Shown here: positions 1-57,854 of the stretch, one piece after another
Layout of the letters: each line of letters opens with the position of its first letter
Position numbering within the stretch: position 1 is the first letter of the stretch
Source: Candidatus Yanofskybacteria bacterium
Lineage (GTDB): Bacteria > Patescibacteriota > Minisyncoccia > 2-02-FULL-40-12 > GWA2-44-9
NCBI GenBank assembly: GCA_016185505.1
Contig: JACPNL010000009.1
Location: 1 to 57,854, forward strand
Direction of reading: 5' to 3'
DNA length: 57,854 nt
Made by a program: the position numbers and the translations under genes
The notes under the pieces: model-generated
Seen by the model: only the letters and a program-made list of their open reading frames with translations
Database searches by the model: none
What the model was told of the DNA's origin: nothing

Positions 1-1349
1 ATCTTTTTCCTCTCAAGACCGGCCAAGGCCTGAAGTTTCATCTCTAATATCGCGGTAGCTTGTTTATCGGAGAATTTGAATTTTTTCACCAAATTATTGA
101 AAGCGTCTTCTTTTGAATCGGATGCTCTGATAATTTTTATTATCTCATCTATATGATCAAGCGCTTTTTTCAGGCCTTCTAAAATATGAGCTCGGTCTTT
201 AGCTTTGTTCAAATCAAATTTGGCGCGCCTTGTCACCACTTCCTTGCGATGGTCAATGAATTTCTCAAGCAATCCTTTCAATCCCAGTATCTGGGGCTGA
301 ATGCCGTCCACCAGAGCCAGCATATTGAAGTGGAACGACTTCTGAAGTTCGGTGTATTTAAAAAGCTGGTTGAGGACTTTCCTCGGAAAAGCGTCTTGTT
401 TAAGGTCTATAGCAATTCTTAAGCCGTCTTTGTCCGATTCATCCCGTATGTCCCTGATGCCGTCCATTTTTTTATCTTTAACCAGATCGGCGATGTGTTT
501 TATGAGTTCGACAACGCTAACTTGATAGGGAATCTCCGTAACGATAATCTGGAAACCTTTTCCGCCAGAGGCGGACCCGCCTCTGGCGGGTTTACCTTCC
601 ATAATTTCGGCCTTGCCCCGCATTATCAGGGGACCTCTACCGGTAGCGTAAGCGTTACGAATGTCGGTCTCGTTATATATGACGCCGCCAGTCGGAAAGT
701 CGGGACCTTTGACGAAGTTCATGAGCTCGGCAACATCGGCATCGGGACGATCGGTCAGCAACATAAGAGCGTCAAGAACCTCGCCCAAATTGTGGGGAGG
801 AATGTTGGTAGCCATACCGACGGCGATACCCATTGAACCGTTTATTAAAAGGTTGGGAACTTTGGTCGGAAGAACTCTTGGCTCTTGGACCGACGCGTCA
901 TAGTTATCTTCAAAATCAACCGTCTCTTTGTCTATATCTTCAAGCAACTCACTAGCGATAGGTGCCATGCGACATTCTGTATAACGCATGCTGGCCGCGC
1001 GGTCATCTCGCGAACCGAAATTTCCTTGACCGTCAACAAGAGGGTAGCGAAGAGAAAAATCCTGAGCCATGCGAACAAGGGAATCATAAATTGCCGCATC
1101 ACCGTGCGGGTGAAATTGGCCCATGCAATAGCCCGTCACTTTTGCCGACTTCTGATATTTGGCGCCAGGTCTCAAACCCATTTCATGCATAGAATATAAA
1201 ATCCTTCTATGAACCGGCTTCAAGCCATCCCTGACATCGGGAAGCGCCCGAGAGACAATAACGCTCATAGCATACTCCAAGTACGCCTGCTGCATCTCTT
1301 CGGTTATCTCGCGTTGTTTGATGTTTTGTTTTATGTTGTCTTCAGCCAT
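1..1349 (-). CDS. gyrA: DNA gyrase subunit A, N-terminal ~449 codons (continues past left edge)
   Basis: Reverse-strand reading from ATG at 1349 gives [55 protein letters not shown] (active-site Tyr context). It is absent from the ORF track because the frame has no stop inside the window. Confidence 0.9.
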
Positions 1350-1551
1350 AAAATGTATCTACATAATACCAAATTTATTACTAAAATTCAACTATAAATT
1401 TTCTCTTTACAAATCAAACTAAAAAGCAAGCGATGCTTGCTTTTTAGTTATTTCTCAAAGCCGACGCTTCGGTTCTCGGAATGGGGCATCGCCCACTCCT
1501 GGGGAACTCTGTCGGCTCCCCGACCCTTTGGCGTCGGGGTTTCTCAATATC

Positions 1552-1950
1552 TTAGTTTCTTAATTTCTTATACTCTGACAACGGCAATGTATAAACTTTC
1601 CCACTTTCAAGCTCTATCTTCTCTTGTTGTTGGTTGTCGGTTGCTGTGTCCCGTACCGTGCTTTGCTCTGGTACTGGGGTCGGTGGTCGGTTCGTGAATA
1701 ACCCCGACACCAGTCCCTTAACTTCACCGACTGACTGCCAGATAAAACCAAATAGCGACGGAGTCGGCGCGTTCTCCACGGCCAGCATTTTATCAACCTC
1801 TTCGGGAGGGTTCATCAGCGCGTAAAGATTTTTCTGAAAAGAGCGGAACCATATCATCCCGATTAATAAAACGGTTACGAAAACCGAGAGACCAAACATT
1901 ATCTCTCTGGTGTGCTGGGGTTGGTTTTTTATGTCGTCAAGAAAGGACAA
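1552..1950 (-). CDS. hypothetical membrane-anchored protein
   Basis: 132-aa ORF with one hydrophobic helix (IMFGLSVFVTVLLIGMIWF). The C-terminal half is encoded partly by a GC-rich repeat that is also present at 16100-16150. Confidence 0.5.
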   Translation of the reverse strand: MSFLDDIKNQPQHTREIMFGLSVFVTVLLIGMIWFRSFQKNLYALMNPPEEVDKMLAVENAPTPSLFGFIWQSVGEVKGLVSGLFTNRPPTPVPEQSTVRDTATDNQQQEKIELESGKVYTLPLSEYKKLRN

Positions 1951-2013
1951 TTTTTGAGCGTGGAGCGTGGAGCGTGGAGCGTGGTCTTAAAACCACATTC
2001 TACTTTCTACGTT

Positions 2014-2697
2014 CTACATGCTAAATACTACTAATTTCATTTCTTCCATCGGCAAATTCTTTTTTGCTATTTTATATTTACCTGCCCCGAGCGAAGCCGA
2101 GGGGTCTACTTTTTCGGGCGTCAGCCCCAATTCCTTTATGAACTTATCGGGTCCGTCTACGTCTATCTTCAAGTCCTTGACCTTGTAGTGCATTGGAATG
2201 ACGATCTTCGGCTCTATCTCTCCTATCGCCTGGACCGCTTCTTTATAATCAATAGTGTACTTGCCTCCGACCGGGAGCATCAATATATCAACATCGCCGA
2301 TATCATCCAGCTGGTTCTTATCAAACTCTGCTTGACCGAAGTCGCCCATATGGCAAATTACCATATCCTCCGCTTTTATTACATATATAGTATTAAGTCC
2401 TCTTTCTTTACCTTCAACTTTATCATGAAACGAAAGAATGCCCCTCACATATATGCCTTGCTTCTCATATTCCCCGGGGCCGTCAATTATCATTGCTTGT
2501 TCAGGAGCGCCCTCCACGTTATTGTGGTCATAATGCTGATGCGTCACCAAAACAAGATCGTCTTTGACGCGAGGCGGCTTCAAACCAATGTCTTTGGAAA
2601 AAGGGTCAATAAGAATACTTGCTTGTCCTGAGCCAGTCGAAGGGCCCCCTTTTGCTTCTATCCTGAAGCAGGAATGTCCGAACCAGGTGATAGTCAT
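2014..2697 (-). CDS. MBL-fold metal-dependent hydrolase (UPF0173-like)
   Basis: MTITWFGHSCF start, HxHxDH-type motif THQHYDH, 227 aa. Confidence 0.75.
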   Translation of the reverse strand: MTITWFGHSCFRIEAKGGPSTGSGQASILIDPFSKDIGLKPPRVKDDLVLVTHQHYDHNNVEGAPEQAMIIDGPGEYEKQGIYVRGILSFHDKVEGKERGLNTIYVIKAEDMVICHMGDFGQAEFDKNQLDDIGDVDILMLPVGGKYTIDYKEAVQAIGEIEPKIVIPMHYKVKDLKIDVDGPDKFIKELGLTPEKVDPSASLGAGKYKIAKKNLPMEEMKLVVFSM

Positions 2698-2700
2698 ACC

Positions 2701-2838
2701 TAAAGTATAACAAATAAATTTTCAATTATCAATTCTCAATTATCAATGAATTTTCAATGTTTCAATTATCAAATCCAAGTATTTAGTGTTTGAAAATTGA
2801 TAAATTTAATCATTGATTGAAAATTGTAAAATTGGAAA
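2701..2838. repeat. AT-rich long imperfect hairpin built from caattatcaat / attgataa words
   Basis: The left arm (ttcaattatcaattctcaattatcaatg..) is roughly the reverse complement of the right arm (..cattgattgaaaattg..). Confidence 0.6.
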
Positions 2839-2892
2839 TTGGAAATTAATAACTTGCTTTTAGTCAAGTTTCTGGTTATACTCCGTCAACAT

Positions 2893-3963
2893 ATGGACTT
2901 AACCACATCACCCATAAAAACAATGAAGGACCTTCTGGCTAAGGAGGAGTTTTATCTACCGAAACCAGGAACCATACTGCAGGGCCAAATAATAAATGTC
3001 TCCAAAAGCAGCGTGATCATTGACCTTGGTACCGCCGGCATCGGCATAGTTTATCCGGGTGAATTCTACGACAATCCGGAAAGGATGAAAGCGCTGAAGC
3101 CCGGGGACACTGTCTCGGCAATGCTTGTAGAGATGGAGAACGAAGACGGTTATCGGGAGCTGTCTTTAAGGTCGGCCCAAATGACAACTGCCTGGCAGGA
3201 TATAAAAGAAAAGATGGACAAAGAAGAGATACTGATAACCACAGTCATCAATATAAATAAGGGTGGATTGATAGTTGAAGTTAGCGGAGTCCAGGGATTC
3301 TTGCCATTATCCCAGCTCTCTCCCGAACACTACCCCAAGATAGAGGGAGGCGATACAACCAAGATCGTTCAAGCCCTACAAAAATTCAAGGGACAGGAAT
3401 TAAAAGTAAAGATACTTGATTTTTCTGAATCAGAGAACAAGCTGATCGTTTCCGAGAAAGCGATACTGGAAGATCTTACAAAGGAAGAGCTCAAAAAGTT
3501 CAACGTCGGCGATATGGTGGACGGCACGATAACCGAAGTGACGGATTTCGGAGCTTTTGTAAAATTGAGCGACAACTTGGACGCTTTGATACACTCTTCG
3601 GAGATTGATTGGAAATTTATAGAAGACCCCAGAGCAGTTCTCCGTATCGGCGATAAAATAAAAGCTAAGATAATAAATCTAGACGGAGGCAGAGTTGCTC
3701 TCTCTCTAAAAGCCCTGAAACCCGATCCCTGGGAAACGGTTGAAGAAAAATTCCAGGTCGGACAGAAAGTCAGAGGCAAAGTCATCAAGGTCCGCTCAGG
3801 CGGCGCGTTTGTAGAACTGACTAGCGAAATCGTCGGATTCCTCCCCGCGATCGAATCGGGCGAAAAGAAACTTGAAGAAACAGTCAAAGTCGGCGAGGAA
3901 TACAATTTCGCCATCGTCAGTATTGACGCCAAAGATCACAAGATAGTTCTCACGCTGGAATAA
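2893..3963 (+). CDS. rpsA: 30S ribosomal protein S1-like (four S1/OB repeats)
   Basis: Repeated G.I..V..FGAFV-type S1 motifs (GTITEVTDFGAFVKL, GKVIKVRSGGAFVEL). The start is set at the first ATG (2893); the track ORF begins at TTG 2839. Confidence 0.8.
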   Translation: MDLTTSPIKTMKDLLAKEEFYLPKPGTILQGQIINVSKSSVIIDLGTAGIGIVYPGEFYDNPERMKALKPGDTVSAMLVEMENEDGYRELSLRSAQMTTAWQDIKEKMDKEEILITTVININKGGLIVEVSGVQGFLPLSQLSPEHYPKIEGGDTTKIVQALQKFKGQELKVKILDFSESENKLIVSEKAILEDLTKEELKKFNVGDMVDGTITEVTDFGAFVKLSDNLDALIHSSEIDWKFIEDPRAVLRIGDKIKAKIINLDGGRVALSLKALKPDPWETVEEKFQVGQKVRGKVIKVRSGGAFVELTSEIVGFLPAIESGEKKLEETVKVGEEYNFAIVSIDAKDHKIVLTLE

Positions 3964-4135
3964 AATCTCCAATCTCCAGAGTCTAAAACCCAAAACACAG
4001 GAACTAAAGCACAAAACACAGAAACCGAAACGTTTGTGTTTTCGGCAGTTTGTGTGCTGTGTTTTATTTGTGTTTTGTGGAATCTGTGCTTTGTGCTTTA
4101 AACTTTAAATTTTTTAGGATTTAGAGATTTTACAA
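3964..4135. repeat. long imperfect hairpin (aaaacacag / ctgtgtttt words) after rpsA
   Basis: aatctccaatctcc..cacaaaacac on the left is mirrored by gtgttttgtg..ggatttagagatt on the right. Confidence 0.55.
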
Positions 4136-4138
4136 AAG

Positions 4139-4167
4139 TTTGACTAAACTTTTGTAATGATGTATAA
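4139..4167 (+). promoter_or_regulatory. near-consensus sigma70 promoter with a palindrome around the -35
   Basis: TTGACT (4139-4144), 17-nt spacer, TATAAT (4162-4167). The -35 sits inside the inverted repeat tacaaaagtt..aacttttgta. Confidence 0.7.
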
Positions 4168-4540
4168 TCTGGACAGTCGTTAGTTCGTTAACCCCGACTC
4201 CGCCTAGGCGGGGCCACAACAAAGTCCTGCTTTCGGGTGGGCAAAGGAGACAATGTGGCCAAAACCACAGCTCCGACGCTTCCGGTCGGAGCCCCGACTG
4301 TCAACGTCGGGGTCGTCGCTACCCCAGGTACCATTCGGCACCTGGCTACGCTCGGGCCGAAAGTTCGGCTCGTGGTATTCAAGTTTTGGGTTCGGAGCGA
4401 ACTGGTGCCGGCCTGCATTCCCCGGCTGCCCATCAACAGGTCTGCTCAACACCAAGGGCGACTACGCATTCGTCGGCGCGAGAGTCGCCGGAGAAAAAAT
4501 CTCAACGAGATTCAAAAAGGGGAAGTCGGTTGACGTCAAG
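4168..4540 (+). ncRNA. GC-rich, heavily hairpinned ~370-nt leader / candidate ncRNA
   Basis: Consecutive stems are ccgc-ctag-gcgg, gtgg-ccaaaa-ccac, ctccgac-N6-gtcggag, ccccgac-N6-gtcgggg, ccaggt-N10-acctgg, cgggcc..ggctcg and ggcgac..gtcgcc. The in-frame translation here is W/R-rich and not protein-like. Confidence 0.4.
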
Positions 4541-4921
4541 ATGAGCGACGTGCGATTCACATTCGTTCATCGAAAGAGCATCAGCAACGCTCCTCCTCAC
4601 AAGAATTTTGTGGAGAGATTCAATCAGCTGGTCAACGCTTTCGTTGACTTTACCAAGTTGAATCTCTGGATGACGGAGGCGTATGTGAATCCGTATCTGA
4701 ACGAAGACGGCACCACCGGCAAGGGCAGTGTACTGATGTTGGATTGCGCCGGTCGCAAAGAAGCCGTCAAGCCGGATGGCAAGCCTGTGATGGCATATGA
4801 AGGTGGTCGAGAGAAGCTGGAAAACGGCTTCACGCAGGGCATTGGCCCGAAGGTTTCCATCTTGAACAAAGCCAGCGAGCTGAAACTCGCCGGCAAAAAG
4901 GTTCAGCTGGTATCACCGTAA
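4541..4921 (+). CDS. hypothetical protein, 126 aa (island cassette 1)
   Basis: First ATG in the protein-like part of the 4253..4921 ORF (MSDVRFTFVHRKS...). A weak purine-rich RBS (aaaggggaag) lies ~15 nt upstream. No family is recognised. Confidence 0.5.
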   Translation: MSDVRFTFVHRKSISNAPPHKNFVERFNQLVNAFVDFTKLNLWMTEAYVNPYLNEDGTTGKGSVLMLDCAGRKEAVKPDGKPVMAYEGGREKLENGFTQGIGPKVSILNKASELKLAGKKVQLVSP

Positions 4922-4958
4922 CCGCCGTATAACTAGCAATTGCTAGTTATACGGCGGT
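4921..4958. repeat. perfect 38-nt palindrome directly after the stop codon
   Basis: accgccgtataactagcaa|ttgctagttatacggcggt, centre GCAATTGC. Confidence 0.9.
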
Positions 4959-4988
4959 ATGAATATTTTGAGCGGACGATGTCCGCCA

Positions 4989-5008
4989 GCCCCGACCACG
5001 GTCGGGGC
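4989..5008 (+). terminator. GC hairpin gccccgac-cacg-gtcggggc
   Basis: 8-bp GC stem followed by a T-rich tract. It belongs to the ccccgac/gtcgggg hairpin family. Confidence 0.5.
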
Positions 5009-5034
5009 ATTCGTTTATTCACTTGCTTACAACT

Positions 5035-5068
5035 GTCTACAGATTCCGCAATTGCGGAATCTGTAGAC
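5035..5068. repeat. perfect 34-nt palindrome
   Basis: gtctacagattccgcaa|ttgcggaatctgtagac, with the same GCAATTGC centre as 4921-4958. Confidence 0.9.
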
Positions 5069-5096
5069 ACACTTCCCGCACATCCGACACAAACAC

Positions 5097-5124
5097 TTGA
5101 CAAAATTTGTGAGAGGAGTATAAT
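5097..5124 (+). promoter_or_regulatory. near-consensus sigma70 promoter
   Basis: TTGACA (5097-5102), 16-nt spacer, TATAAT (5119-5124). Confidence 0.7.
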
Positions 5125-5361
5125 GAAGGCAGAACATTAATACTAGGCGAGCAGAAAAGAGGTGACTTGAAGCCAATGTCGAAATGTCGATATATCGATA
5201 TTTTGGAGCCAAATCCCCTCTTTTCTGCAGTCCTGCTCCGTCTGGAAGCAGGCGGGGGAGGGGCCCGTCTCGTACGAAGTAGGACGCCCTAGGCGTCCGC
5301 AACTTCGTATCGGGATTCGTCAACCAACGTCAGTGCCCATTACGGGCGAAGGAGGCCAACC
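5125..5361 (+). promoter_or_regulatory. structured ~235-nt leader made of three long hairpins
   Basis: gcagaaaagagg (5151) pairs with cctcttttctgc (5217) around an atatcgatat core. cctgct..agcagg forms a second stem. acgaagt..acttcgt encloses ggacgcc-ctag-gcgtcc. The leader ends in the RBS gaaggagg (5348-5355). Confidence 0.5.
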
Positions 5362-6183
5362 ATGGCCAAGACCAAGAGCAGAGTGAAGAAGATGACGGCG
5401 ACAGAGGTTCCGTTTCCGACCAACGAGTTGTCGAACGTCGAGAAGGCGGACCTCGCGACGGCAACGGCCGCCGCCGAGACGACGACCAAGGACGGCGAGG
5501 CAAGCGATCGCTTGCCGTACCCCCCGCGAACCAAGGACGGCCAGGAAGCGTTCCTGGCGCTCGGGAAGTCCATCCCGAGCTGGCTCTGGGTCGCGCGAGC
5601 CCGAGCGCTCGGCCACTCGATGGCCGCGGACGAGGTGCGTGAGATCATCGCGTACGATGGACCGGAAGTGACCTGCACCGCGCCGAGCGGACAGTGCGCG
5701 TACCGGTTCCAGCCGGTGCGGATGGCCCACGTCGACCCCGCGACCGGGGCGCTCCAGACCGACGAGCGCGTCGTGTCGGAGTCGAACCCGGCCGGCATCG
5801 CGTACCGCGGCGCCTTCTTGGCGGTCCCTGTGGACCCCAAGAACCAGCACTCGAAGCTGCGGGTGCTCGGTCCGCTGTGTCAGCGTGACCAGCGTTCCCT
5901 CTCGGCGTCCTACAAGGATGCCGGGTGGTTCGTCAAGTCCTTCGGCAAGGCCGAGGCCGAGGCGTTCGTCGCGGCGACGAACGCCAAGAAGGATGCCGGA
6001 CGCGCGGCGTACCTCGCCCGCAAGGACGAGAACGCTCGGGCACTCGGCCTGGTGACCGAGGACGGGCAGCGCGTGGAAAGGGGCGGCGGACGGTTCCGCG
6101 GCAACCCCCACATGGCCACCGCCGGTCGTCAGGGTCGGCGGAACGCCGACCCGCGCGAGCGCAACATCGGGAACCGCGGCTAA
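5362..6183 (+). CDS. hypothetical protein, 273 aa, strikingly GC-rich (island cassette 2)
   Basis: AGGAGG RBS 7 nt upstream of the ATG. Third codon positions are almost all G/C in this frame. The C-terminus is Arg/Gly-rich. No family is recognised. Confidence 0.65.
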   Translation: MAKTKSRVKKMTATEVPFPTNELSNVEKADLATATAAAETTTKDGEASDRLPYPPRTKDGQEAFLALGKSIPSWLWVARARALGHSMAADEVREIIAYDGPEVTCTAPSGQCAYRFQPVRMAHVDPATGALQTDERVVSESNPAGIAYRGAFLAVPVDPKNQHSKLRVLGPLCQRDQRSLSASYKDAGWFVKSFGKAEAEAFVAATNAKKDAGRAAYLARKDENARALGLVTEDGQRVERGGGRFRGNPHMATAGRQGRRNADPRERNIGNRG

Positions 6184-6203
6184 CCCCGCGTTCCCGAGAG
6201 CAA

Positions 6204-6235
6204 CCCCTCACCTTTCGAGACCGAAAGGTGAGGGG
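6204..6235 (+). terminator. perfect 14-bp hairpin cccctcacctttcg-agac-cgaaaggtgagggg
   Basis: Read directly from the sequence. It is related to the hairpins at 7940 and 36651. Confidence 0.6.
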
Positions 6236-6241
6236 CACGTA

Positions 6242-6294
6242 CCCGGAAGGAGGGTGGAGGCACAACCTCCTCCCCTCCTCCGGGTCGTTTTTTT
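6242..6294 (+). terminator. Rho-independent-type terminator
   Basis: cccggaaggagggtggagg..cctcctcccctcctccggg stem followed by tcgttttttt. Confidence 0.7.
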
Positions 6295-6344
6295 AAGTAT
6301 TTGTTCAAGAGTTAAGAGTTCGTCAGAGAAGTTTTGTCCCCGAC

Positions 6345-6378
6345 CGAAATATAATAAGCATATGCTCATTATATTTCG
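6345..6378. promoter_or_regulatory. 34-nt near-perfect palindrome containing TATAAT on both strands (operator/promoter candidate)
   Basis: cgaaatataataagcat|atgctcattatatttcg with one mismatch, ~55 nt upstream of the GTG start at 6434. Confidence 0.4.
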
Positions 6379-6433
6379 ATGTAAGATTTTTCTGGTGAGT
6401 TCTTAAACAAAGCGTCAAAGGAGGGCGCTAAAC

Positions 6434-7912
6434 GTGAAAAGTGACAGGAACTGGTATCGCCAGCTTGGCGAGTACCGAAGAACGAAAGATGGACGAAAAA
6501 TCAGAGGCTTTATTGGCGCCACGATGCATTTGATCCGCCTTTGCGGAAAAAATATCGCCGTTGATTGCGGCATTGGATTCGATAAAAGTGATGAGATTCA
6601 GAAACAGTATGTGCCCGACGGCAACTGGCTGAACGGGACTCGTATTGATCTGATCATTCTCACCCATAAGCATTTGGATCACGTCGGCGCGCTTGTCCGA
6701 CTCGTGCATCATCATCCTGAAGCGCTGATTTTCATGTCAGCCAAGACATTTGAAGGCGCGCGTATCGCCATCGAGGACTCCCTGAATATCTGGCGTAAAG
6801 AAGCCGAGAACGCCCGGCGGAACGGCCTACCCATTCCCGAGCCGATCTTCACCGAGGAGATGGCTGACGCGTTCTATAACAATCCCAACCTGAAGGTGTT
6901 TGATGCACCCTACTGGCTTGACCCGCAGGAAGACCTGCGCGGACAGTGGCCGGGATGGGAGATGGGGTTCTACGATGCCGGCCACGATGTCGGTGCTGTA
7001 TCCACGTACATGCTTTTGCCGAATGGCAAGTATTTCTATCTGACCGGCGATGTAGCCAGTCACGATCAGGAAAACGCCCGTGGCGTGCTTCTGCCGCCGG
7101 ATAATTTTCTTGGCGACTTCTTTGACCGCCCAGGAACGATGGTTACCGAGGCAACCAACGGTGACCGCCGGATGGAAAAACCGCGCGAGCAGTTAGTCGA
7201 GGAAATTGGCCAATTTGCCAGAGAGGTTGATGCGAGAGGTGGCGTTCTTCTGGATGCCGTATTTGCCGGAACAAAAGCCGGCAACGACATGGTCATGTTC
7301 AACAACCTCGGCTACAAAGTTGTCGTTGACGGCCTTGCCCGCGATCATATCCGAGTTGAAGTGCCGGACATTGAGGAGCGGCTGAAGGACGGCCGAGTAT
7401 TCTTCATTGAAGAAGGTAAGAGTAAGGATAAGAAGGAGCTCGCCTGGAAACAGCGGGCCGAGTATGTGGCCGGTCTTCACGGCTTTGTACCCATCATCGC
7501 CCCTTCGGCGACGCTTGATCAGGGTTTCGCCGCATCGGCTTACGCGCCGGTGATACTTGAGGGCGAAAAGAATGCGGCGGTCTTCACTAGTCACATCTTT
7601 GACGATTCAACCACGCAAAGATTGTTCAACGTCAAGCGTGGCCGGACGATCAAGATGAAGAAGTTCGTCAACGGACGGCTCGAACCGATTCGAGTTAACG
7701 TCCGCTGTGACATTCGTCATTTTAACAGATCATCTCACGACTATCAGGACGGGCTGGTGGAGAGGGTTCGGCTCGCAAGGCCGGAGACGCTCATCGTCCA
7801 CCATTGCCCCGGCAAGGAATCGTTCAACGCCTTCGCCGAACGAGTGCATTCCCTGCCTCCCCCCCCGAAGAAACCGATCTGGGGACTGAATGGCAGAAAG
7901 ATATTCATCTAG
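6434..7912 (+). CDS. beta-CASP family metallo-beta-lactamase-fold nuclease (RNase J / CPSF73 / SNM1-like), 492 aa (island cassette 3)
   Basis: GTG start 8 nt after aaaggaggg. Motifs appear in order: THKHLDHVG (HxHxDH), DAGHDVG, LTGDVAS, VTEATNG (beta-CASP A), FTSHIF (B), LIVHHCPG (C). Confidence 0.75.
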   Translation: MKSDRNWYRQLGEYRRTKDGRKIRGFIGATMHLIRLCGKNIAVDCGIGFDKSDEIQKQYVPDGNWLNGTRIDLIILTHKHLDHVGALVRLVHHHPEALIFMSAKTFEGARIAIEDSLNIWRKEAENARRNGLPIPEPIFTEEMADAFYNNPNLKVFDAPYWLDPQEDLRGQWPGWEMGFYDAGHDVGAVSTYMLLPNGKYFYLTGDVASHDQENARGVLLPPDNFLGDFFDRPGTMVTEATNGDRRMEKPREQLVEEIGQFAREVDARGGVLLDAVFAGTKAGNDMVMFNNLGYKVVVDGLARDHIRVEVPDIEERLKDGRVFFIEEGKSKDKKELAWKQRAEYVAGLHGFVPIIAPSATLDQGFAASAYAPVILEGEKNAAVFTSHIFDDSTTQRLFNVKRGRTIKMKKFVNGRLEPIRVNVRCDIRHFNRSSHDYQDGLVERVRLARPETLIVHHCPGKESFNAFAERVHSLPPPPKKPIWGLNGRKIFI

Positions 7913-7939
7913 CATAAAATAGCGGTTTAGCCGCAATTC

Positions 7940-7978
7940 GTCCCTCACTTTTCGACAGAAAACAGAAAGGTGAGGGAC
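7940..7978 (+). terminator. hairpin gtccctcactttt..aaaggtgagggac followed by T-rich tract
   Basis: Read directly from the sequence. It is a paralogue of the 6204 hairpin. Confidence 0.6.
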
Positions 7979-7992
7979 TTTAAATTTTTAAA

Positions 7993-8022
7993 ACGAATAC
8001 GTAAACCGGTTTACGTATTCGT
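7993..8022. repeat. perfect 30-nt palindrome
   Basis: acgaatacgtaaacc|ggtttacgtattcgt. Confidence 0.9.
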
Positions 8023-8104
8023 TAAATCAGAATTATGCCCTCATATACCCATATACCATTATATAGGGATGTTTCTCGCGCATAACTTTACAAAACATAA
8101 AAGA

Positions 8105-8133
8105 TTGACATATAATGAAACCTATGTAATAAT
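8105..8133 (+). promoter_or_regulatory. sigma70-type promoter with extended -10
   Basis: TTGACA (8105-8110), 17-nt spacer ending in TGt, AATAAT (8128-8133). RBS aaggagg at 8144-8150. Confidence 0.6.
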
Positions 8134-8157
8134 ACAGACAAGAAAGGAGGCCGAGAA

Positions 8158-9024
8158 ATGGCCAGACGATGGGGAAAGCCCAAATCAGTTGATTGGAGAG
8201 GACAGCCGTCTTCTCCGACATCATTTTGTATCTTTCCAATAAAAGACGAGGCGTTCTCTCCGGAGTTGAAGATATTTCTAGTTTATAACCGCGCCGATAA
8301 AGGCAGAAATAAGCCCTTGGACGAACTTTTGGGCTTTGGTGCTAGACAGGGCGGCATAAAAAAGGGCAAGCCGGCCGCCTACGGAATGCCCGGGGGCGGG
8401 CAAAATCCGGAATGGCTCGAGACCACTGAAGGCGCCGCCATTAGAGAGGGTGGTAATGAGAGCGGGATAAGGGTCACTAGGGCTCGTTTGATCCCTATTC
8501 CGGAGAAGAAAAACAAGGCCCTGATATTGGACAAGAAAACCGACGAACGGACTCGTCCAGAGATAATGTATGCCGATGGGCAACAAGTTCACGTCGAACT
8601 GATGCCGAACGAGAAACTTCTCTTAAACCCAATGAATTATTATCTCGCCGACGTTGACTGGTTCAATTCAAGGGTCAGAGAATTCCTTGTTGGTCTTAAG
8701 AACGACCTTATCGCCGAAGGCAAATGTACGGCGGAAGACATCGCCCAATTCGGGATAAGTATTAATACCCTTGCACGAGAAGAGCTTCTTGCTCTCGGAG
8801 TTGACGAGGAAGAGGTGGGCAAGAAAGATGAGCCCGAAGAATTATGTGAAATCGGCGGGTTCGCCCTTCTGCCGGTAAGTTTGCTCCGGTGGATGTGGGA
8901 GAACAAACGATTCTACTTGAATCCCGAAGAAGACCGAGAAAATCCGCTAGAACCGACTACGTATGTATATTACAGCCACGTCAAACGAATCCTGGAAGGT
9001 CTCGATATCATGGGCGTTGCATAG
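8158..9024 (+). CDS. hypothetical protein with degenerate Nudix-like box, 288 aa (island cassette 4)
   Basis: GGGQNPE-WLETTEGAAI-REGGNESGI resembles GX5EX7REUXEEXGU, but with a 10-residue spacer and N in place of the first catalytic E. Strong RBS. Confidence 0.4.
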   Translation: MARRWGKPKSVDWRGQPSSPTSFCIFPIKDEAFSPELKIFLVYNRADKGRNKPLDELLGFGARQGGIKKGKPAAYGMPGGGQNPEWLETTEGAAIREGGNESGIRVTRARLIPIPEKKNKALILDKKTDERTRPEIMYADGQQVHVELMPNEKLLLNPMNYYLADVDWFNSRVREFLVGLKNDLIAEGKCTAEDIAQFGISINTLAREELLALGVDEEEVGKKDEPEELCEIGGFALLPVSLLRWMWENKRFYLNPEEDRENPLEPTTYVYYSHVKRILEGLDIMGVA

Positions 9025-9046
9025 TCCGATCACTTTTTATATAGGC

Positions 9047-9072
9047 GAGGGGCTCGCAGCGCCCCTTTTTTT
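9047..9072 (+). terminator. Rho-independent terminator
   Basis: gaggggc-tcgcagc-gcccct stem followed by a T7 run. Confidence 0.75.
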
Positions 9073-9106
9073 AACAAACTAAGTTGTGATAAGATAGGAC
9101 ATTAAT

Positions 9107-10912
9107 ATGAAAGTAGCCCTAAAATACATTCTAATCATTTTTGTTTCGCTACTAGTACTGGCGGCTTTTGTATCTTTGTTCCAGTCGCCGGACAAAACAG
9201 TTGTTCCCCTTTCGGAATTAGTGAGTAAAATAAACGCCGGAGAGGTAGAGAGTATTACAGTCAAAGAGGACTTGCTTGAAATCAAACTCGCCGGCGGCGA
9301 ATTATTGGAGACAAAGAAAGAAACTTCTGTCTCCGCTTTTGAAACACTCGCCAACCTGGGCGCCGAACAGGATAAACTTTCGGCCGTTTCGGTTGAGGTA
9401 AAAGACGCCAGCGGATTTGCAGTAATTGTCAGATCAGTACTGCCGATTGTTCTGCCTTTTCTTTTAATATTACTCATCTTTTGGTTTATGTTCTCAAAGG
9501 CCCAACAGGGTTCAATGCAGGCGCTGTCTTTCGGCAAATCAAAAGCGCGGTTGGCAAACTTGGACGGCAAAAAGAAAGTTATGTTCAAAGACGTAGCCGG
9601 ACTGATAGAGGCCAAGGAAGAAATATCTGAAGTGGTTGAATTTTTGAAAGATCCGCAGAAATTCCACAAGCTCGGCGCAAGAATACCGCGAGGTATTATG
9701 CTTGTTGGTTCTCCGGGAACAGGCAAAACACTCCTTGCCAAAGCTGTCGCCAATGAGGCCAACGTCCCCTTTTATTTCGTCTCCGGTTCGGAATTCGTGG
9801 AGATGTTTGTCGGCGTAGGCGCCTCGAGAGTAAAAGACACCTTCGAACTAGCAAAGAAAACCGCTCCGTCAATAATTTTTGTTGACGAAATAGACGCAGT
9901 CGGCAGACACCGAGGCGCCGGTCTTGGCGGAGGCCATGACGAAAGAGAACAAACTTTGAACCAAATACTGGTTGAGATGGACGGTTTTGACACCAAAGAC
10001 AGCGTAATTATTATGGCGGCAACTAACCGTCCGGATATATTGGATCCCGCGCTTCTGCGTCCGGGCCGTTTTGACAGAAGAGTGATACTGGACGAGCCGT
10101 CAATGAGCGACAGAGAAGCGATACTGAAAATCCACGCGCTTGAAAAACCCCTTGCTAAAGAAGTCAACTTAAAAGTGGTGGCCGAAAGAACGCCCGGATT
10201 CTCCGGAGCCGATCTGGCAAACCTAGTTAACGAAGCGGCGATACTGGCCGCCAGAAAAAATCAGAGAGAGGTAAGGCAAATCGATCTGTTCCAATCAATA
10301 GAAAAAGTTATTCTGGGTCCCGAGAGGCGAAGCCATATTTTATCTAAAAAAGAAAAAGAGATAACCGCATACCATGAGGCCGGACACGCTCTAGTCGCCG
10401 TATCGCTTCCCCACTCCGATCCGGTACACAAGGTTTCTATTGTATCTCGGGGACGAGCGGGTGGATACACCTTGAAGTTGCCGAGCGAAGACAAACACAT
10501 GAGGTCTAAGGCAGAGTTTGAATCAGAACTAGCTGTGCTTCTTGGCGGCTACGCCGCCGAGAAAAGCATATTCAAAGACACAACTACTGGAGCAACTAAC
10601 GATCTGAAAGTTGCCTCTGACCTTGCTCGAAAGATGGTCACTCAATTCGGCATGTCGGACAAACTTGGCCCAATAACCTATGGGGAGAAAGACGAGCTGG
10701 TGTTTCTCGGCAAAGAAATGGGCCACACCAAAAATTACTCTGAAACAATCGCTTTTCAAATTGACAGCGAAGTTAAAAAACTGGTATCAAAGGGCTTGGC
10801 AACAGCCAAGAAAGTGCTCACTCAAAAATTAGAAACTCTCCATAAGATAGCCAGGGAACTCATAACCAAAGAAACTCTCGAGCAGAAGGAATTCTACGCA
10901 CTGGTGGGCTAG
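9107..10912 (+). CDS. ftsH: ATP-dependent zinc metalloprotease FtsH
   Basis: N-terminal TM helix, Walker A GSPGTGKT, second region of homology, HEAGH zinc motif. Confidence 0.95.
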
Positions 10913-11084
10913 AAGTTAGGAATTAGGAATTAGAAAGTTAGCCAAAAAAGTTGTCGTATTTATACTACGATCGTGAAATAAACACGATTCAGCGCTCCCC
11001 CGTCGTTTCCGCTTTACGCCCGCCTCGCTATAGTAAGCAGGAGTAGAAATTAACCCCATAAAATGCTAGCATAACAGATAAATT

Positions 11085-11156
11085 GGGCCTGTAGTTTAAC
11101 GGTCAAAACGGGATTCTTATAAAATTCAGAAGATGGTTCGACTCCATCCAGGCCCA
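11085..11156 (+). tRNA. tRNA-Ile (anticodon UAU)
   Basis: Cloverleaf GGGCCTG/CAGGCCC, D stem GTTT/AAAC, anticodon stem GGATT/AATTC with loop CTTATAA, T arm GATGG-TTCGACT-CCATC. Confidence 0.75.
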
Positions 11157-11191
11157 CTGCTTCGCTAAAGCTTCACAGTGCAAAGCGCGTT

Positions 11192-11263
11192 GGGCGATTA
11201 GCTCAGTGGTAGAGCGTCTCGTTTACACCGAGAAGGCCGGGGGCTCAATCCCTCCATCGCCCA
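11192..11263 (+). tRNA. tRNA-Val (anticodon UAC)
   Basis: GGGCGAT/ATCGCCC acceptor, GCTC/GAGC D stem, loop TTTACAC. The T loop is CTCAATC (non-canonical). Confidence 0.8.
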
Positions 11264-11267
11264 CTAT

Positions 11268-11731
11268 ATGCCGCACATTCACGAAAAGATTGACTTTACT
11301 GTAAGTGTTTTGTTGTACACAAAAATCGTGTCTTACTGAGGAAACACGATAAATATGCAATTTGGATAGGAGTCGGCGGTCATATAGAGTTAGAGGAAGA
11401 CCCCAACCAAGCCGCCCTAAGGGAGGTCAAAGAAGAAGTGGGGCTTGAAGTAACCTTAATCGGTAGCAAACCCGTTGGTGAACATCCTGGCAAAGCAGTA
11501 AACCTTATACCGCCAGAATTTATAAATAGACATTTTGTTGAAGAAAAACACGAACATATAGATTTAATATATTTCGCAACTTCAGTCACAGATAACGTCA
11601 TTCCTGAACACGGTAATGATGAGTGGGCTTGGCTTTCAAAAGATGAATTAGAAGATCCAAAATATAGCTTGAGTGAAACAATGAAACTATACGCAAAAAC
11701 TGCGCTTACTAAAGTAAATAAGAAATCTTAA
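11268..11731 (+). pseudogene. Nudix hydrolase interrupted by a -1 frame change at an A5 run
   Basis: ATG 11268 opens MPHIHEKIDFTVSVLLYTK and then reaches a stop at 11337. The -1 frame continues NRVLLRKHDKYAIWIGVGGHIELEEDPNQAALREVKEEVGL (canonical Nudix box) through to 11731. That frame has no start codon before the Nudix box. Confidence 0.7.
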
Positions 11732-11734
11732 ACT

Positions 11735-12079
11735 ATGGGAGAACTAAAAGAATTTAAGCCAAAACCCTTCGACGCGACTCCGAGCAAGCCGGAAAAACCG
11801 GCCAGAGTTATCGGCGACGTTGAATCGGCAAGAAAGAAAAAACAGCCGTATGAAGCAAAGATAGACACGAGCTCAGTGTTAGCCGACGCTCTTGAGCTTG
11901 TCCGAGAAGGCCAGCTTACAGACGAAAAAATTGATGAACTTATCACAATTACAGAAAACGAAAAAACACTTTTAAAAGTTGTATCTGGACTATTTGAACG
12001 GTTAAGAACATACGACGAGGAAGTTGAAGAACTTCGCGCTTTAATTAAAAAGTTAGAAGAGAAAGATGCCTCAAAATAA
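11735..12079 (+). CDS. hypothetical coiled-coil protein, 114 aa
   Basis: ORF track entry; charged, helical-looking sequence. It is tightly packed with its neighbours, and its stop overlaps the next start. Confidence 0.5.
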   Translation: MGELKEFKPKPFDATPSKPEKPARVIGDVESARKKKQPYEAKIDTSSVLADALELVREGQLTDEKIDELITITENEKTLLKVVSGLFERLRTYDEEVEELRALIKKLEEKDASK

Positions 12080-12807
12080 TGAATACGAACATCAACATCA
12101 GCTACGAAGATGAAAATCTGCTGATCTTAAACAAGCCCGCCGGTATGATAACCCACCCCAAGAATATCAGTGATAAACAAGATAGCATCACTGGCTGGCT
12201 GGTAGAAAAATTCCCTGATATTAAGAATATCGGCGAACCGTTCATTGCTTCTGGAAGCGAAGTCCCCCGCACCGGCGTAGTCCATCGCCTGGACAAAGAT
12301 ACTTCGGGATTACTGCTCGTTGCCAAGAACGATAAGGCGTTTTTTTATTTAAAAAAACTATTTCAGGATAGAAAGATAAGGAAATATTATCTAGCCCTAG
12401 TGAACGGCAGACCCAAAAAACCGAAGGACACTATCTCCTCTCCTCTCGGCCGAATAGGATTAAAGAGGACGACAAAAATAATCGGGGACAAATTGATAGA
12501 CAAAAAAGAAGCCGAGACGGAATATCGAACCGTTAAAAACTATAAAGATTATACTCTCTTGGAAGTCCTCCCGAAGACGGGCCGAACCCATCAAATAAGA
12601 GTACATCTCAACTCTATCGGCACTCCTGTGGCCGGGGACATTATTTACGGTTTCAGGAAAGCCGCTACTCCGCTTGGTCTTGGTCGCCTTTTTCTTCACG
12701 CTTACAAACTTGAGTTTGTCAGTTTGAGTGGCGAGAAATTAGTTATTGAGGCCGACCTACCTCAAGACCTACAAGGGGTCTTGTTTGAGCTTGCCCAGTC
12801 ACCGTAA
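12079..12807 (+). CDS. RluA-family pseudouridine synthase
   Basis: Catalytic motif VVHRLDKDTSGLLLVAKN, C-terminal HQIRVH. Confidence 0.85.
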   Translation: MNTNINISYEDENLLILNKPAGMITHPKNISDKQDSITGWLVEKFPDIKNIGEPFIASGSEVPRTGVVHRLDKDTSGLLLVAKNDKAFFYLKKLFQDRKIRKYYLALVNGRPKKPKDTISSPLGRIGLKRTTKIIGDKLIDKKEAETEYRTVKNYKDYTLLEVLPKTGRTHQIRVHLNSIGTPVAGDIIYGFRKAATPLGLGRLFLHAYKLEFVSLSGEKLVIEADLPQDLQGVLFELAQSP

Positions 12808-12954
12808 AAGCAGTTTTTAGTTATCGTAGATTTCTGCTTTTTCTGGTGCTGGGTTGCAAAACGCGCTAAATATGCTAAGCTGACTCACTACCTACAACTT
12901 ACAACCTACAACATTTTTGTCATTAGTTGTTAGTCGTTTGTCGTTAGTTAAGGA

Positions 12955-13305
12955 ATGGACAAGCTTACATTATTCAACCAAAACAATTCCGGACAAAATC
13001 CTTACCCTGACCTCAAATCGGGGTGGACGGTTAAGGTCTATCAGAAGATAAAAGAGGGCGACAAGTCCCGAGTTCAGGCGTTTGAGGGCATCATTATCGC
13101 CAGAAAACACGGCAACGAACCCGGAGGAACAATAACCGTAAGAAAGGTCTCGGGCGGCATTGGAGTCGAGAAAACCTTCCCGCTTCGTCTGCCTACCATC
13201 ACCAAGATAGAAGTTGTAAAGAAGGTCGGCACCAGAAAATCAAAACTCTACTACTTGAGAGAGAAATCCGCCAGAGAAACAAGGAAGAAAATGAAGGCGG
13301 CTTAA
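12955..13305 (+). CDS. rplS: 50S ribosomal protein L19
   Basis: FEGIIIARKHGNEPGGTITVRKVSGGIGVEKTFPL is typical of L19. Confidence 0.9.
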   Translation: MDKLTLFNQNNSGQNPYPDLKSGWTVKVYQKIKEGDKSRVQAFEGIIIARKHGNEPGGTITVRKVSGGIGVEKTFPLRLPTITKIEVVKKVGTRKSKLYYLREKSARETRKKMKAA

Positions 13306-13312
13306 GCCATTC

Positions 13313-13399
13313 GCGCGGGTGCTGAAACTAGAAGACAGGCCAGCTTGAGGTGCTGGTGTCCGCAAGGACGTGCAGGTGCAATTCCTGTCCCGCGCACCA
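13313..13399 (+). tRNA. tRNA-Leu (anticodon GAG), class II with long variable arm, CCA encoded
   Basis: GCGCGGG/CCCGCGC acceptor, TG-CTG-AAACTAGAAGA-CAG D arm, CCAGC-TTGAGGT-GCTGG, variable arm TGTCC-GCAA-GGACGT, T arm GCAGG-TGCAATT-CCTGT, then A-CCA. Confidence 0.8.
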
Positions 13400-13401
13400 G
13401 C

Positions 13402-13478
13402 GGGCGCGTAGCTCAATTGGCTAGAGCACTTTCTTGACGTGAAAGGGGTTCCCAGTTCGAGTCTGGGCGCGCCCACCA
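13402..13478 (+). tRNA. tRNA-Val (anticodon GAC), CCA encoded
   Basis: GGGCGCG/CGCGCCC, GCTC/GAGC, CTTTC-TTGACGT-GAAAG, CCCAG-TTCGAGT-CTGGG, then A-CCA. Confidence 0.9.
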
Positions 13479-13482
13479 CCAC

Positions 13483-13510
13483 AAAAAAATCAGCAACTGC
13501 TGATTTTTTT
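13483..13510. terminator. bidirectional A-run / hairpin / T-run terminator between convergent tRNA genes
   Basis: aaaaaaatcagc-aact-gctgattttttt. Confidence 0.75.
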
Positions 13511-13518
13511 GTGGAATG

Positions 13519-13883
13519 TGCCGCGGGGGTGAATCGAACACCCAACGCCATCCTCTTCCAAGGATAAATTTGGACTATATCATCACCCCGTGATTGCGGA
13601 GCAATTTTACGGGGGGTCGGGCGCTTCGAACGTAAAGTAGAAAAACTACCACGTCCTACTCCCTTTCGGGATAGTCTCTACACCTGCCTACGCCAATGCT
13701 ACGGCAGGCAAGCCTTCCTCTTTTGTTTGAGAATAAGCTTGCTTGCAATCCGAAGCTTTAGCGAAGGATTGGCTCGGGATTGTCCTTGCGGAGTTTCCCC
13801 GAATTCACCCAATTTTTCAATCCGCCTTACGACGGAAAGCCCCAAAGATTTAGGGATGCGCTCTACCATTGAGCTACCGCGGC
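13519..13883 (-). tRNA. tRNA-Phe (anticodon GAA) interrupted in the anticodon loop by a group I intron
   Basis: 5' exon 13883-13852: GCCGCGG TA GCTC AATGGTA GAGC G CATCC CT. 3' exon 13558-13519: GAAGA GGATG GCGTT GGGTG TTCGATT CACCC CCGCGGC A. Joined, they give a canonical 72-nt cloverleaf. Confidence 0.8.
13559..13851 (-). ncRNA. group I intron (~293 nt, IC3-like)
   Basis: P1 hairpin CCCU^AA-AUCU-UUGGGG has a U.G pair at the splice site. R-like element GGUGUAGAGACUAU (plus-strand coordinates 13671-13687). S-like element GAUAUAGUCC (13567-13585). A terminal G lies just before the 3' exon. Confidence 0.8.
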
Positions 13884-14019
13884 AATACTAACTTAGAGAT
13901 AATAGCATTTTAAAACGGATTTTTCAACCTTATCTTTACATCAAATGAGTTATCCCCACCCACTTGTCCACATTTCGATTTTAAAACTGAACCAACGTGC
14001 TATACTTATAGGTATAGCT

Positions 14020-14706
14020 ATGAGAAACGATAAATTTAAGGCCTACAAACTAAGGATGGCGGGACGAAGTTATACTGAAATTAATCGTCTTTTAAACGTG
14101 CCGAAAAGCACTCTGTCAGGATGGTTTTCAACCTTGGACATTCCCCCGGAAGCAAAAGAAAGAATAAGCAAGAGAGTATATGAAAAGTCAGTTCTTGCTC
14201 TTGTCAAAAGGAATAAACAACAAACTGAACAGGCACAAATAAGAGCCCGAGAAACAAGAGCTCTCGCGATAAAAGAAGTTGGTTCTTTAAGTAATAGAGA
14301 TCTTTTCATTGCGGGTATTTCTTTATATTGGGCAGAAGGGCATAAGAAACCGATCTATTTAAATGGTAAAGTAAGAACTCACCATCCCATATCCTTAACA
14401 AATTCTGACCCAAAAATGGTAGCCCTGTTCATGAGATTTTTACGTGAAGTTTGTAGTGTTAAGGATGATAAAATATCTGTGGGCATCAGGTTTTTTGAAC
14501 ATCAGGATCCAGTATACCTATTGGATTTTTGGCAAAAAATTGTTAGGATACCCTCTAGCAGATTCCAAAAGGTTCTACAAACAATTAGTATCTCCAGCAA
14601 AAGGATTAGACCTTTTAACTCTCTCCCTTTTGGTGTTGTTCAGATTAGAGTTGGAGATACTCCTCTCTTCCATAAAATAATGGGTTGGATAGACGGGATG
14701 AGTTAA
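14020..14706 (+). CDS. LAGLIDADG-like homing endonuclease with N-terminal HTH (free-standing)
   Basis: YTEINRLLNVPKSTLSGW looks like an HTH. LFIAGISLYWAEGHK resembles a single LAGLIDADG motif. The start is set at ATG 14020 (the track ORF begins at 13945). Confidence 0.55.
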   Translation: MRNDKFKAYKLRMAGRSYTEINRLLNVPKSTLSGWFSTLDIPPEAKERISKRVYEKSVLALVKRNKQQTEQAQIRARETRALAIKEVGSLSNRDLFIAGISLYWAEGHKKPIYLNGKVRTHHPISLTNSDPKMVALFMRFLREVCSVKDDKISVGIRFFEHQDPVYLLDFWQKIVRIPSSRFQKVLQTISISSKRIRPFNSLPFGVVQIRVGDTPLFHKIMGWIDGMS

Positions 14707-14715
14707 GAATCTTCT

Positions 14716-14786
14716 GCGGGTGTATCACAGTGGTAGTGAACCGGCTTGCCAAGCCGGGTACGAGGGTTCGATCCCCTTCACCCGCT
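14716..14786 (+). tRNA. tRNA-Gly (anticodon GCC)
   Basis: GCGGGTG/CACCCGC, CCGGC-TTGCCAA-GCCGG, GAGGG-TTCGATC-CCCTT. Confidence 0.9.
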
Positions 14787-14872
14787 CAAAAATTGCCGCA
14801 AATTTTGTCCTGCGAAGCTTTACGCGAAGCAGGGCTTCCCAAGACGTGTTTATTATCAACATATTCTCAAGA

Positions 14873-15304
14873 ATGCACAGAGCGATAAGACACAAGGTTA
14901 CTACCCAAGAACCCGGCCTTTATGTTTCTCTCGCTTTTCCGATAGCAGTGGTTTTTTTAATCACATTCACTCTTGCCCGGTTTGTAAGTTTAGTAGCGCC
15001 GGGACTTAGTATTACAATTGCCGATATTCATATCCATCACTTCGTTTGGGGGATATCCGTGCTGGCGATCTCCGGATATCTGGCTCTTATCTTTAGCGGA
15101 CCGCGAGCCAAATTTCTCATTTCTCTTCTATACGGCCTCGGGCTCGGTCTGGCATTTGATGAATTCGCTTTTTGGCTCAAGCTAACCGATGACGATATCG
15201 CCCGCTGGAGCTACGATGGATTCTTTGTTGTTTTGGGTCTTATTTTTTTAATAATTTCGGCAAAACCGGGGGTAAAAATGCTTAAAAAATTGTGGCCTTT
15301 TTAG
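14873..15304 (+). CDS. hypothetical polytopic membrane protein
   Basis: First ATG after tRNA-Gly (the track ORF runs through the tRNA). Four hydrophobic segments. Confidence 0.55.
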   Translation: MHRAIRHKVTTQEPGLYVSLAFPIAVVFLITFTLARFVSLVAPGLSITIADIHIHHFVWGISVLAISGYLALIFSGPRAKFLISLLYGLGLGLAFDEFAFWLKLTDDDIARWSYDGFFVVLGLIFLIISAKPGVKMLKKLWPF

Positions 15305-15317
15305 GCAAAATGGGGGC

Positions 15318-15346
15318 TTGCAATTTTGACCCAGATCTGCTATACT
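15318..15346 (+). promoter_or_regulatory. sigma70-type promoter
   Basis: TTGCAA, 17-nt spacer, TATACT. It is followed by a ~170-nt hairpin-rich leader. Confidence 0.55.
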
Positions 15347-15519
15347 TATAGCATAACCTGAAGAGTGTGGTAAATGGCTTGATAGGCCGTTTTTTAGTGT
15401 CCCGATTCTGTTTAACACGTGGTGTTAAGTACAGAATCGAGGATTCTCGATTTGTCCAATTTTTGGACAAATCGGAACCTAAAACGCCATTTTATCCTGT
15501 ACTTTATGGGGTTAAAACT

Positions 15520-16095
15520 ATGTTTAAAAAACTAGCGATAACAGGAGTTCTTTTTACGGCTATTTTGGTACCGGTCTATTCAGCCGATGCGGCCCTATTC
15601 AATTGGCTATATAGCGCTACCGGCAATTCGTTCATCGTTGGGTCTGATTCTTCCATAGGAAGAGCGCTTGACAAAGTGAGCGATAAAAACATGGGGATAA
15701 AAGAAGAGGATGCAAGCGAAACACAAAGTTATGATTTTGAGGGTTGGTTGGTTAACGAGAACATTCCCGCGCCTCCTTTTAACAAGTACTCCAGCGCTCC
15801 GGCAAAAGAAATATTTACCGTCATGGCTACCGCCTACTCCTCTACGCCGGACCAAACCGACGACACGCCGTTCGTTACCGCCCGAAACACTCGCGTTAGA
15901 GATGGGCTCGCGGCCGCCAACTTCTTGCCTTTCGGAACCGAGTTCAGAATACCAGACCTGTACGGTAACAAGGTATTCGTTGTCGAAGATAGGATGCACA
16001 AAAGATACTGGCGCCGAGTAGACATCTGGTTCCCGGAAAGGCAGATGGCCAAAGAATTCGGGGTCAAACAGATCCGGATTGAGATCGTCTCCTGA
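15520..16095 (+). CDS. secreted 3D-domain (MltA/RlpA-like) cell-wall protein
   Basis: Signal peptide MFKKLAITGVLFTAILVPVYSADA. C-terminus ATAYSSTPDQTDDTPFVTA..VEDRMHKRY..VDIWF is typical of the 3D domain. Confidence 0.7.
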   Translation: MFKKLAITGVLFTAILVPVYSADAALFNWLYSATGNSFIVGSDSSIGRALDKVSDKNMGIKEEDASETQSYDFEGWLVNENIPAPPFNKYSSAPAKEIFTVMATAYSSTPDQTDDTPFVTARNTRVRDGLAAANFLPFGTEFRIPDLYGNKVFVVEDRMHKRYWRRVDIWFPERQMAKEFGVKQIRIEIVS

Positions 16096-16184
16096 AACCC
16101 CGGAAACCCCAGCACCAGAGCAAAGCACGGTGCGGGGCACAGCACGAAAGGAACGGAGGGCACAGAAGAACGTCAAGGTACATA

Positions 16185-16216
16185 AACCTAAAACCCGCTT
16201 AAGCGGGTTTTAGGTT
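16185..16216. terminator. perfect 14-bp hairpin aacctaaaacccgc-ttaa-gcgggttttaggtt
   Basis: Read directly. It lies between convergent genes. Confidence 0.65.
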
Positions 16217-16285
16217 AACGAATTGTGGGAGGATACTGGAACGGAAATAAACAAAAAGCACGAGGTTATCGCGCTTTATTAATTA

Positions 16286-16804
16286 TCATCTATTATTAAT
16301 CGGAATAGGATTTAATGGCAAAAATGAAAATTGGACTTTGTCTTTTAACCATTCCCAGGCCTTGCTCTTAGAAAACGGGGGGTTGTCGATACTGGCCAGA
16401 TAGAAAGCTAGGGTGGAACATGTGACCCATATACATCTGAAAAAATAAATCTCATTATATGTAATCCTAATAAAGGTACCAAGAACTGACAGTAAAAGAA
16501 CTAATCTTATAAATAAGAAGTAAAGTTCTAGCTCTAGTATCTTAGTTTCCTGACGTTCTGATTTAGTAATTTCCATTACCTTAATAAGCGGAGAAATAGA
16601 TATGGTTAAAATTATTCCCGCTAGCATTTGCGTTTGCCCTTTACTGTCTAACTGCAGGCAGTAATAAGCAATTACGAGAGTAATAAAGCTAATGATCATA
16701 AGCTGGTAGCTAAGCCAAAAATTATCTTTACCGGTCAGCCAGTTAAATTTTTCAGCAAGAGACGAAGCGAGTCGAAGCAGTTGAGAATCAATCCATATAT
16801 GCAT
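16286..16804 (-). CDS. hypothetical membrane protein
   Basis: ATG 16804 is preceded by GGAGGAG at 6-nt spacing (the track ORF starts at an upstream TTG). Several TM helices; AT-rich. Confidence 0.5.
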   Translation of the reverse strand: MHIWIDSQLLRLASSLAEKFNWLTGKDNFWLSYQLMIISFITLVIAYYCLQLDSKGQTQMLAGIILTISISPLIKVMEITKSERQETKILELELYFLFIRLVLLLSVLGTFIRITYNEIYFFRCIWVTCSTLAFYLASIDNPPFSKSKAWEWLKDKVQFSFLPLNPIPINNR

Positions 16805-17048
16805 AATTCTCTCCTCCTTCCTTTTCAATGAACTTAAAAAACTGTGCTATATGATAACACAATTTTTTGGTTACGTAAACTGTCCGCCCACCAAGCTAAG
16901 CTCGGCCCACACACCCTAAGATGGCCTACCCACCCCTGGAGAGGAACACCTTAGAACAGTTGGTTTTGAGGTAACAAGGGGGCATTGGTAATGTGCCGAG
17001 TTTGGTTTTAGTAGTTGAGGGTAATTAAAAAAACTGACGTCAGTCAGT

Positions 17049-17624
17049 TTAAGCCACCCACCACAGATGAGCTGTTATTTTCCATTCGTTGTTAATTTTT
17101 TCTACAACAAAGATTACAGCGTCGCTGGGAGCATTATTGAGAATAAACACAGACACATAACTACCTAGTGGCAAATCATTATTGGGTCGGTTGTTTTGGG
17201 TTAGAGGGAAAACTTGCTTCATTGCTTCTGCGGCGCTTTGCCAGTTAACTTTATTTGTTAAGCTACTTGGATTAGGTGGCAGGTTTATATAATCTGGCTC
17301 ATTTGGGTCACCATGGCCATACATTTCCACTTGTTCATGATCGCTGAATAGCCACATAGTTAAAACTTTTCTTAACCAAATATTACTATCAAAGGAGGGG
17401 CTATTAACAGAAAAAATCTTTCTTGTGTTGCTATCTAACTTACCATTATCAAAATACTCTACGGCCTTATCAATATCTTGTTCAACTAACCAGGAATATA
17501 AAAAATCATCAAAAAGTTTTGTAACTTTCTGAAGCTCTTGAGTATTTGTTTGTGGCTGTGCAGAAACGTTAAAAGCAAGTAGAGAAACTCCTAACGCCAC
17601 AAAAAGAACATTGATTTTCATCAT
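17049..17624 (-). CDS. hypothetical secreted protein, 191 aa
   Basis: Signal peptide MMKINVLFVALGVSLLAFNVSAQ. AAGGAG RBS and a TTGCCT-17-TATAAG promoter lie upstream. Confidence 0.55.
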   Translation of the reverse strand: MMKINVLFVALGVSLLAFNVSAQPQTNTQELQKVTKLFDDFLYSWLVEQDIDKAVEYFDNGKLDSNTRKIFSVNSPSFDSNIWLRKVLTMWLFSDHEQVEMYGHGDPNEPDYINLPPNPSSLTNKVNWQSAAEAMKQVFPLTQNNRPNNDLPLGSYVSVFILNNAPSDAVIFVVEKINNEWKITAHLWWVA

Positions 17625-17898
17625 TTTAACTCCTTGAGTTGTAAAAGCATCCTCTTGTCTTATACACTATCGCCAACAAAAAGGCAAGGTGTTCCCCTCC
17701 AGAGGCGGGCAGGCATAATCCTAAAAAGCGTAACCTGTCCTGAGCGTAGTTGAAGGATTAAAATAACCCTGACTACCAACCAAAATACAACGTCAGACGT
17801 TGTATTTTGGGGAAAAGAAATATAATGCGCTGGCAAGTCAGACTTGCCTCGCTTAAACGCTAGTTCCCAACTTCCCAACGGAACCGAGTTTGACTCGG

Positions 17899-18155
17899 TC
17901 CGCCCACCAGGGCTCGAACCTGGGACAAGCTGATTAAGAGTCAGCTGTCCCGATTTTTGTTTACAAAAATCGAGGATCCTCGATAACTTAGTCCGCCCCC
18001 CGCGACTCGAACGCGGAACATTCACCTTAAGAGGGTGCTGCTCTACCAATTGAGCTAGGGGCGGACTAAATTATCGGGACTCTACCAAAGCCGACGCTCG
18101 CAACACAAGGTCGGCTCCCCGACAGCAAATCTCGTCGGGGCTGAGCTATGGGCGG
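17899..18155 (-). pseudogene. tRNA-Lys(CUU) gene interrupted by two insertions (D loop, and D stem position 24/25)
   Basis: Removing 18090-18140 and 17944-18085 leaves CCGCCCA TA GCTC AGTTTGGTA GAGC A GCTGA CTCTTAA TCAGC TTGTC CCAGG TTCGAGC CCTGG TGGGCGG A, which is a canonical cloverleaf. Confidence 0.6.
17992..18064 (-). tRNA. tRNA-Lys (anticodon CUU), nested inside the interrupted tRNA-Lys
   Basis: CCGCCCC/GGGGCGG, GCTC-AATTGGTA-GAGC, GCACC-CTCTTAA-GGTGA (one G/A mismatch), CCGCG-TTCGAGT-CGCGG. Leader and trailer extend the acceptor helix by ~12 bp. Confidence 0.75.
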
Positions 18156-18181
18156 ATATTTAAAATTATTTTCAAAAATTG

Positions 18182-18253
18182 CGTCCCCGGAGGGAATCGA
18201 ACCCCCATCAGCAGATTCGAAGTCTGCTGCTTTATCCGTTAAGCTACGGGGAC
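18182..18253 (-). tRNA. tRNA-Arg (anticodon UCG)
   Basis: GTCCCCG/CGGGGAC, GCAGA-CTTCGAA-TCTGC, GGGGG-TTCGATT-CCCTC. Confidence 0.85.
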
Positions 18254-18684
18254 ATTTTCTCAATACTCTTAGACCATCCGAACTTTTTAGCCGTTTTCTT
18301 TCTGTGACAATTAGCACACCTTACGTCACACTTCTTTATCTCTTCCTTAATTTTCAATAGCGGATAGTGTCCGACTAAACCAGCCACCTCTTTAAACTTG
18401 TTATCCTTGTGATCAAATTCCAAGACAATAATATCTGACTCACCACAATCTATACATGAATGTTTTTGTAAGTATTCTTTAATATAACTTCGCGCTTCCA
18501 ATCTTTGCCCGGTATTTCTTCTTTTTGCTTTTATTAAATAATATTCTTTGTTTCTCTGATAATGACTCCTTACAAAAGCCCGGGTGCATTCTCTGCATTG
18601 ATATTGCCTCAATCCAATATTTTTTACTCTGAAATTAAACTCATTGGGGGACTTCTCTTTCTTACATTTTGTACATATTTTCAT
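18244..18684 (-). CDS. HNH endonuclease / zinc-ribbon protein
   Basis: CTKC..CREC, CIDCG..LEFDHKDNK..CANCHRKKT. The 3' end overlaps the tRNA-Arg 5' end by 10 nt. Confidence 0.7.
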   Translation of the reverse strand: MKICTKCKKEKSPNEFNFRVKNIGLRQYQCRECTRAFVRSHYQRNKEYYLIKAKRRNTGQRLEARSYIKEYLQKHSCIDCGESDIIVLEFDHKDNKFKEVAGLVGHYPLLKIKEEIKKCDVRCANCHRKKTAKKFGWSKSIEKMSP

Positions 18685-18745
18685 TACATAAGTATATCAT
18701 GATAGTCCTCGAACATCAATTAAAATTCCGAAGCCGGTACTATGT

Positions 18746-20014
18746 TCACACCTTGTATCTCTTTCTTAAATCCTTGATTATTTTGGGTAAAACTTTCAAC
18801 ACATAATCTATATCCTTCTTCGTTGTGTGTCTGCCCATAGAAAACCGTAGGGCCCCATCCAAATATTTTTTATCCAACCCTATGGCTTTAAGTACATGAG
18901 ACGGTTCAACCGAATGCGAGGTGCAGGCCGAACCGCTTCCGGCACAGATGCCGTATTTATCAAGTTCTAATAAAAGAATCTCACTCGTTAAACCGGGAAC
19001 CGATATATTCACGTTATTCGGCAACCTGTGGATAAACGACTTCGCAAGTCGTTTATCCACAGGGCCGTTGATTTTAACGTCTGGCAACAATCGCTCTATT
19101 TTTTCAATAAAAAAGTCCCTTAGGCCCCCAACTCGCTCCCCTTCTTTACTTTCTATCCTGTCCAGAGCAACGACTAGCCCGCCGATAGCCATCAGATTCT
19201 CGGTCCCGGCCCTCAAACCCGCCTCTTGTTCTCCGCCCAGCAAGACAGAAGAGATATTAACCCCTTTCCTTACGTACAAAACACCTATTCCTTTCGGGCC
19301 ATAAATTTTGGAGCCGTTAAAAGTAAGCAGATCAACACCCAGACGATTAACGTTCATGTCCAGGTATTCCGTCGCCTGACAGGCATCGACGTGAAAAATT
19401 GGAAATTTTTCACGTCGGAGATTTCGATATTTCGACCCGCCAGAGGAACGGGCAGGTATTTCGATATTTCCATCGCGAAAATCTCGAATTACTTTCGAGA
19501 TTTTCGCGATCGGCTCTATGGTGCCTATCTCGTTATTAGCGTACATGACAGACACGAGAACTGTTTCCGGTCGCAGAGTTTTTTGCAATTCGTCGATATT
19601 TACAAACCCCTCTTTGTCAACCGAGAGATACGAAACGTCAAAACCCTCTTTCTCGAGTCGCTCTATCGGCCTTAACACTGACGGATGTTCTATCTTAGTA
19701 GTGACAATATGTGGTTTTAATTTAGGTTGTAGCGCAGTAACGCAGTAGCGCAGTAGGTTTTTTGCGATTCCTTGAATCGCAAGGTTATTGGCTTCTGTTC
19801 CAGAGGTGATAAAAGTTATCTCGTCAGAATGCGTACCGAGAAACCTTGCCACTTTAAGCCGAGCTTTTTCTAAATATTCGCGCGCCTGTCTGCCGCAGTC
19901 GTTGTATGAAGAAGGGTTGCCGTAGAACTTGGCAGCTTTGACCATCTCCGTGACAACCTTTTTATCTATTGGGGTAGAGGCGGCGTTGTCTAGATAGATT
20001 GTTTTATTACGCAT
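18746..20014 (-). CDS. cysteine desulfurase (NifS/IscS-like) carrying three in-frame repeat insertions
   Basis: IYLDNAASTP, FTSGTEANN, HVDACQ, SGSACTS motifs. The start is set at ATG 20014. Confidence 0.85.
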   Translation of the reverse strand: MRNKTIYLDNAASTPIDKKVVTEMVKAAKFYGNPSSYNDCGRQAREYLEKARLKVARFLGTHSDEITFITSGTEANNLAIQGIAKNLLRYCVTALQPKLKPHIVTTKIEHPSVLRPIERLEKEGFDVSYLSVDKEGFVNIDELQKTLRPETVLVSVMYANNEIGTIEPIAKISKVIRDFRDGNIEIPARSSGGSKYRNLRREKFPIFHVDACQATEYLDMNVNRLGVDLLTFNGSKIYGPKGIGVLYVRKGVNISSVLLGGEQEAGLRAGTENLMAIGGLVVALDRIESKEGERVGGLRDFFIEKIERLLPDVKINGPVDKRLAKSFIHRLPNNVNISVPGLTSEILLLELDKYGICAGSGSACTSHSVEPSHVLKAIGLDKKYLDGALRFSMGRHTTKKDIDYVLKVLPKIIKDLRKRYKV

Positions 20015-20070
20015 GATTTTCGAAGTCAAACTTAATTCAAAATCAAGAAGTAGAAAGTAGGAGGGTTATA

Positions 20071-20213
20071 AATTAACCTAATTATTCTAATTGACCTAAT
20101 TGACCTAAATAAACCCCAATACCCTAATGACTAAATATTTTTAGACATTTAGGGGTTAGGTATTAGGTATTCTTTAGAATAATTAGATTAATTAGAAATT
20201 AGAATAATTAACC
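20071..20213. repeat. AT-rich long hairpin, 'aattaacctaattattctaattgacctaaataaa..' family
   Basis: The arms are reverse complements. Copies also occur at 26730, 32915, 37013 and 37478. Confidence 0.8.
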
Positions 20214-20590
20214 TAGTATCTTCTATTCTCCGGCCAAAATAATAAAGCGAGGAACCCTCCCATAAGGCCGACATCTCTGATGATAACTTCGCTTATGCCG
20301 AAAGTGAGCAAAATAGCGACCAGGAACATCAGCGCCAAAACGGAGAATATTTTTATAAAAATATTGCTCAAAACACTTGCGCCTACCAGTAATTCAAAAA
20401 CACCGCTTACATAGACGACATCCATCCCGCTGATACCAATTCTTGAGGCAATCAAAAGAGAGCTTTGAGGAATCCATGAACTTAACCAATATTCCGGATG
20501 CAGAAATTTGTCGACTCCAAACCAAATAAAAACCGCAGCCAAACCGAGACGCAAAAAAATATTGGAGTAACGAAGGGACTGGAACATCAA
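20213..20590 (-). CDS. DoxX-like small membrane protein
   Basis: LRLGLAAVFIWFGVDKF pattern, four TM helices. Confidence 0.5.
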   Translation of the reverse strand: MMFQSLRYSNIFLRLGLAAVFIWFGVDKFLHPEYWLSSWIPQSSLLIASRIGISGMDVVYVSGVFELLVGASVLSNIFIKIFSVLALMFLVAILLTFGISEVIIRDVGLMGGFLALLFWPENRRY

Positions 20591-20680
20591 TATTTTTAAG
20601 CAATGCTTAAAAATCGCGGAACTACGCGGACTATAGATCGCAATGCGATCTGACGCGGACTTACGCGGAAAGTTGAAACA
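20591..20680 (-). repeat. ~80-nt conserved 5' leader element (copy 1, abutting the DoxX-like start codon)
   Basis: Near-identical to 22305-22385. It contains four acgcgga(a/c) direct repeats around the palindrome agatcgcaatgcgatct, plus ttaagcaatgcttaa. Confidence 0.8.
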
Positions 20681-20709
20681 TTGACAAAATAATAAAATTA
20701 GTGTATAAT
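20681..20709 (+). promoter_or_regulatory. consensus sigma70 promoter
   Basis: TTGACA (20681-20686), 17-nt spacer, TATAAT (20704-20709). Confidence 0.7.
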
Positions 20710-20715
20710 ATAAGT

Positions 20716-20890
20716 ATGGTAAAAATTGAACTGGCGGCTACGTATTCCGCGGCAACAAAACTTCGCTTTCTCGCTTGAGATGGCGAGACCACAACTTTTC
20801 CTTATCTTAAAGGATAGCACAGTTACCGCAAAAAGAATATCGGGTTGTCGGTCCAACTAAAAACTCCGCTTGCGCGGAGTTTTTAGTTGG
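20716..20890 (+). ncRNA. orphan ~175-nt transcription unit (candidate sRNA or leaderless 20-codon ORF)
   Basis: It starts ~7 nt after the -10 and ends in a perfect 17-bp hairpin (20853-20890). No downstream plus-strand gene follows. ATG 20716 opens MVKIELAATYSAATKLRFLA. Confidence 0.4.
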
Positions 20891-21017
20891 ATAATTCCTA
20901 TTCCGCGCCCTTCGCCCTTTCCGTGTTTCCGTGGCGCAGTTTCTTAATTTCTTAATTTCTCCGTCTTATCATTGCCCGTATCTGTCTGTTTCCTGTCCGA
21001 ATAGGACCGTGTGGTAA

Positions 21018-22304
21018 TTACACAGCGCATCTCGATTCAATATACTCCAACGCCTTTTCGTTAACTATCCTTGACTCAATACTCTCTCTTATTTTAACCG
21101 GATCAATATCAGCTTGACCGGCTTCGCCCTTGGCTATGGCCGACTGGACAACTTGGCCGGTCATCATCTCAACTTCTTCTGGCGAGACCTCTATGTTCCT
21201 GTCTTTGGCCAGCTTGCGCAGTACTAAAGATACTTTGACCTGTTTCTCAGCATCTTTCGTCCAGTCCTTTTTCAGCTCTTCTTGGGTCTTACCTATTTTT
21301 GCCAAGTACAACCCAAGTTCCAATCCTTTTCCATGCAAGGTGTGGTCAAAATCGGAAACCATTATGTCAAGTTGTTTAGCAAGCAAACCCTCGGGAACTT
21401 CTATTTTAGAATGGCTAATAATGTGATCCAATATCTCTAAACGAGTCCTCTGGATTTCTTTCATATTTTTCTCCTGCGTCAGTCCTTTTCTGATACTTGC
21501 TCTTAGCTCTGCAAGGTCGGCGAACTGACCCAGTGACTTGGCAAATCCGTCATTAACTTCCGGCCTGATAACTTTCTTAACATCGTTGACCTTCACTTTG
21601 AAACTAAGCTCCTTGCCGGCGACTTCTTTATAGAAGTAATCTTCGGGCGCAGTCAAGGTAAAGGTCTTTTCTTCCCCTTTCTTCATTCCTATCAGCTTGT
21701 CTTCAAAGCCCGGCACAAAACTCTTGCCACCTATTATAACAGGATGGTTCTTGCTTATCCCTCCGTCAATAACTTTGCCATCTTTTTTTACTTCAAAGTC
21801 AACCTCTACCCTATCTCCCTCTTCCGCCGCTTCGTCTTCTCTTTTGGCAACAAAGTTTGACTTTGAATTTTTTATTGTCTCCAGAGCATCCTCAACTTCT
21901 TTGTCTTCTACTTTAACATCTTGTCTTTTTACTTTAATCCCGCCGAGATCGGCAAGTTCAACTTGGGGAAACAGATCCAGCAGTATCGAATACTTGAACT
22001 GAGCCGAATCGTTGTTTTCTACGGACAGTTGGGATGTATCAAGAACGTCAAGGGAGTTGCCTTTTATGACATCCGACAAACTATCCTGGACCGCTACCTC
22101 AAGAGTTAATGCCCTGACCTGCTCTTGGTCAAGGTGTTTTTTGAGCAGTTCTTTGGGCGCTTTCCCTTTCCTGAACCCTTTTATCTCAAGGTCGCCGCCC
22201 AACATGCTCTCGGCTTTATCTAAGTATTTTTGGAGATCCTCCCGATCAAGTTCCACAACCGCTTTGACCTGATTATTGTTTAGTTTTTTAAGATTGCTCT
22301 TCAT
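21018..22304 (-). CDS. tig: trigger factor
   Basis: FRKGKAPKELLKKH and the domain order are typical of Tig. The start is set at ATG 22304; the upstream 29 codons of the track ORF are the repeat element. Confidence 0.85.
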   Translation of the reverse strand: MKSNLKKLNNNQVKAVVELDREDLQKYLDKAESMLGGDLEIKGFRKGKAPKELLKKHLDQEQVRALTLEVAVQDSLSDVIKGNSLDVLDTSQLSVENNDSAQFKYSILLDLFPQVELADLGGIKVKRQDVKVEDKEVEDALETIKNSKSNFVAKREDEAAEEGDRVEVDFEVKKDGKVIDGGISKNHPVIIGGKSFVPGFEDKLIGMKKGEEKTFTLTAPEDYFYKEVAGKELSFKVKVNDVKKVIRPEVNDGFAKSLGQFADLAELRASIRKGLTQEKNMKEIQRTRLEILDHIISHSKIEVPEGLLAKQLDIMVSDFDHTLHGKGLELGLYLAKIGKTQEELKKDWTKDAEKQVKVSLVLRKLAKDRNIEVSPEEVEMMTGQVVQSAIAKGEAGQADIDPVKIRESIESRIVNEKALEYIESRCAV

Positions 22305-22385
22305 TTTTAAACAATGTTTAAAAATCGCTGATTTACACGGACTATAGATCGCAATGCGATCTGACGCGGACTTACGCGGAAGTAT
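22305..22385 (-). repeat. ~80-nt conserved 5' leader element (copy 2, abutting the tig start codon)
   Basis: Aligns with 20591-20680 with few mismatches. Confidence 0.8.
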
Positions 22386-22389
22386 CAAC

Positions 22390-22420
22390 AACTTCGCAAG
22401 TCCGCAGGACTTGCGAAGTT
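22390..22420 (-). terminator. perfect 14-bp hairpin after nusA
   Basis: aacttcgcaagtcc-gca-ggacttgcgaagtt. Confidence 0.6.
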
Positions 22421-22436
22421 AAATTTCTCAATTTCT

Positions 22437-23873
22437 TTACTTTTCGTCTTTATTGTCGTCTGTCTCTGTCCGAGTACTGTCCGCGTCTGTCTGCGTTATT
22501 TCAGTAAATCCGACCTTTTCCTTCGGCGACCTGACATCTATCTTCCATCCGGTAAGTTTGGCCGCGAGGCGGACATTTTGTCCCCTCTTGCCTATGGCCA
22601 GCGAGAACTGGTCGTCAGAGACCTCAACAAGGACATGCCTTCTGTTTTCATCTAAGACCTTGACTTCAAGAATTTTGGCGGGAGAAAAAGAATTAGCTAT
22701 GAATTCCGCCACCTTTTCGCTCCACAAGATTATATCTATCTTTTCGCCGGCCAGCTCGTTTATGACCGTCTGTACTCTAACGCCTTTCTGCCCGACAAGA
22801 GAACCGATCGGGTCAACTCCACTCTCCTTTGAGACAACGGCTATTTTAGTTCGTGAACCGGCTTCTCTGGCAACAGCTTTGACCTCGACAGCTCCGCTAT
22901 CTATCTCGGGAACTTCCATCATAAACAACCCATAAACCAGATCCGGATGAGATCTTGACAAGACCACTACCGGGCCCCTAGACGTCTCATCAACCTTCAA
23001 TATCAAAAACCTCAACCGCGAACCAATCCTGTAGTTCTCTCCGGGTACTTGCTCCGCAGTTGTAAGTATCCCATTCGTTTTGCCAATATCAATAAAAACG
23101 AGAGGTCCTTCTTTTCTTTGAATAATACCGCTGACTATTTCGCCTTCCTTTTTCTTAAATTCTTCAAATATAGCATTCCTTTCGGCCTCCCTTAACCGCT
23201 GTATAACGACCTGTTTGGCCGTTTGAGCGGCAATGCGCCCAAAGTCAGTATGGGTCTCAAGTTCGGTAATAAGCTCGTCACCGATCTTTATCTTCTTCTT
23301 AATCTTTTTGGCGTCATCGAGAAGGATATGTTTTTCGGGGTTAAATTTAACTTCCCCCGTGCCGATATCGTCCCGACTCTGTCGAGGATCCTCGATGGCT
23401 TTGCCATCGGGACCTTCCGTTGAATCATGTCCCCCTTGCCCCCGCGGCTTAACGTGCCTATCAACCCCGTTAGAAGTAGCCGTGCCACGGTCCTCCGGAC
23501 TCGCGACTTTGTCGCGAGCGCGACTTCTAACGGGGTCAACTTCGCCTGCCTGCCCGCCTGCGCGGACAGGCGCAGGCAGGGTAGCGGGACGCTCGGCAAA
23601 ATCAGGTTTTTCTTCAACCAGTTTTAACGGCAACTCTCCGGTTAAGTTGCCCTCTTCATCAACGCTTTCAACCACATAGTGAACCTGGGAGATCTTTATG
23701 TCTCCCGTCTCCGGGTCAAGCTTGGCTCTGACTATTTGGCCCTTTTTGCCGTAGTCCCTCTTGTAAGCAGCCGCAATGGCCGCTTCAACGGTCTCCAAAA
23801 CGCTCTGTTCAGGTATTCCCTTCTCTTCGGCAATCTGCTTTATCGCTAGTAAGAATTCTTTTATATCCAACAT
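22437..23873 (-). CDS. nusA: transcription termination/antitermination factor NusA with a ~80-aa in-frame insertion
   Basis: N-terminal domain, S1 and two KH regions are recognisable. The segment ERPATLPAPVRAGGQAGEVDPVRSRARDKVASPEDRGTATSNGV.. is encoded by GC-rich palindromic elements. Confidence 0.9.
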   Translation of the reverse strand: MLDIKEFLLAIKQIAEEKGIPEQSVLETVEAAIAAAYKRDYGKKGQIVRAKLDPETGDIKISQVHYVVESVDEEGNLTGELPLKLVEEKPDFAERPATLPAPVRAGGQAGEVDPVRSRARDKVASPEDRGTATSNGVDRHVKPRGQGGHDSTEGPDGKAIEDPRQSRDDIGTGEVKFNPEKHILLDDAKKIKKKIKIGDELITELETHTDFGRIAAQTAKQVVIQRLREAERNAIFEEFKKKEGEIVSGIIQRKEGPLVFIDIGKTNGILTTAEQVPGENYRIGSRLRFLILKVDETSRGPVVVLSRSHPDLVYGLFMMEVPEIDSGAVEVKAVAREAGSRTKIAVVSKESGVDPIGSLVGQKGVRVQTVINELAGEKIDIILWSEKVAEFIANSFSPAKILEVKVLDENRRHVLVEVSDDQFSLAIGKRGQNVRLAAKLTGWKIDVRSPKEKVGFTEITQTDADSTRTETDDNKDEK

Positions 23874-24088
23874 AGAAAATTTAAAATTTAAAAATCAAAA
23901 TTAAAAATGACAATGTAAAATTCAAAATTAACGAATGATGAAACCATTTTAACACTATCTCATTTTTACATTTTGAACTGTCATTTTCCATTTTGATATT
24001 TACATTTTGCATTTAATAATGAAGCCCGCCACTCAGCGGACTTAATCTTTCTTACTTGCTATACTATCAAAGGTGGTAAAATAAGTCA

Positions 24089-24910
24089 ATGGGTACGACA
24101 TTAAACACAGACAAGCGGCCTATCGGCATATTCGACTCAGGAGTAGGCGGTTTAAGCGTGCTTAAAGAGCTTGTGAAATTAATGCCCAAAGAAAACTATA
24201 TATTTGTTGCCGACCAGACAAACGTCCCTTACGGTGAAAAATCAAAGAAAGAACTGGGAAGGTTGACTCTGAAGATATGTGATTTTTTGGTCTCAAAGAA
24301 CTCTAAAATCATTGTCGTCGCCTGTAATACAGCCACCTGCAATGTAATTGATATCTTAAGAGCTAAAGTTAAGATCCCCCTCGTGGGCACCGTGCCCGCG
24401 GTAAAACCGGCAGCAATAAGCAGCAGATCAGGCGTAATAGGTATCTTGTCAACACCGTCAACTTCCAAAAGCAGGGGCCTTAAGAAATTGATCGAGACAC
24501 ACGCCAATAACACAAAAGTTATAAATATTGGATGCTCCGATCTAGAGGATACTGTGGAAACTGGAAATTTAAGCTCGCCTAAAATTACTCAACTATTGTC
24601 TAAGTATACGGAATCAATGAGAATCGCCGGCGCCGATGTCGTTGTCCTTGGTTGTACCCACTACCCCTTTCTAAAGCCTCAAATAAAGAGGGTCCTAAGA
24701 AGTAATGCAAAACTAGTTGATTCCGGCAGAGCCATAGCAAAACACACAAAGAATCTCCTTCAGCAAATGGGAGCTCTTTTTGTAAGTCGGGCTAAAACAA
24801 CAAGTCGAACTTGTGTGGATTTTTATACCACAGGCAACCCGTCTCATTTTTCAAGAGTTGCCTCTTCTCTTTTGAAAAGCCCCGTCAGAGCAAAGCGCAT
24901 CTCCCTCTAG
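24089..24910 (+). CDS. murI: glutamate racemase
   Basis: DSGVGGLSV, VVACNTA and GCTHYP motifs. Confidence 0.9.
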   Translation: MGTTLNTDKRPIGIFDSGVGGLSVLKELVKLMPKENYIFVADQTNVPYGEKSKKELGRLTLKICDFLVSKNSKIIVVACNTATCNVIDILRAKVKIPLVGTVPAVKPAAISSRSGVIGILSTPSTSKSRGLKKLIETHANNTKVINIGCSDLEDTVETGNLSSPKITQLLSKYTESMRIAGADVVVLGCTHYPFLKPQIKRVLRSNAKLVDSGRAIAKHTKNLLQQMGALFVSRAKTTSRTCVDFYTTGNPSHFSRVASSLLKSPVRAKRISL

Positions 24911-25005
24911 AGGCCTTCGTTGTCCACAAGTTTTACTGGACAAAAATCTCCAAAACCAAATACTGTTCATAATCAAGCTACCTGTTAGTGATAAAATTAA
25001 ATCAT

Positions 25006-26730
25006 ATGGCCGACGAAAAATCGCAGAACAAAAACACCAGACGCAGCCCCGTTCAAAAGAAAGAGGAAGAACTGGAGAAAAAACTCGCGGAGATACAACA
25101 GAAAGAAGCAGAAGACAAATACAAGATACTTGCTCAACAGTTAAATCTTCCTTACTCCGACCTCGTATCAATCCCCGTCGATACTGACGCGTTATCTTTG
25201 TTAAACGAGGAAGAGGCTCGTTCAGCCAACATCGCTGTAATATTCAAAAAGGACTCAAAGATCATCGTCGCGGCAACGGACCCGGCCAACCCCACGACTC
25301 AAAAAATTATTTCCCGGCTGAAAGAAGATCGCGAAGTTGAGGTCATTTTAACAAATCCCCGATCCCTTCAAAATATCCTGAAAAGATACCAAGACATAAA
25401 AAAGGCAGAGACCTTTGAGATCGGGGCGATAGAGATACAAGAAGGAGAACTAGATAGATTGGAGAAAGAAATAAACAACACTTCCGACCTTAAAAGCCGG
25501 CTGCAAAAAGTCTCAACTACCGGCTTACTGGAATTATTAGTAGCCGGCGCCTTAAAGACCGGGGCATCAGATGTCCACCTTGAGCCGGAATCAAATTCTG
25601 CCCGTCTACGATACCGTATTGACGGTTTACTGCACGATATCGCCGTTATAGACAGACATCCTTATGAAAAGGCCCTAGACAGAATAAAGGTCCTGTCTAA
25701 AATGAAACTGAACGTCAGGGGCGTACCGCAAGACGGCCGTTTTACGATCAGACAAAAAAGCGTGTCTATAGAAGTCAGGGTCTCCGTTTTACCCAGCGAG
25801 TTTGGCGAAACAATAGTGATGCGTCTTTTGGACCCCAGAACGATCAAACAAGACATTGGAGAACTGGGTATGAGAGATGACTTGCTTAATAAGGTCAAAG
25901 AGGTCCTGAAAAAACCGACAGGAGCTATACTTACAACCGGTCCAACTGGCTCCGGTAAGACCACTATGCTGTACGCCTTTGTGAATCACCTAAACTCGCC
26001 GGACAAAAAAATAGTAACCATAGAGGACCCTATTGAGTACCACATTGAGGATATATCTCAAACCCAAGTTGACGCGCGCAGAGGATATACTTTCGCTAAC
26101 GGGTTAAGAGCCATCGTCAGACAAGACCCCGATATTATGCTTGTCGGAGAGATAAGAGATACTGAAACGGCCGATATCGCTTTACAAGCCGCCCTGACCG
26201 GGCATTTGGTATTATCCACTATTCACACAAATGACGCTGCCGGCACTGTCCCCCGCTTAATAGACCTCGGGATAAGGCCTCAAATAATAGCCCCAGCTAT
26301 AAATATGGCAATGGCCCAGCGCCTGGTCAGGAAATTATGTCCAGAATGTAAAAAAATGCGGAAAGCAGAAGAAGCTGAACTAAAAAAGTTACAGGAGGTA
26401 TTGGGACCCCTATCGAAATATCGAAATGTCGATATGCCTGCCCGTTCCTCTGGCGGGCCGAAATATCCCAAACTGGATGCCGGTTTGGAGATAGGCACTC
26501 CCGGAAAATGCAAAGAATGCAATGAATCGGGCTACAAAGGGCGTATCGGCGTTTTTGAGGCCTTTGAAATGTCGCGAGAAATAGAGAGATTAATATTGAA
26601 GTCGCCGGCAATATCAGAGGTGAGGGATCTAGCCATAGCCGAAGGAATGATAACGATGTTGCAGGATGCGTATATTAAATTGATCGAGGGAGTGACGTCG
26701 ATGGAAGAAATAGAGAGAGTATTGGGCTAA
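25006..26730 (+). CDS. type II secretion / type IV pilus assembly ATPase (GspE/PilB family)
   Basis: GSPII_E N-domain-like repeats, Walker A GPTGSGKTT, CPECK..CKEC zinc cluster. The in-frame insertion reads SKYRNVDMPARSSGGPKYPK. Confidence 0.85.
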   Translation: MADEKSQNKNTRRSPVQKKEEELEKKLAEIQQKEAEDKYKILAQQLNLPYSDLVSIPVDTDALSLLNEEEARSANIAVIFKKDSKIIVAATDPANPTTQKIISRLKEDREVEVILTNPRSLQNILKRYQDIKKAETFEIGAIEIQEGELDRLEKEINNTSDLKSRLQKVSTTGLLELLVAGALKTGASDVHLEPESNSARLRYRIDGLLHDIAVIDRHPYEKALDRIKVLSKMKLNVRGVPQDGRFTIRQKSVSIEVRVSVLPSEFGETIVMRLLDPRTIKQDIGELGMRDDLLNKVKEVLKKPTGAILTTGPTGSGKTTMLYAFVNHLNSPDKKIVTIEDPIEYHIEDISQTQVDARRGYTFANGLRAIVRQDPDIMLVGEIRDTETADIALQAALTGHLVLSTIHTNDAAGTVPRLIDLGIRPQIIAPAINMAMAQRLVRKLCPECKKMRKAEEAELKKLQEVLGPLSKYRNVDMPARSSGGPKYPKLDAGLEIGTPGKCKECNESGYKGRIGVFEAFEMSREIERLILKSPAISEVRDLAIAEGMITMLQDAYIKLIEGVTSMEEIERVLG

Positions 26731-26868
26731 ATTAACCTAATTGTTCTAATTATTCTAATTGACCTAAATAAATCCCAATAACCTAATGACTAAATCGGTT
26801 TGGACATTTTGTGATTAGATATTGGGTATTATTTAGAATAGTTAGGTTAATTAGAAATTAGAATAATT
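26730..26868. repeat. AT-rich long hairpin, aattaacctaatt family
   Basis: It starts at the stop codon of the preceding gene. Same family as 20071. Confidence 0.8.
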
Positions 26869-26883
26869 GTAATGTAAGGACAC

Positions 26884-27037
26884 CTATAATCTGTAGGCAA
26901 AACCCGAGCCATAAAAACACGGGGGCAGGATAATTCCGAGGAGTAAGCCAGTCGGAACCAACTCATCCAAACTAAGATAATATCCCGATTGGACTTACGT
27001 ATTAAAAATACTCATTCCAATTGCCTACAGGTTATAG
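26884..27037. repeat. ~154-nt element bounded by 17-nt inverted repeats (MITE-like or structured RNA)
   Basis: ctataatctgtaggcaa (26884-26900) against ttgcctacaggttatag (27021-27037). The single mismatch would be a G.U pair in RNA. Confidence 0.5.
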
Positions 27038-27146
27038 AGGTTCTTACCGAAACCGATTTACGAATCAAGCTGAGCTCGACAAATATACGAATTTACAGTT
27101 TCGGCTACGAATCAACTTAATCTGCTATATTTTAACTCAAATTACT

Positions 27147-28238
27147 ATGGGTGTCAACCACTCAAACTTAATCCCTCAAACCACTCCTGATGACCAGGTT
27201 TTAGACAACGCGCTCCGGCCTAAGACGTTCGGTGAGTATGTTGGTCAAAATAACATTAAGGAGAACTTAAGAATCGTCATCGGAGCAGCAAAGAAGAGAA
27301 ACGAGCCGGTGGAACACCTGTTGTTTCACGGTCCTTCCGGTCTTGGTAAAACTACGCTGGCTTATTTGGTGGCAAAAGAACTTGGCGCCAACATCAGAGT
27401 CACTTCCGGTACGGCACTGGAGAAAGCCGGAGACGTCGGCTCTATTTTAACCGGTTTAAGCGACGGGGATATTCTTTTCATAGACGAAGTCCATCGCCTC
27501 AATAAAGCCGTAGAAGAAGTCATATATCCGGCTATGGAGAATTTCAAGTTGGATATAGTTATCGGCAAAGGCAACTCGGCAAAGACATTGCAGATAGACC
27601 TCCCCCGCTTCACCCTTATTGCCGCCACAACTAAGATATCCATGCTTTCGGCCCCATTCAGATCAAGGTTCGGCGCCAACTACCGGCTAGACTTCTACAA
27701 TCAAAGCGACATAGAAGAAATTGTCTCTAGGTCAGCGCGTCTTCTTAATGTAAACATTGAAAAAGAGGCAATTAAAGAAGTTGCTCTTGCCTCAAGGTTC
27801 ACGCCCAGAGTCGCGAACCGGCTCTTAAAGAGGGTTCGTGATTTTAGCCAAATGGATCCCGAACGAAGTAGCCGCGCCAGCGGTCCCGAAGGGACTCACG
27901 ACTCTGTCGCGAGCGCGACTTCGTACGGGATGGATGACACTTACATCACCGCCAATACCGCACAAAAGGCCTTAAAGATGCTTGAGATAGACGACAAAGG
28001 CCTTGAAGAAACAGATAGAAAAATACTGCTGGCTATAGTCAACAACTTCGATGGCGGCCCTGCCGGCCTTAAGTCCGTCGCCGCATCCATATCGGAAGAA
28101 GAAAGCACGATAGAGGATGTCTACGAACCGTACCTAATGCAGATGGGATTCCTCGCAAGAACTCCGAAAGGAAGAGTGGTTACGTCCCGAGGGTTTGAAC
28201 ACTTAGGGTTAAAAAACAAAAAGCCAAAACTCCTATGA
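27147..28238 (+). CDS. ruvB: Holliday junction helicase RuvB with in-frame palindromic insertion
   Basis: LRPKTFGEYVGQ, GPSGLGKTTLA, DEVHRL. The insertion reads DPERSSRASGPEGTHDSVASATSYGMD. Confidence 0.9.
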   Translation: MGVNHSNLIPQTTPDDQVLDNALRPKTFGEYVGQNNIKENLRIVIGAAKKRNEPVEHLLFHGPSGLGKTTLAYLVAKELGANIRVTSGTALEKAGDVGSILTGLSDGDILFIDEVHRLNKAVEEVIYPAMENFKLDIVIGKGNSAKTLQIDLPRFTLIAATTKISMLSAPFRSRFGANYRLDFYNQSDIEEIVSRSARLLNVNIEKEAIKEVALASRFTPRVANRLLKRVRDFSQMDPERSSRASGPEGTHDSVASATSYGMDDTYITANTAQKALKMLEIDDKGLEETDRKILLAIVNNFDGGPAGLKSVAASISEEESTIEDVYEPYLMQMGFLARTPKGRVVTSRGFEHLGLKNKKPKLL

Positions 28239-28783
28239 GCGGGCACTCAAAGTGGGCGCAAATTCGCCACAAGAAAGCACTGACTGACCAAAAGCGTGGC
28301 CAGATATTTTCTAAGTTCTCAAAAAACATTACACTTGCCGCGCGAAAGGGTACCGACCCTAAAACAAATATTGCCTTAGCCAACGCCATTGAACAAGCGC
28401 GGCGAGAGAATATGCCGAATAACAACATTGAGCGGGCTATCAAAAAAGCATCGGAAAAAGACAGTACACAGTTGGAAGAATTTGTTGTAGAGGCAATCTG
28501 GACCGGCGCCCTCCTTCGCCAAGGCTTCGGAAGGCAGGGGGTTGCTTTGAGAATAAAAGGTGTTACCGACAACAAAAACCGCGCCATCTCGGAAATTAAG
28601 ACAGTTCTTTCGGGCCATGAAGCAAAGATGGTCCAGCCGGGAAGCATCGGCTGGATGTTCACCTCCCCCCTTCAAGTTAATGAACAGACGCAACAGAAAA
28701 TTGATGAGCTACTCGAAGCGTTAGATAATCTTGATGACGTTAGTGATATCATCTTAAATTTAAAATTAAAAAATCAAAATTAA
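28235..28783 (+). CDS. yebC: YebC/PmpR family transcriptional regulator
   Basis: MSGHSKWAQIRHKK start. Confidence 0.85.
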   Translation: MSGHSKWAQIRHKKALTDQKRGQIFSKFSKNITLAARKGTDPKTNIALANAIEQARRENMPNNNIERAIKKASEKDSTQLEEFVVEAIWTGALLRQGFGRQGVALRIKGVTDNKNRAISEIKTVLSGHEAKMVQPGSIGWMFTSPLQVNEQTQQKIDELLEALDNLDDVSDIILNLKLKNQN

Positions 28784-28858
28784 AAATGACAATTCAAAAT
28801 CTTAAAATTTTTACATTTTACATTGTCATTTTCCATTTTGATTTTTACATTTTACATT

Positions 28859-29326
28859 ATGGTCATACTCGGAATTGACCCCGGCACAACTCGTATCGGC
28901 TATGGCGTAGTGCGACAAGAGAAGAATCGTATTTTTTGTCTTGACTACGGGATACTCAAAGTTGGCGGTGACAAATTTACCGGATTTAAAGAAGCATCTC
29001 GAGAACTTAAGAAACTTATTCTAAAGCATAAACCCGATCAGGCGGGCATTGAAAAGCTCTTCTTTTCCAAAAACCAGAAGACCGTGATGGCTGTAAGCGA
29101 GATGCGCGGGGTATTGCTCCTTACGCTTGCCGAAAACAACCTCCCTATTCAGGAATTCACCCCTCTTCAGGTAAAACAAAGCGTAAGCGCTTACGGTCGC
29201 GCGGATAAGGGCCAGATACAGAGAGTAGTCCAGCTTTTACTTGGGCTAAAAGAACCAATAAGGCTCGATGACGCCGCCGACGCCCTGGCTATTGCAATTT
29301 GTTGTACAAATAATAAAATACCCTAA
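28859..29326 (+). CDS. ruvC: crossover junction endodeoxyribonuclease RuvC
   Basis: ILGIDPGTTRIGYGVV. The start is set at ATG 28859. Confidence 0.85.
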   Translation: MVILGIDPGTTRIGYGVVRQEKNRIFCLDYGILKVGGDKFTGFKEASRELKKLILKHKPDQAGIEKLFFSKNQKTVMAVSEMRGVLLLTLAENNLPIQEFTPLQVKQSVSAYGRADKGQIQRVVQLLLGLKEPIRLDDAADALAIAICCTNNKIP

Positions 29327-29443
29327 ATTAGGTCGATAGGGTATTTATGCGATACCAATATACGAATGCATACTAATTATACTAATGAAGCGCGAGATAC
29401 TATTCGTATCATTCGCATGAATTAGTATATTAGCATCGCACTT

Positions 29444-29578
29444 ATGAACGAAGTGAATTATAAATTTGATGAAGCAGAGGAGGTCGTCGAAGACGACGAC
29501 ACCGACCTCGAAGACGAGGAAGAAGACGAGGAAGAAGACGAGGAAGAAGAAAGCGCCAGCGAGGAAGAGGTTGTCTAG
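29444..29578 (+). CDS. possible 44-aa hyper-acidic peptide
   Basis: MNEVNYKFDEAEEVVEDDDTDLEDEEEDEEEDEEEESASEEEVV, followed by a bidirectional hairpin at 29581-29611. It is below the ORF-track length cutoff and no RBS was seen. Confidence 0.3.
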   Translation: MNEVNYKFDEAEEVVEDDDTDLEDEEEDEEEDEEEESASEEEVV

Positions 29579-29603
29579 TAAAATAAAGCGCCCAATGGGC
29601 GTT

Positions 29604-30803
29604 TTATTTTACTTTTACGAACTTTTTGGGGCCGATTTGAACTACGTCTCCTTCTTTTGGCGTAAAGTTCCACTCCTTTTTTACTTCTCCGTTAACTTTC
29701 ACCGCGCCTTGGTCAATGAGTATCTTGGCGGAACTGGAACTTCCTTGCGTTACCAGTCCGACAAGCTCAACCAACTTTGCCGTTTTAACTTCTTCCATTT
29801 CGCTGGGCAACTCACCCTTGGAGAACACCTTCTCCCACTCATCCTTTGCTTTTTGGGCTTCTTTTTCGCCGTAGAATCTCTTAACGATATCGTGGGCAAT
29901 AAATATCTTGGCATCTCTAGGACCCATTTCCATAATTTTATCTTTTTCAGATAAAGGCAGTCGCGTAACATTAACAAACAACACCTCTGTCATCTCGTCC
30001 GGTTGAGCCATTATCGCTCCAAACATTTCGTTGGGCGGAGATGACAAGAAAACCCCTGTCCCCTTACTCTTTGACATTAACTCCCCCGTTTTAGGGTTCT
30101 CCATCAGATTAACCGCTATGACGAACTTTTCTTTATTTTTCAAGCGCTTTAAAAGAGTGCGCCCAACAAGAGCGTTAAAGATCTGGTCGGTTCCGCAAAG
30201 CTCCGCGTCAACGTCCATCGCGACGCTATCGTAACCCTGCATTAACGGGTACTGCAGTTCGGGCAAGTATATCGGCAGGTCATTTTTAATTCTTTTTTGA
30301 AACATATCTCTCTCAAGCATTTGTTGAGTGGTAAAGTTGTAAGCCAGTTCGATTTCGTCCTTCCATGTCATTTTTGAAAGCCACTCGCTGTTGTACAAAA
30401 CACGGGGCGGGTTTTCTTTGTCGCCAAAGTTCATCAATGGCTTTATCTGCTTTATCCAACTCCTCACGTTTTCTCGTACCTGTTCCTCCGTAAGTCGTTT
30501 CCTGGCGGCACTGCTGTCAGTAGGGTCACCTATTTGGGCGGTAAAGTCACCAACCAAAATTATAACCTCGTGTCCAAGCTGTCTTAACTCTTCAAGAAAC
30601 ATATAATTCTTGGCGTGACTCAAGTGCAAAGAATCAGAAGTCGGGTCGGCTCCAATATAAATTCTTAATCTGTCTCCCGAAAGAAGGCGCTCTAAGAACT
30701 CCTCTTTTGACGGAAGAATTTGAGACACTACACCTCTGTCGAGTATTTCTTCTAACTTTTTTTTATCTGTAATTACGTCGCTCATCTTTTTAAATGATAC
30801 CAC
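29604..30803 (-). CDS. tyrS: tyrosine--tRNA ligase
   Basis: HIGH-like DSLHLSH, KMSKS-like LMSKSKG, C-terminal S4-like domain. Confidence 0.8.
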   Translation of the reverse strand: MVSFKKMSDVITDKKKLEEILDRGVVSQILPSKEEFLERLLSGDRLRIYIGADPTSDSLHLSHAKNYMFLEELRQLGHEVIILVGDFTAQIGDPTDSSAARKRLTEEQVRENVRSWIKQIKPLMNFGDKENPPRVLYNSEWLSKMTWKDEIELAYNFTTQQMLERDMFQKRIKNDLPIYLPELQYPLMQGYDSVAMDVDAELCGTDQIFNALVGRTLLKRLKNKEKFVIAVNLMENPKTGELMSKSKGTGVFLSSPPNEMFGAIMAQPDEMTEVLFVNVTRLPLSEKDKIMEMGPRDAKIFIAHDIVKRFYGEKEAQKAKDEWEKVFSKGELPSEMEEVKTAKLVELVGLVTQGSSSSAKILIDQGAVKVNGEVKKEWNFTPKEGDVVQIGPKKFVKVK

Positions 30804-30865
30804 AAAATAATCATCTTGAAAGCGCTGGATTTTTGAGGCCTCTTATGGTATTATGAGGCATCCAA

Positions 30866-32911
30866 ATGAACAAGAAGCGAAAACTCCCAAAAATTACTAG
30901 AGCATTGCCTATGCTTTTTTTGTGGTTACTCATAATCGGAATTATTTCTTTCCTGGTCTTATTTATATACATCGAGCTGACCCTCCCCGCCCCTGAATCC
31001 ATCGCTGTACGGAAAGTCACCGAATCAACCAAGATATATGACAGGACCGGCGAGGCCCTTCTTTACGACATTCACGGCGAAGAGAGAAGGACAATTATTC
31101 CATGGGATCAAATATCAGAGTCGGCCAAGAAAGCGACCCTTGCTTCCGAAGACGCGGATTTTTACAACCACAAAGGACTAGACATCACGGGGATTATTAG
31201 AGCCCTGTTAAAAGACATCCGAGACTTAGACCTATCTCAAGGCGGTTCCACAATAACCCAACAGCTGGTCAAAAAGACCCTCATGGGCGACGCGAAGACG
31301 CTTACAAGAAAAATAAAGGAGGCGCTTTTGTCCATAGAAGTCGAGAAAAGATATACCAAGGACGAGATACTTTGGATGTATTTGAACCAGATCCCTTACG
31401 GTTCCAACGCTTACGGCATAGAGGCCGCTTCAAAAACATTCTTCGGTAAAACCGCGTCGGAATTGACAGTAAATGAGGCCGCGATACTCGCTTCTCTTAT
31501 CAAAGCTCCGTCATATTACTCCCCTTACGGCAACAATACTGACGCTTTAATAGTGAGAAAAAACACTCTGCTTGAGAGAATGGCGGCTCTGAATTTTATA
31601 ACGACCGACGAGTATGAAAAAGCGGCTAACGAAGAAGTAGAGTTCCGTCCAAGAATAATAAACATCCAAGCTCCCCATTTCGTTGTTATGGTAACAGAGT
31701 ATCTTGAAAATAAATACGGGAGAGACGCGGTCGAAAGCGGCGGCCTAAAAGTCATAACCACTCTTGACGCCGAACTTCAAACCGCGGCGGAAGAAACTGT
31801 CAGCAAATACGCCGAGATAAATAAAGAGAAGTACAAGGCGTCCAACGCCGCCCTTGTCGCGATTAATCCGAAAACCGGAGAATTACTATCGCTCGTCGGT
31901 TCTGTTAATTATTTCGACATTGAGAACGAAGGCAACTTCAATGTTGCAACCGCAAAAAGGCAGCCGGGTTCGGCGTTCAAGCCGTTTGCTTACGCTGTTG
32001 CTTTTCAAAAGGGATATCCTGACTTCACCGTCCTGTTTGATGTAAAGACCGAGTTCAGTCCGAACTGCGCGCCGGAAGCGGAACAAGAAAAGGACGAATA
32101 CGATCTTGACTGTTATCACCCGAGGAACTACGACGGAAGATTTAGAGGTCCGGTCACGATGAGGCAAGGCCTGGCCCAGTCACTGAATGTTCCTTCAGTA
32201 AAGACGCTGTATTTGGCCGGTGTGAGCGATACGCTAGATCTTGCTGAAAATATGGGTATCACCACACTTGAAGACAGATCAAGATTCGGACTATCTCTCG
32301 TTCTTGGCGGAGCCGAGGTCAAACCGGTGGATATTGTTTCCGCGTACGGCGTATTCGCCAACGACGGGACAAGGAACCCTTGGTATTTTATAAAAAGAAT
32401 CGAGTCGGCGAATGGTACAACCATAGAGAACAGCAGCCCTAACCCGAAAAGAGTTCTTGACCCTCAAACAGCGCGGCTTGTTTCAGATGTTTTGTCAGAC
32501 AATAGCGCTAGGGCACCGGTGTTCGGCTATTCAAGCTCTCTTTACTTCCCGGGAAGCTCGGTTGCGGCCAAAACAGGAACAACTCAAGAGAACAGAGATG
32601 CCTGGGTTATCGGTTATAGTCCAACTGTAGCAACCGGGGTTTGGGTCGGGAACAATAGACAGGAGTCGATGACACAGGAAGGGGCCGGCATAAGCGCCGG
32701 CGGTCCGATGTGGCATGAATTTATGGTAAAAGCGCTGACAAAGTTCCCGAACGAAGAATTTATCAAACCCGACCTTGTCTCTTCGTCTAAACCGATGTTA
32801 AACGGCAGCTACGACAATTCCGATCCTCACAACATCCTTTACTATGCCAATAAGAGCAGCGACCAGTTTGAGAACTGGGAGTTCGCAGTCCGAAGGTTTT
32901 TCGGGTTATAA
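30866..32911 (+). CDS. bifunctional class A penicillin-binding protein (glycosyltransferase + transpeptidase)
   Basis: EDADFYNHKG, GGSTITQQL, SAFKP, KTGT. Confidence 0.9.
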   Translation: MNKKRKLPKITRALPMLFLWLLIIGIISFLVLFIYIELTLPAPESIAVRKVTESTKIYDRTGEALLYDIHGEERRTIIPWDQISESAKKATLASEDADFYNHKGLDITGIIRALLKDIRDLDLSQGGSTITQQLVKKTLMGDAKTLTRKIKEALLSIEVEKRYTKDEILWMYLNQIPYGSNAYGIEAASKTFFGKTASELTVNEAAILASLIKAPSYYSPYGNNTDALIVRKNTLLERMAALNFITTDEYEKAANEEVEFRPRIINIQAPHFVVMVTEYLENKYGRDAVESGGLKVITTLDAELQTAAEETVSKYAEINKEKYKASNAALVAINPKTGELLSLVGSVNYFDIENEGNFNVATAKRQPGSAFKPFAYAVAFQKGYPDFTVLFDVKTEFSPNCAPEAEQEKDEYDLDCYHPRNYDGRFRGPVTMRQGLAQSLNVPSVKTLYLAGVSDTLDLAENMGITTLEDRSRFGLSLVLGGAEVKPVDIVSAYGVFANDGTRNPWYFIKRIESANGTTIENSSPNPKRVLDPQTARLVSDVLSDNSARAPVFGYSSSLYFPGSSVAAKTGTTQENRDAWVIGYSPTVATGVWVGNNRQESMTQEGAGISAGGPMWHEFMVKALTKFPNEEFIKPDLVSSSKPMLNGSYDNSDPHNILYYANKSSDQFENWEFAVRRFFGL

Positions 32912-32914
32912 TAA

Positions 32915-33050
32915 AATTATTCTAATTTTTCTAATTGCTCTAATTGACCTAAATAAATCCTAATAGCTAAATGACAAAAATTTAAACATTGGATATTTTG
33001 GTATTGGGATTTCTTTAGAATAATTAGATTAATTAGTATAATTAGGTCAA
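32915..33050. repeat. AT-rich long hairpin, aattaacctaatt family
   Basis: Same word family as 20071. Confidence 0.75.
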
Positions 33051-33053
33051 TTT

Positions 33054-33335
33054 TTATACCAACACCTTCCTAAATTCTACTCCTTCTTTTCTCAACCTAT
33101 CCTCAATAGTTCTTATCCTCAACGCGATCTCTTGAGCGATAATTTTGTTATCTGTCTCTATTTTTATAATTCCCTTATTGATCGTATAAGAAGGGAAGTA
33201 ATCCAGGTCCGCGTTTTTAAGGACTTCTTCTTTTACAAACTTAGCAAGCACTCCATCAACTTTTATTTTCATACTTAACTCGTCCTCAATTGCTTTTCTT
33301 TTTTTGTGGAAGAGAGAAGTGATATTTCTAAGCAT
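33054..33335 (-). CDS. DUF721/DciA-like small protein
   Basis: It lies downstream of dnaN. The pattern ..GIIKIETDNKIIAQEIALRIRTIEDRL.. fits the family. The start is set at ATG 33335. Confidence 0.45.
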   Translation of the reverse strand: MLRNITSLFHKKRKAIEDELSMKIKVDGVLAKFVKEEVLKNADLDYFPSYTINKGIIKIETDNKIIAQEIALRIRTIEDRLRKEGVEFRKVLV

Positions 33336-33431
33336 ATAAATAGTAATGCAAATCCGCAAATGACATGCGAATGCCACAAATATATTTGCTGTATTCGCAT
33401 AGATTTGTAGTTTTGCATTATATTCGAAGAT

Positions 33432-34523
33432 TTAGCTTCGTAACGGCATTATGAGATACGTGAGTTCCCTATTATTGTCGTGTGGCTTTATTATCAGCGG
33501 ATTGCCATTACCGGTAAATTCCAGCACAACCTTGTCGCTGTCCATTATCTTCAACCCATCCAACAAATAGTGATAATTAACCGAGATCTCAAAGGGATCG
33601 TTCTTCAACACAGCAGGGACGGTGGTTTCTATCTCTCCTTTATCAGAATTCTTGGATCTTATGACGATCGCGTCTTTTGAGCACAGAAGTCTAATATCGG
33701 AAATATTGGAAGAGAACAATCCTGCTAGACGGATGTCTTTTTCAAGATCGCCTTTCTGAACAAGGATACGAGATAAGAACTTGCTCGGTATCACTTTCTT
33801 ATAGTCAGGATAACTTCCGTCAATAAGACGCGAGATCAGTTCAAAGTCATTATTGTAAAATGAGACCTGATTATCTCCTATTTTCACTTCTATATCCCCG
33901 TCAATATCGCTTGTCATCCTTATCAGCTCCATAACCGTATTTCTGGGTATTATTACGCTGTGTTGACTGGAATTTTTCGCGTCAAGACAAACTTCCGACA
34001 AACGGAAGCTGTCGGTAGCCGCAAATATTAATTTTTTAGCGCTGAAATCGGCATAGATACCCGCTAACTCCGGCCTTGTTTCTGATATAGCAATCGCGTC
34101 AGCAACGGAATAAAGCATATTCCTCAATATTTTTGATGGTATAATGGCGACCGTACCCTCTTTCAACTTCGGGATAATAGGAAAGTCTTTAGGATCAAAC
34201 CCTAGAATTTGTGTCTTGTATTTGTCGGAATTAATGAACAGAATGTTGTTTTTTGTGCGCAACGTAATTTTTTCGTCGGATACGTTATTTATAAAATCCG
34301 AAGAAACTCTTGCTGGTATAGCTATTTCTCCTACCTCGTCTATCTTCGCCCCGATCATACAATTAATACCAATTTCAAGATTAGTTGAAGATACCCTTAA
34401 CCGGCCATTATCAGTTTTTATTAGTACATTATTCAGTATAGGCAAGGATGGATTTCTTGAGACGATCTTTTCAACTAGCCCCAAAGCTTTTCTTAAGTTT
34501 TTTTGATTTACAGTTACATTCAT
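33432..34523 (-). CDS. dnaN: DNA polymerase III beta sliding clamp
   Basis: Three-domain length, position after dnaA, N-terminal motifs L..AL..V..IV and LPIL..VLI. Confidence 0.85.
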   Translation of the reverse strand: MNVTVNQKNLRKALGLVEKIVSRNPSLPILNNVLIKTDNGRLRVSSTNLEIGINCMIGAKIDEVGEIAIPARVSSDFINNVSDEKITLRTKNNILFINSDKYKTQILGFDPKDFPIIPKLKEGTVAIIPSKILRNMLYSVADAIAISETRPELAGIYADFSAKKLIFAATDSFRLSEVCLDAKNSSQHSVIIPRNTVMELIRMTSDIDGDIEVKIGDNQVSFYNNDFELISRLIDGSYPDYKKVIPSKFLSRILVQKGDLEKDIRLAGLFSSNISDIRLLCSKDAIVIRSKNSDKGEIETTVPAVLKNDPFEISVNYHYLLDGLKIMDSDKVVLEFTGNGNPLIIKPHDNNRELTYLIMPLRS

Positions 34524-34547
34524 CCTGTTAGAAGTAATGAAAAGCAT

Positions 34548-35007
34548 CCACTACCCTTGTGCGGTGCCATATATTACTGATTGTTATATTATTAATATTC
34601 ATTGTGGTTTATTTTTTTAGAGTAACTCTAACGGGATTCATCTTTAATATTAATATTTAATTAATTTATTTATTATTACTATTATAGAAAGTATTTTTGT
34701 GGATAAAAGATACTTATGTGTTAAAAATCCAGTATTCAAAAGGGTAATTTCTTTTATAATTGGAAAACAAATTGTGTACAAATTATTTATTAACTATAGA
34801 ATAGTAGTTGAATATTTTGGATAATTTTCTTGTCTTTATATTTCTAAACTTTTAATTCACTCATTATCAACGGTTATTAAACAGACTTCTCCACAACCAC
34901 TACAAATTACAAATTTAACAAATATATAAATTATACAAATAATTAATTTATAGCCGAAACTATCAATTTGTAGATTTGTATATTAGTAAAGATTTGTAAT
35001 TTGTAGA
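34548..35007. other. putative oriC (dnaA-dnaN intergenic, AT-rich, DnaA boxes)
   Basis: Perfect TGTGGATAA at 34698-34706. One-mismatch boxes at 34816-34824 (tttggataa) and 34887-34895 (ttctccaca). Long A/T tracts. Confidence 0.55.
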
Positions 35008-36381
35008 TTATTTCTCAAATGAATTATAAACACGTTCTTTAATAAGAACCAACTCTTGTTTTAACGGCTCGTCAACAGATACTTCTGACTTTATCTTTTC
35101 ACAAGCGTGAATTACTGTCGAATGATCTCTACCCCCTAATTTCTGGCCTATTTCAGGAAAAGACAGTTTGGTTTCCTCTCTTAATAAGAACATAGCCACT
35201 TGTCTCGGCTTTACAACTTCCTTCTTGCGGCTTCTTTTAATAAGATCACCGCCTGAAATACTGTAAAAATCAGCCACTGCTTTAAGTATAGACTGCGGAG
35301 ATGTTTTTTTGTAAGGAGTAGTTAGGTAAGTATTTAGGATATTCTTTACCTCTTTTGTGTCCGGAGTTCTATTATAGATCTGGCTGAAAGCGCCCACTCG
35401 ATTCAAAGCTCCTTCCAGTTCTCTTACATTTTTTTGAATATGGGTAGCGATGTAAACAAATGTCTCTTCATTAAAATCATAGTTTTTTTCACGGCTTTTT
35501 TGTTTAAGTATCGCCAAGCGCGTTTCAAAGTCAGGGATACCAATATCCGCTATCATACCGCCCTCGAAACGCGATCTTAAGCGTTCTTCTAATGTTGGGA
35601 TTGATTGAGGAGGTCTGTCAGACGACAAAACAATCTGTTTATTCTTTCCGTAGAGCTCATTAAAAGTGGAAAAAACTATTTCCTGGGTTTTTTCTTTACC
35701 GGCTATAAACTGGATGTCATCTATTATTAAAAGGTCCAATTGGGCGTATTTGGACTTTAAGTCCTCAATTGTTCTATTCATAATCGTTTCTGTGATATTG
35801 CTGGTGAATTTCTCGGCTGATATATAAAGTATGTTTTTTGAACTGTTTTCTCCTAAAACCTTGTTGCCTATTGCTTGAAGAAGGTGGGTTTTGCCCAACC
35901 CCACCCCGCCGTAGAGGAACAGAGGATTATAAAGCTTGCCCAGATTCTTTGTTACAGCCAAACACGCCGCGTGAGCCAACTCGTTGTTCGATCCGACAAT
36001 AAATGACTCAAAAGTATATTTTTTGTTTAAGTTGGTGGCCCCGTCTATATCTTTGTCTGCGCCACTGTCGGATTCGGACTCAAGCTCCTTTTCTAACAGA
36101 ACGTTGGAAAAATCGCGCCTGGCCAATTCTATCTTCGGACGACCTATGGTATAGCGGACTTCTCTTATCTCCGGGTTCTGGTTTCTAATCGATTCGAGAA
36201 TTCTCTTATTAAATTTATTCTCAAGCCACTCTTTAATGAAGCCATTAGGCACACTAACAACTACCGCGTTCTTGTCTTTAGACAAAACGGAAGTGTTTTT
36301 AAACCAAGTAGTGAAATTGGCTCTTGTAAGAGATAATTCCATTTCACCAAGGACCGCTTTCCAAAGTTCTTCGTTAGTCAT
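35008..36381 (-). CDS. dnaA: chromosomal replication initiator DnaA
   Basis: Walker A GGVGLGKTHLL, LLIDDIQF, and the C-terminal DNA-binding region GGRDHSTVIHA. Confidence 0.95.
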   Translation of the reverse strand: MTNEELWKAVLGEMELSLTRANFTTWFKNTSVLSKDKNAVVVSVPNGFIKEWLENKFNKRILESIRNQNPEIREVRYTIGRPKIELARRDFSNVLLEKELESESDSGADKDIDGATNLNKKYTFESFIVGSNNELAHAACLAVTKNLGKLYNPLFLYGGVGLGKTHLLQAIGNKVLGENSSKNILYISAEKFTSNITETIMNRTIEDLKSKYAQLDLLIIDDIQFIAGKEKTQEIVFSTFNELYGKNKQIVLSSDRPPQSIPTLEERLRSRFEGGMIADIGIPDFETRLAILKQKSREKNYDFNEETFVYIATHIQKNVRELEGALNRVGAFSQIYNRTPDTKEVKNILNTYLTTPYKKTSPQSILKAVADFYSISGGDLIKRSRKKEVVKPRQVAMFLLREETKLSFPEIGQKLGGRDHSTVIHACEKIKSEVSVDEPLKQELVLIKERVYNSFEK

Positions 36382-36650
36382 ATCATCTACGAATTACTAA
36401 TCTGTACGAATATACAAATCTACCGAAACCGATGTACGAATCGAGCTGAGCTCGACGAATATACGAATTGACGGTTTCGGCTACGAATCAGTGATTTGTA
36501 AAATTAGTATATTTGCTAGATTTGTAATTTGTAGTTACCTAGTATGTAAACTACTATCCACTCTAATAAAAAATTCAAACAAGTAAAACAATCGCAACGT
36601 GTATATCTTGTTCATAACTTATACAAGTAAAAAAAAGATTACAATATTGA

Positions 36651-36731
36651 CCCCTCACCTTTTAGTCAGTGTAATTTTTCTTATTTAAAATTTTTCCTGA
36701 AATTTTAAAAATCTGACTAAAAGGTGAGGGG
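36651..36731. repeat. 19-bp perfect stem cccctcaccttttagtcag..ctgactaaaaggtgagggg with a 43-nt AT loop
   Basis: Read directly. It shares the ccctcac..gtgaggg core with the island terminators at 6204 and 7940. Confidence 0.8.
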
Positions 36732-36875
36732 TTGACAGAATATAATATAAAATTGACTCACCTCCGAAAAAATAATAGTATGATAAAGTAATTAAGGCGA
36801 TATCATCTCTAGCAAGTAGAGACGAGGGAGAATGGTTCCTTCGGCTCAACGCGCGGACAATATCGGCACGGGGAC

Positions 36876-37013
36876 GTGAAAACAACATTATACAGGCCAA
36901 AAAAGAAGAAGAGAAAGAAAAAACACGGTTTTCTTGCAAGGTCAAGTTCAAGATACGGTAAAAGGGTTTTAATAAGGAGGAGGAGAAAGGGCAGGAAAAA
37001 CCTTACGGTTTAA
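36876..37013 (+). CDS. rpmH: 50S ribosomal protein L34
   Basis: GTG start. [45 protein letters not shown]. Below the ORF-track cutoff. Confidence 0.85.
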
Positions 37014-37148
37014 ATTAACCTAATTTCTAATTAACCTAATTATTCTGAACAAACCCCAATACCAAAATGTCTAATGTCTAAAGATTTTAGTCATTAGGTC
37101 ATTGGGATTTATTTAGGTCAATTAGGTTAATTAGAATAATTAGAAATT
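37013..37148. repeat. AT-rich long hairpin, aattaacctaatt family
   Basis: It starts at the rpmH stop codon. Confidence 0.75.
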
Positions 37149-37153
37149 TTGAC

Positions 37154-37489
37154 GTGGCTCTACCCAAGAAGAACAGATTAACCAGCAAGAAGGACATAGA
37201 TCATGTTTTCAAGCGCGGAAGGACTGTTAAGGGCAGTTTTTTGTTTATCAAGCGGTTGGATAACCCAAAAGGATACTCCAGATTTGCTTTTGTTGTTTCG
37301 TCAAAATATGTTTCCCTTGCTGTAGACAGGAACAGAATAAAGAGAATGTTTTCTGAAAAAGTAAGAAGAACCCCGGCGTTATTAGAACACGGCTACGATA
37401 TGGTTGTGGTAATACATAAGAAGGTAGAGAGAGAACAGTTTAAAGAGTTGGGGGAAGAATTGAGGGAAATCTTGTTTAAATTAACCTAA
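37154..37489 (+). CDS. rnpA: ribonuclease P protein component
   Basis: KKNRLTSKKDIDHVFKRG and the position after rpmH. Confidence 0.85.
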   Translation: MALPKKNRLTSKKDIDHVFKRGRTVKGSFLFIKRLDNPKGYSRFAFVVSSKYVSLAVDRNRIKRMFSEKVRRTPALLEHGYDMVVVIHKKVEREQFKELGEELREILFKLT

Positions 37490-37668
37490 TTATACTAATT
37501 AACCTAATTATTCTAATCAAATCCCAATGTCTAATTACGAAATGCTTAAAACGTTTTAGACATTAGTCGTTAGGTTATTGGGATTTATTTAGGTCAACTC
37601 CGACGCTTGCGGTCGGAGAGCCGACTGATAACGTCGGCTTTAGAGCAATTAGAATAATTAGAAATTAA
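37478..37668. repeat. AT-rich long hairpin (aattaacctaatt family) with a GC double-hairpin element nested at 37598-37638
   Basis: The left arm encodes the last rnpA codons and its stop. The right arm is interrupted by ctccgac..gtcggag + agccgac..gtcggc. Confidence 0.75.
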
Positions 37669-37673
37669 TAACT

Positions 37674-37904
37674 GTGAAAAAGTTGTTACTAAAAACAATC
37701 TTCGGGTACAAGCGAGTATCTACTATTTTTCGAGAAATCCGGTTTCCTCTTTTTATTTACACGGACTGCAAATACCACCCTTCCTGCTCCGATTACGCGG
37801 TTGAGGCGATAAACAAGCACGGGGCATTAAAAGGTTCAACAAAATCACTTCTGCGTATTTTGAAGTGCTCCCCTTTTTCAAAAGGAGGAATAGACCAGCC
37901 GTAA
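37674..37904 (+). CDS. yidD: membrane protein insertion efficiency factor YidD
   Basis: CKYHPSCSDYAVEAINKHG. Confidence 0.85.
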   Translation: MKKLLLKTIFGYKRVSTIFREIRFPLFIYTDCKYHPSCSDYAVEAINKHGALKGSTKSLLRILKCSPFSKGGIDQP

Positions 37905-38024
37905 ACACAAAACAAATCGTTGGACCGCTTCGCTTGTTTGAGATGTTCGAATTGATGGATCGCTATCGCTTGATATTTTCCTCAACATCTCCAACATCTC
38001 GAACATTTCCAACATTTCAAACAG

Positions 38025-38774
38025 ATGATAGGTATCTACAACGAAATCTTATATCGTCCGCTGTTCAATATAATGGTCTATCTCCAGGGCGTAATTCCCG
38101 GTGGCGACTTGGGGCTGACCATCGTTGTTTTGACTGTGCTTATACGGGTTTTGTTTTCTCCTCTGTCGCTGAAGACTATTAAATCACAGCAGTCAATGAA
38201 GGAATTGTCTCCCAAGATTGAAGAAGTGAAAGCAAAATTTAAGGACGATAAAGCCGCGCAATCAGCCGCTATTATGAAATTGTATAAAGATAATAACGTT
38301 AATCCTTTGGCAGGATGTCTGCCCTTATTAATACAGTTGCCGATACTCATAGCTTTATATCAGGTGTTTATTAGAGGGATCACCCCTGAAAGTTTGACTC
38401 TCCTTTACGGTTTTATCTCCGCGCCGGAGGTTATTCACCATAATTTCCTTGGGATTTTTGATGTTACGGCAAGAAGCCGCCTCTTAACTCTATTCGCCGG
38501 AGGATTTCAGTTTATTCAATCAAAACAAAGCATGGCTCTGCAAGCTGATGGCGGCGATTCGCCAGCCGGCGGAAAGGAAATGGCGGCTTTGAGCAAGCAA
38601 ATGTTGTATTTTTTCCCAATTATGATTATAATTATCGGTTGGAACTTGCCGGCTGGGCTTATCTTGTACTGGATAGCAACCACGGTATTTTCGGTGTTTG
38701 AACAGACGTATATTAGAGGAAAAAGCACAAAACCCAGACACGCACAAAATACAGATAGAATGTCTAATTCCTAA
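38025..38774 (+). CDS. yidC: membrane protein insertase YidC (short form)
   Basis: NPLAGCLPLLIQLPILIALY and a C-terminal basic tail. Confidence 0.85.
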   Translation: MIGIYNEILYRPLFNIMVYLQGVIPGGDLGLTIVVLTVLIRVLFSPLSLKTIKSQQSMKELSPKIEEVKAKFKDDKAAQSAAIMKLYKDNNVNPLAGCLPLLIQLPILIALYQVFIRGITPESLTLLYGFISAPEVIHHNFLGIFDVTARSRLLTLFAGGFQFIQSKQSMALQADGGDSPAGGKEMAALSKQMLYFFPIMIIIIGWNLPAGLILYWIATTVFSVFEQTYIRGKSTKPRHAQNTDRMSNS

Positions 38775-38891
38775 TTACTAATTTCTAATGAAATGTTCAA
38801 TGTTAAATTTTAAAAAATTGAGGCATTGGACATTGGGACATTAGAAATTTTATTAGAAATTAGATATTAGGTATTAGAAATTTATAAGTTT

Positions 38892-39383
38892 ATGGATACT
38901 AATCAACAACCTCAAAATAAGTTAGACAAAGATACTATAATAGCCACAGTAAAAAGGTTGGTTGGTTTTATGAACATTGAATGCCAGATTGAAGCAAAAG
39001 AAGAACCCGCTGACAACTATGGAGAGGGAGCCGTTGTTGTGGCTATTCAAACGCTTGATGACGCTAGATTTTTAATTGGCAAGAGTGGCCAAAATCTGCA
39101 GGCCCTGGAGCATATTTTAAGAGCTATGTTGGTAAAAAACGGCAAGGAAGGCACTATTATTTTGGATGTAAATGATTATAAGAAGTCCCGGGCCACCTAT
39201 CTTATTGACGTGGCCAAACAAACGGTTGCAAGAGTAAGGAATACGCAGAAGGCCGAGGCCTTGTTCCCGATGTCGGCTTATGAAAGACGCATAGTCCACA
39301 TGGAGCTCGCGGCTTATCCTGATATTGCCACGGAGAGTATAGGCGCGGAGCCGCAAAGGAGGGTTATAGTCAAACCGCTGTAA
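38892..39383 (+). CDS. jag: Jag/KhpB-like RNA-binding protein (KH + R3H)
   Basis: GKSGQNLQALEHIL (KH) and ERRIVHMELA (R3H). Confidence 0.75.
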   Translation: MDTNQQPQNKLDKDTIIATVKRLVGFMNIECQIEAKEEPADNYGEGAVVVAIQTLDDARFLIGKSGQNLQALEHILRAMLVKNGKEGTIILDVNDYKKSRATYLIDVAKQTVARVRNTQKAEALFPMSAYERRIVHMELAAYPDIATESIGAEPQRRVIVKPL

Positions 39384-39496
39384 ACCACAGAAGCACGGAA
39401 GAACCTGAAGACGCGGAACAAATATCAACCCAGCTAAGCTGGGCTGACATCGCAAGTCCCTTGGCCTTGCGATGTCACTGATCCCTATTCGTTGCC

Positions 39497-40606
39497 CTAC
39501 TTTATCTTTAACACATATAATTTGCTGTCTATATCGTTGAGGACGAATAGAGTGTCTCCTGAACGGTTGATGGACATCTCTTTGACTAACAAGTTGATGT
39601 CCGGCGTTGCGACCAAGTCAGACTTGGTTGCGGCCAGTGTTTTGGAGCCGTCGATTAGGTTAATTTTGTAAAACCCGTCTTTTACTTGGGCTTTATCCGT
39701 AATTCCGCAAATAATATTTTCCTCATTTGTCCAAACGCATTTTGAGGCGTTGGTATCTACGCCCAAAGCGGTGATTGCTCCGCTGTTTTTTATGTCTTTA
39801 TAAAATAGTTGAGTAGGGACAGCGGCGTCTTTAGTAGAAAATATTATTTTTTCTCCTACCGGCGACCATTTTACTTCTAGATTGTGTTGATATGATAAAA
39901 CTTTGTTAAGCGCGCTATCCAATGAAAGCACAAATAGGTCGCCAGAGCCGTCTTTGTCGTAGGATATTATGGATATAATATTTTCTGATGGCCAACTGAC
40001 TGTCGCGGCGCCGATCCGTGTTTTGAGCGCTCTCTTAATAATTTTCCCGTCTTTCGCTATAAGCAGTTCTCCCTCATTGTCATTATTAACTAAATATACC
40101 GTTTGACTGCCATCCGGCGAGAACGCGGCCGACTTTAAATCGCCCTCTATCTTACTTGATTTTCTGGTTTTCATATTATAATAAACCCATTTCTTATCGT
40201 TTGCCGTACCATAAAATGAGAAAATAACAGCATTGCCTGCTGGCGAAAGTGTTGCCTCTACGACGCTGGTCTGGTCGGCATAAACCACTTTTTCGGTTAA
40301 ATCAGCGGTGTTTATTTCAACTATATTGCCGTTGCTTGCTACCGCTACGATCTTTTTGGAGTCTGTAAACGGCTGGACGAAAGTAGTAAATTTTCGACTG
40401 CTCAAAGGCAGGGTGTTTGGGGCACTATCTTCAGACAAACCGGCCTCAACCTTGTTGCTAAATCTATCTGTGAGCAGACCGGCTTGCCCGCCTAAGTTTT
40501 GCTTCGCAAAATTTTGGCGAGTTTCCGACATAAGCAAATACCCCGACAAAAAGGCAACAGCGCCGAGGGTTATAAATACAGATATCAATAGTACATTCCT
40601 TTCCAT
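39497..40606 (-). CDS. membrane-anchored PD40/TolB-like beta-propeller protein
   Basis: N-terminal TM helix. Repeated ..SP(D/A)G..(I/V).. blades (LSPAGNAVIF, FSPDGSQTVY, WSPVGEKIIF). Confidence 0.55.
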   Translation of the reverse strand: MERNVLLISVFITLGAVAFLSGYLLMSETRQNFAKQNLGGQAGLLTDRFSNKVEAGLSEDSAPNTLPLSSRKFTTFVQPFTDSKKIVAVASNGNIVEINTADLTEKVVYADQTSVVEATLSPAGNAVIFSFYGTANDKKWVYYNMKTRKSSKIEGDLKSAAFSPDGSQTVYLVNNDNEGELLIAKDGKIIKRALKTRIGAATVSWPSENIISIISYDKDGSGDLFVLSLDSALNKVLSYQHNLEVKWSPVGEKIIFSTKDAAVPTQLFYKDIKNSGAITALGVDTNASKCVWTNEENIICGITDKAQVKDGFYKINLIDGSKTLAATKSDLVATPDINLLVKEMSINRSGDTLFVLNDIDSKLYVLKIK

Positions 40607-40798
40607 ATGAGTTTGAGTTTCAAAAGCCGGTACTGTTAGGTAGGTTTTAATTTCTAATATCTAATATCTAATTTCTAAACAATATCAAAATCCAAAACCT
40701 AAATATCAAAGCAGCCAGTTCTTATTGTTTTTTTTATTTTTTCTCTGACCATTTGATATTTAAGATTATTTAGAGACTAGGATTTAGAGATTGTGTAC

Positions 40799-41518
40799 TT
40801 ACGCGGTTCCTGTTTCTCCGGTCGTTTCTAATACTGAATCCGATGATTCTCGAGCGTTTTTGTAGCTTTCTTTCTCGGCCCTATAGCTTAACCAAATTCC
40901 GACTAGCATCCAGGGCACAAGCGCGAGAAATGGCACCAGATTTAAGGCGCCGGCTACCGCGGATCTTACTATCGGGTTCTTTGTGTTTTTGGCCACTCTC
41001 CTTAACGCTACTCTTGCCCGTCTTATAGTTCTCAAATGGAGCTTGCGATATAGTTGTTTTGCTCCCGGAATTTTTCTGCTCAATCTGGCTACCGTTAAAA
41101 CGTTTTTTTCAGCGTTGGCTATTCTCGCAGCAATTATCTCTGCCTTTTTTTGAATGTTCTCAACGTATTCGTCGGCTCGTTTTTGTTTCGTGTTTGTGAA
41201 CCAAAAAATAAGAATTATAGTAGTTGAAGCGGCGAAAGAAACCGCTCTTCCTATTAGTATTCCTAATCCGCTTAGGTCCACAAAGTCTATAACATCAACA
41301 ATCGTTGCAAGGGGGGCAAGTATGGCAAGGTATTTGAAATAAGATGGATGACGGAATTCCTGTCCTTGGTTGTATAATCCTGTTGCTTCCGCTTGAGCGG
41401 CATAAAGCTCTTGCTCTGCGGCAAGTTCGGTAGCGTACTGCTCTTCCTCGGCAAAGGATTCGTCAACGTTAGGGTTATCGTAGGTATTTTGGTTTTCTGC
41501 AAGTTGCGCCATAGACAT
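40799..41518 (-). CDS. hypothetical membrane protein
   Basis: 239 aa with three hydrophobic segments, adjacent to the T4SS-like genes. Confidence 0.45.
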   Translation of the reverse strand: MSMAQLAENQNTYDNPNVDESFAEEEQYATELAAEQELYAAQAEATGLYNQGQEFRHPSYFKYLAILAPLATIVDVIDFVDLSGLGILIGRAVSFAASTTIILIFWFTNTKQKRADEYVENIQKKAEIIAARIANAEKNVLTVARLSRKIPGAKQLYRKLHLRTIRRARVALRRVAKNTKNPIVRSAVAGALNLVPFLALVPWMLVGIWLSYRAEKESYKNARESSDSVLETTGETGTA

Positions 41519-41658
41519 CAGTGTTTAAATCTACGAATTACGAATTACTTACGAATATACGAATAATTAATTCGTAGCCGAAACTGTAAATTCGTAATTC
41601 GTACATCAGTTTCGGTAGTATTCGTACATTCGTTTAGATTCGTAATTAGTAGTAGAAA

Positions 41659-43410
41659 TTACGAACGTAATTTCGCCCATTCCTCCTTTGCCTTCTCTAT
41701 CTCCAGTATTTGTTTCGGGTCGGAGGTTATTATCTGGTCCTCGGCATATGACGCCACAACTCGAATGCCGACGTGATTCTGGCCGACGAAGAATAACCCG
41801 AAACCGACCCGTGCTTCCAATAGGTAGTACTTTTCGGCATCTGTGAGATTGAATGTTTTTTGAACAATATCTATTGCCGCTGGCGACTGCTTCATCAGTA
41901 CCTGTATGGATGAGTTAGTCACGATGCTTTTGCCCTTATCAGTGGAAAGCATGTCGTTTATATCCTGTGATATAGTGGTCAGACCAAGATAGTATTTCCT
42001 GGCTCGTTTGGCGATGTTAGACAAGAAGTCCGCGCCGATCTCATATTTCATAAGCCACCACGCCTCGTCGACTATAAGAAGGCGCTTCTTCTGTTCTCTT
42101 CTTACCGATGTCCATATGTGGTTAAGTATTGAGTACATTGCGATAGGCCTTAATTCTTCCTCCATGTCTCTGATACTGAATACGACAAGGTTGTTGTTTA
42201 AGGAAACATTGGTGGGCATATTCAAAAATCCGGCGAAAGTTCCTGTGGTATACTTCTTAAGCCGTATAGCCATTGATTCGCCCCCGGTCAGACCTTCCAT
42301 TATATTTTGAAGGTCGGATAATACGGGGGGTGGTTTGTTTGAAAAATCAGAGTCGGGCGTTATGTCTTTGATTGCGTACGTCTGTATCAGCGCTTCGTCT
42401 AGTACTGCGCCTTCTTCCGGAGTGAGTTCCCCGAGTATCAGCCGCATAAGACCGGTCAAATCCAAAATATGCGACTTGAATACGTCAGCCGGCGATTCAT
42501 CCGGCTTGGGCGCGGGAAGGTCAAGCGGATTTATATGCTGATCTGAAGTTATGGATATTTTTATAGGTGAGCCGCCAACTGTTTCGGCCAAATATTTATA
42601 CTCGTCTTCAGGATCAATTATTATGACTTGAGTACCGAATATCAAACTTCTCAAGATTTCTAATTTTACGGTGTACGACTTACCTCCGCCGCTTTTGCCG
42701 AATACAACCGCGTTAAAATTTTCCAAACTGAACCTATCGAATAGAACTAGCGAGTTGTTGTGAGTATTGATGCCGTAGAGTATGCCGTCGTTGGAGGTTA
42801 AGTCAAAAGATACGAACGGGAATATGGAAGATAGCGGCTCGGTATTAAGTGAAGTGTGCACGTTGAGGCGGTCGTCATTAATGGGCATAGTGGAAGTAAA
42901 ACCTTCAAGCATTCTGAATGTTGCCGCTTTAGGAAAAACCAGCTGGTATTCCATCATACTTCGCAGTTTGCTCTCTGTCTCGTCAAGCTCTTTTAAGCTG
43001 TTCTCATATATTGTTATATAGACGCCAAGCTCGAAGAATTTGTCTGTTCCTTGCTGGAGCCGGTCTCGCAAGTTCTCTATATCGTTTATTGCTGTTTCCA
43101 GTATAGGGTCTCTCACCTTTCCTTTGGCTGATTCTTCCATTGTCTGCGCTTCAAAGCGGGTAAGCTGATCTCGCAGTTGTTTCAGGACTGTCGCGGTATT
43201 CTTGGGGAGGACAAATATTGAAATATCAAAGACCCTATCCAGATTAATGACAGGAGAAAACCAGTTAGTTTGGAGGTATCTCGGGAAGGTTGCCAGAAAG
43301 ATGGTCCGGGCGAACTTATCCCCCACCTGGATGTGGGAAGGAGCGATATTGAAAGCGCCTGGAGCCAAATATTCTGATAAAGTATTTTTAGTTTTCTCTG
43401 TATTTGCCAT
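41659..43410 (-). CDS. VirB4/TrbE-like conjugation/T4SS ATPase (ATPase portion)
   Basis: Walker A GKSGGGKS and Walker B LLIVDEAW. Confidence 0.75.
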   Translation of the reverse strand: MANTEKTKNTLSEYLAPGAFNIAPSHIQVGDKFARTIFLATFPRYLQTNWFSPVINLDRVFDISIFVLPKNTATVLKQLRDQLTRFEAQTMEESAKGKVRDPILETAINDIENLRDRLQQGTDKFFELGVYITIYENSLKELDETESKLRSMMEYQLVFPKAATFRMLEGFTSTMPINDDRLNVHTSLNTEPLSSIFPFVSFDLTSNDGILYGINTHNNSLVLFDRFSLENFNAVVFGKSGGGKSYTVKLEILRSLIFGTQVIIIDPEDEYKYLAETVGGSPIKISITSDQHINPLDLPAPKPDESPADVFKSHILDLTGLMRLILGELTPEEGAVLDEALIQTYAIKDITPDSDFSNKPPPVLSDLQNIMEGLTGGESMAIRLKKYTTGTFAGFLNMPTNVSLNNNLVVFSIRDMEEELRPIAMYSILNHIWTSVRREQKKRLLIVDEAWWLMKYEIGADFLSNIAKRARKYYLGLTTISQDINDMLSTDKGKSIVTNSSIQVLMKQSPAAIDIVQKTFNLTDAEKYYLLEARVGFGLFFVGQNHVGIRVVASYAEDQIITSDPKQILEIEKAKEEWAKLRS

Positions 43411-43438
43411 ATCGTCGCGACTTATTACACTGGTTGCT

Positions 43439-43534
43439 CAAATGTAAAATGTAAATATCAAAATTAAAAATTACAATTCAAAATTTTAAAATTTTACACT
43501 GTCATTTTGCATTTTGATTTTTGAATTTTAAATT
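43439..43534. repeat. AT-rich hairpin, 'aaatgtaaaatgtaaatatcaaaat..' family
   Basis: Nearly identical to 44148-44245. Related copies occur at 23874-24030 and 28784-28858. Confidence 0.8.
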
Positions 43535-44144
43535 ATTTCGATGGATTATACAGTTCATAATAAAGTTTTTTCAGCTCCTCGTCTTCCATGGGTTTTATTT
43601 TCAAACCAAGGCCAATGAGGCCGCCATAGATTAGATCCGCTCTTTGTAATAGCTGGTTTTTGTATGTATTGAATTGCTCGTCGGTCAGTTCTTTAGGAAC
43701 GACTTTTGGATTGATTAAACCCTTTAAACTCTCAATCAGTCCGGATACTTCCGGTTTTTCAAAAATATAAAACGGTATTATAACGTAAAACTTCTTGGAC
43801 ATGATATTGGACAAGCTGGAGAGTTCTTTTATAAATCTGGAATATTCCGAGACCTGGATTTTAAAGAGTTCATTTTCGGTTGATTCCGTTATCCCGTCAA
43901 CTGTTTTTAAGTACGGCTCTATGTTTAACTCTCTTGAGCTGACAACTATTTGAAGCGGGAAATCAGCCGAATTCAGAAACCTTTGGAATCCCTGAAGTAT
44001 CGCGACTTGTTCATCTGCCGACCGCAATTCAAAGTTTATGGATGAAACCTCAAGAACCATTCGGAGGGAACCGTTTTTCAATATCACGACACCTTCTCGT
44101 ATGTCGGAAATGGGGATTAAGTTTTCGGTGGAATGGTTAGGCAT
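43533..44144 (-). CDS. hypothetical protein resembling the N-terminal domain of VirB4/TraC-type ATPases (split gene?)
   Basis: The IPISDIREGVVILKNGSLRMVLEVSSINFELRS pattern sits directly upstream of the ATPase ORF. Confidence 0.4.
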   Translation of the reverse strand: MPNHSTENLIPISDIREGVVILKNGSLRMVLEVSSINFELRSADEQVAILQGFQRFLNSADFPLQIVVSSRELNIEPYLKTVDGITESTENELFKIQVSEYSRFIKELSSLSNIMSKKFYVIIPFYIFEKPEVSGLIESLKGLINPKVVPKELTDEQFNTYKNQLLQRADLIYGGLIGLGLKIKPMEDEELKKLYYELYNPSK

Positions 44145-44147
44145 ATT

Positions 44148-44245
44148 TCAAATGTAAAATGTAAATATCAAAATGAAAAATTACAATTCAAAATTTTAAA
44201 ATTTTACACTATCATTTTGCACTTTGATTTTTGAATTTTAAATTA
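44148..44245. repeat. AT-rich hairpin, aaatgtaaaatgtaaat family
   Basis: The right arm encodes the C-terminus and stop of the PrgI-like ORF. Confidence 0.8.
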
Positions 44246-44532
44246 TCTTCCTCTGTCTTTTTGAAGATATATCTTTTCGGATTCAGTAAATATGATAGTA
44301 AATACGCAATGTAATTGATCAACGGCATCTCGTCTATTTTCAGAAAAGCAAGAGCCAAGAATATACCGGCTACCGGTATGCCGGCGGCAAAAAATATTAA
44401 ACTGGGACCGGCAGTCATAAATAAAAGGAACAATATCGCCGCTCCGCCGGCCACCCATAAAAATTGCTTCAAAGTCAGCGGCCCAACAAGCTTGGTTTCT
44501 GTTTCAATAAATTGTGGCAATTGAAATCTCAT
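44212..44532 (-). CDS. PrgI/VirB3-like small T4SS membrane protein
   Basis: The pattern MRFQLPQFIETETKLVGPLTLKQFLWV followed by two TM helices is typical of PrgI-family proteins. Confidence 0.55.
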   Translation of the reverse strand: MRFQLPQFIETETKLVGPLTLKQFLWVAGGAAILFLLFMTAGPSLIFFAAGIPVAGIFLALAFLKIDEMPLINYIAYLLSYLLNPKRYIFKKTEEDNLKFKNQSAK

Positions 44533-44652
44533 GCTCGCTACGCTCGCCCGCGATGCTAATATACGAATGCATGCGAATGATACGAATGGATACTTTTAGT
44601 ATACTTAATTATACCAGATTGCGTCTTAAAAACTTGACAAGTAGTCAACATG

Positions 44653-44681
44653 TTGACTTTTAGGCAGTTTTGGTGTATAAT
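44653..44681 (+). promoter_or_regulatory. consensus sigma70 promoter overlapped by a 16-nt perfect palindrome
   Basis: TTGACT, 17-nt spacer, TATAAT. The palindrome agtcaacatgttgact (44643-44658) covers the -35. A second TTGACA lies at 44634. Confidence 0.65.
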
Positions 44682-44708
44682 TAAGGGTATAGGAGGTTGT
44701 TCATATTC

Positions 44709-45272
44709 ATGAAAAAGATGCTGGAAGTGCTCCGAGTCCTTGAACAGCTTGGCGCGGAGTGGAAGGCGCGGCGGATCACAAGAACACGCATTCACGATAC
44801 GATTGAGTGCGTAACCCTTGTCCAGATGGATGAGGGAGTGGTCAGGAGTCTTGTCACAGTTGACAGGGTAAGCGGCTACTCCCGGACGGAAGCAGAGATT
44901 GTCTGTTATCTTGCCGGCCGGCTTGAGGAAGATGGCGTGTTCAAGCATGCCAAGCATCCCAAAGACAAGACGGCCAAACTGTTTGAGTATCAGAACACGG
45001 TAATGTACCGGTACTCAAAAGTGTTTGGTATCAAGTTGGGGTGGCGCCCTGTTGGTACGGTGCCAGCGGAGCATCAGTTTCTGACTGACTTCGCCGACCG
45101 GCTGATAGCCGAGGCCGATGTGGCGCAGAAGGCCACTGCTGACGAGGCGAAAGTCGTCGCCGAAGAGCGGCGCGGCGAGAAAACGAGGAAACGGCTCGAC
45201 GGGCCCTGTTCGGGTGAACAGGGCTTTTTAATTTTGTCTGTTACGGAGGTTGATAACGTTTGGGTTGTCTGA
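44709..45272 (+). CDS. hypothetical protein, ~187 aa, GC-richer cassette antisense to the T4SS-like cluster
   Basis: AGGAGG at 44691. The reading frame is protein-like (MKKMLEVLRVLEQLGAEWKARR..). No family is recognised. Confidence 0.5.
   Translation: MKKMLEVLRVLEQLGAEWKARRITRTRIHDTIECVTLVQMDEGVVRSLVTVDRVSGYSRTEAEIVCYLAGRLEEDGVFKHAKHPKDKTAKLFEYQNTVMYRYSKVFGIKLGWRPVGTVPAEHQFLTDFADRLIAEADVAQKATADEAKVVAEERRGEKTRKRLDGPCSGEQGFLILSVTEVDNVWVV
45203..45229 (+). terminator. Rho-independent terminator inside the 3' end of the cassette ORF
   Basis: gccctgttc-gggt-gaacagggc followed by ttttt. Confidence 0.65.
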
Positions 45273-45746
45273 CTGGGCTGGTTCGGGTTGCTTAACAGGC
45301 GGCCGTATTTGAGTTTGAGAAGTTTGAGCAGCAACAGAGGAGGGAGCGCCGAACCTTTGCGGGAACTTTGCGGTCTGAATTTTCTTGATATCTTCCAGAG
45401 CGGGAGCGAAGACTTCGTTGACTATCAAACCAAGCAAATTCTTTGCCCTTTCGGATGGTAACCCCACCCCGTGAGCTATAAGTTCTACTCCGCCACCAAT
45501 AAATACTTCGCCTGCCGCAATTTTTCTCACTGCGAAAGAAAGCGCCTCGGTGTCAAATTCGTCCAGCTCGAATGTTTTGCCGGTGTTGATAATTTTTTCG
45601 GCAGTGTCTAACGATGTTAGCAGATTTTTAACCATTTGTGGTGAATCGTTAAACAACTTCAAAAACCGGGCTCGCTCTTCACTTTTCTCCATGTCTTGCT
45701 CGGCAAAATAGGGACTAAATTGTAAATATTGTTCGTAAGTGATCAT
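45228..45746 (-). CDS. hypothetical protein, 172 aa
   Basis: ORF track entry; translationally coupled to the upstream VirB6-like gene. Confidence 0.5.
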   Translation of the reverse strand: MITYEQYLQFSPYFAEQDMEKSEERARFLKLFNDSPQMVKNLLTSLDTAEKIINTGKTFELDEFDTEALSFAVRKIAAGEVFIGGGVELIAHGVGLPSERAKNLLGLIVNEVFAPALEDIKKIQTAKFPQRFGAPSSVAAQTSQTQIRPPVKQPEPAQSDNPNVINLRNRQN

Positions 45747-45748
45747 AA

Positions 45749-47908
45749 CTAGGGTTGTTGTTTAAGGGCGATATCTTCAATTCGCTCGTCTTGTTTCTCG
45801 ATCTTGTTTTGCAAAGAGTTAATTTCCCCTTCTTTTGAGTTAATTTCTCTTTGTAGCCGTTTGTATTCATCGCCGGTGGGATAATTTTGAACTAGAGCAA
45901 ACTGTTGCAGAAGACTGGTTCTTTGTTGGTTGGCTGTAGTAAGTTGATTCTCCAATGCTTGCCTTTTGTTTGTAAGAGGGGCAATTTTGGTACCTAGTAT
46001 CCTCGTTCTCTCTTTTGCTGCTGTGCTTTCTAACATCGTCTGGGCCTTTCCGGTTGACTTGACGGCCATATTTTCAAGTTTTTTCGGATTTGTGCTTAAA
46101 ACCTTGTCGAAGGCCCTTCTTATTGATTGATTCTCAATCAAACCTGTTTCTGGGCCGCTTTCAACAAACTTGAAACTCGGGTCGTTTAGCATTCCTACGA
46201 TATCGTCCTCGCTCATACGTTTTATGGCCTTTTGAAGTTCTTCGTCTGTATTTTGAGCTCCTTCAACGGCAAATTTAACCTTAGCTTCAACAACGGCGAG
46301 AAGATTTTTCTTATTACCCTTGTCAAGAAATTCTTTGAGCTCTCCTTTGGCAAAGTATTCAGCCATCCTATCTATTTCTGCGGGGTCAAGTTTGTCTTTC
46401 TCAATCATAGCCAATGCGTTTTTCTTTTTAGCTTCAAGGTTGGTCAGAGACCGCTCAAATCTCTTGCGGTCGGCTTCAGAATACTTGCTGAAATCAACGC
46501 TCGTGATGAATTTGTTGGCTGCTTCTCTGTCAACGCCGTACATTTTTTCTGTTTCAAGTACTTCGTCCACTTTCAATTCACCCAACTCATTAAGACGCTG
46601 TCGGGCGGCCAAACGTTGTTCCCTGCTACCGCTTTTAGCAAAGTCGCGCAGTCTATCTTTATCATGAGCAAAGGGTTTTTGTTTTTCTTTCTCCGCTTCG
46701 ACACCTTTCTCTAGCGCACCTTTGGTGCCAAGCATTCGGGCGCGTCTTAAGGCCTCGGCTTCAAGCGCCTTTTCACCGCCAAATCGGTATTGCCCGAACC
46801 CATAGCCCTCTTTTTGTATTTCCTGCAACTTTTGCAGGCTGCCTCTTCGCCAGCCCTCGGCGCCGGTCAGACGCATTGCTCTTTCCCTTCCCCACTTGGC
46901 TACGCTGATTATCCCCGTTCCGGAAAATTGGCCGGCGTTCATTGCTACTTTGGTTCCGCCGATAAGAAAGACGGCGACAAGAGCGTATGAGAAAATCAAA
47001 CTGAAAGTAAAGTTGCCGCCTGGGCCGGTTAAACTACTGTCAACAAAGGTCTGTCCTAATCCCTCGATGACTTTCGGCATATTGCCCAAGAAATACAGAG
47101 CGAAGTAAAGGGAAAATAAGTAATAAGGCAAAAATAAATTCCAGCCCAGGAATTGCTTCCACCAATTATCAAAAGCCCCCTTTGTTGCCGGCAGGATACT
47201 CAACAGCCAAGCCATCGGCGATACAATAAGCAAAGCCCAAAGTATCGGTATTCTGACAAAAGACACGACAAGAGGGACGGCGACGCTTACTAAGACGGCA
47301 AAAAACATAAAAATACCGAAGAGAAGATTGATTATAGAGGAAAAGGTTAAGTCGCTGATGGCTTTTCCGCTTTCCGTAACTTCTTTGACGTCTGGCAGCA
47401 ACGTTGTAACATCTAACCCTTGTCCGAGCTGCCCGGAGATATCGCCCATCGCGGCAAGGAACGTGTTATTCAGAACTTGCGTGATGTCTATCATCAGTCC
47501 GCCAAGGACCAAACTGAAATTTATCAGTACGGCAACGACTATAAATCTGGGTATCAGCGACTTGAAGTCGTATTTGGGGATGTTGAATATCGTACCGTAA
47601 GCCATCACTATCAGCGCGATGATAAAGAGCATATTGGCGAAATCGCGCATAATTTTCCAACTCTCTTCTATGACCGGAACATTCGTATAAATTCTTATGT
47701 TGACTGTCCAGGCAAGCAGTTGGACCAACGCGCCCATCAGGGTGCCTATTACCGAGAACACTATCTGCAGAGAATAAGCAAAAAGATTGCTGGCCGCGCC
47801 GTAAGCGATACCGCTAAACCAGCCTTCTTGGGCATATGCGTCAAAAACCGGCAGGAACAAGCCAGTGGCTAGTATGACCAATAATAGTTTTTTTGAAAAT
47901 ATTCTCAT
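45749..47908 (-). CDS. VirB6/TrbL-like polytopic membrane protein with long C-terminal coiled coil
   Basis: Signal peptide, at least six TM helices in the N-terminal ~330 aa, then a charged helical tail. Confidence 0.45.
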   Translation of the reverse strand: MRIFSKKLLLVILATGLFLPVFDAYAQEGWFSGIAYGAASNLFAYSLQIVFSVIGTLMGALVQLLAWTVNIRIYTNVPVIEESWKIMRDFANMLFIIALIVMAYGTIFNIPKYDFKSLIPRFIVVAVLINFSLVLGGLMIDITQVLNNTFLAAMGDISGQLGQGLDVTTLLPDVKEVTESGKAISDLTFSSIINLLFGIFMFFAVLVSVAVPLVVSFVRIPILWALLIVSPMAWLLSILPATKGAFDNWWKQFLGWNLFLPYYLFSLYFALYFLGNMPKVIEGLGQTFVDSSLTGPGGNFTFSLIFSYALVAVFLIGGTKVAMNAGQFSGTGIISVAKWGRERAMRLTGAEGWRRGSLQKLQEIQKEGYGFGQYRFGGEKALEAEALRRARMLGTKGALEKGVEAEKEKQKPFAHDKDRLRDFAKSGSREQRLAARQRLNELGELKVDEVLETEKMYGVDREAANKFITSVDFSKYSEADRKRFERSLTNLEAKKKNALAMIEKDKLDPAEIDRMAEYFAKGELKEFLDKGNKKNLLAVVEAKVKFAVEGAQNTDEELQKAIKRMSEDDIVGMLNDPSFKFVESGPETGLIENQSIRRAFDKVLSTNPKKLENMAVKSTGKAQTMLESTAAKERTRILGTKIAPLTNKRQALENQLTTANQQRTSLLQQFALVQNYPTGDEYKRLQREINSKEGEINSLQNKIEKQDERIEDIALKQQP

Positions 47909-49185
47909 TAAGGCTGTTCGTTTGGCGGTGGATTTTCAATATTTACATCAACTTGTATTTCGCAATCCTGCGGGCAAGTTAAAGCGTTTTCATTGACCGA
48001 ACACACATTGTCGCCGCAGACAGGATTTGAACTTTGATAATCATCTGTGTAGTTGGGCGTATCCACGTTATCTGGCAGAAGACCGGTTGCCTTATAACAA
48101 GCATTTACACACCTCTCAAACGGAAAGACATTGTCGTCGTCTCTTACGCCTTCGCAATAGCTTCTGCCTCCAGGTATGGTTGGAAATTGTACAAGAGCTT
48201 GAGGAAAGTTTGCGGCAATATAGGTGATAGCCTCTTGAGATATATTATCTTTTGCGGTACAAAACTCATTTCTGTAAGAGTTCTCGTTATTCAAGGCAGT
48301 TCCGCTGTCGCTTGTGTCTGAACTAGCCAGGTCGAACAACTTATTTGTTATAAATTCCGATATTGCAGCTATCGCAAGAGAGGCCGCGTCCGCAGTCGTA
48401 TAAAACTTAAGATGCGCGTCAAAGACACTCGCTACCTGTTCGCCCAAAGTTGAGCCGGGGGTTTTAATTTTACCTAGTATTGTGCAAGCGCTTGACCCTT
48501 CTTTTTGAACAAGACAGTCCCTGATTCCTACGAACCCTTTTCCGGCTAATGCTTCGTTGGTGGCGGCCGACTCTTCAATAGCCCTTTGTCTGTTTGCTTC
48601 GTCCAACGATTGGAAAAGAACGCCATAATAATTATTTTGCGGTTCAAGAAGTCGTGACCACGCTTCCCACCCGCCGTTGCCGGAGAAGTCCTGTTTGTAC
48701 GCGTTAAAGTCAAAAGTATTCGGGAGAGTACACCCTGTTTTGGCCTGAAACGAGTCAAAACCGTTTGTTCGTGTAAGAATCCGAGATACATTTACGGCCT
48801 GGTTTGCTCCAAATATGTTCTTGAGATCGTTTTCAAAATAGTTGCACAATTTGGTTGACTTGAGAACTCCTCTGAACACCTCTTCCCCTCTATATTGCGA
48901 GTTTAGTTGAAACTCACGCCAGTCCTGAACAAACAACGCGCCGCCTCCTATGCCACCGGTCTGGATTTTATTTAATATCCTATTGGCCGCGGCCCTAAAA
49001 GCCCCTTGAGCCGCGGCTTTTGCGGCAGTATCTAGTCCAAATTTCATTGCAGCGAACCAGTCAGTGGCCCGGGCGTTATAAGCCAAAGGCCCCCCGAGGA
49101 GAGAAATTCCTATAACCAAGATGACTAATGTTTTGATCTTAAAAGCCACTAGTAAGAGAGTTAACCAACGACCATAGCTGGCCAT
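47908..49185 (-). CDS. hypothetical secreted protein, Cys-rich C-terminus
   Basis: N-terminal TM/signal segment. Its stop/start overlaps the VirB6-like gene. Confidence 0.5.
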   Translation of the reverse strand: MASYGRWLTLLLVAFKIKTLVILVIGISLLGGPLAYNARATDWFAAMKFGLDTAAKAAAQGAFRAAANRILNKIQTGGIGGGALFVQDWREFQLNSQYRGEEVFRGVLKSTKLCNYFENDLKNIFGANQAVNVSRILTRTNGFDSFQAKTGCTLPNTFDFNAYKQDFSGNGGWEAWSRLLEPQNNYYGVLFQSLDEANRQRAIEESAATNEALAGKGFVGIRDCLVQKEGSSACTILGKIKTPGSTLGEQVASVFDAHLKFYTTADAASLAIAAISEFITNKLFDLASSDTSDSGTALNNENSYRNEFCTAKDNISQEAITYIAANFPQALVQFPTIPGGRSYCEGVRDDDNVFPFERCVNACYKATGLLPDNVDTPNYTDDYQSSNPVCGDNVCSVNENALTCPQDCEIQVDVNIENPPPNEQP

Positions 49186-50104
49186 TGGGTGGATTTAGAT
49201 TGTTCTCTTTTATTTTTCGGGTGAGGTTAATTAGGGTTGGTTGTATGTCTTGGTAAACTGAAATTAGGTTACTCATAGCCAGAACGCTTTTAAGAGGATC
49301 CTCGTTTGTTTGGCTAAGCGCTTTGTGGTTGATTATTAATGTTTGTACGTTTGACAAGATCTGCTTATGAATATCAAGCCAAGACGGAGGTACTGGCGTG
49401 GAGTTTAATTTATCAAGAACTTGTTGGTAGTGGTTAGTATTGTCTGTAAAATATCTTTCGCCGTCACTGACTCTCTGGCTATTTTCGGTGAAAAATTCGG
49501 AAAATTTAATTCCTGCTACGCGCGGCTCGTTAACCAGTTGCCCCCATAAATCAACTTGAATTATTGTTCCTACGACATTAAGGTAAGTCTCTTGTGCGCT
49601 TTTAGAGTCGGATGAAAAGATGATTTTCGCAACATCAATATCGTTTGGAGTTAATGTTTGGATACCGTCTAATATCATCTCTGTGCTTATGTCTGCTAGC
49701 GCCTTATTATACACTTCCGGTTCTGTGTCAGTGCTCAGGTCTCCGGCATAGTAGCCGGCGGCCATAAGGGCGCTTACTTTGTCTGTTATATTTAAATCTT
49801 CGGGTGCCGGTAGTTTGTCGTCCGGTCCCGGTTTTAATGGATCGTGGCCGGAAGCGACTTCTTCCCCGTCCAAATAACCGTCGCCGTCGGTGTCAGGGTT
49901 GTTGGGGTCGGTATTCCAATAGGACTCTTCTCTGTTTGTTAGGCCGTCGTTGTCCCAGTCGGCATCTCTTTCAAGAGGCGCGTTGATGTTTGCTTGATTC
50001 GGTTTGATGTTCGAATCAATTTTTAAGTTTTTAAGCCCGAGGTAAGCTAAAGAAACGGCAACAAGTCCGAGAAAACTAATAAAAATTTTTATTTTGATCG
50101 GCAT
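49139..50104 (-). CDS. secreted protein with thrombospondin type-3-like Ca-binding repeats
   Basis: DADWDNDGLTNREE and DPNNPDTDGDGYLDGEE. Confidence 0.55.
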   Translation of the reverse strand: MPIKIKIFISFLGLVAVSLAYLGLKNLKIDSNIKPNQANINAPLERDADWDNDGLTNREESYWNTDPNNPDTDGDGYLDGEEVASGHDPLKPGPDDKLPAPEDLNITDKVSALMAAGYYAGDLSTDTEPEVYNKALADISTEMILDGIQTLTPNDIDVAKIIFSSDSKSAQETYLNVVGTIIQVDLWGQLVNEPRVAGIKFSEFFTENSQRVSDGERYFTDNTNHYQQVLDKLNSTPVPPSWLDIHKQILSNVQTLIINHKALSQTNEDPLKSVLAMSNLISVYQDIQPTLINLTRKIKENNLNPPNGQLWSLVNSLTSGF

Positions 50105-51593
50105 CTGGGGAATTGTATAGCCGGGTGTTACGAAGTTTTATTAAACCAAATCCGAAAATTACCAAAGATAATAATAAAATCGGCCAATCTCCTAATTTAT
50201 TATACCACGTACGTGTCTGATTTAGCACAACGTTGCCTGTTAATATCTGGTATCCTGTTGAATCGGCTGATTTAACTATATTTCCAAGCGGGTCTATTAT
50301 GTGCGAAAAGCCAAAATTTGAGGATATTATCAGGTATTTACCGTTTTCAGCGGCTCTAAATCTCGCGATTGACAAAAGCTGGCCGGCTATAAGGGGGTTG
50401 CCGTTAAAAACGGCCAAGTTATTAGTGTTTATAAGCAATTCTGGGGCGTTATTTCTAATGAGGTCTGGCGAAATAATATCGGAACAAACCGCCAACCCGA
50501 CCTTCAGGTCGTTATGGTACAAAATGTTATTTTCTGTTCCGCCGGTGTAGTTAGTCCCTGAAGATACAAAGTTATTGCCGGTAATTTTTTCAAAAGCTAA
50601 CAAGGGAAGAGCGGCTATATATGGAAGTGATTCTCCTCCCGGTGTCAGCAACTTTTTATCGTAGAAATCGGCTACTCCCCTCTTGGAGTCAATTAAGAGT
50701 GTTTTTGATTTTATTCCTTTTTCATCAGTTACTCTATTGCCGTCTATTATCAGGACTTTATTGTCAGACAAGTTGTTAAAAAATTTCTGAACGGAAGAGT
50801 TGTCAAGAAATCCAGATAAGGTCTTTGAAAAATCGGCATTTTCTGGGAAAACAATTATCTCGGAGTTTTTGGCCGCTTCTTTCAGCAATTCTATTTTTTT
50901 ACCAAAGTCATCCAGTAGTTCGTCCGGTTCGTAAAATGTTTTAAGAAATTTTTTTGTTTGAATAACAGAAACGGTTGTTTCATTTCTTTCAAAAACGCGT
51001 TGGGGAGCAAGATTGACAGCAATGAATATCGCAATAACAAAAAATAAGACCAGAGTTAAACTTTTTATATGCTTCCTCCGGCGGTCTCTTATTAATAAAA
51101 AAAGCGCGGTCGAAAACAAAAGCACTAAAAAGTCAATGCCATATATTCCCCACCAAGCAGATGATTCTCGTATTGGGCTAATACTGGTAAATAAATAAGC
51201 TAAATTTCCAAGAGTCCAGTGGGGGCCAAGTAAACTGCCTTTGCCGAACCAAAGAATCCCAAAGAACCAAGCCCGCGCGTATTCAAGAAGGACAAAAGTT
51301 CCAGCTATAAAAATTGATAGAGGCGCAACATTCAGGCGTCGTGAGAACTTAACAGCAATATAACTAAAACCGCCCCAAAACAAAGACACTCCGGTTACAG
51401 TGATAATAAACGGCAGGAGTATTATTAAAAAAGCCAGAAAACCACTCTCTATCCCTGATGCTGCAAGATGATGAACCGACCAGAACCACCAAAAAATGTA
51501 AGAGAAATAAACTAATCCAACTAAAAAACCCGGCCAAAAACCAGACGGTTTCAGTTGATTGATCTTTTTAAATATTCGGCCAATTTTAGCCAT
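50076..51593 (-). CDS. lnt: apolipoprotein N-acyltransferase
   Basis: N-terminal polytopic domain plus a CN-hydrolase domain (IIVFPENA, GLAVCSD). Confidence 0.75.
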   Translation of the reverse strand: MAKIGRIFKKINQLKPSGFWPGFLVGLVYFSYIFWWFWSVHHLAASGIESGFLAFLIILLPFIITVTGVSLFWGGFSYIAVKFSRRLNVAPLSIFIAGTFVLLEYARAWFFGILWFGKGSLLGPHWTLGNLAYLFTSISPIRESSAWWGIYGIDFLVLLFSTALFLLIRDRRRKHIKSLTLVLFFVIAIFIAVNLAPQRVFERNETTVSVIQTKKFLKTFYEPDELLDDFGKKIELLKEAAKNSEIIVFPENADFSKTLSGFLDNSSVQKFFNNLSDNKVLIIDGNRVTDEKGIKSKTLLIDSKRGVADFYDKKLLTPGGESLPYIAALPLLAFEKITGNNFVSSGTNYTGGTENNILYHNDLKVGLAVCSDIISPDLIRNNAPELLINTNNLAVFNGNPLIAGQLLSIARFRAAENGKYLIISSNFGFSHIIDPLGNIVKSADSTGYQILTGNVVLNQTRTWYNKLGDWPILLLSLVIFGFGLIKLRNTRLYNSPDADQNKNFY

Positions 51594-52383
51594 TGGTTTA
51601 GTGACAGATTTTCTGCTCGGGCATCGGGTTTTATGTCTAGTTTATTAAATACCTCGAGCAGTTCTTCCTTCATGATACCAAATTTTTTAGTCAAGTTTCC
51701 TGCTAGTTGTTTCCTCTTCCCCGCGAAAGCGGTTTTGATAAGCTTAAAAACCTTTTCCCTTAATTCATAATTAATAATTCTTGATTCTCGATGAGGCGTT
51801 AGCCGAATGATTGCCGAATCAACTTTTGGCATTGGCCGGAAACTGCCTCGCGATACATAACTAATAATTTTCGGTTCCGCGTAAAATTGGACCGACAAGG
51901 CGAGGAGATTCATATGCGGCGGTTTTGCCACGATTCTTTGGGCTACTTCTTTTTGGACTGTTAGTACAATAAGTTTTGGTTGTGGCCAGTCCTCTAGTAT
52001 TTTCCGTATTAAATTTGAAGTTATGTAATACGGTATATTGCCGACAACCTTGTAGTTATTGTTTGAAAATTTGAAAATTGAAGAATTGATTGAAAATTGA
52101 AAATTGGAAATTTGAGAATATCCCCTTCCACAATCTCAACGTTGGTGTTTTTTCCGCCTTCGACGGAAAATTTTTTCTTAAGTTCTTCGACTAAACGGCG
52201 GTCTTTTTCTACGGCGATAACCCGGCCGGCTTCTTGAACCAATTTTTCAGTGAGGACCCCTGTGCCTGGTCCTATCTCAAGAACGATATTATTCTTTTTC
52301 AACTCGGCGGCTTTGACTATCTTGTCTAGCACCCCTTTGTTAACTAGAAAGTTCTGCCCCAGCGACTTTTTGGCTTTGAACAT
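51551..52383 (-). pseudogene. rsmA: 16S rRNA dimethyladenosine transferase RsmA/KsgA with a frame break in a low-complexity linker
   Basis: The N-terminal frame reads KSLGQNFLV..EIGPGTGVLT..VEGDIL. The C-terminal part (YKVVGNIPYYITS..VQKEVAQR..) is in the -1 frame. The switch lies within the (t)ttcaa(t)ttt repeats at about 52046-52115. Confidence 0.7.
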
Positions 52384-52431
52384 AGCAAATTTCCTGTGGA
52401 TAAACGACTTGCGAAGTCGTTTATCCACAGG

Positions 52432-54483
52432 TTAGTAATAAATTTTCTCCTCATCGTCAAAATCAACTCCGCCCGTTTCAAATGAAGCAAGGTGCGCCGG
52501 TATTTCTCCCAGAAACCTGGACGGAAGATTGGACTGGGTTGAGCCGAAAATGTTTCGGTACTTTGTGAAAGTTAGAATCAGTTTTTCTTTGGCTCTGGTG
52601 ATGGCTACATAGCAAAGCCGTCTCTCCTCTTCCAGTTCGTCGGGGTAAAACAGAGTTCTTGAGTGCGGGAACAGTCCTTCCTCAAGACCGATAATGAAGA
52701 CAACCGGGAATTCAAGGCCTTTTGAGGCGTGGGTGGTCATCAGGGTTATCTTATTATCTGTATTTTTAACGCGGTCCATATCTTGAAGTAAAGCGATTTC
52801 TTCTAGGAATCTGGCCATTCCTTCGGAACACGAATTGGCGTTATCGTACTTTCTGGCAACAGTGAGAAGCTCTTTTAGATTTTCCATTCGGTCTTCAAAG
52901 TTCTCAAAGTCGTCGGCTCTTAAGGCGTAAAGGTTTTTTAAATAATCCTCATAATTTATTCTTTTTATAACGTACTTGATTAATTCACTGACTTTTTTTG
53001 TTTCGGCGGCTTTGTCAATATCGGTTAGCGTCCTATAAAATTCTGAAACCGATTTCGACTGCTTTGGTGGTAGCTCTTTGCCCTTGGTTAGCGACTCTAA
53101 AGCGGCCAGTATATTAATTCTTTCAATTTTGATTTTTGATTTTCCCTCGACCTGAGCTCGGGACGAAGGTTGATTTTTGATCTTGTCCAGTAGGACGTCG
53201 CCTATCCCCCGCGGAGGTACATTGTATATTCTTTCAAAACTGATGATATCAGCCGGGTTTGTTAGAAATTTAAGGTAAGCGAGAATGTCTTTAATTTCCT
53301 TTCTCTCATAGAACTTGATGCCTCCGACTATATGATAAGGGAATCCCGCCGATATAAGCGCTTCTTCCACGGCGCGGGACTGGGCGTGGGTTCGGTATAG
53401 AATTACAAAGTCATTTGGCTTTCGTCCTTTTTTGGCCATATCTCTAATTGTGGATACAACGAAACCTGCTTCCTGCCGTTCGTTCAGAAGTTCTTTGGCT
53501 AATATTTTCTCCCCCTCGTCGTTGTCGGTCCACAACTCCTTAGGTACTTGGTTTTTATTATTGGAGATAAGGTGGCTGGCGGCGATTATGATGCTTTTGG
53601 TTGAACGATAATTCTGTTCCAACATCACAACTTTCGCATCGGGGTAGTCCTTTTGGAAATTCAAAATATTTCTTATGTCGGCCCGTCTGAACATGTAAAT
53701 GGCCTGTGAGTCGTCACCAATGACAAATAAATTTCTGCTTATTTTGGCCAACAAAGATACAAATTCATACTGGTCTCGGCTCGTGTCCTGATACTCGTCA
53801 ACGAGTATGTATTTCCAGAGATTCTGATATTTTTTGAGTGTTTCGGGGTTGTTTTTAAAAATTTTTACACAAAGAACAATAAGGTCGTCAAAGTCAACTG
53901 CGTTAAGGCGTTTTAACTCTTCCTGGTAGCGTTTATAGATATTGCCCACTATCTTTTCAAAAAATTCTTCTGAAGGCGCGTCTTTTGGTTCAACGAACTC
54001 TGTTTTCAGACGTGATATTCTGCCAAGTACCGCCTTGGGGTTAGTTTTCTTGCTGTCCAGTTCCAGTTCGGTGATTATTCTTTTAACCAAACTCACCTGG
54101 TCATCGGCGTCAAAAATAGTGAAGTTGCTTCCGTAGCCGAGGTGGTGGATTTCTCTCCTTAAAATTTTGAGGCCTATGGAGTGAAAAGTGCCGATGATCG
54201 GAGGTTGTAGCGCAGTAGCGCAGTAGCGCAGTAGCGAATCAACTCGCCCGTGCATTTCGCCGGCCGCCTTATTTGTGAACGTCAGAGCTAAGATGTTTTC
54301 GGGACTGATCCCCGTTGAAATTAGGTGGGCGACTCTATGGGTAAGGCACTTGGTCTTCCCGGAACCCGGACCGGAGATAACTAAAACCGGACCGTCAATT
54401 GTCTTGACGGCCTCAAGCTGTTTGTCGTTCAAATCGTGGAATATTTTGTTCATTTCTGGTAATATTTCCAGCAATGGTTTCAA
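52432..54483 (-). CDS. UvrD/PcrA-type ATP-dependent DNA helicase
   Basis: GPGSGKT, TFTNKAA, DEYQDT, VMLEQNYRS, TTHASKGLEF, VAITRA. An in-frame octamer-repeat insertion reads LLRYCATALQP. Confidence 0.9.
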   Translation of the reverse strand: MKPLLEILPEMNKIFHDLNDKQLEAVKTIDGPVLVISGPGSGKTKCLTHRVAHLISTGISPENILALTFTNKAAGEMHGRVDSLLRYCATALQPPIIGTFHSIGLKILRREIHHLGYGSNFTIFDADDQVSLVKRIITELELDSKKTNPKAVLGRISRLKTEFVEPKDAPSEEFFEKIVGNIYKRYQEELKRLNAVDFDDLIVLCVKIFKNNPETLKKYQNLWKYILVDEYQDTSRDQYEFVSLLAKISRNLFVIGDDSQAIYMFRRADIRNILNFQKDYPDAKVVMLEQNYRSTKSIIIAASHLISNNKNQVPKELWTDNDEGEKILAKELLNERQEAGFVVSTIRDMAKKGRKPNDFVILYRTHAQSRAVEEALISAGFPYHIVGGIKFYERKEIKDILAYLKFLTNPADIISFERIYNVPPRGIGDVLLDKIKNQPSSRAQVEGKSKIKIERINILAALESLTKGKELPPKQSKSVSEFYRTLTDIDKAAETKKVSELIKYVIKRINYEDYLKNLYALRADDFENFEDRMENLKELLTVARKYDNANSCSEGMARFLEEIALLQDMDRVKNTDNKITLMTTHASKGLEFPVVFIIGLEEGLFPHSRTLFYPDELEEERRLCYVAITRAKEKLILTFTKYRNIFGSTQSNLPSRFLGEIPAHLASFETGGVDFDDEEKIYY

Positions 54484-54538
54484 AGCCCTCTTTCGATATA
54501 GAATTTATGGGGTTTTGAAGCCATCTCTTAGTACAAAT

Positions 54539-54612
54539 GGGCCTATGGTCTAATGGCATGACGCGACATTCGCATTGTCGAGACGGCAGTTCGATTCTGC
54601 CTAGGTCCACCA
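54539..54612 (+). tRNA. tRNA-Ala (anticodon CGC), CCA encoded
   Basis: GGGCCTA/TAGGTCC with G3:U70, CGACA-TTCGCAT-TGTCG, GGCAG-TTCGATT-CTGCC. Confidence 0.85.
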
Positions 54613-54616
54613 TAAT

Positions 54617-54642
54617 AAATGACTCAATCAGTTGAGTCATTT
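54617..54642. terminator. perfect 11-bp hairpin aaatgactcaa-tcag-ttgagtcattt
   Basis: Read directly. It lies between convergent units. Confidence 0.6.
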
Positions 54643-54643
54643 A

Positions 54644-55120
54644 TTAAGTTAAAGAAGTTTTAAAGAATTTTTTAATTGTGTCATACATCACGGGCAACTC
54701 CAAGTAATCTATCATAATCGCAACCCAGGCGAGCCACAAAGGAAAATTGGAATGCTCGCCCCTAAAGTGGGCAATGACAAATTCATCGGTTATCCAAAAA
54801 AGATGAAGCCACTGTGAGTTGAGTAGAGCAAGAAATAATATGCTTTTATTTGTGTCTCTGCCCTGGCGCAACTCGTTTATATATATTAAAGACACGGTAA
54901 TAAGCGCCGGTATTTCGGTGTAGTCGACGGCAATGATAGCGTACTCCCAAAATCCGGAAATGTTAAGTAACGAAGAAGAGAACAGTCGTTCGAAAACAAT
55001 GTCAGTCGTGAGCCAAGATAAATGGATCAACTGCCAAACAAAAAGACCGGCGGCTATTCCGATATTAATGCGTAAGTTCTCTTCGTACCAATTCCAAAAG
55101 TGGTTTATGTATTTACGCAT
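54644..55120 (-). CDS. hypothetical membrane protein
   Basis: 158 aa with four or five TM helices; Trp-rich. Confidence 0.5.
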   Translation of the reverse strand: MRKYINHFWNWYEENLRINIGIAAGLFVWQLIHLSWLTTDIVFERLFSSSLLNISGFWEYAIIAVDYTEIPALITVSLIYINELRQGRDTNKSILFLALLNSQWLHLFWITDEFVIAHFRGEHSNFPLWLAWVAIMIDYLELPVMYDTIKKFFKTSLT

Positions 55121-55137
55121 AACATAAATAATGTTTG

Positions 55138-55212
55138 TCGGGGCGCCGGGAGTCGGACCCGGTCATGCTTCCACTACCCGAAAGTGGCGTGCGACCGTTA
55201 CACTACGCCCCG
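55138..55212 (-). tRNA. tRNA-Pro (anticodon CGG), atypical
   Basis: CGGGGCG/CGCCCCG, CCACT-TTCGGGT-AGTGG, CCGGG-TCCGACT-CCCGG. The 8-nt variable region and the non-canonical T loop lower confidence. Confidence 0.6.
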
Positions 55213-55336
55213 TGAACGAAAATCTGCTGATATTTTAGCATGTTTTTGGTGGTTTATCCAGCTTATTTTTCCAGCATTGTCTGTTACCAAAATTAAAGTA
55301 TAATTAACAAAGAATTAAGAAAAATTAAAAATATCT

Positions 55337-55768
55337 ATGGAATCTTTGCTTAAAAATCAAAATATTTTGGAAAGATCTGAAGCAAAGGAAACAGTAATGA
55401 ATCTTTCGGGGGTTGAAGCGGTTTTGAAATACGACGCCTTAAAAGGCATGAAAAAAGAGTGGTCTTTGCCTGGAGTTCTCTCCTCTTATCTAATGGAGAA
55501 CGAAGAGAATGAAAAATTAGTTATCAAAAAACTTAAAAGAGTTATTGAGGGGAGAAACAAAGAGTTTACTGTTCTTAATGTCAAAGATCTAAATAACCAA
55601 GGTAGGATAAAGGCGACTATTTTTATAGAGTGGAATTTAGATATGGATCCGGAAGCTTTTATTAATCCTGGTTTTAACCCTAGTCTTGAACGAGCGGGCC
55701 TTTTTATAAGATCAATGAATATTACCGCGAGTTCTGCGGTAATAGCCAAATTAAAAGAACTCTTCTAG
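55337..55768 (+). CDS. hypothetical protein, 143 aa
   Basis: ORF track entry; no recognisable motif. Confidence 0.45.
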   Translation: MESLLKNQNILERSEAKETVMNLSGVEAVLKYDALKGMKKEWSLPGVLSSYLMENEENEKLVIKKLKRVIEGRNKEFTVLNVKDLNNQGRIKATIFIEWNLDMDPEAFINPGFNPSLERAGLFIRSMNITASSAVIAKLKELF

Positions 55769-56203
55769 CTACTTTTCCCCAGTGCTTCCGAATCCGCCTC
55801 TATTTTTTGCTTTCAATTTCGGTACTTCTTGCCATAAAGCGCGAGTGAATTTCACAAATATTCCTTGCGCTATTCTTGCGCCTTTTTCTACGACTACCGT
55901 TTTCCTTGTGAAGTTATATAACGGTACGGCATATTCGTCATTATCCCCTCTATAATCAGGGTCCCCTATGCCTATTCCGTGGGCAGGCATAAGGCCATAT
56001 TTGTGAGTTGAGCCACGAGCGGCGATAAACAATATATGGTCTTTAGGCGTCTCAACGGCCACGTTGAGTGCGATATACCCGACTTGCCTGGGTTTAATCG
56101 TTCTCGTTTCTCTGGCAGTTAAGTCAAAACCAACAGCCCCGGTGGTTTTATATTCCGGCAAAGGGAGATTTTTATCAAAACGTTTAATCTTTATTCTCTT
56201 CAT
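55769..56203 (-). CDS. dut: dUTP diphosphatase
   Basis: GAVGFDL, GIGDPDYRGDNDEY, RIAQ, RGGFGSTG. The start is set at ATG 56203. Confidence 0.8.
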   Translation of the reverse strand: MKRIKIKRFDKNLPLPEYKTTGAVGFDLTARETRTIKPRQVGYIALNVAVETPKDHILFIAARGSTHKYGLMPAHGIGIGDPDYRGDNDEYAVPLYNFTRKTVVVEKGARIAQGIFVKFTRALWQEVPKLKAKNRGGFGSTGEK

Positions 56204-56387
56204 TACTACCAACTACAAATTACAAATAACAACAAATGTACAAATTTTACAACTTACTACTAATTACAAATTTAACAAATATACAAATCTACAAATAAAT
56301 AAAATTCGTAGATTAGTACATTCGTAAAGATTCGTAATTTGTAGGATTTTGTAGATTCGTATATTCGCGCAGATTTGTAATTCGTAG

Positions 56388-57854
56388 TTAGACATAGTAT
56401 TTCTTCATTCTTGCTTCCTCCTCTTTTTTCTGGGCTTCTTCTATTTTTTTCAGTGACTCTCTCAATTCCTCCGGCGTTTTTTTATCTAATTCGTGGGTTC
56501 TTTGTCTTAAGTACTCTTTCTTATTTCTTGTTGGGTCGTTCAGTACTTCAGCAAGGAGGTAATTTAATATAAGGCCGATTTTTGGTCCAGGTTTAATGCT
56601 CAATTCTTTCATCAGTTCATCGCCGTTAATTTGGAGCATTTTAACGGAAATTGGGTCGTGGGAAACCTTGTCTATAATATATTTCATGTGACGCAGTTTG
56701 TACGGTACTGCTTTTGGTCTTCCTGAGCCAATCCGGTCCGCTTCGCGAACTTTTATCAGGTCTTCCATATTATCTTTGCCGACGTTCGCCATAAGCCGTC
56801 TGACCGATGATTCGGTTACTTCCCCGACGTTATAGAAAAACATATGATAGCGGACTAATTTTACCACTTGCTCCGTGATGTCTTTGGGAAATTTCAGCCG
56901 TTCCATAATTTGGGCAACCATTTTGGCGCCGATTACCTCGTGACCGTAAAAAGTTGAATGCAATCCCTCGCCCCTCTTGGAGCGCGGCTTGCCGATATCG
57001 TGGAAAAGAGCCGCAAGACGGACTTCCAGAGAATATTTTTTATCCGCGGCATACTTTAAAGCTCGGGCGCAATGTTCCCACACGGTATAGATGTGATGCA
57101 GGTTTTGTTCTACGCCGATACCTTCGTGCATTTCCGGAACCACGTATTGTAAAAGGCCGGTTTCTTCAAGCAGCAGCACTCCCTCATAGGCGCTGTCGGA
57201 TTCGATGATCTTAATAAACTCGTCCCTTATCCTCTCCTTTGATATGATCCTGATCCATTCGGCATTCTCTTTTACCGCGGCCAGCGTCTTTTCCTCGATA
57301 TTAAAACCTAAAACAGTTGCAAAGCGAATAGCGCGTAATAACCGAAGAGCGTCTTCGTTAAATCTTTCCTTGGGATTGCCTACAGTTCGGATAACTTTTT
57401 TGTTCAGGTCTTTTTGTCCGTCAAATAGGTCTATTAGTGTAAAATTCGAAGCACGAATATCGAAATTCGAGACAATATCTAAATCAGGATTTTTAAATTC
57501 TAAACGTTTTGAATTTTTAGAATTAGTGTTTTGAATTTGTTTCGTATTTCGTATTTCGTATTTCGGATTTATGCTCAATGCCATTGCATTGATTGTGAAA
57601 TCACGTCTGGAGAGGTCATCTTCCAGCTTTTCGGCAAATTTTATTTCATCAGGATGCCTTTTGTCCGTGTACTTGCCCTCAATCCGATACGGCGTTACTT
57701 CTACTACCGCCAAGGTCGAATTTTTTGAACCGGTCTTAATTCCCACTGTTCCAAAGGTATTTTCATACGTTGCATCATAGTCAGCCCCGACGCTGTCGGT
57801 CGGGATCCTGACCTCGCCTTGCGAGCGTCGGGAGAAAATCTTCTGTATCTCTTC
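56388..57854 (-). CDS. cca: CCA-adding tRNA nucleotidyltransferase with HD domain (N-terminus beyond right edge)
   Basis: DFTINAMAL, RFNEDALRLLRAIRFA, LFHDIGKP. The frame stays open upstream of the track start through to 57854. It carries two in-frame repeat insertions. Confidence 0.85.
   Translation of the reverse strand, partial: EEIQKIFSRRSQGEVRIPTDSVGADYDATYENTFGTVGIKTGSKNSTLAVVEVTPYRIEGKYTDKRHPDEIKFAEKLEDDLSRRDFTINAMALSINPKYEIRNTKQIQNTNSKNSKRLEFKNPDLDIVSNFDIRASNFTLIDLFDGQKDLNKKVIRTVGNPKERFNEDALRLLRAIRFATVLGFNIEEKTLAAVKENAEWIRIISKERIRDEFIKIIESDSAYEGVLLLEETGLLQYVVPEMHEGIGVEQNLHHIYTVWEHCARALKYAADKKYSLEVRLAALFHDIGKPRSKRGEGLHSTFYGHEVIGAKMVAQIMERLKFPKDITEQVVKLVRYHMFFYNVGEVTESSVRRLMANVGKDNMEDLIKVREADRIGSGRPKAVPYKLRHMKYIIDKVSHDPISVKMLQINGDELMKELSIKPGPKIGLILNYLLAEVLNDPTRNKKEYLRQRTHELDKKTPEELRESLKKIEEAQKKEEEARMKKYYV

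Follow-up and report, generated by a model that had tools for sequence, protein, structure and literature searches.

Rickettsia palindromic elements (RPEs) are repeats of ~100 to 150 bp, described as about ten families from a single alphaproteobacterial genus (Ogata et al. 2000, 2002, as summarized in PMC10969869 and PMC3733652). Intragenic REPs of the GTAG and CGTC super-families, REPINs, and RAYT have also been described, and a single-strand HUH transposase has been put forward as the enzyme that moves REPs (PMC3733652, PMC3116915). Bacterial MITEs that fuse in frame to open reading frames (ORFs) include ERIC, BOX, Coxiella QMITE, and Anabaena MITEs (PMC10969869, PMC5896051), and mitochondrial genes of Nematomorpha carry coding palindromes of up to 284 bp over conserved protein regions (PMC6649704). 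Here, we describe repeat modules in a 57,854-nt stretch of DNA (the window) that, by analogy, may be regarded as a variant of the RPE and intragenic-REP kind, the two systems that appear closest to them; they resemble RPEs but seem smaller and are nested. The best named matches to the IscS protein of the window are from Candidatus Yanofskybacteria (74 to 76% identity), and the sequence indicates a Yanofskybacteria-like bacterium of the Candidate Phyla Radiation (CPR) as its source. Our literature search found no report of such modules for this lineage.

Extra DNA segments were present within 10 conserved genes (gyrA, MBL hydrolase, iscS, nusA, pilB, ruvB, yebC, uvrD, cca, and rsmA) and one hypothetical ORF (Table 1). 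The first-pass annotation had proposed that repeated mini-elements interrupt genes at all of these places except rsmA; every site it named was checked, and comparisons with other genomes bore this out. The segments had no counterpart, or corresponded to shorter loops, in solved-structure orthologues, so that orthologues from unrelated bacteria lack them, as do several close relatives: they were often missing in syntenic Yanofskybacteria genomes, and presence or absence varied at every site compared (6 to 8 syntenic genomes with 75 to 92% identical proteins). No internal indels were seen in tig and ruvC among the syntenic genomes compared. The in-gene copies are real insertions, gained and lost over short evolutionary time. 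Their apparent bias toward essential genes may partly reflect the fact that inserts can be delimited only in conserved genes.

Table 1. Insert segments, related intergenic copies, and coding palindromes in the window.
Feature	Coordinates	Strand	Description
gyrA insert	562..589	-	28-nt GC hairpin, two complementary 13-mers, CCGCCAGAGGCGG / CCGCCTCTGGCGG; encodes 10 aa
Hypothetical ORF 1552-1950 module	1642..1680	-	39 nt; peptide PVPEQSTVRDTA; z -3.3
MBL-hydrolase insert	2623..2646	-	24 nt; GPSTGSGQ; no hairpin (z +0.4)
Double 21-nt hairpin	4268..4310	.	CTCCGACGCTTCCGGTCGGAG + CCCCGACTGTCAACGTCGGGG; left edge of GC-rich island
Intergenic copy of ORF-1552 module	16106..16144	.	92% identical to 1642-1680 over 39 nt, inverted orientation
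iscS site 3	19025..19063	-	39-nt hairpin, perfect 18-bp stem; encodes PVDKRLAKSFIHR; z -7.5
iscS coding palindrome	19387..19417	-	31-nt self-palindrome; conserved FHVD codons form part of one arm
iscS site 2	19405..19479	-	TCGAAATA tandem units around 21-nt core CCTGCCCGTTCCTCTGGCGGG (19436-19456; peptide PARSSGG); z -3.4
iscS coding palindrome	19472..19510	-	39-nt self-palindrome; left arm is native codons (IAKIS)
iscS site 1	19724..19756	-	(CTACTGCG)x3 tandem 8-mer array inside AACCTAC-type array; encodes LLRYCVTALQ
nusA insert region	23340..23654	-	Three GC-rich modules: hairpin 23553-23580, 71-nt 23465-23535, 44-nt 23370-23413
pilB insert	26411..26470	+	TCGAAATA-type units and 21-nt core (26437-26457); z -3.1
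ruvB insert	27852..27935	+	72-nt element 27858-27929, inner hairpins, direct repeat ATGGAT on both sides; z -3.35
yebC insert	28499..28539	+	WTGALLRQGF, 30 nt; bulged palindrome at 28509-28539
Intergenic double 21-nt hairpin	37595..37637	.	Nested in one arm of AT-rich array palindrome 37478-37667
rsmA insert	52052..52110	-	AT-rich 7-mer array, 59 nt, variable loop; shifts frame, splits gene
Intergenic copy of iscS site-3 hairpin	52393..52433	.	uvrD-rsmA spacer; 41/41 nt match to 19023-19063, inverted
uvrD insert	54202..54236	-	(CTACTGCG)x3.8 array; encodes LLRYCATALQP; z -3.4
cca insert 1	57440..57572	-	133-nt AT-rich (26% GC) array palindrome, like intergenic ones; z -3.7
cca segment 2	57782..57833	-	Possible insert; diverged member of CCGACGCT..GGTCGG / CCGAC..CGTCGG double-hairpin family; z -2.45

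Searches with blastn-short (E ≤ 1e-4) detected 49 dispersed repeat pairs and 17 self-palindromes in the window and none of either in each of 20 block shuffles, so that the match among DNA copies is far closer than in the shuffled controls. Tandem arrays were likewise enriched (80, versus 10.8 in shuffles), while hairpins defined only by a stem of at least 6 bp barely were (34 versus 21). The repeats comprise GC-rich hairpins, AT-rich "array palindromes," and tandem arrays of 7- to 9-nt units; the AT-rich array elements belong to the same phenomenon as the GC-rich hairpins. Most segments fold as hairpins; of the 16 tested, 9 had fold z-scores between -3 and -7.5. The initial description of the inserts as GC-rich and palindromic has to be qualified, however, for the AT-rich cca insert 1 and for three segments that form no hairpin (iscS site 1 and two MBL-hydrolase segments). 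For many segments, a near-identical copy lies in another gene or in a spacer. Intergenic occurrence of the element families had been noted at the outset, and the iscS site-3 hairpin and the ORF-1552 module are examples of it; modules also recur in loci of other CPR genomes. Modules nest within earlier modules, and the same hot spots have been struck repeatedly.

The three iscS sites differ in architecture. Site 1 corresponds to an 8-aa gap in PDB orthologues, does not form a hairpin (z -1.2), and holds different arrays or no array in other genomes; it shares 97% identity over 33 nt with the uvrD insert (54202-54234), where the net gain relative to PcrA is only 3 aa. At site 2, 25 aa are missing in PDB orthologues. 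Arrays are present there without the 21-nt core in relatives L032 and L033, and the window copy is 85 to 91% identical to the pilB copy (91% over 45 nt). The pilB gene has arrays without the core in L003 and L033 and neither in L001 and L034; the two array-only alleles indicate that the core went in cleanly, adding 21 nt and duplicating no target sequence. In both iscS and pilB, the core was confined to the window among the syntenic genomes compared. The site-3 hairpin is missing in L035 and L036 and identical (39/39 nt) in the window, L001, and L003, three species whose flanking synonymous sites differ. Its stem has compensatory changes at 6 of 18 pairs and one-sided changes at none, and in the 19472-19510 palindrome, compared over 7 genomes, both partners have changed together at 8 of 16 pairs. 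An AlphaFold model of IscS, only moderate overall (mean pLDDT of 68), places all three insert sites, together with five other segments, at pLDDT <50. A conserved motif of ftsH (10539-10563) is also encoded as a near-perfect palindrome, one arm of which is native codons.

Larger elements were found in nusA and ruvB. About 105 aa of the nusA product are missing in Thermotoga maritima NusA, of which ~50 were seen only in the window when six syntenic genomes were compared (missing in five close relatives). The nusA modules gave z values of -5.95 (23553-23580), -2.2 (23465-23535), and -2.5 (23370-23413); the 71-nt element has 13-bp terminal inverted repeats, and the core of the 44-nt module recurs in L035 iscS, in L016, and at window position 17970. 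The ruvB element, which accounts for ~27 aa missing in PDB RuvB, has 12-bp terminal inverted repeats (11/12 complementary) and is 89% identical to the nusA element over 38 nt. The window, L003, and L033 carry an element at the ruvB site, with differing inner parts, whereas L001, L032, L034, and L035 have the site empty; in L033, the element is flanked on both sides by ATGAAT. Because the direct repeats flanking the larger elements are of unequal length (6, 4, and 7 bp), they do not fit a single transposase.

GyrA is 9 aa longer than Staphylococcus aureus GyrA at the hairpin site (RNA z of -4.9), and 13-mers related to this insert occur in L016, L021, L025, and L035 and at window position 17696. 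The MBL-hydrolase peptide is an 8-aa insertion relative to TM0207; no second copy of the segment was found within the window, but it is related at the DNA level to the STSSGQ insert in L033 IscS, and related peptides occur in IscS and RsmA homologues. Peptides like that of the ORF-1552 module are found in IscS homologues at site 2 (PVPEQSMVRGTA, P0014) and site 1 (PVPDPAKAGTVRGTA, P0011). At the yebC site, 2 of 6 genomes carry an insert; L001, L003, L033, and L034 have none, and L032 has a longer variant. The complete segment of 55 nt has a folding energy of -19.8 kcal/mol, and a 42-nt cut gave no significant z-score. In cca, insert 1 adds 41 aa missing in PDB CCA-adding enzymes, and segment 2 aligns with 4262-4316, 37589-37643, and 1455-1545; the double hairpin at 4268-4310 is 87.5% identical to 37598-37637. 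The rsmA loop is length variable and in frame in 19 relatives, some of which have array-like peptides (e.g., QPTIYNLKPTT in P0124).

The exact 21-mer was recovered at 7 genome loci and 21 metagenome loci, and all 7 genome records were CPR. Several named CPR lineages share it without a mismatch (100% identity), in unrelated proteins with dissimilar flanks, and it was found only once or twice per genome sampled. A G occupied position -1 in 21 of 25 contexts, and this preference, along with the clean pilB insertion, suggests that the module has defined ends. None of its six frames contains a stop, yet copies in long ORFs were read mostly in one: PARSSGG in 11 of 12 sense copies and RQRNGQ in 4 of 6 antisense copies.

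The first-pass annotation had also stated that the inserts do not break the reading frame. This held for 16 of 17 inserts, all 16 of which are stop-free in the frame of the gene; the rsmA array is the exception. The cca insert 1 is stop-free in the frame of the gene only, while 13 intergenic array palindromes (≥99 nt) have stops in all six frames (78/78 frames closed). Judging from these reading frames, the inserts are most likely translated. Palindromes showed compensatory paired substitutions with essentially no wobble intermediates, RNA folding energy had no sense/antisense asymmetry relative to transcription, and a search of the window for a transposase or other mobilizing gene found none.

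We consider it probable that several families of short nonautonomous repeat modules have spread through spacers and indel-tolerant loops and linkers of conserved proteins. GC-rich mini-hairpins of 15 to 40 nt make up one group, MITE-like elements of 48 to 80 nt with 12- to 13-bp terminal inverted repeats and inner hairpins a second, and tandem arrays of 7- to 9-nt units, often building long AT-rich array palindromes, a third. These modules fill intergenic spacers and also sit at loop and linker positions, where they would remain in the mRNA and be translated as short, mostly hydrophilic loops, with selection retaining only copies that add a multiple of three and keep the frame open and tolerable. 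A DNA-level process, such as hairpin- or cruciform-templated correction or recopying from other family members, rather than selection for RNA structure, would perfect the palindromes. A hairpin-recognizing single-strand transposase of the REP/RAYT or IS200/IS605 type is a candidate mover of the 21-nt module, and a transposase that produces target duplications might move the elements with terminal inverted repeats. Sequence sharing between in-gene copies and intergenic, other-gene, and other-CPR copies is observed directly.

A much less likely reading is that nothing moves and the segments arise in place by a lineage-specific mutational process, with replication slippage generating the 7- to 9-nt arrays and template switching or fold-back synthesis generating and perfecting palindromes in loop-coding regions; in that case, likeness between loci would be due to gene conversion or convergence. 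The palindromes in which native codons form one arm (19472-19510, 19387-19417, and the ftsH motif) point to in-place generation rather than insertion, and the upkeep of perfect stems by paired substitutions, the excess of tandem arrays, the varying lengths of flanking direct repeats, and the lack of a transposase in the window also agree with it. Against this stand identical 21-nt and 41-nt sequences at unrelated loci, the spread of the exact 21-mer across CPR lineages within dissimilar flanks, its 5′ flank preference and clean insertion in pilB, and the occurrence of AGCCATC and AACCTAC units at different sites whose empty states lack them. An in-place mutational process thus probably contributes to palindrome upkeep but cannot explain the spread of the palindromes. 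Selected cis-elements, such as sites bound by a DNA- or RNA-binding protein common to CPR bacteria, DNA uptake signals, or RNA structures controlling translation or decay, are rather improbable. They would account for the nucleotide-level conservation of the 21-mer and of the site-3 39-mer and for stem-preserving changes, and this lineage has a gene for a PilB-like type IV pilus assembly ATPase; yet presence differs among close relatives at every site, the modules fall into many unrelated families instead of sharing a single motif, RNA folding does not favor either strand relative to transcription, and the exact 21-mer is present only once or twice per genome sampled.

Ribosomal bypass has precedents in T4 gene 60 and the mitochondrial "byp" elements. 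The first-pass annotation had raised the alternative that inserts are removed at the RNA or protein level. Such loss could occur through mRNA splicing, ribosomal bypass, or excision from the protein. Hairpins set in AT-rich coding DNA do recall byp elements, and the out-of-frame rsmA array lies between two intact gene parts, but the frame and stop-codon statistics make removal very unlikely: nearly all inserts keep an open frame, the cca insert is open solely in the frame used while its intergenic counterparts are closed in all frames, and the 21-mer has a strong frame preference. In addition, the inserts share no boundary motifs, a search of Rfam detected neither introns nor ribozymes at the insert sites, and segments of 7 to 50 aa are far too short for inteins. 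Assembly or sequencing error in a metagenome-assembled contig could plausibly underlie the rsmA frameshift, which lies in a low-complexity array prone to indel errors; as a general explanation it is extremely improbable, given that the same sites and modules appear in independent assemblies from NCBI, ENA, JGI, and Logan.

Dispersed, probably translated modules of this kind have parallels in several known systems. As far as the accounts cited above describe them, RPEs are likewise repeated palindromic DNA in spacers and in frame in unrelated housekeeping genes of a small genome and are thought to be translated, located at tolerated positions, and selfish in origin. The likeness to RPEs drawn in the first-pass annotation is therefore apt, in that the window modules are repeated, mostly palindromic, and both intergenic and in frame in conserved proteins. 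It is an analogy rather than membership, since lengths and, apparently, sequences differ: the window modules are 15 to 80 nt long, or 133 nt in the case of the AT-rich array type, are nested, rehit hot spots, include tandem 7- to 9-nt arrays, and reside in CPR bacteria. REPs resemble them as 20- to 40-bp imperfect palindromes, often in inverted pairs, that are mostly extragenic with some copies in replication and repair genes encoding 20 to 30 aa. A single-strand HUH transposase would suit the 21-mer, with its lack of target duplication and short 5′ flank preference. Unlike REPs, however, the 21-mer has no evident GTAG or CGTC tag, its exact copy number per genome appears low, the window holds no RAYT gene, and tandem-array association and frame preference are undescribed for REPs. 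The ruvB and nusA elements share with MITEs their terminal inverted repeats, short flanking direct repeats, and addition of peptide segments to host proteins, but they are shorter than the typical 70 to 300 bp, the lengths of their flanking repeats are inconsistent, and they have no known parent IS. Nematomorpha palindromes are also perfect inverted repeats in coding sequence with both arms translated and palindrome and protein preserved together; they differ in being long and mitochondrial and in not forming dispersed repeat families. A further parallel is offered by the GC clusters, double-hairpin elements, and byp elements of mitochondria, which, like the window modules, are GC-rich hairpins that spread through compact, AT-rich genomes and land in coding regions. 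The ribosome skips byp elements, which can therefore lie out of frame, whereas the frame statistics of the window argue for read-through translation.

The 57.9-kb window, ~43% GC outside a GC-rich island, encodes the core genes gyrA, ftsH, iscS, tig, nusA, murI, pilB, ruvABC-region genes, tyrS, PBP, dnaN, dnaA, rnpA, yidC, uvrD, rsmA, and cca, along with a group I intron and nine tRNA genes. Among named organisms, Candidatus Yanofskybacteria gave the closest IscS sequences (74 to 76% identity), and syntenic loci from Yanofskybacteria assemblies served as the comparison set; the host thus belongs to the CPR (Patescibacteria). Each site at which the first-pass annotation had placed a repeated element within a conserved gene was compared with orthologues of solved structure. 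NusA carried ~105 residues at a point where Thermotoga NusA is continuous, RuvB ~27 extra residues between its lid and winged-helix parts, the PilB-like ATPase ~23 aa near its zinc-binding region, and the CCA enzyme and the MBL hydrolase 41 and 8 extra residues, respectively. GyrA was 9 aa longer at its site. The IscS alignment showed an 8-aa gap at LLRYCVTALQ, and IscS residues 183 to 207 (25 aa) were present in no PDB homologue. UvrD had only 3 extra residues, yet the repeat was present.

Nine of the 16 insert segments tested folded much better than dinucleotide shuffles. The z score was −7.5 for iscS site 3, −5.95 for one nusA module, −4.9 for gyrA, and −3.1 to −3.7 for iscS site 2, pilB, ruvB, uvrD, cca, and the hypothetical ORF starting at 1552. 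No fold signal was seen in four segments, namely, iscS site 1, both MBL segments, and a 42-nt cut of the yebC insert; taken whole (55 nt), the yebC segment had a folding energy of −19.8 kcal/mol. The inserts are also dispersed. iscS site 3 matched the uvrD-rsmA spacer at 41 of 41 nt, iscS site 1 matched uvrD (97% over 33 nt), iscS site 2 matched pilB (91% over 45 nt), nusA matched ruvB (89% over 38 nt), and the hypothetical ORF matched positions 16106 to 16144 (92% over 39 nt); positions 4271 to 4310 and 37598 to 37637 were 87.5% identical. At an E value of ≤1e-4, the window contained 49 dispersed pairs and 17 self-palindromes, versus 0 in 20 composition-preserving shuffles. Orthologue gaps, folding, and dispersed repeats thus confirm that repeated elements lie within conserved genes where the annotation had put them, and its RPE-like reading is supported, with palindromic repeats found both in frame within ORFs and in spacers. 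Quantized module lengths (15 or 21 nt) are not claimed, as the length histogram of short GC hairpins was no different from that of shuffles except for stems of ≥8 bp. Two further dispersed repeats situated upstream of genes, of 70 nt (93% identical, preceding ruvB and dnaA) and 79 nt (92% identical), may be shared leaders, promoters, or more element families.

Positions of the elements and other features discussed in the text
Feature	Position(s)	Strand	Remarks
iscS site 1	19724-19756		Tandem array
iscS site 2	19405-19479		Arrays plus 21-nt core at 19436-19456
iscS site 3	19025-19063		39-nt hairpin
pilB 21-nt core	26437-26457
ruvB element	27858-27929
Hypothetical ORF	1552-1950
rsmA (ksgA), split into two ORFs	51551-52383	-	Array of an AT-rich 7-mer at 52052-52110, in a variable loop
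Array palindromes in spacers (examples)	1951-2013, 20066-20209, 23875-24015, 26731-26868, 28757-28858, 32914-33053, 37008-37150, 43438-43536, 56213-56387
Perfect palindromes in GC-rich island	4921-4958, 5034-5069, 7992-8023
GC-rich island	~4000-8200		54 to 56% GC versus ~43% for the genome
ftsH palindrome	10539-10563		25 nt, near perfect
70-nt repeat	27045-27114, 36421-36490		Also 41570-41602
79-nt repeat	20592-20670, 22303-22381		Downstream of doxX; at tig 5′ end
dnaN, dnaA, rnpA, yidC	33432-37150		Adjoining genes
Probable replication origin	~36.4-37.1 kb
tRNA-Ile gene	11085-11157		Anticodon UAU (ARAGORN)
Group I intron	13549-13861	-	Rfam, 68 bits; beside tRNA cluster
tRNA-like 18-mer	13859-13876		Abuts group I intron
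253-aa ORF	13945-14706		Follows group I intron; Pfam matches only weak

The elements had been described as GC-rich hairpins. That description holds for one layer of a larger system, and it overlooked AT-rich tandem arrays and the palindromes built from them. Tandem Repeats Finder identified 80 non-overlapping arrays versus 10.8 in shuffles, and 44 versus 4.4 when only periods of 7 to 9 nt were counted. In nearly every spacer, two facing arrays form an AT-rich palindrome of 60 to 190 nt, the arms of which often differ by transitions, which allow G-T pairing and hence a better fold in one of the strands. Two of the inserts, the 133-nt one in cca and the one in rsmA, belong to this AT-rich array kind. 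At iscS site 1 and in uvrD, the insert is a (CTACTGCG)3 array and not a hairpin. The layers are nested: the 21-nt core CCTGCCCGTTCCTCTGGCGGG lies between TCGAAATA units in both iscS and pilB, a double 21-nt hairpin sits in one arm of the array palindrome at 37478 to 37667, and in relatives GC modules are found midway within AGCCATC or AACCTAC arrays. A reading of the arrays as accumulated target-site duplications or excision footprints was rejected, as AGCCATC and AACCTAC units recur at sites that lack them when empty. The GC-rich island, whose ORFs gave no Pfam match except one MBL-fold protein, may be foreign or mobile DNA. The cumulative GC skew has its minimum at ~34 to 36 kb, and the stretch that is probably the replication origin is itself full of array palindromes.

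Occupancy of the sites turns over rapidly among relatives. Thirty IscS homologues measured 381 to 471 aa, of which ~380 aa form the core, and the three IscS sites act as hot spots, holding different inserts in different lineages. Presence or absence was scored across six to eight syntenic genomes. The ruvB site was filled in the window and in the syntenic loci L003 and L033 and empty in L001, L032, L034, and L035; where filled, the outer stems were related, differing by paired changes, and the inner hairpins were different. The yebC site was filled in the window and L032. Arrays were present in pilB in three genomes, and the 21-nt core was found only in the window, as an exact 21-nt insertion with no target duplication. 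Two nusA blocks were specific to the window among the syntenic genomes, and tig and ruvC had no internal indels across these genomes. The ruvB element is flanked on both sides by ATGGAT in the window and by ATGAAT in L033, and empty sites contain a single ATGNNN hexamer, which is ATGGAT only in L034. Because the flanking repeats of other elements are 4 or 7 bp (the 21-mer has none), these hexamers are only suggestive of independent insertions with a 6-bp duplication. The TyrRS gene of L033 (668 to 2002) carries a 53-aa CxxC...CxxC insertion that looks like a zinc-ribbon domain and is unlike the repeat modules in kind.

The first-pass annotation had offered removal of the inserts at the RNA or protein level as an alternative to translation. 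Under programmed bypass (byp elements or T4 gene 60) or splicing, an insert could be out of frame or contain stops, and paired take-off/landing or splice signals would be expected; in contrast, 16 of 17 window inserts were in frame, all 16 were free of stop codons, and the 21-mer preferred particular frames. The AT-rich cca insert is open in only one of six frames, which is the gene's own; none of the 13 intergenic array palindromes of ≥99 nt has an open frame among the six. Rfam detected no intron or ribozyme at any insert, its only matches in the window being the tRNAs and one group I intron elsewhere. Given the frame, the stop codons, the frame preference of the 21-mer (described below), and the lack of an intron or ribozyme model matching the inserts, removal is unlikely, and the inserts are most likely translated. 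In an AlphaFold model of IscS (mean pLDDT, 68), residues 93 to 95, 184 to 201, and 320 to 329, which are the three insert sites, had pLDDT values of <50, as did five other segments. The single frame-breaking insert was the 59-nt rsmA array, which shifts the frame by 2 nt and leaves both halves otherwise intact. Recoding, a recent loss of gene function that left a pseudogene, or a sequencing error within the low-complexity run could each account for the split; in 19 relatives the length of this loop varies with the frame kept, in some with array-like peptides. Around the group I intron, ARAGORN found no spliced tRNA for the exon junctions tried. The anticodon of the tRNA-Ile gene is unusual in bacteria.

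The 21-nt core, which encodes the peptide PARSSGG, recurs well beyond the window. An exact match was found in 7 of ~185,000 species genomes, all 7 of them CPR (two Nomurabacteria, two Paceibacterota, one Yanofskybacteria, one Saccharibacteria, and one unclassified Patescibacteria), and in 21 metagenome loci; none was found in viral contigs, and no variant with ≤5 mismatches occurred in 148 kb scanned. The module is thus 100% conserved across several named CPR lineages. Its hosts are unrelated: ribosomal protein bL21, a protein that resembles a transketolase in its motifs, a reverse transcriptase (directly behind the YADD motif), IscS, PilB, and one further protein in three genomes. Like that last protein, bL21 has the module at one site in more than one genome, with the 21-mer after IEKIK in both a Saccharibacteria locus (L008, 1070 to 1090) and a Paceibacterota locus (L010, 7699 to 7719). 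The bL21 copies are identical and their flanking codons have diverged, indicating repeated site-specific insertion or horizontal exchange. The flanks are otherwise dissimilar, sharing only G at −1 (21/25), T at −2 (16/25), and A at +1 (14/25).

The length of the 21-mer is a multiple of three, and all six of its frames are stop-free. In long ORFs, the PARSSGG frame was used by 11 of 12 sense copies, the exception lying within the hydrophobic N-terminal segment of one ORF, and the RQRNGQ frame by 4 of 6 antisense copies. When orthologous sites were counted once, 8 of 9 sense events had a common frame. The first 9 matches had suggested a strict sense orientation, which was rejected on finding at least 6 antisense copies in long ORFs in metagenomes; the claim retained is a frame preference within each orientation. 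The preference implies that the encoded peptide is under selection.

The palindromes themselves are maintained. The 39-nt hairpin of iscS site 3 shows no difference among the window, L001, and L003, although synonymous sites flanking it differ. In L033 and L034, it is a near-perfect palindrome through paired substitutions: 6 of 18 pairs changed on both sides and none on one side only (wobble changes), and 95.6% of cells were paired versus 21 to 44% in slid controls. A second coding palindrome (19472 to 19510), the left arm of which consists of native codons, showed paired changes at 8 of 16 pairs. Selection for hairpins at the RNA level was rejected: sense and antisense folding of the CDS inserts was equal overall (−417 versus −423 kcal/mol), and the more stable strand of intergenic array palindromes was independent of transcription direction. 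Because of the site-3 identity, the paired substitutions, and the lack of a sense-strand folding preference, we favor a DNA-level process, which may be correction with the hairpin as template or renewed copying from one family member to another, and consider selection on the structure of the mRNA less likely. In ftsH, the conserved motif LLGGYAAEK is encoded by a palindrome, and so native coding sequence here can be palindromic too; this could be chance, given that the Gly codon GGC and the Ala codon GCC are complementary, or the same palindrome-perfecting process.

The data show that the elements are dispersed, turn over, nest, recur at hot spots, are filtered by frame, and keep their palindromes; how they are mobilized we infer from their form. 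The single hairpin of the 21-nt module, its lack of a target duplication, and its short 5′ flank preference would fit a transposase of the HUH type that recognizes hairpins in single strands, as has been put forward for REPs and REPINs (PMC3733652, PMC3116915); elements with terminal inverted repeats resemble MITEs. No Pfam match to a transposase was found in the ten unassigned window ORFs scanned, nor was any candidate enzyme among them. Slippage and template switching acting in place would by themselves account for the palindromes with native arms, but not for identical modules in unrelated genes and genomes. More broadly, it is possible, if rather doubtful, that an active, CPR-wide DNA-level system writes, copies, and perfects hairpin modules and 7- to 9-nt arrays and that at least one module, the 21-mer, is adapted to ORFs. 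Such adaptation would be consistent with its multiple-of-three length, lack of stops, preferred frame, conservation across several named CPR lineages, and repeated same-site matches. If true, this system would represent a previously unrecognized class of mobile elements, specialized for the coding space of genomes with little intergenic DNA.

The finding is real, and its unusual features are the very small size of the elements, their nesting, the tandem arrays, and a module that several named CPR lineages carry in identical form. Trees of life and metabolic reconstructions commonly draw on CPR proteins. Frequent, fast-turning insertions in core genes, driven at the DNA level and seen in the 343- to 471-aa span of IscS homologues, have consequences for sequence alignment, the assignment of orthologues, and the prediction of structures, and they account for many of the strange low-complexity loops that these proteins contain. 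Strongly reduced genomes can hold dense selfish or self-propagating DNA in what are probably surface loops of essential proteins, extending a phenomenon regarded as characteristic of Rickettsia beyond it. Perfect palindromes maintained via paired substitutions, hot-spot nesting, and the identical 21-nt module point to an uncharacterized DNA transaction. The lineage has hardly any experimental genetics, and these features supply concrete sequences for testing such a transaction.

Our literature search found no paper linking CPR, Patescibacteria, or Parcubacteria with REPs, REPINs, MITEs, or in-frame palindromes, and PARSSGG was found in none. Compared with known systems, the window elements share with MITEs, which derive from DDE transposons, the terminal inverted repeats, seen in ruvB (CCCGAACGAAGT and ACTTCGTACGGG) and nusA (CCCCGTTAGAAGT and ACTTCTAACGGGG). 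MITEs have a target-site duplication of fixed length; here, ruvB has the hexamer pair, other elements have flanking repeats of 4 or 7 bp, and the 21-mer has none. MITEs also share termini with a related autonomous IS, and no IS was found in the window. REPs and REPINs are imperfect palindromes of 20 to 40 bp, often in inverted doublets, which is matched by the 21-nt core, the gyrA doublet, and the double 21-nt hairpins. They carry an unpaired terminal GTAG or CGTC tag, whereas the 21-mer flanks show only the three single-base preferences; CGTC is present in the CCGAC family, where it forms part of the stem, unlike the REP tag. REP genomes have a RAYT (Y1 HUH transposase) gene flanked by REPs, and no such domain occurs in the ten unassigned ORFs scanned on this contig, which covers 58 kb of the genome. 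REPs number tens to thousands per genome; for the 21-mer, one or two exact copies were counted in each locus sampled, with the host genome represented by this one contig. Like the window elements, RPEs are palindromic repeats in frame inside ORFs and in spacers. They span ~100 to 150 bp in families RPE-1 to RPE-10, versus modules of 15 to 80 nt here (133 nt for the AT-rich array type), and their hosts are Rickettsia and other Rickettsiales, versus a Yanofskybacteria-like CPR. Since these lengths and hosts differ, REP tags are absent, and no RAYT gene was seen in the ORFs scanned, the window elements are probably members of neither group. RPEs and intragenic GTAG/CGTC REPs, which lie in frame in housekeeping genes, often those for DNA replication and repair (PMC10969869, PMC3733652), are nevertheless their closest analogues, and the coding palindromes of Nematomorpha mitochondria (PMC6649704) are a further one.

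Follow-up and report, generated by a model that had tools for sequence, protein, structure and literature searches.

A conserved GC-rich four-gene block between rpsA and ftsH of Candidatus Yanofskybacteria: a candidate RNA-metabolism locus with two novel proteins and a structured 5′UTR

Introduction

In Bacillus subtilis, 5′-end-dependent mRNA decay involves RppH and RNase J, a Nudix RNA pyrophosphohydrolase and a beta-CASP ribonuclease. A pair of genes that, to judge from the encoded proteins, is probably comparable occurs in a four-gene block (O1 to O4) located between rpsA and ftsH of a Candidatus Yanofskybacteria bacterium. By contrast to the RppH/RNase J system, however, the beta-CASP protein O3 belongs to the CPSF73/aCPSF/TTHA0252 type and lacks the C-terminal domain of RNase J, the Nudix and beta-CASP genes are adjacent, and two novel genes lie alongside. 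Compared to BsRppH, the putative Nudix protein O4 has a large insertion, is extended at the C-terminus and shows a degenerate EE pair. Closest to O3 in profile searches are aCPSF1/FttA and CPSF73/IntS11 (E 1e-34 to 1e-27), which match the whole MBL and beta-CASP core; unlike aCPSF1/FttA, O3 is bacterial and devoid of N-terminal KH domains.

With respect to its architecture, the block resembles phage 'morons' and integron cassettes, i.e. stacked single genes of odd composition with their own promoter and terminator, even though O3 has no consensus promoter. On the other hand, prophage, integrase and attC sites are missing, and the block is syntenic across a class-level bacterial clade, beside core genes. 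Defence islands with MBL-fold nucleases (Lamassu LmuA, DRT-associated MBL) likewise combine an MBL nuclease with small orphans at a variable locus, but O3 matches their MBL motif of approximately 60 residues only weakly (E 8e-5 to 2e-2), is of the beta-CASP RNase type and is not accompanied by SMC, RT or NTPase partners. Finally, the autoregulatory leaders of rne, pnp and r-protein genes are, like the 5′UTR of O2, long, structured and situated in front of a gene for a putative RNA-binding protein, and they contain SD-like and anti-SD-like strands as does the O2 leader, which differs from them in having no Rfam match and in being better conserved than its ORF.

Results

The window, i.e. the whole stretch of DNA analysed (57,854 nt), contains at 4.1–9.1 kb four plus-strand ORFs between the genes for a 374-aa S1 protein and FtsH, an arrangement already given in the preliminary description and borne out by the ORF list. 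The upstream core flank rpsA (short S1 protein; 2839–3963, plus strand) was assigned by Pfam S1 matches on orthologues in syntenic loci, the downstream core flank ftsH (9107–10912, plus strand) by AAA and Peptidase_M41 matches on orthologues; among relatives, the products are 70–86% and 58–94% identical, respectively. Across the block the GC content per kb is 0.51–0.62 compared to approximately 0.43 elsewhere in the window, with a maximum of 0.70–0.735 (200-nt windows) inside ORF2. Gene by gene, it amounts to 0.55, 0.69, 0.54 and 0.50 for O1 to O4. Referred to the 44 other ORFs of the window (GC3 0.452 ± 0.060), GC3 z-scores of 7.2 (ORF2), 3.5 (ORF1) and 3.0 (ORF3) were obtained, while the composition of ORF4 is ordinary (GC 0.495, GC3 z = 1.3). 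The earlier statement that all four ORFs are G+C-rich therefore applies to O1–O3, with an extreme in ORF2 (69% GC, GC3 0.88), but not to ORF4, and sliding GC and GC3 values likewise revealed an atypical composition of O1–O3 only. Logan assemblies from three independent runs were 100% identical over positions 5040–8022, thus this stretch is not chimeric. A further GC-rich unit of promoter, ORF and terminator lies elsewhere in the window (44655–45235).

The order SBP-methyltransferase-gyrA-x-MBL(-) / S1-O1-O2-O3-O4-FtsH-...-RluD-L19 was seen in approximately ten distinct O3-anchored lineages, five Yanofskybacteria MAGs among them, further loci being near-identical copies. In Ca. Yanofskybacteria and allied Paceibacteria, CPR bacteria of very small size, S1-O1-O2-O3-O4-FtsH recurs and the GC pattern, the promoters and the terminators recur with it, and relatives whose FtsH is 58–94% identical have the same genes, order and junction. 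The block was found in all recovered relatives with an S1 identity of at least 78% as well as in several at 67–73%. Co-occurrence of the four homologues is thus conserved among relatives; together with the order of O1, the O2-slot gene, O3 and O4, it holds where O3 is just 33–40% identical. L025 and the Terrybacteria MAG L027 have only O3 and a GC-rich neighbour in common with the block. The O2-slot gene shows a GC content of 0.60–0.69 and a GC3 of 0.76–0.88 across lineages, with the exception of L022 (GC 0.55, GC3 0.58); in L016 it is GC-rich, yet the flanks have 33% GC. The block had been called compositionally foreign, and relatives with the same genes at this junction but a host-like composition had been named as one observation that would contradict it. 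The same genes were indeed found, whereas their composition is not host-like, so that an understanding of the term as recent import has to be abandoned. As judged from these comparisons, the block genes are intrinsically GC-rich and have been maintained in this state, their composition being no footprint of recent transfer.

Neither an integrase, a transposase nor boundary direct repeats were detected at the block, as noticed before, and the search for a tRNA target or mobility genes at this site was negative, too. A recently acquired genomic island was rejected because the block is present at the junction in close relatives and mobility genes and repeats are missing. An integron cassette array was also rejected, since there is no integrase and three genes have their own promoters, O3 possessing a short leader; as hairpins, the block has terminators or perfect palindromes, which vary from lineage to lineage.

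The rpsA-ftsH junction is a true variable spot. Between S1 and FtsH, the spacer comprises 12 nt in L048 and does not exceed 113 nt in five other lineages. Relative to this widespread adjacency the block is an insertion and, as had been proposed, wedged into a conserved neighbourhood. Among 31 S1-anchored contigs, the junction is empty in six and harbours different cargo in most others; this cargo is often GC-rich, with Arg/Gly-tailed proteins and beta-CASP genes recurring in it. Junctions that are empty or differently occupied were seen only where the S1 identity is approximately 70% or less. Within the block, O2 and O3 alleles occur in the combinations A1 (window and L010), B1 (L004), B2 (L012) and C2 (L023). 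In L012, O3 is 54% identical compared to 94.5% for FtsH, and codon differences at identical amino acids are 0.24–0.26 where the allele type is shared versus 0.45–0.52 in the flanks. Selfish genes have entered spacers of relatives, namely GIY-YIG in L004 and 23S_rRNA_IVP in L010. The fast evolution and shuffling of O2/O3 and the turnover of cargo are more reminiscent of a contested locus than of simple housekeeping.

Twelve promoter-like sites were counted in the block compared to 3.3 ± 1.8 in shuffles, including sites with 12/12 matches at 5097 and 11/12 at 4140, 8087 and 8105. The three near-consensus sigma70 promoters reported earlier (4139, 5097, 8105) could be recovered with scores of 11/12, 12/12 and 11/12, as could AGGAGG-type ribosome-binding sites and long hairpins following the stop codons. 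When the palindromes of the 58-kb window, perfect or nearly so, are ranked by length, four of the top seven fall in the 5 kb of the block. The O1 promoter (TTGACT-N17-TATAAT, 4140–4168, plus strand, 11/12) retains its TTGAC-type -35 box at the corresponding site of L010, L004 and L022, where the -10 box is degenerate. The O1-O2 spacer (4921–5069) comprises two perfect palindromes (4921–4958 and 5034–5069) and a G+C hairpin with a T-rich tail (4989–5008); the hairpin pair GCGGAC..GTCCGC and GCCCCGAC..GTCGGGGC is kept in L012 and L023. Both hexamers of the O2 promoter (TTGACA-N16-TATAAT, 5097–5124, plus strand, 12/12) are invariant in six aligned loci, and the promoter was found in 13 of 13 leader-bearing loci. 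The O2 terminator region (6204–6294, plus strand) consists of a hairpin at 6204–6235 and a second one at 6242–6284 that precedes a T-run and is kept with compensatory changes in six loci. Further downstream, a near-perfect palindrome, CGAAATATAAT..ATTATATTTCG, with 95% complementarity is located at 6345–6378. Upstream of ORF3 there is no consensus promoter, just a short leader, GTGAGTTCTTAAACA...GCGTCAAAGGAGGGCGC (6397–6433, plus strand), which is kept in five of six aligned loci and presents the ribosome-binding site within the loop of a hairpin ahead of the GTG start codon. O3 is followed (7941–8023) by a terminator hairpin (7941–7977) and a perfect palindrome (7992–8023); L010 has both elements, while the other relatives have a different hairpin in the same place. 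The O4 promoter (TTGACA-N17-TG-AATAAT, 8105–8133, plus strand, 11/12), of which TTGAC and TATGnAATAATA are invariant in six loci, and an intrinsic terminator (9047–9067, plus strand) border the last gene. Hence, the notion that each ORF is its own transcription unit is supported by the terminators and by the promoters of O1, O2 and O4; O3 has its conserved short leader.

The 126-aa ORF1 (4541–4921, plus strand), which has its own ATG, is the C-terminal part of a gene for approximately 220 aa that in the window lacks approximately 80 nt and is shifted in frame. Its N-terminal fragment (4255–4533, plus strand), recognized by translation and by alignment with relatives, starts with GTG (VAKTT...) and is out of frame with the remainder past the deletion. 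Since the alignment revealed one open frame throughout and 3-periodic conservation in relatives, the long structured leader ascribed to ORF1 is mostly dead coding sequence. The O1 family consists of clade-specific proteins of approximately 210 aa, of which full-length homologues exist; a profile search yielded 267 clusters, and none of 40 homologues gave a Pfam match. An AF2 model of an intact orthologue reached a pLDDT of 90.7 and has no structural neighbour in PDB or BFVD. One distant homologue (L034), again GC-rich, stands alone as a cassette within a glycosyltransferase locus that is unrelated.

O2 (5362–6183, plus strand) encodes a 273-aa orphan and is a genuine coding sequence as deduced from its GC1/GC2/GC3 values of 0.66/0.53/0.88. 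The protein is rich in Ala, Arg and Gly, has an Arg/Gly-rich C-terminal tail and is hypervariable across lineages. Its AF2 model was poor (pLDDT 59) and gave no fold match; relatives of known function were detected neither for O1 nor for O2. The structured 5′UTR (5131–5361, plus strand), defined by folding and covariation, contains a long helix P1, GCAGAAAAGAGG.../...CCTCTTTTCTGC (core 5153–5226), with a variable apical insert. In 13 distinct lineages, P1 has a length of 14–27 bp and extensions of differing sequence. Past P1 there are more hairpins, the last and small one (GCCC..GGGC) directly 5′ of the ribosome-binding site. The leader folds with an MFE of -109.9 kcal/mol (z = -7.8) and its helices covary across lineages; RNAalifold and pair counts gave 94% paired compared to 41–54% in slid controls, nine pairs show double changes and 0 of 500 shuffles were equally good. 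Accordingly, the long structured leader described for the orphan ORF2 is a real, conserved 5′UTR. No Rfam match was obtained at the gathering threshold in the window, nor at E<=1 in the region 3900–9200. In L019 and L016, promoter and leader of the O2 slot are kept while the ORF has diverged past recognition. The pyrimidine-rich strand of the 5′UTR has two alternative potential partners, the upstream purine-rich strand or downstream Shine-Dalgarno-like sequences.

O3 (6434–7912, plus strand; 492 aa) matched Pfam Lactamase_B (7e-9) and, below threshold, RMMBL, and matches to Beta-Casp and RMMBL were obtained on its relatives. Beta-CASP enzymes are defined by MBL motifs 1–4 (including HxHxDH) and motifs A (D/E), B (H) and C (H for RNA, V for DNA), all of which are present in O3 with a His in motif C, the RNA type. 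The residues H78xH80xD82H83, H184, D206, E239, H435 and H457 show no variation among 24 homologues. Profile searches against PDB gave archaeal CPSF (1e-34), CPSF73 (1e-28), IntS11 and TTHA0252 (1e-22), the best solved relatives being aCPSF, FttA, CPSF73 and IntS11. RNase J was rejected, as its structures align at query residues ~8–100 only (E 6e-11 to 1e-4), and so was aCPSF1/FttA, whose two N-terminal KH domains are missing in O3, because the alignment to 2xr1 begins at residue 187 of this structure and at residue 9 of O3. By these motif and profile criteria, O3 is an intact beta-CASP ribonuclease of the CPSF73/aCPSF type, which substantiates its previous assignment as a beta-CASP MBL nuclease. 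A canonical RNase J is already contained in a published Yanofskyibacterium bin (PMC10936435, Table S2), and therefore O3 would be an extra nuclease and not the only one of the cell.

O4 (8158–9024, plus strand) encodes a 288-aa protein of probable Nudix fold, putatively RppH-like, which contains an insertion and is extended at the C-terminus. The window protein alone scored 13.9 bits against Pfam NUDIX, below the threshold of 21.1, but 14 of 14 orthologues match NUDIX (PF00293; best 2.6e-10). For the family profile, the best PDB match was the B. subtilis RNA pyrophosphohydrolase 4jzu (BsRppH; E = 7.8e-8), which spans only approximately 70 residues around the Nudix box. G76, G80, E97, E101 and G103 are invariant in the family. 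Nudix hydrolases are defined by the box GX5EX7REUXEEXGU and the Nudix fold; here, the window protein reads REGGNE, Asn replacing the first Glu of the 'EE' pair. O4, described before as a degenerate Nudix-like protein, is probably a Nudix protein and putatively RppH-like, with B. subtilis RppH as its closest solved relative. In L050, a fusion of ribosomal protein S21 and Nudix occupies the same S1-FtsH slot, which ties the Nudix gene of this slot to the ribosome or mRNA.

Discussion

On balance, we lean slightly towards the view that the block is ancient, specific to its lineage and concerned with RNA metabolism, two of its proteins being novel, and that it was inserted long ago at the tight rpsA-ftsH junction and has since been inherited with occasional allele swapping between lineages. 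The pairing of Nudix and beta-CASP is functionally coherent. O4, if RppH-like, would convert 5′-triphosphate RNA ends to monophosphate, whereupon O3 may cut or digest the RNA, both enzymes forming a putative pair for 5′-end-dependent RNA processing or decay. O1 and O2 would be clade-specific partners, most plausibly RNA-binding or regulatory, and the four proteins may act jointly. O2 would be controlled via its structured 5′UTR, presumably by a switch between alternative pairings. Against this reading count the disruption of O1 in the window genome, the Asn in the Nudix box of its O4, the short extent of the RppH match, the canonical RNase J of the Yanofskyibacterium bin, the failure to detect relatives of known function for O1 and O2, and the allele shuffling and cargo turnover described above; moreover, the separate transcription units give no hint of tight co-regulation among O1–O4.

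The preliminary description recognized the profile of a defence or conflict island. A conflict or host-interaction system, either anti-phage or a weapon/immunity set of parasitic bacteria, fixed at a hot spot, seems unlikely to us, but it is kept as a candidate in view of the O2/O3 allele shuffling across lineages and the turnover of junction cargo. Nuclease and Nudix protein would then be effectors, the hypervariable O2 and O1 sensors or specificity factors. Defence systems often combine a nuclease with a nucleotide hydrolase, and the variable junction (empty in 6/31 S1-anchored contigs, other cargo in most of the rest), the constant O2-slot promoter and leader in front of a diverging ORF (L019, L016), the recombining allele types with their discordant identities in L012 and the lower codon differences among same-allele lineages are all in line with it. 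However, O1, O2 and O4 gave no matches in PADLOC-DB v2, and matches of O3 to defence and phage families (PADLOC, PHROGs) are limited to weak ones to its generic MBL motif (LmuA 8e-5, approximately 60 residues). Toxin, NTPase, sensor or methylase domains were not found either, the block lies, in fixed order and single copy, beside core genes in every recovered relative with S1 at 78% or above, O3 and O4 stem from RNA-processing families, and the S21-Nudix fusion resides in the same slot elsewhere. With these families and without mobility genes, the defence reading is unsupported, and no named system that the block would match was found, as had been anticipated. Highly doubtful is a special form of it, an RNA-targeting conflict or host-manipulation locus with conserved promoter and leader, an interchangeable O2 slot, a CPSF-like RNase, Nudix and O1, whose AU-poor coding sequences would have been selected to escape AU-directed RNA cleavage by the system itself or a rival.

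It is also improbable, in our opinion, that the genes have no joint function and are self-contained 'moron'-like cassettes which gathered singly at an intergenic site that tolerates insertions and have been inherited from then on. Their individual terminators and differing GC contents would fit this, as would the promoters except for O3, the stand-alone O1 homologue of L034, the similar unit at 44655–45235, the GIY-YIG and 23S_rRNA_IVP insertions in spacers and the different neighbours of O3 in L025 and L027. It is opposed by the order and co-occurrence kept at O3 identities of 33–40%, by the coherence of the enzyme pair and by the fact that phage or plasmid relatives were not found. That the block was recently acquired from a GC-rich donor, or was joined to the contig from such a source by faulty assembly, is scarcely conceivable; raised GC and GC3 would agree with such an origin, but the same block, junctions and GC profile occur in many independent assemblies and lineages, mobility genes and boundary repeats are missing, and the conserved promoters follow the consensus of the host itself. 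Odd composition and insulated cassettes alone thus do not indicate recent horizontal transfer or defence.

Understood as an ancient RNA-metabolism block, the locus adds two protein families without known relatives, of which O1 has a confidently predicted fold unmatched in PDB or BFVD, and a new covarying 5′UTR motif, the O2 leader, suited to the study of riboregulation. The O2-slot gene, with a GC3 near 0.8–0.9 in genomes of 33–45% GC over a long divergence, is a natural test case for GC-biased gene conversion versus selection on mRNA composition. CPR/Patescibacteria represent a large share of bacterial diversity, and to our knowledge their RNA metabolism is essentially unstudied. For these bacteria, the block is a clade-wide candidate RNA-processing module.

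Organization and composition of the block

Four open reading frames (O1 to O4), all on the plus strand, were called in the window between a short S1 gene (rpsA, 2839-3963) and ftsH (9107-10912), as the preliminary description had stated; that description turned out to be largely right. The G+C content of the block amounts to 0.51-0.62 per kb, compared to about 0.43 for the remainder of the 58-kb window, and reaches its maximum (0.70-0.735 in 200-nt windows) in the interior of O2. GC3 was set against that of another 44 ORFs in the window (0.452 ± 0.060), and z-scores of 7.2, 3.5, 3.0 and 1.3 were obtained for O2, O1, O3 and O4, respectively. Hence, the distinct composition ascribed to all four genes holds for the first three but not for O4. 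In the stretch 5040-8022, Logan contigs assembled for three sequencing runs show 100% identity; they end exactly at palindromes, demonstrating that the cassettes are contiguous in nature. A search at the boundaries gave no convincing direct repeats, which agrees with the first reading. A recent transfer or a chimera is ruled out by synteny in many assemblies. The spacer between S1 and O1 (3983-4100) contains tandem repeats of 21 nt (CTAAAACCCAAAACACAGGAA, two copies) and 34 nt (TTTGTGTTTT..., two copies), which are mutually reverse-complementary, so that a long inverted repeat, though an imperfect one, lies 3' of the S1 stop.

The orphan proteins O1 and O2

The view of ORF1 as a gene of 126 aa preceded by a long leader has to be revised. 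The O1 homologues of relatives comprise 207-275 aa as called, in a single frame spanning the 'leader' of the window, and a nucleotide alignment with relatives revealed third-position variation in this region; its 3-periodic conservation also rules out a large structured RNA. Compared to all relatives, about 80 nt are missing in the window, by which the frame is shifted. The gene is thereby split into an N-terminal piece (4255-4533, plus strand; GTG start, VAKTT...) and a C-terminal piece on the same strand, which restarts after the frameshift from the ATG at 4541. As an independent check, other records were searched for the 126-aa and the 222-aa product, and neither was found; the deletion may therefore be an assembly error. 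Two further short forms (P0102 and P0104) occur in the family.

A sensitive search yielded 40 O1 homologues, and a profile search gave 267 clusters (50% identity). Apart from a few shorter fragments, the members listed are nearly all single-domain proteins of about 190-250 aa. Those that were checked are unnamed, and Pfam gave no significant match. For an intact orthologue, AlphaFold gave a model with a pLDDT of 90.7 and a pTM of 0.86, for which no neighbour was found in PDB or BFVD (best E-values 0.35 and 0.036, TM <0.2). A distant member (profile E=3e-14) was detected in L034 (8001-8651, plus strand), where it stands by itself in a polysaccharide locus, with GT4 glycosyltransferase genes on either side. 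This gene has a G+C content of 0.57 (vs 0.44-0.47), its own TTGACA promoter and hairpins.

ORF2, with GC1/GC2/GC3 values of 0.66/0.53/0.88 and C or G at the end of 89% of its codons, bears the signature of genuine coding sequence exposed to strong GC pressure; a large structured RNA is ruled out by this periodicity together with conservation at the protein level. The O2 family was found in this clade only. Its N- and C-termini are conserved, the tail is rich in Arg and Gly and the centre is highly divergent; the structure model was poor and gave no fold match. For both O1 and O2, Foldseek searches of PDB and BFVD, PDB profile searches and Pfam analysis of all family members revealed nothing significant, so that the two orphans recognized earlier remain orphans. 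Weak similarities to SSB/OB-like and RGG-box (REF2) proteins were dismissed as compositional or non-significant.

The leader of O2

The long structured leader proposed for O2 is a real RNA element whose helices covary across lineages. The RNA between its predicted start near 5131 and the ATG (5362) folds at -109.9 kcal/mol (z=-7.8); no matching Rfam family was found. Leaders were compared with the help of a regex search, by tracing their helices and by counting pairs. A long helix, P1, occurs in 13 distinct lineages and is formed by GCAGAAAAGAGG/CCTCTTTTCTGC in close relatives and by YTAGGAAAnAGC/GCTCTTTCCTAR in distant ones. P1 measures 14-27 bp and encloses a variable insert; beyond its core, the sequences are wholly different yet complementary. 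For the eight distant leaders, RNAalifold added two hairpins beyond P1. In this set, 94% of the cells were paired, compared to 41-54% with slid partners, double changes occurred in nine pairs (controls ≤4), and none of 500 shuffles was as good. Downstream, the purine-rich 5' strand of P1 is repeated (GGAAGAGC or GGGAGGG), and this repeat might pair alternatively with the CCUCUUUUCU strand. The pyrimidine strand CCUCUUUU has a further complementary sequence in the ribosome-binding site (AAAGGAGG). The downstream repeat and this second complementarity make a translational switch plausible. The leader is more conserved than the ORF behind it; in locus L019 it has been kept in front of an ORF without detectable similarity to the O2 family.

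Transcription signals

A consensus scan identified a promoter matching at 12 of 12 positions (5097) and sites matching at 11 of 12 (4140, 8087 and 8105), and the region contains 12 promoter-like sites, compared to 3.3 ± 1.8 in shuffles. Terminator-like hairpins and long perfect palindromes lie 3' of the ORF stops. If all perfect or near-perfect palindromes in the window are ranked by length, four of the top seven fall in the block. The O2 promoter hexamers are invariant in all six aligned loci and were found in 13 of 13 leader-bearing loci. Likewise, six loci share an unchanged O4 promoter (TTGAC...TATGnAATAATA). As to O1, L010, L004 and L022 have kept a -35 box of the TTGAC type in the corresponding place; their -10 box is degenerate. 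In the aligned loci, the O2 terminator is retained via compensatory changes. O3 has a short, conserved leader with the ribosome-binding site in a hairpin loop 5' of the GTG start. This conservation of promoters, O2 terminator and leaders indicates that the architecture of four insulated cassettes, as originally proposed, is real and ancient.

A hairpin of the type CCCCTCACCTTTC-loop-GAAAGGTGAGGGG was found at 6204-6235 and 7941-7977, and also in L004 (about 8140-8175) and upstream of O2 in L029. As it follows more than one gene and occurs in more than one genome, it may represent a terminator element that is repeated and dispersed. Moreover, a 17-nt similarity (82%) joins the first transcribed bases of O2 (5126-5142, AAGGCAGAACATTAATA) and the bases directly 5' of the ftsH ATG (9091-9107, AAGATAGGACATTAATA); it may be due to chance or reflect a duplicated promoter or 5' end.

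The enzymes O3 and O4

In 24 O3 homologues, HxHxDH, H184, D206, E239 of motif A, H435 of motif B and H457 of motif C are invariant; O3 is thus assigned to the beta-CASP nucleases as an intact member. A motif C His marks the RNA-enzyme state in the beta-CASP family. Best profile matches were archaeal CPSF/FttA (1e-34 to 1e-27), CPSF73, IntS11 and TTHA0252 of T. thermophilus, while the match to RNase J is limited to the first ~80 residues; unlike aCPSF1, O3 has no KH domains. The O4 protein of the window alone is below the Nudix threshold, but all 14 orthologues match PF00293 (best 2.6e-10), with no variation at the positions G, G, E(RE), E and G of the Nudix box. The best solved match of the family profile is the B. 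subtilis RNA pyrophosphohydrolase RppH (4jzu, 7.8e-8).

Conservation of the block in relatives

On all contigs that are long enough, the homologues of O3 (33-85% identity) share one gene context: SBP-methyltransferase-gyrA-x-MBL(-) / S1-O1-O2-O3-O4-FtsH-...-RluD-L19. A scan of species-representative genomes detected O3 in five Candidatus Yanofskybacteria MAGs, one Terrybacteria MAG and other Paceibacteria/Patescibacteria. In L025 and in L027, the Terrybacteria MAG, what is shared is limited to O3 and a neighbouring gene rich in GC, and their order differs. By tblastn, O1, O2, O3 and O4 were found in order in closer lineages and O1, O3 and O4 in distant ones; FtsH identity across the syntenic loci ranges from 58 to 94%.

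Three close relatives have G+C contents of 0.54-0.58 (O1), 0.52-0.54 (O3) and 0.48-0.50 (O4). The gene in the O2 slot shows values of 0.60-0.69 (GC3 0.76-0.88) in all lineages but L022 (0.55, GC3 0.58), and even in L016, although its flanks have 33% GC. Since 24-55% of the identical-amino-acid codons differ between lineages, this GC-richness is being maintained and not merely retained, which rules out a recent acquisition. Of the finding named at the outset as evidence against a foreign island, one half was thus made: relatives carry the same genes at the same junction, but with a composition that is not host-like.

Low-GC genes of selfish type are inserted in spacers of the block, a GIY-YIG endonuclease gene between O1 and O2 of a Yanofskybacteria MAG (L004, 8201-8494; GC 0.33) and a 23S_rRNA_IVP-family gene between S1 and O1 of another such MAG (L010, 4283-4645; GC 0.36). 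Two AT-rich lineages (L016, 12489-13175; L026, 2757-3398) possess an extra GC-rich (0.66) gene between O4 and ftsH, whose basic, histone-H1-like product is rich in Lys, Ala and Pro.

A variable junction

The rpsA-ftsH junction is a variable spot. An S1-anchored metagenome scan, independent of the block, gave 80 loci, 31 of which contained both S1 and FtsH. S1 abuts FtsH in six of the 31 (L048 with a 12-nt spacer; L062, L071, L074, L083 and L084 with gaps ≤113 nt), three have the four-gene block (L041, L047, L065) and one the Terrybacteria-type arrangement (L096). The others harbor different cargo of 0.3-5.6 kb, often GC-richer than the flanks (e.g., 0.49 vs 0.43, 0.55 vs 0.46 and 0.58 vs 0.50). 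Proteins with Arg/Gly tails recur (L050, L053, L112), and minus-strand beta-CASP genes occur in L046 and L063. In L050 the four-gene block is absent and the junction is occupied by a 262-aa fusion of ribosomal protein S21 and Nudix (9219-10007, plus strand; Pfam S21 1.7e-12, NUDIX 3.1e-9); the same gap contains a GC-rich minus-strand gene (10968-12035) for a protein with a long RGG tract. Where the junction is empty or filled differently, the S1 of the lineage shares no more than about 70% identity with that of the window, whereas all recovered relatives with an S1 identity of at least 78% possess the block.

Alleles have been shuffled within the block: at least three types of O2 and two of O3 were distinguished, in the O2/O3 combinations A1 (window and L010), B1 (L004), B2 (L012) and C2 (L023). 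L012 and the window are only 54% identical in O3 but 94.5% in FtsH. Lineages sharing an allele type differ in 0.24-0.26 of the identical-amino-acid codons, compared to 0.45-0.52 in their flanks. The O2 of L023 most resembles alleles from distant lineages (L017, 4e-47, compared to 1e-8 for the window).

Other features of the window

Outside the block, a second insulated GC-rich cassette lies at 44655-45235 (plus strand), between TraG/VirD4-like (41659-43410) and TrbL/VirB6-like (45749-47908) genes. It comprises a promoter (TTGACT-N17-(TG)TATAAT), the RBS AGGAGG, an ORF from about 44710 (GC 0.54, GC3 0.64, z=3.0; no Pfam match) and a G+C hairpin with a T-run. The ORF is not a paralogue of O1 (hhalign probability 0.2%). 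Two near-identical AT-rich palindromic elements of ~95 nt (43441-43534 and 44151-44244; arms of 50 nt, 78-80% complementary) flank a 203-aa ORF (43533-44144, minus strand) without Pfam match. A group I intron (13549-13861, minus strand; Rfam, 68 bits, full length) directly follows tRNA-Leu(GAG) and tRNA-Val(GAC) on the opposite strand (13313-13478, plus) and neighbours a 253-aa ORF (13945-14706, plus; GC 0.38) without Pfam matches. At 11085-11157 (plus strand), a tRNA-Ile with the anticodon TAT (UAU) is encoded; most bacteria have a lysidine-modified CAU tRNA instead.

Possible functions of the block

The best-supported reading is that of an ancient, lineage-specific block, inserted at the permissive rpsA-ftsH junction and concerned with RNA. 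The RppH-like Nudix protein O4 and the CPSF73-type beta-CASP RNase O3 could constitute a coherent pair for 5'-end-dependent processing or decay, by analogy with RppH and RNase J, which set the precedent for such a pair in B. subtilis; O1 and O2 might be their clade-specific partners. The context also fits, since the block adjoins S1 and elsewhere the same slot is filled by the S21-Nudix fusion.

A plain housekeeping role is less compatible with the turnover of the locus and the exchange of alleles. In addition, Table S2 of a study on a Yanofskyibacterium bin contains a canonical RNase J (PMC10936435), which would make O3 an extra enzyme. This bin, for which a metatranscriptome has been published, lacks ftsH, and among the entries retrieved none matched the block (PMC10936435). 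The RNase J and the turnover with allele exchange are the reason why two other explanations are kept, both regarded as rather unlikely. One is a conflict or host-interaction system, as turnover and allele exchange would suit a contested function. However, the foreign defence island originally envisaged is not supported; the block is old and syntenic, and PADLOC was negative for defence-system membership: in PADLOC and PHROG, O1 to O4 were unmatched except for the generic MBL motif of O3. Viral-contig scans with O3 and with O4 were both empty, and like the PHROGs and the BFVD fold search they gave nothing in favour of a viral origin. The other explanation, a stack of unrelated self-contained cassettes, is doubtful to a similar degree. 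It is supported by the distant O1 homologue, which in the glycosyltransferase locus of L034 likewise stands alone and is rich in GC, and by the similar unit at 44655-45235.

There are three candidate causes of the persistent GC-richness: a recombination hot spot with biased gene conversion, selection favouring mRNA poor in AU, or a GC-rich pool from which the genes have repeatedly been replaced. The enzyme families of O3 and O4 are already known. By contrast, a limited text search found no literature, and no Rfam or Pfam entry exists, for the four-gene architecture, the two orphan families, the covarying leader and the long-lived GC anomaly, all of which appear to be undescribed. One of these families, O1, has a confidently predicted fold that matches nothing in the libraries searched.

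Follow-up and report, generated by a model that had tools for sequence, protein, structure and literature searches.

On the minus strand of a 57,854-nt stretch of DNA from a Candidatus Yanofskybacteria genome (the whole of which is called the window, or 58-kb window, below), positions 18155-17899 make up a tRNA-Lys(CUU) gene in three pieces, split by two inserts of 51 nt and 132 nt, the larger of which holds a second and complete tRNA-Lys(CUU). The contig is a Yanofskybacteria-like CPR chromosome. The split lysine-tRNA gene, taken with the occurrence of the same design in unrelated CPR genomes, suggests from sequence comparison a self-compensating mobile element that has been undescribed so far. 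In the reading that we consider probable, the inner tRNA replaces an outer gene that no longer functions, and its carrier is a palindromic miniature element that brings a terminator of its own. The initial annotation had described a tRNA-Lys(CUU) interrupted twice with a second one nested in it, and this was confirmed from the sequence, ARAGORN and Rfam. It had listed three readings without a choice between them, namely a mobile insertion with its own replacement, a processed precursor and duplication debris, of which the first is retained here and the other two are not.

Architecture of the interrupted tRNA-Lys gene

The outer gene, the two inserts and the parts of the second insert are as follows.

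18141-18155 (-): outer tRNA-Lys(CUU), piece 1 (exon 1), CCGCCCATAGCTCAG; acceptor 5' strand, U8-A9, D stem 5' strand and start of the D loop
18090-18140 (-): insert 1, repeat family 1, 51 nt in the D loop; double hairpin CCCCGAC-x-GTCGGGG then AGCCGAC-y-GTCGGCT
18080-18089 (-): outer tRNA-Lys, piece 2 (exon 2), TTTGGTAGAG; remaining D loop, then the D stem 3' strand bar one of its four bases
17948-18079 (-): insert 2, palindromic element of repeat family 2, 132 nt; TCCCGAT-(stem + tRNA)-ATCGAGGA | TCCTCGAT-(hairpin)-ATCGGGA
17992-18064 (-): inner complete tRNA-Lys(CUU), presumed functional gene (ARAGORN Lys(ctt) at 17991/2-18064; RF00005)
17969-17984 (-): central palindrome ATCGAGGATCCTCGAT with TTTTT behind it; terminator-like hairpin right after the inner tRNA
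17948-17976 (-): second hairpin of insert 2, TCCTCGATTTTTGT-aa-ACAAAAATCGGGA; the framework of the tRNA-bearing stem mirror-imaged, with an empty loop
17899-17947 (-): outer tRNA-Lys, piece 3 (exon 3), CAGCTGACTCTTAATCAGC...TGGGCGGA; last D stem base, anticodon arm (CUU), variable loop, T arm, acceptor 3' strand and discriminator A

Deletion of both inserts in silico gave a 74-nt tRNA-Lys(ctt) call with ARAGORN, which agrees with the earlier description of the outer gene as flawless once they are removed, while deletion of one insert alone left the gene undetected by the same program. The outer pieces then abut exactly, as positions 1-24 and 25-73. Positions 8-65 of the joined gene equal those of a real tRNA-Lys(CUU) of Reyranella genomes, bar one extra T in the D loop; the outer gene is no chance cloverleaf. 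A scan of genome contigs with the outer 3' half, in which the matches listed were only alphaproteobacterial (Reyranella) tRNA-Lys genes and included no relatives, shows the outer body to be generic, conserved Lys sequence. Piece 3 gave a partial nhmmer match to positions 22-74 of the tRNA-Lys profile (E = 1.2e-11), and the outer T arm is identical to that of a Yanofskybacteria relative (L156). For the 276-nt region the predicted folding energy is -136.6 kcal/mol (z = -9.65).

The 51-nt double hairpin in the D loop was found where it had first been placed. The second insert had been reported as 142 nt (17944-18085), a range that ran 6 nt into exon 2 and 4 nt into exon 3; corrected, it is 132 nt long (18079-17948) and separates G24 from C25 in the outer gene (the GAG|CAG position). 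It has terminal inverted repeats (TCCCGAT/ATCGGGA) of 8 bp if the flanking G and C, which may belong to them, are counted, and contains no ORF, hence no integrase gene. There is no target-site duplication flanking either insert, deletion restoring the outer gene exactly, and the ends of insert 2 carry no duplicated tRNA segment (no attL/attR-type direct repeat).

The full tRNA inside insert 2 was recovered at the position originally given, with an Rfam RF00005 score of 60.3 bits against a gathering score of 29, the anticodon CUU and the discriminator A73. It is 100% identical to a free-standing tRNA-Lys on a Wildermuthbacteria contig (L136), with which it shares its one G27·A43 mismatch. Its acceptor stem is extended by complementary leader and trailer, as had been noted, the extension comprising 10 bp of leader/trailer pairing and 7-8 bp of framework stem (inverted repeat I2: 19 nt, 95%). 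Both of the small palindromes attributed to the insert are also present, and the motif ATCGAGGATCCTCGAT was found again at 15436-15451 and 23381-23396. Along the whole of the anticodon and T stems the inner gene differs from the outer one, which speaks against their being duplication debris.

Two families of paired-hairpin repeats

Further copies of either insert were not found at up to 3 mismatches, and the families to which the inserts belong emerged only through a search for the hairpin framework. Family 1 has five copies on the 58 kb, insert 1 having been aligned with the four others (alignment A1), and its hairpin CCGAC-N-GTCGG has 10 matches in the 58-kb window against 0.33 expected. Family 2 has three elements, with 8 strand matches against 0.28 expected in the same window. 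That the 51-nt insert is a genomic repeat had been missed in the initial annotation; for the second insert it had recommended a search for other copies, and framework copies were located at 15400-15477 and 23371-23412 as well as in other CPR genomes. The elements outside the tRNA-Lys locus are listed below.

57785-57834 (+): family-1 element most like insert 1, within an open reading frame inside the CCA-adding enzyme gene
1459-1539 (+): family-1 element of 81 nt with a long first loop
4271-4312 (+): family-1 element of 42 nt
37598-37639 (+): family-1 element of 42 nt in the dnaA upstream region
15400-15477 (+): second family-2 element, 78 nt, without a tRNA, intergenic (repeats D4, D5, I3 and I7)
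23371-23412 (-): third element of family 2, 42 nt long and within the nusA ORF, whose reading frame it keeps

The elements of these families are small (42-132 nt) and contain no ORF, and the lengths of seven of the eight are multiples of 3. NusA has about 55 extra residues when compared with relatives. Both nusA and the CCA-enzyme gene hold copies in frame, which suggests that the repeats persist as translated DNA insertions, and the membership of the two inserts in these families argues for DNA insertions rather than spliced introns. The family-1 copy at 1459-1539 has TTTCTCAA on each side, which may be a coincidence. The inner stem of the intergenic family-2 element (TCTGT/ACAGA) is the inner stem of a tRNA-bearing element in another CPR genome (L074), described below, and family 1 was not found in the relatives examined. 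Removal of the other family-1 copies in silico revealed no hidden tRNAs around them. Neither insert matched an Rfam family, the ORFs scanned within the window (about 45) gave no transposase-like Pfam match, and no mobilising gene (transposase, integrase or other) was identified in the window.

Nested tRNAs in other CPR genomes

Three assemblies (L074, L046 and L161), which are 99.9-99.98% identical, represent one other CPR organism and have no synteny with the window. They carry the framework with a tRNA-Lys at the GAG|CAG position of another tRNA-Lys gene, as in the window, in the arrangement ...AGAG|TCCCGAT-TCTGTG-(tRNA-Lys, 91% identical)-CACAGA-ATCGAGGATCCTCAAT...ATCGGGA|CAGCTCCCTCTTAA. 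The inner stem of the L074 element differs from that of the window element by fully compensatory changes. The outer gene in these assemblies is decayed and lacks a T arm, and a further copy of the tRNA-bearing framework, in L142, likewise sits in a decayed outer gene. In all, among the matches listed, the tRNA-bearing framework was found in at least three genomes, a small sample for judging how frequent and how independent the cases are.

L074 also has a tRNA-Pro that, from manual parsing, apparently lies inside tRNA-Pro fragments, in the anticodon loop. The outer tRNAs around this nested tRNA-Pro and around a long-stem tRNA-Thr of L086 were not recovered by single deletions with ARAGORN, and there was no Rfam match for tRNA-3'-end-duplicating elements at other loci. 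A full-text literature search found no bacterial tRNA nested in a tRNA.

The locus in syntenic relatives

The gene order at this locus is conserved and consists of cysteine desulfurase, promoter, tRNA-Arg and tRNA-Lys. The comparison with relatives that had been proposed at the outset yielded four syntenic groups (L152-155, L156-159, L136 and L069), each with a single uninterrupted tRNA-Lys directly after tRNA-Arg and with neither the HNH ORF nor either insert; since all four have one uninterrupted tRNA-Lys here, the inserts are lineage-specific. Piece 1 of the outer gene follows tRNA-Arg after a 25-nt spacer, at the same spot as the tRNA-Lys of the relatives, and the tRNA-Lys at this conserved CPR locus differs greatly between related genomes. 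The features that surround the interrupted gene in the window are the following.

18691-18719 (-): promoter-like site, TTGATG-17-TGnTATACT
18244-18684 (-): free-standing ORF for an HNH endonuclease, lying between the promoter-like site and tRNA-Arg (PHROG 2255 'HNH endonuclease', E = 2.6e-32)
18181-18253 (-): tRNA-Arg(UCG), the nearest upstream neighbour of the outer gene; identity with its counterpart in syntenic relative L069, 96%
16882-17714 (-): extra DNA just 3' of the outer gene, made up of a 0.8-kb unit (16924-17714) and a 12-nt copy (repeats D1 and I1)

The promoter-like site is likely the start of the HNH, tRNA-Arg and tRNA-Lys transcript, judging from its position and motif; relatives have TTGAAA..TGGTATAAT at the corresponding place, and tRNA-Arg(UCG) is probably co-transcribed with the tRNA-Lys locus. 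A foreign origin of this tRNA-Arg, which differs from that of most relatives, was considered and rejected because L069 natively has the same type. Exact-protein look-ups had no record of either the cysteine desulfurase, which has a TTG start, or the HNH ORF.

The extra DNA 3' of the gene is missing in L069, while L152 has a similar right end. The 29-bp inverted ends of the unit at 16924-17714 mimic the T arm and acceptor of tRNA-Lys, and the unit contains an orphan ORF (17049-17624), for which a homology search matched only itself. The 12-nt copy of the outer 3' end (TGGTGGGCGGAC) is at 16882-16893, and this direct repeat of a tRNA 3' segment (D1) belongs to a separate unit of ~1 kb 3' of the gene and not to insert 2. 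A phage origin was not supported, phage BLAST and viral contig scans having returned generic tRNA matches or nothing.

Origin of the nested gene

We propose that the outer tRNA-Lys(CUU) would be the original occupant of the locus, struck by two members of families of small palindromic repeats (paired hairpins) that occur at scattered sites in the genome. Insert 2 would be a compact passenger cassette, with the conserved framework TCCCGAT..ATCGAGGA | TCCTCGAT..ATCGGGA, the first hairpin of which holds a complete promoter-less tRNA-Lys(CUU) on a stem of ~17 bp and is followed by a hairpin and T-run that would act as terminator. The resident promoter may drive the cassette in one transcript with the HNH ORF and tRNA-Arg, from which RNase P and RNase Z would release the inner tRNA, perhaps with RNase III acting on the long stem. 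Transcription would mostly end before the outer 3' piece, and because of this the outer gene would be a pseudogene whose function has been taken over by the passenger. Insert 1, the family-1 hairpin pair in the D loop, would be a second insertion, either neutral or earlier. Since the same cassette occupies the same tRNA position in unrelated genomes, it presumably either has a specific insertion site or is spread by recombination via the conserved flanks of the tRNA. The outer gene is perfect apart from the inserts, which fits a recent event and is also expected from selection on a spliced product. The uninterrupted relatives, the repeat family and the presence of the same unit in unrelated genomes favour a mobile insertion that brings its own replacement, one of the three readings of the initial annotation. 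In line with this, the locus is a hot spot: it contains the HNH ORF and 1.8 kb of additional DNA 3' of the gene, and in other CPR contigs large serine recombinase genes are found at it or close by.

More tentatively, there may be a whole CPR class of self-compensating palindromic cassettes, a generalisation that we regard as possible rather than probable. Its members would bear a complete promoter-less tRNA on a long stem at a fixed position in the cognate gene (Lys at G24|C25 and apparently Pro in the anticodon loop), take over the resident promoter, kill the resident copy and drive rapid horizontal replacement of tRNA genes; the passenger tRNA sequence or the conserved flanks may serve in targeting. 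If the replacement reading itself is correct, it would explain the large tRNA-Lys differences between related genomes at one conserved CPR locus, and also the common tRNA fragments around CPR tRNA genes. Standard tRNA finders report the inner gene only, so that interrupted outer genes and CPR tRNA turnover go unseen, and assemblies tend to break at such nested loci.

The nested state could instead have been made by a nuclease or recombinase acting on tRNA-Lys (homing by the adjacent HNH endonuclease, or a large-serine-recombinase island later cut down to 132 nt), with the cassette copied in via the tRNA flanks and not through transposition of a miniature element. The HNH ORF lies about 90 nt upstream of the outer gene and is unique to this genome (no homologue in any locus compared, and absent from all syntenic relatives). 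A large serine recombinase gene directly follows the locus in the closest relative (L150), homologues adjoin tRNA-Lys in six loci (L032, L039, L065, L067, L075 and L123), and serine recombinases insert cleanly without leaving repeats. Many contigs end at this locus, which is moreover a mosaic, its tRNA-Arg being like that of L069, its spacer like that of L136, the outer T arm like that of L156 and the inner gene that of L136. However, no HNH or recombinase gene was found near the nested copies of L046/L074/L161 or L142 within the DNA compared, and the framework without a tRNA also occurs in nusA and at an intergenic site, a distribution more in keeping with a dispersed repeat than with one att site. 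The junctions, as read from the sequence, share no central dinucleotide of the kind found at serine-recombinase sites, and for this reason an att-site model was rejected as the direct mechanism for insert 2. We regard this origin as unlikely, if still the best placed of the alternatives.

It is a good deal less likely that both inserts are introns or otherwise excised intervening sequences, with the outer tRNA functional as well and one precursor yielding two tRNA-Lys(CUU). Such a reading would account for an outer gene that is flawless after removal of both inserts and for inserts that are compact and highly structured, with ends closing into helices. A genuine group I intron interrupts tRNA-Phe only 4 kb away (13549-13861, RF00028), and short ORF-less insertions are common in CPR rRNA genes, some being thought to be cut out by RNase III (PMC11270868). 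The predicted folds, however, contain no bulge-helix-bulge, a motif of two 3-nt bulges set apart by a 4-bp helix at the exon-intron junctions: the ends of insert 1 pair inside its own hairpins and not with each other, and those of insert 2 form an unbroken 7-bp helix, continuous with the D stem and without bulges. There was no Rfam intron or ribozyme match, RF00028, which recognises the conserved P3-P8 core of group I introns, being absent from 17899-18155 even at E <= 1, and at 51 and 132 nt the inserts are too small for group I or group II introns. Sister copies are in frame and open in nusA and the CCA-enzyme gene, which would be unnecessary if they were spliced; the relatives lack the inserts, the outer gene is decayed in L074 and L142, and a terminator-like hairpin precedes the outer 3' piece. 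Were excision not followed by ligation, a middle fragment of 10 nt would be left over. As a weaker point, no EndA-type splicing endonuclease or RtcB ligase was seen among the ~45 ORFs scanned with Pfam in a window of only 58 kb. The missing bulge-helix-bulge and group I features, the in-frame sister copies and the decayed outer genes elsewhere also set aside the processed precursor of the initial annotation.

An assembly or binning artefact, by which the tRNA-Lys genes of two organisms would have been joined into a chimeric nested structure, is very unlikely. The contig is metagenomic, tRNA sequences are shared between organisms and some Logan contigs break inside the outer T arm, but none of the four junctions lies within sequence common to the inner and outer genes (longest common run ~13 nt), and for another organism the nested design came out of three independent assemblies; both inserts also have repeat-family kin elsewhere on the contig. 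The window junctions are known from one assembly, independent Logan contigs covering only the DNA from 17926/17927 on downstream. Three Logan contigs break at that point, inside the outer T arm, where a 30-mer is common to other CPR tRNA-Lys genes; strain polymorphism was rejected as the cause, the shared 30-mer being enough to break a de Bruijn graph.

Comparison with known systems

Palindromic miniature repeats of bacteria include the Rickettsia palindromic elements (RPEs), REP/REPIN and the Correia elements. The repeats described here resemble them in being short ORF-less hairpins that are dispersed in a small genome, intergenic and also in frame in essential genes (nusA and the CCA-enzyme gene), and they resemble REP doublets in having paired hairpins in opposite orientation. 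They differ in that the framework is 7-8 nt per arm, the interiors are hypervariable yet always self-complementary, no target is duplicated, and one member has a complete tRNA gene and a terminator in its hairpin loop and lies inside the cognate tRNA gene. To our knowledge, no tRNA passenger has been described for any RPE, REP or Correia element. PMC1166351 and PMC1458961 mention RPEs. The presence of paired-hairpin repeats in frame in nusA and the CCA-enzyme gene would suggest an RPE-like phenomenon in Patescibacteria.

Integrative elements such as prophages, ICEs and genomic islands insert in tRNA genes, which they repair by bringing along a copy of the segment that they displace; in the classical tRNA-targeting elements this is the 3' segment only, and a direct repeat of it is created. 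The system proposed here shares with them a tRNA gene as target, an insertion rendered harmless by tRNA function supplied by the element, a hot spot and recombinase genes in relatives. Unlike them, it would leave no repeat, break the D stem, leave the old gene as two dead pieces and bring a whole tRNA on 132 nt without an integrase.

PMC4090602, PMC3728597 and PMC3241643 deal with archaeal and red-algal tRNA genes that have multiple or non-canonical introns, and with split tRNAs. As in those genes, more than one interruption is found here at unusual positions of a tRNA gene, including the D arm; the archaeal and red-algal introns, however, rely on a bulge-helix-bulge and on EndA and a ligase, whereas here the motif is missing, the organism is a bacterium and sister elements lie within proteins. 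PMC3984707 deals with group I introns of bacterial tRNA genes and with their mobility through homing endonucleases. Such introns likewise are selfish insertions in a conserved RNA gene that are made phenotypically neutral, and an HNH gene adjoins the present locus. In contrast to such introns, neutrality here would come from a spare gene and not from self-splicing, the inserts are far too small and have no group I structure, and they are in the D arm and not the anticodon loop.

Short (<200 bp), uncharacterised ORF-less insertions have been described in the rRNA genes of CPR bacteria (PMC11270868), and these share with the present case the organism group and a structural RNA gene as target. 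They differ in that no passenger gene was reported, tRNA being absent from the text of that paper, while the insertion described here has a tRNA as passenger. If the proposal holds, harmlessness would be achieved through a whole spare gene expressed from the promoter of its victim, unlike that of self-splicing introns or of the partial copies brought by integrase-bearing elements.

Organization of the nested tRNA-Lys locus

A tRNA-Lys(CUU) gene on the minus strand was found to be divided into three pieces by two inserts, the second of which holds a complete tRNA-Lys(CUU).

Features of the nested locus (pieces and inserts as read from the sequence)
Starts at 18155, minus strand: outer tRNA-Lys, piece 1, CCGCCCATAGCTCAG
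18140-18090, minus strand: insert 1, 51 nt
Between inserts 1 and 2, minus strand: outer tRNA-Lys, middle piece, TTTGGTAGAG
18079-17948, minus strand: insert 2, 132 nt
18064-17992, minus strand: inner tRNA-Lys(ctt), called by ARAGORN and Rfam (60.3 bits)
Ends at 17899, minus strand: outer tRNA-Lys, last piece, CAGCTGACTCTTAATCAGCTTGTCCCAGGTTCGAGCCCTGGTGGGCGGA

The initial annotation had given the second insert as 142 nt (17944-18085), a range that runs 6 nt into the middle piece and 4 nt into the last, but its remaining details of the 18155-17899 structure, including the inner gene, were correct. In silico removal of both inserts leaves 74 nt that ARAGORN calls as tRNA-Lys(ctt), and the outer gene is not recovered when one insert alone is removed. 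Positions 8-65 of the joined gene match genuine Reyranella tRNA-Lys(CUU) genes, barring one extra T in the D-loop, which shows the outer sequence to be a genuine but fragmented tRNA gene and not a chance cloverleaf. In insert 2 the entire inner tRNA forms the "loop" of the first hairpin, and a central palindrome (ATCGAGGATCCTCGAT) with a T-run scores as a terminator. The whole nested region is predicted to be exceptionally structured (-136.6 kcal/mol, z = -9.65).

Comparison with syntenic relatives

The contig is an ordinary segment of bacterial chromosome (dnaA, dnaN, yidC, ruvABC, tyrS, ftsH, nusA, tig, a PBP gene, uvrD, cca), and its placement in the Patescibacteria (CPR) follows from the cysteine desulfurase, which shares 74-76% identity with proteins recorded under the name Candidatus Yanofskybacteria. 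The order T2SSE, nusA, tig, doxX, cysteine desulfurase, promoter, tRNA-Arg(UCG), short spacer and tRNA-Lys(CUU) is conserved in four groups of relatives, namely L152-155 and L156-159 (Yanofskybacteria), L136 (Wildermuthbacteria) and L069. All four have a single uninterrupted tRNA-Lys immediately 3' of tRNA-Arg, and the HNH ORF, insert 1 and insert 2 are absent from every one of them. As piece 1 starts at the exact start point of the relatives' tRNA-Lys, and the outer gene matches L156 exactly in the variable loop and T arm, it is the resident gene of the locus and the interruptions are lineage-specific. The inner gene differs from it throughout the anticodon and T stems and matches the free-standing tRNA-Lys of L136 at 100% identity, so it is no local duplicate.

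The CPR tRNA-Lys(CUU) genes compared here begin C1-G72, C2-G71 (CCGCCC.../...GGGCGG; 17899-18155 and relatives, alignment A4). Their anticodon and T stems vary strongly among otherwise syntenic genomes, while the adjoining tRNA-Arg is nearly invariant within sub-lineages.

Repeat families and their presence in protein genes

Both inserts belong to repeat families of the genome. Insert 1 reads CCCCGAC-x-GTCGGGG followed by AGCCGAC-y-GTCGGCT, and its hairpin core, CCGAC-N5-20-GTCGG, is found 10 times on the contig where 0.33 would be expected (family 1). The framework of insert 2, TCCCGAT-x-ATCGAGGA followed by TCCTCGAT-y-ATCGGGA, is a mirror-oriented pair of hairpins built on the same base, with eight strand matches against 0.28 in resampled sequence (family 2).

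Further members of the two families on the contig
1459-1539: family-1 paired-hairpin unit, 81 nt
4271-4312: family-1 paired-hairpin unit, 42 nt
37598-37639: family-1 paired-hairpin unit, 42 nt
57785-57834: family-1 paired-hairpin unit, closest relative of insert 1
15400-15477: complete family-2 element, 78 nt
23371-23412: complete family-2 element, 42 nt

Between family-2 copies the framework is constant, yet the interiors are wholly different and still self-complementary (AATTTAGT/ACTAAGTT, TCTGT/ACAGA, GGC/GCC). The copy at 15400 lacks a tRNA and has the TCTGT/ACAGA stem of L074, a nested locus from another genome; this copy is flanked on the left by TTTTTTAGTG, a sequence similar to the outer D arm TTTGGTAGAG (repeat I7).

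Two copies lie within protein genes. The 42-nt family-2 element at 23371-23412 is in frame within nusA (22437-23873, minus strand), where it forms part of a stack of GC-rich palindromes (23348-23597, minus strand), all in frame, that gives NusA about 55 extra residues in its N-terminal linker relative to four relatives and resembles the RPE-type "protein-coding palindromes". The family-1 copy at 57785-57834 lies in an open frame of the CCA-adding enzyme gene (56388 to beyond 57854, minus strand) and falls in the head domain, where it encodes roughly SRRSQGEVRIPTDSVGA. Lengths of seven of the eight paired-hairpin elements, as delimited by their frameworks, are multiples of three (42, 42, 42, 51, 78, 81 and 132 nt) and those of single hairpins are not, which may reflect survival of in-frame copies or how the elements are made.

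The nested design in other genomes

A pattern of the tRNA-Lys 3' half retrieved at least 120 metagenome loci, and at least three host genomes of the nested design were found in all. L074 and L046 represent one organism (99.98% identical), with L161 as a third independent assembly (99.9%); it has no synteny with the window, and the nearest named relative of the histidine kinase adjacent to its locus is from Sungbacteria (42% identity). The order there is TCCGCCCATAGC, a hairpin insert, TCAATTGACAGAG joined to TCCCGAT-TCTGTG, a tRNA-Lys with 91% identity to the inner gene of the window, CACAGA-ATCGAGGATCCTCAAT...AAAAATCGGGA joined to CAGCTCCCTCTTAATAAG, and a CCCCGAC..GTCGGGG hairpin. The framework and both junctions (GAG/TCCCGAT and ATCGGGA/CAGC) are the same as in the window, the tRNA-holding stem is altered on both sides, and the outer gene is without a T arm. 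Contig L142 starts inside an inner tRNA-Lys, continues with CACAGA-ATCGAGGATC.. joined to CAGCTCTCCTCTT, and has an outer 3'-end remnant about 330 nt further on.

Other tRNAs show comparable arrangements. At about 10230-10450 (minus strand) of L074 (also L046 and L161), manual parsing suggests that a tRNA-Pro(CGG), borne on a leader/trailer stem of 14 bp, is nested between two segments of another tRNA-Pro, its first 29 nt and its 3' part; ARAGORN could not rebuild this outer gene. A tRNA-Thr(CGU) on a 15-bp stem at 3560-3800 of L086 (also L035) is preceded by a tRNA-like 5' fragment, GCCCCCATAGCTCAAC; automatic rebuilding of an outer gene around it was unsuccessful.

Origin of the nested locus

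We propose that a palindromic miniature element bearing a promoter-less tRNA-Lys and a terminator disrupted the resident tRNA-Lys gene. The passenger tRNA would then be expressed from the resident promoter (predicted, TTGATG-17-TGnTATACT, 18719-18691), be processed from that transcript and replace the resident gene, and a member of a related repeat family would have struck the gene a second time, in the D loop. The same insertion point in unrelated genomes implies either a site-specific element or spread through recombination between the conserved flanking tRNA sequences.

No mobilising enzyme was identified. An HNH endonuclease ORF (PHROG 2255, E = 2.6e-32), unique to this genome, adjoins the locus, and other CPR contigs have genes for large serine recombinases at or close to tRNA-Lys; these are candidate helpers, but neither kind adjoins the other nested copies within the contig sequence covered, and their involvement is thus treated as an unlikely rival or refinement. 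It is very unlikely that the inserts are introns removed by splicing, as predicted folds of both lack a bulge-helix-bulge, the nested region has no Rfam intron or ribozyme match, and a terminator-like hairpin separates the inner tRNA from the outer 3' piece. Elements excised from RNA also need not keep reading frames, whereas sister copies are in frame in nusA and open in the CCA-adding enzyme gene; judged by these frames, the repeats seem to behave as translated DNA insertions. An assembly artefact is scarcely credible, though the window's own junctions rest on one assembly.

Other tRNA-linked elements

Genes for large serine recombinases (Resolvase, Recombinase and Zn_ribbon_recom domains) immediately adjoin the tRNA-Arg/tRNA-Lys locus of the closest relative (L150, 5297-6674) and also stand beside tRNA-Lys in CPR contigs L032, L039, L065, L067, L075 and L123. 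Many assemblies end at this locus.

The tRNA-Phe(GAA) gene (13518-13883, minus strand), found by ARAGORN in intron mode only, has its anticodon loop split by a 293-nt group I intron (RF00028, 68.1 bits, 13549-13861). To our knowledge, Phe is not among the classical intron-bearing bacterial tRNAs (Leu-UAA, fMet, Arg-CCU, Ile-CAU).

The stretch just 3' of the outer tRNA-Lys (16882-17714) holds a 0.8-kb unit (16924-17714) in which an orphan 191-aa ORF lies between inverted ends of 29 bp. These ends mimic the T arm and acceptor of tRNA-Lys, the one close to the tRNA in antisense and the far one in sense orientation, and beyond the far end is a 12-nt copy of the tRNA 3' end (16882-16893). L152 has a similar right end (CTGTTCYAAGGTGTTCC..GGGCGGACAG) about 560 nt after tRNA-Lys, and L069 is without this DNA. 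At least about 30 non-redundant tRNA genes (Leu, Cys, Lys, Trp, Tyr, Arg) of CPR-like metagenome loci have a copy of their own last 15 nt, with at most one mismatch and often extending further, 90-210 nt downstream. An antisense T-arm copy and a conserved structured core of one of two types, neither matching an Rfam family, lie in between.

Structured core types
Alpha: GAAAGNCGGAG..GAGGCGGGGTCGCG..GTGACCG (L133, L127, L078, L113, L137, L039)
Beta: GAAAAGGTTGCC..GCGACAACCTGTACTGAA..GTAAG (L066, L114, L135, L040, L104, L109, L143, L146, L056)

Such units may represent miniature integrative elements or a tRNA-linked element not yet described. At L030, L031, L056, L071, L137, L039 and L067/L075, intact tRNA-Lys genes are preceded, 50-130 nt upstream, by copies of the initial 15-21 nt of tRNA-Lys or by "minihelices" of the acceptor stem (for example CCCGCCCG-taagcagagcttt-CGGGCGGG). 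Some of these have a common motif (CGNCATGAAA..TTTCGCGNCGCTCCTCA), and all are probably remnants of earlier tRNA-Lys replacements.

Comparison with known elements

Known precedents exist for insertion into tRNA genes, for elements that compensate with tRNA sequence of their own, for palindromic miniature repeats and for "coding palindromes" kept in frame. A miniature palindromic element that carries a whole tRNA and is sited inside the cognate tRNA gene was found neither in full-text literature searches nor in the paper on CPR rRNA insertions (PMC11270868).
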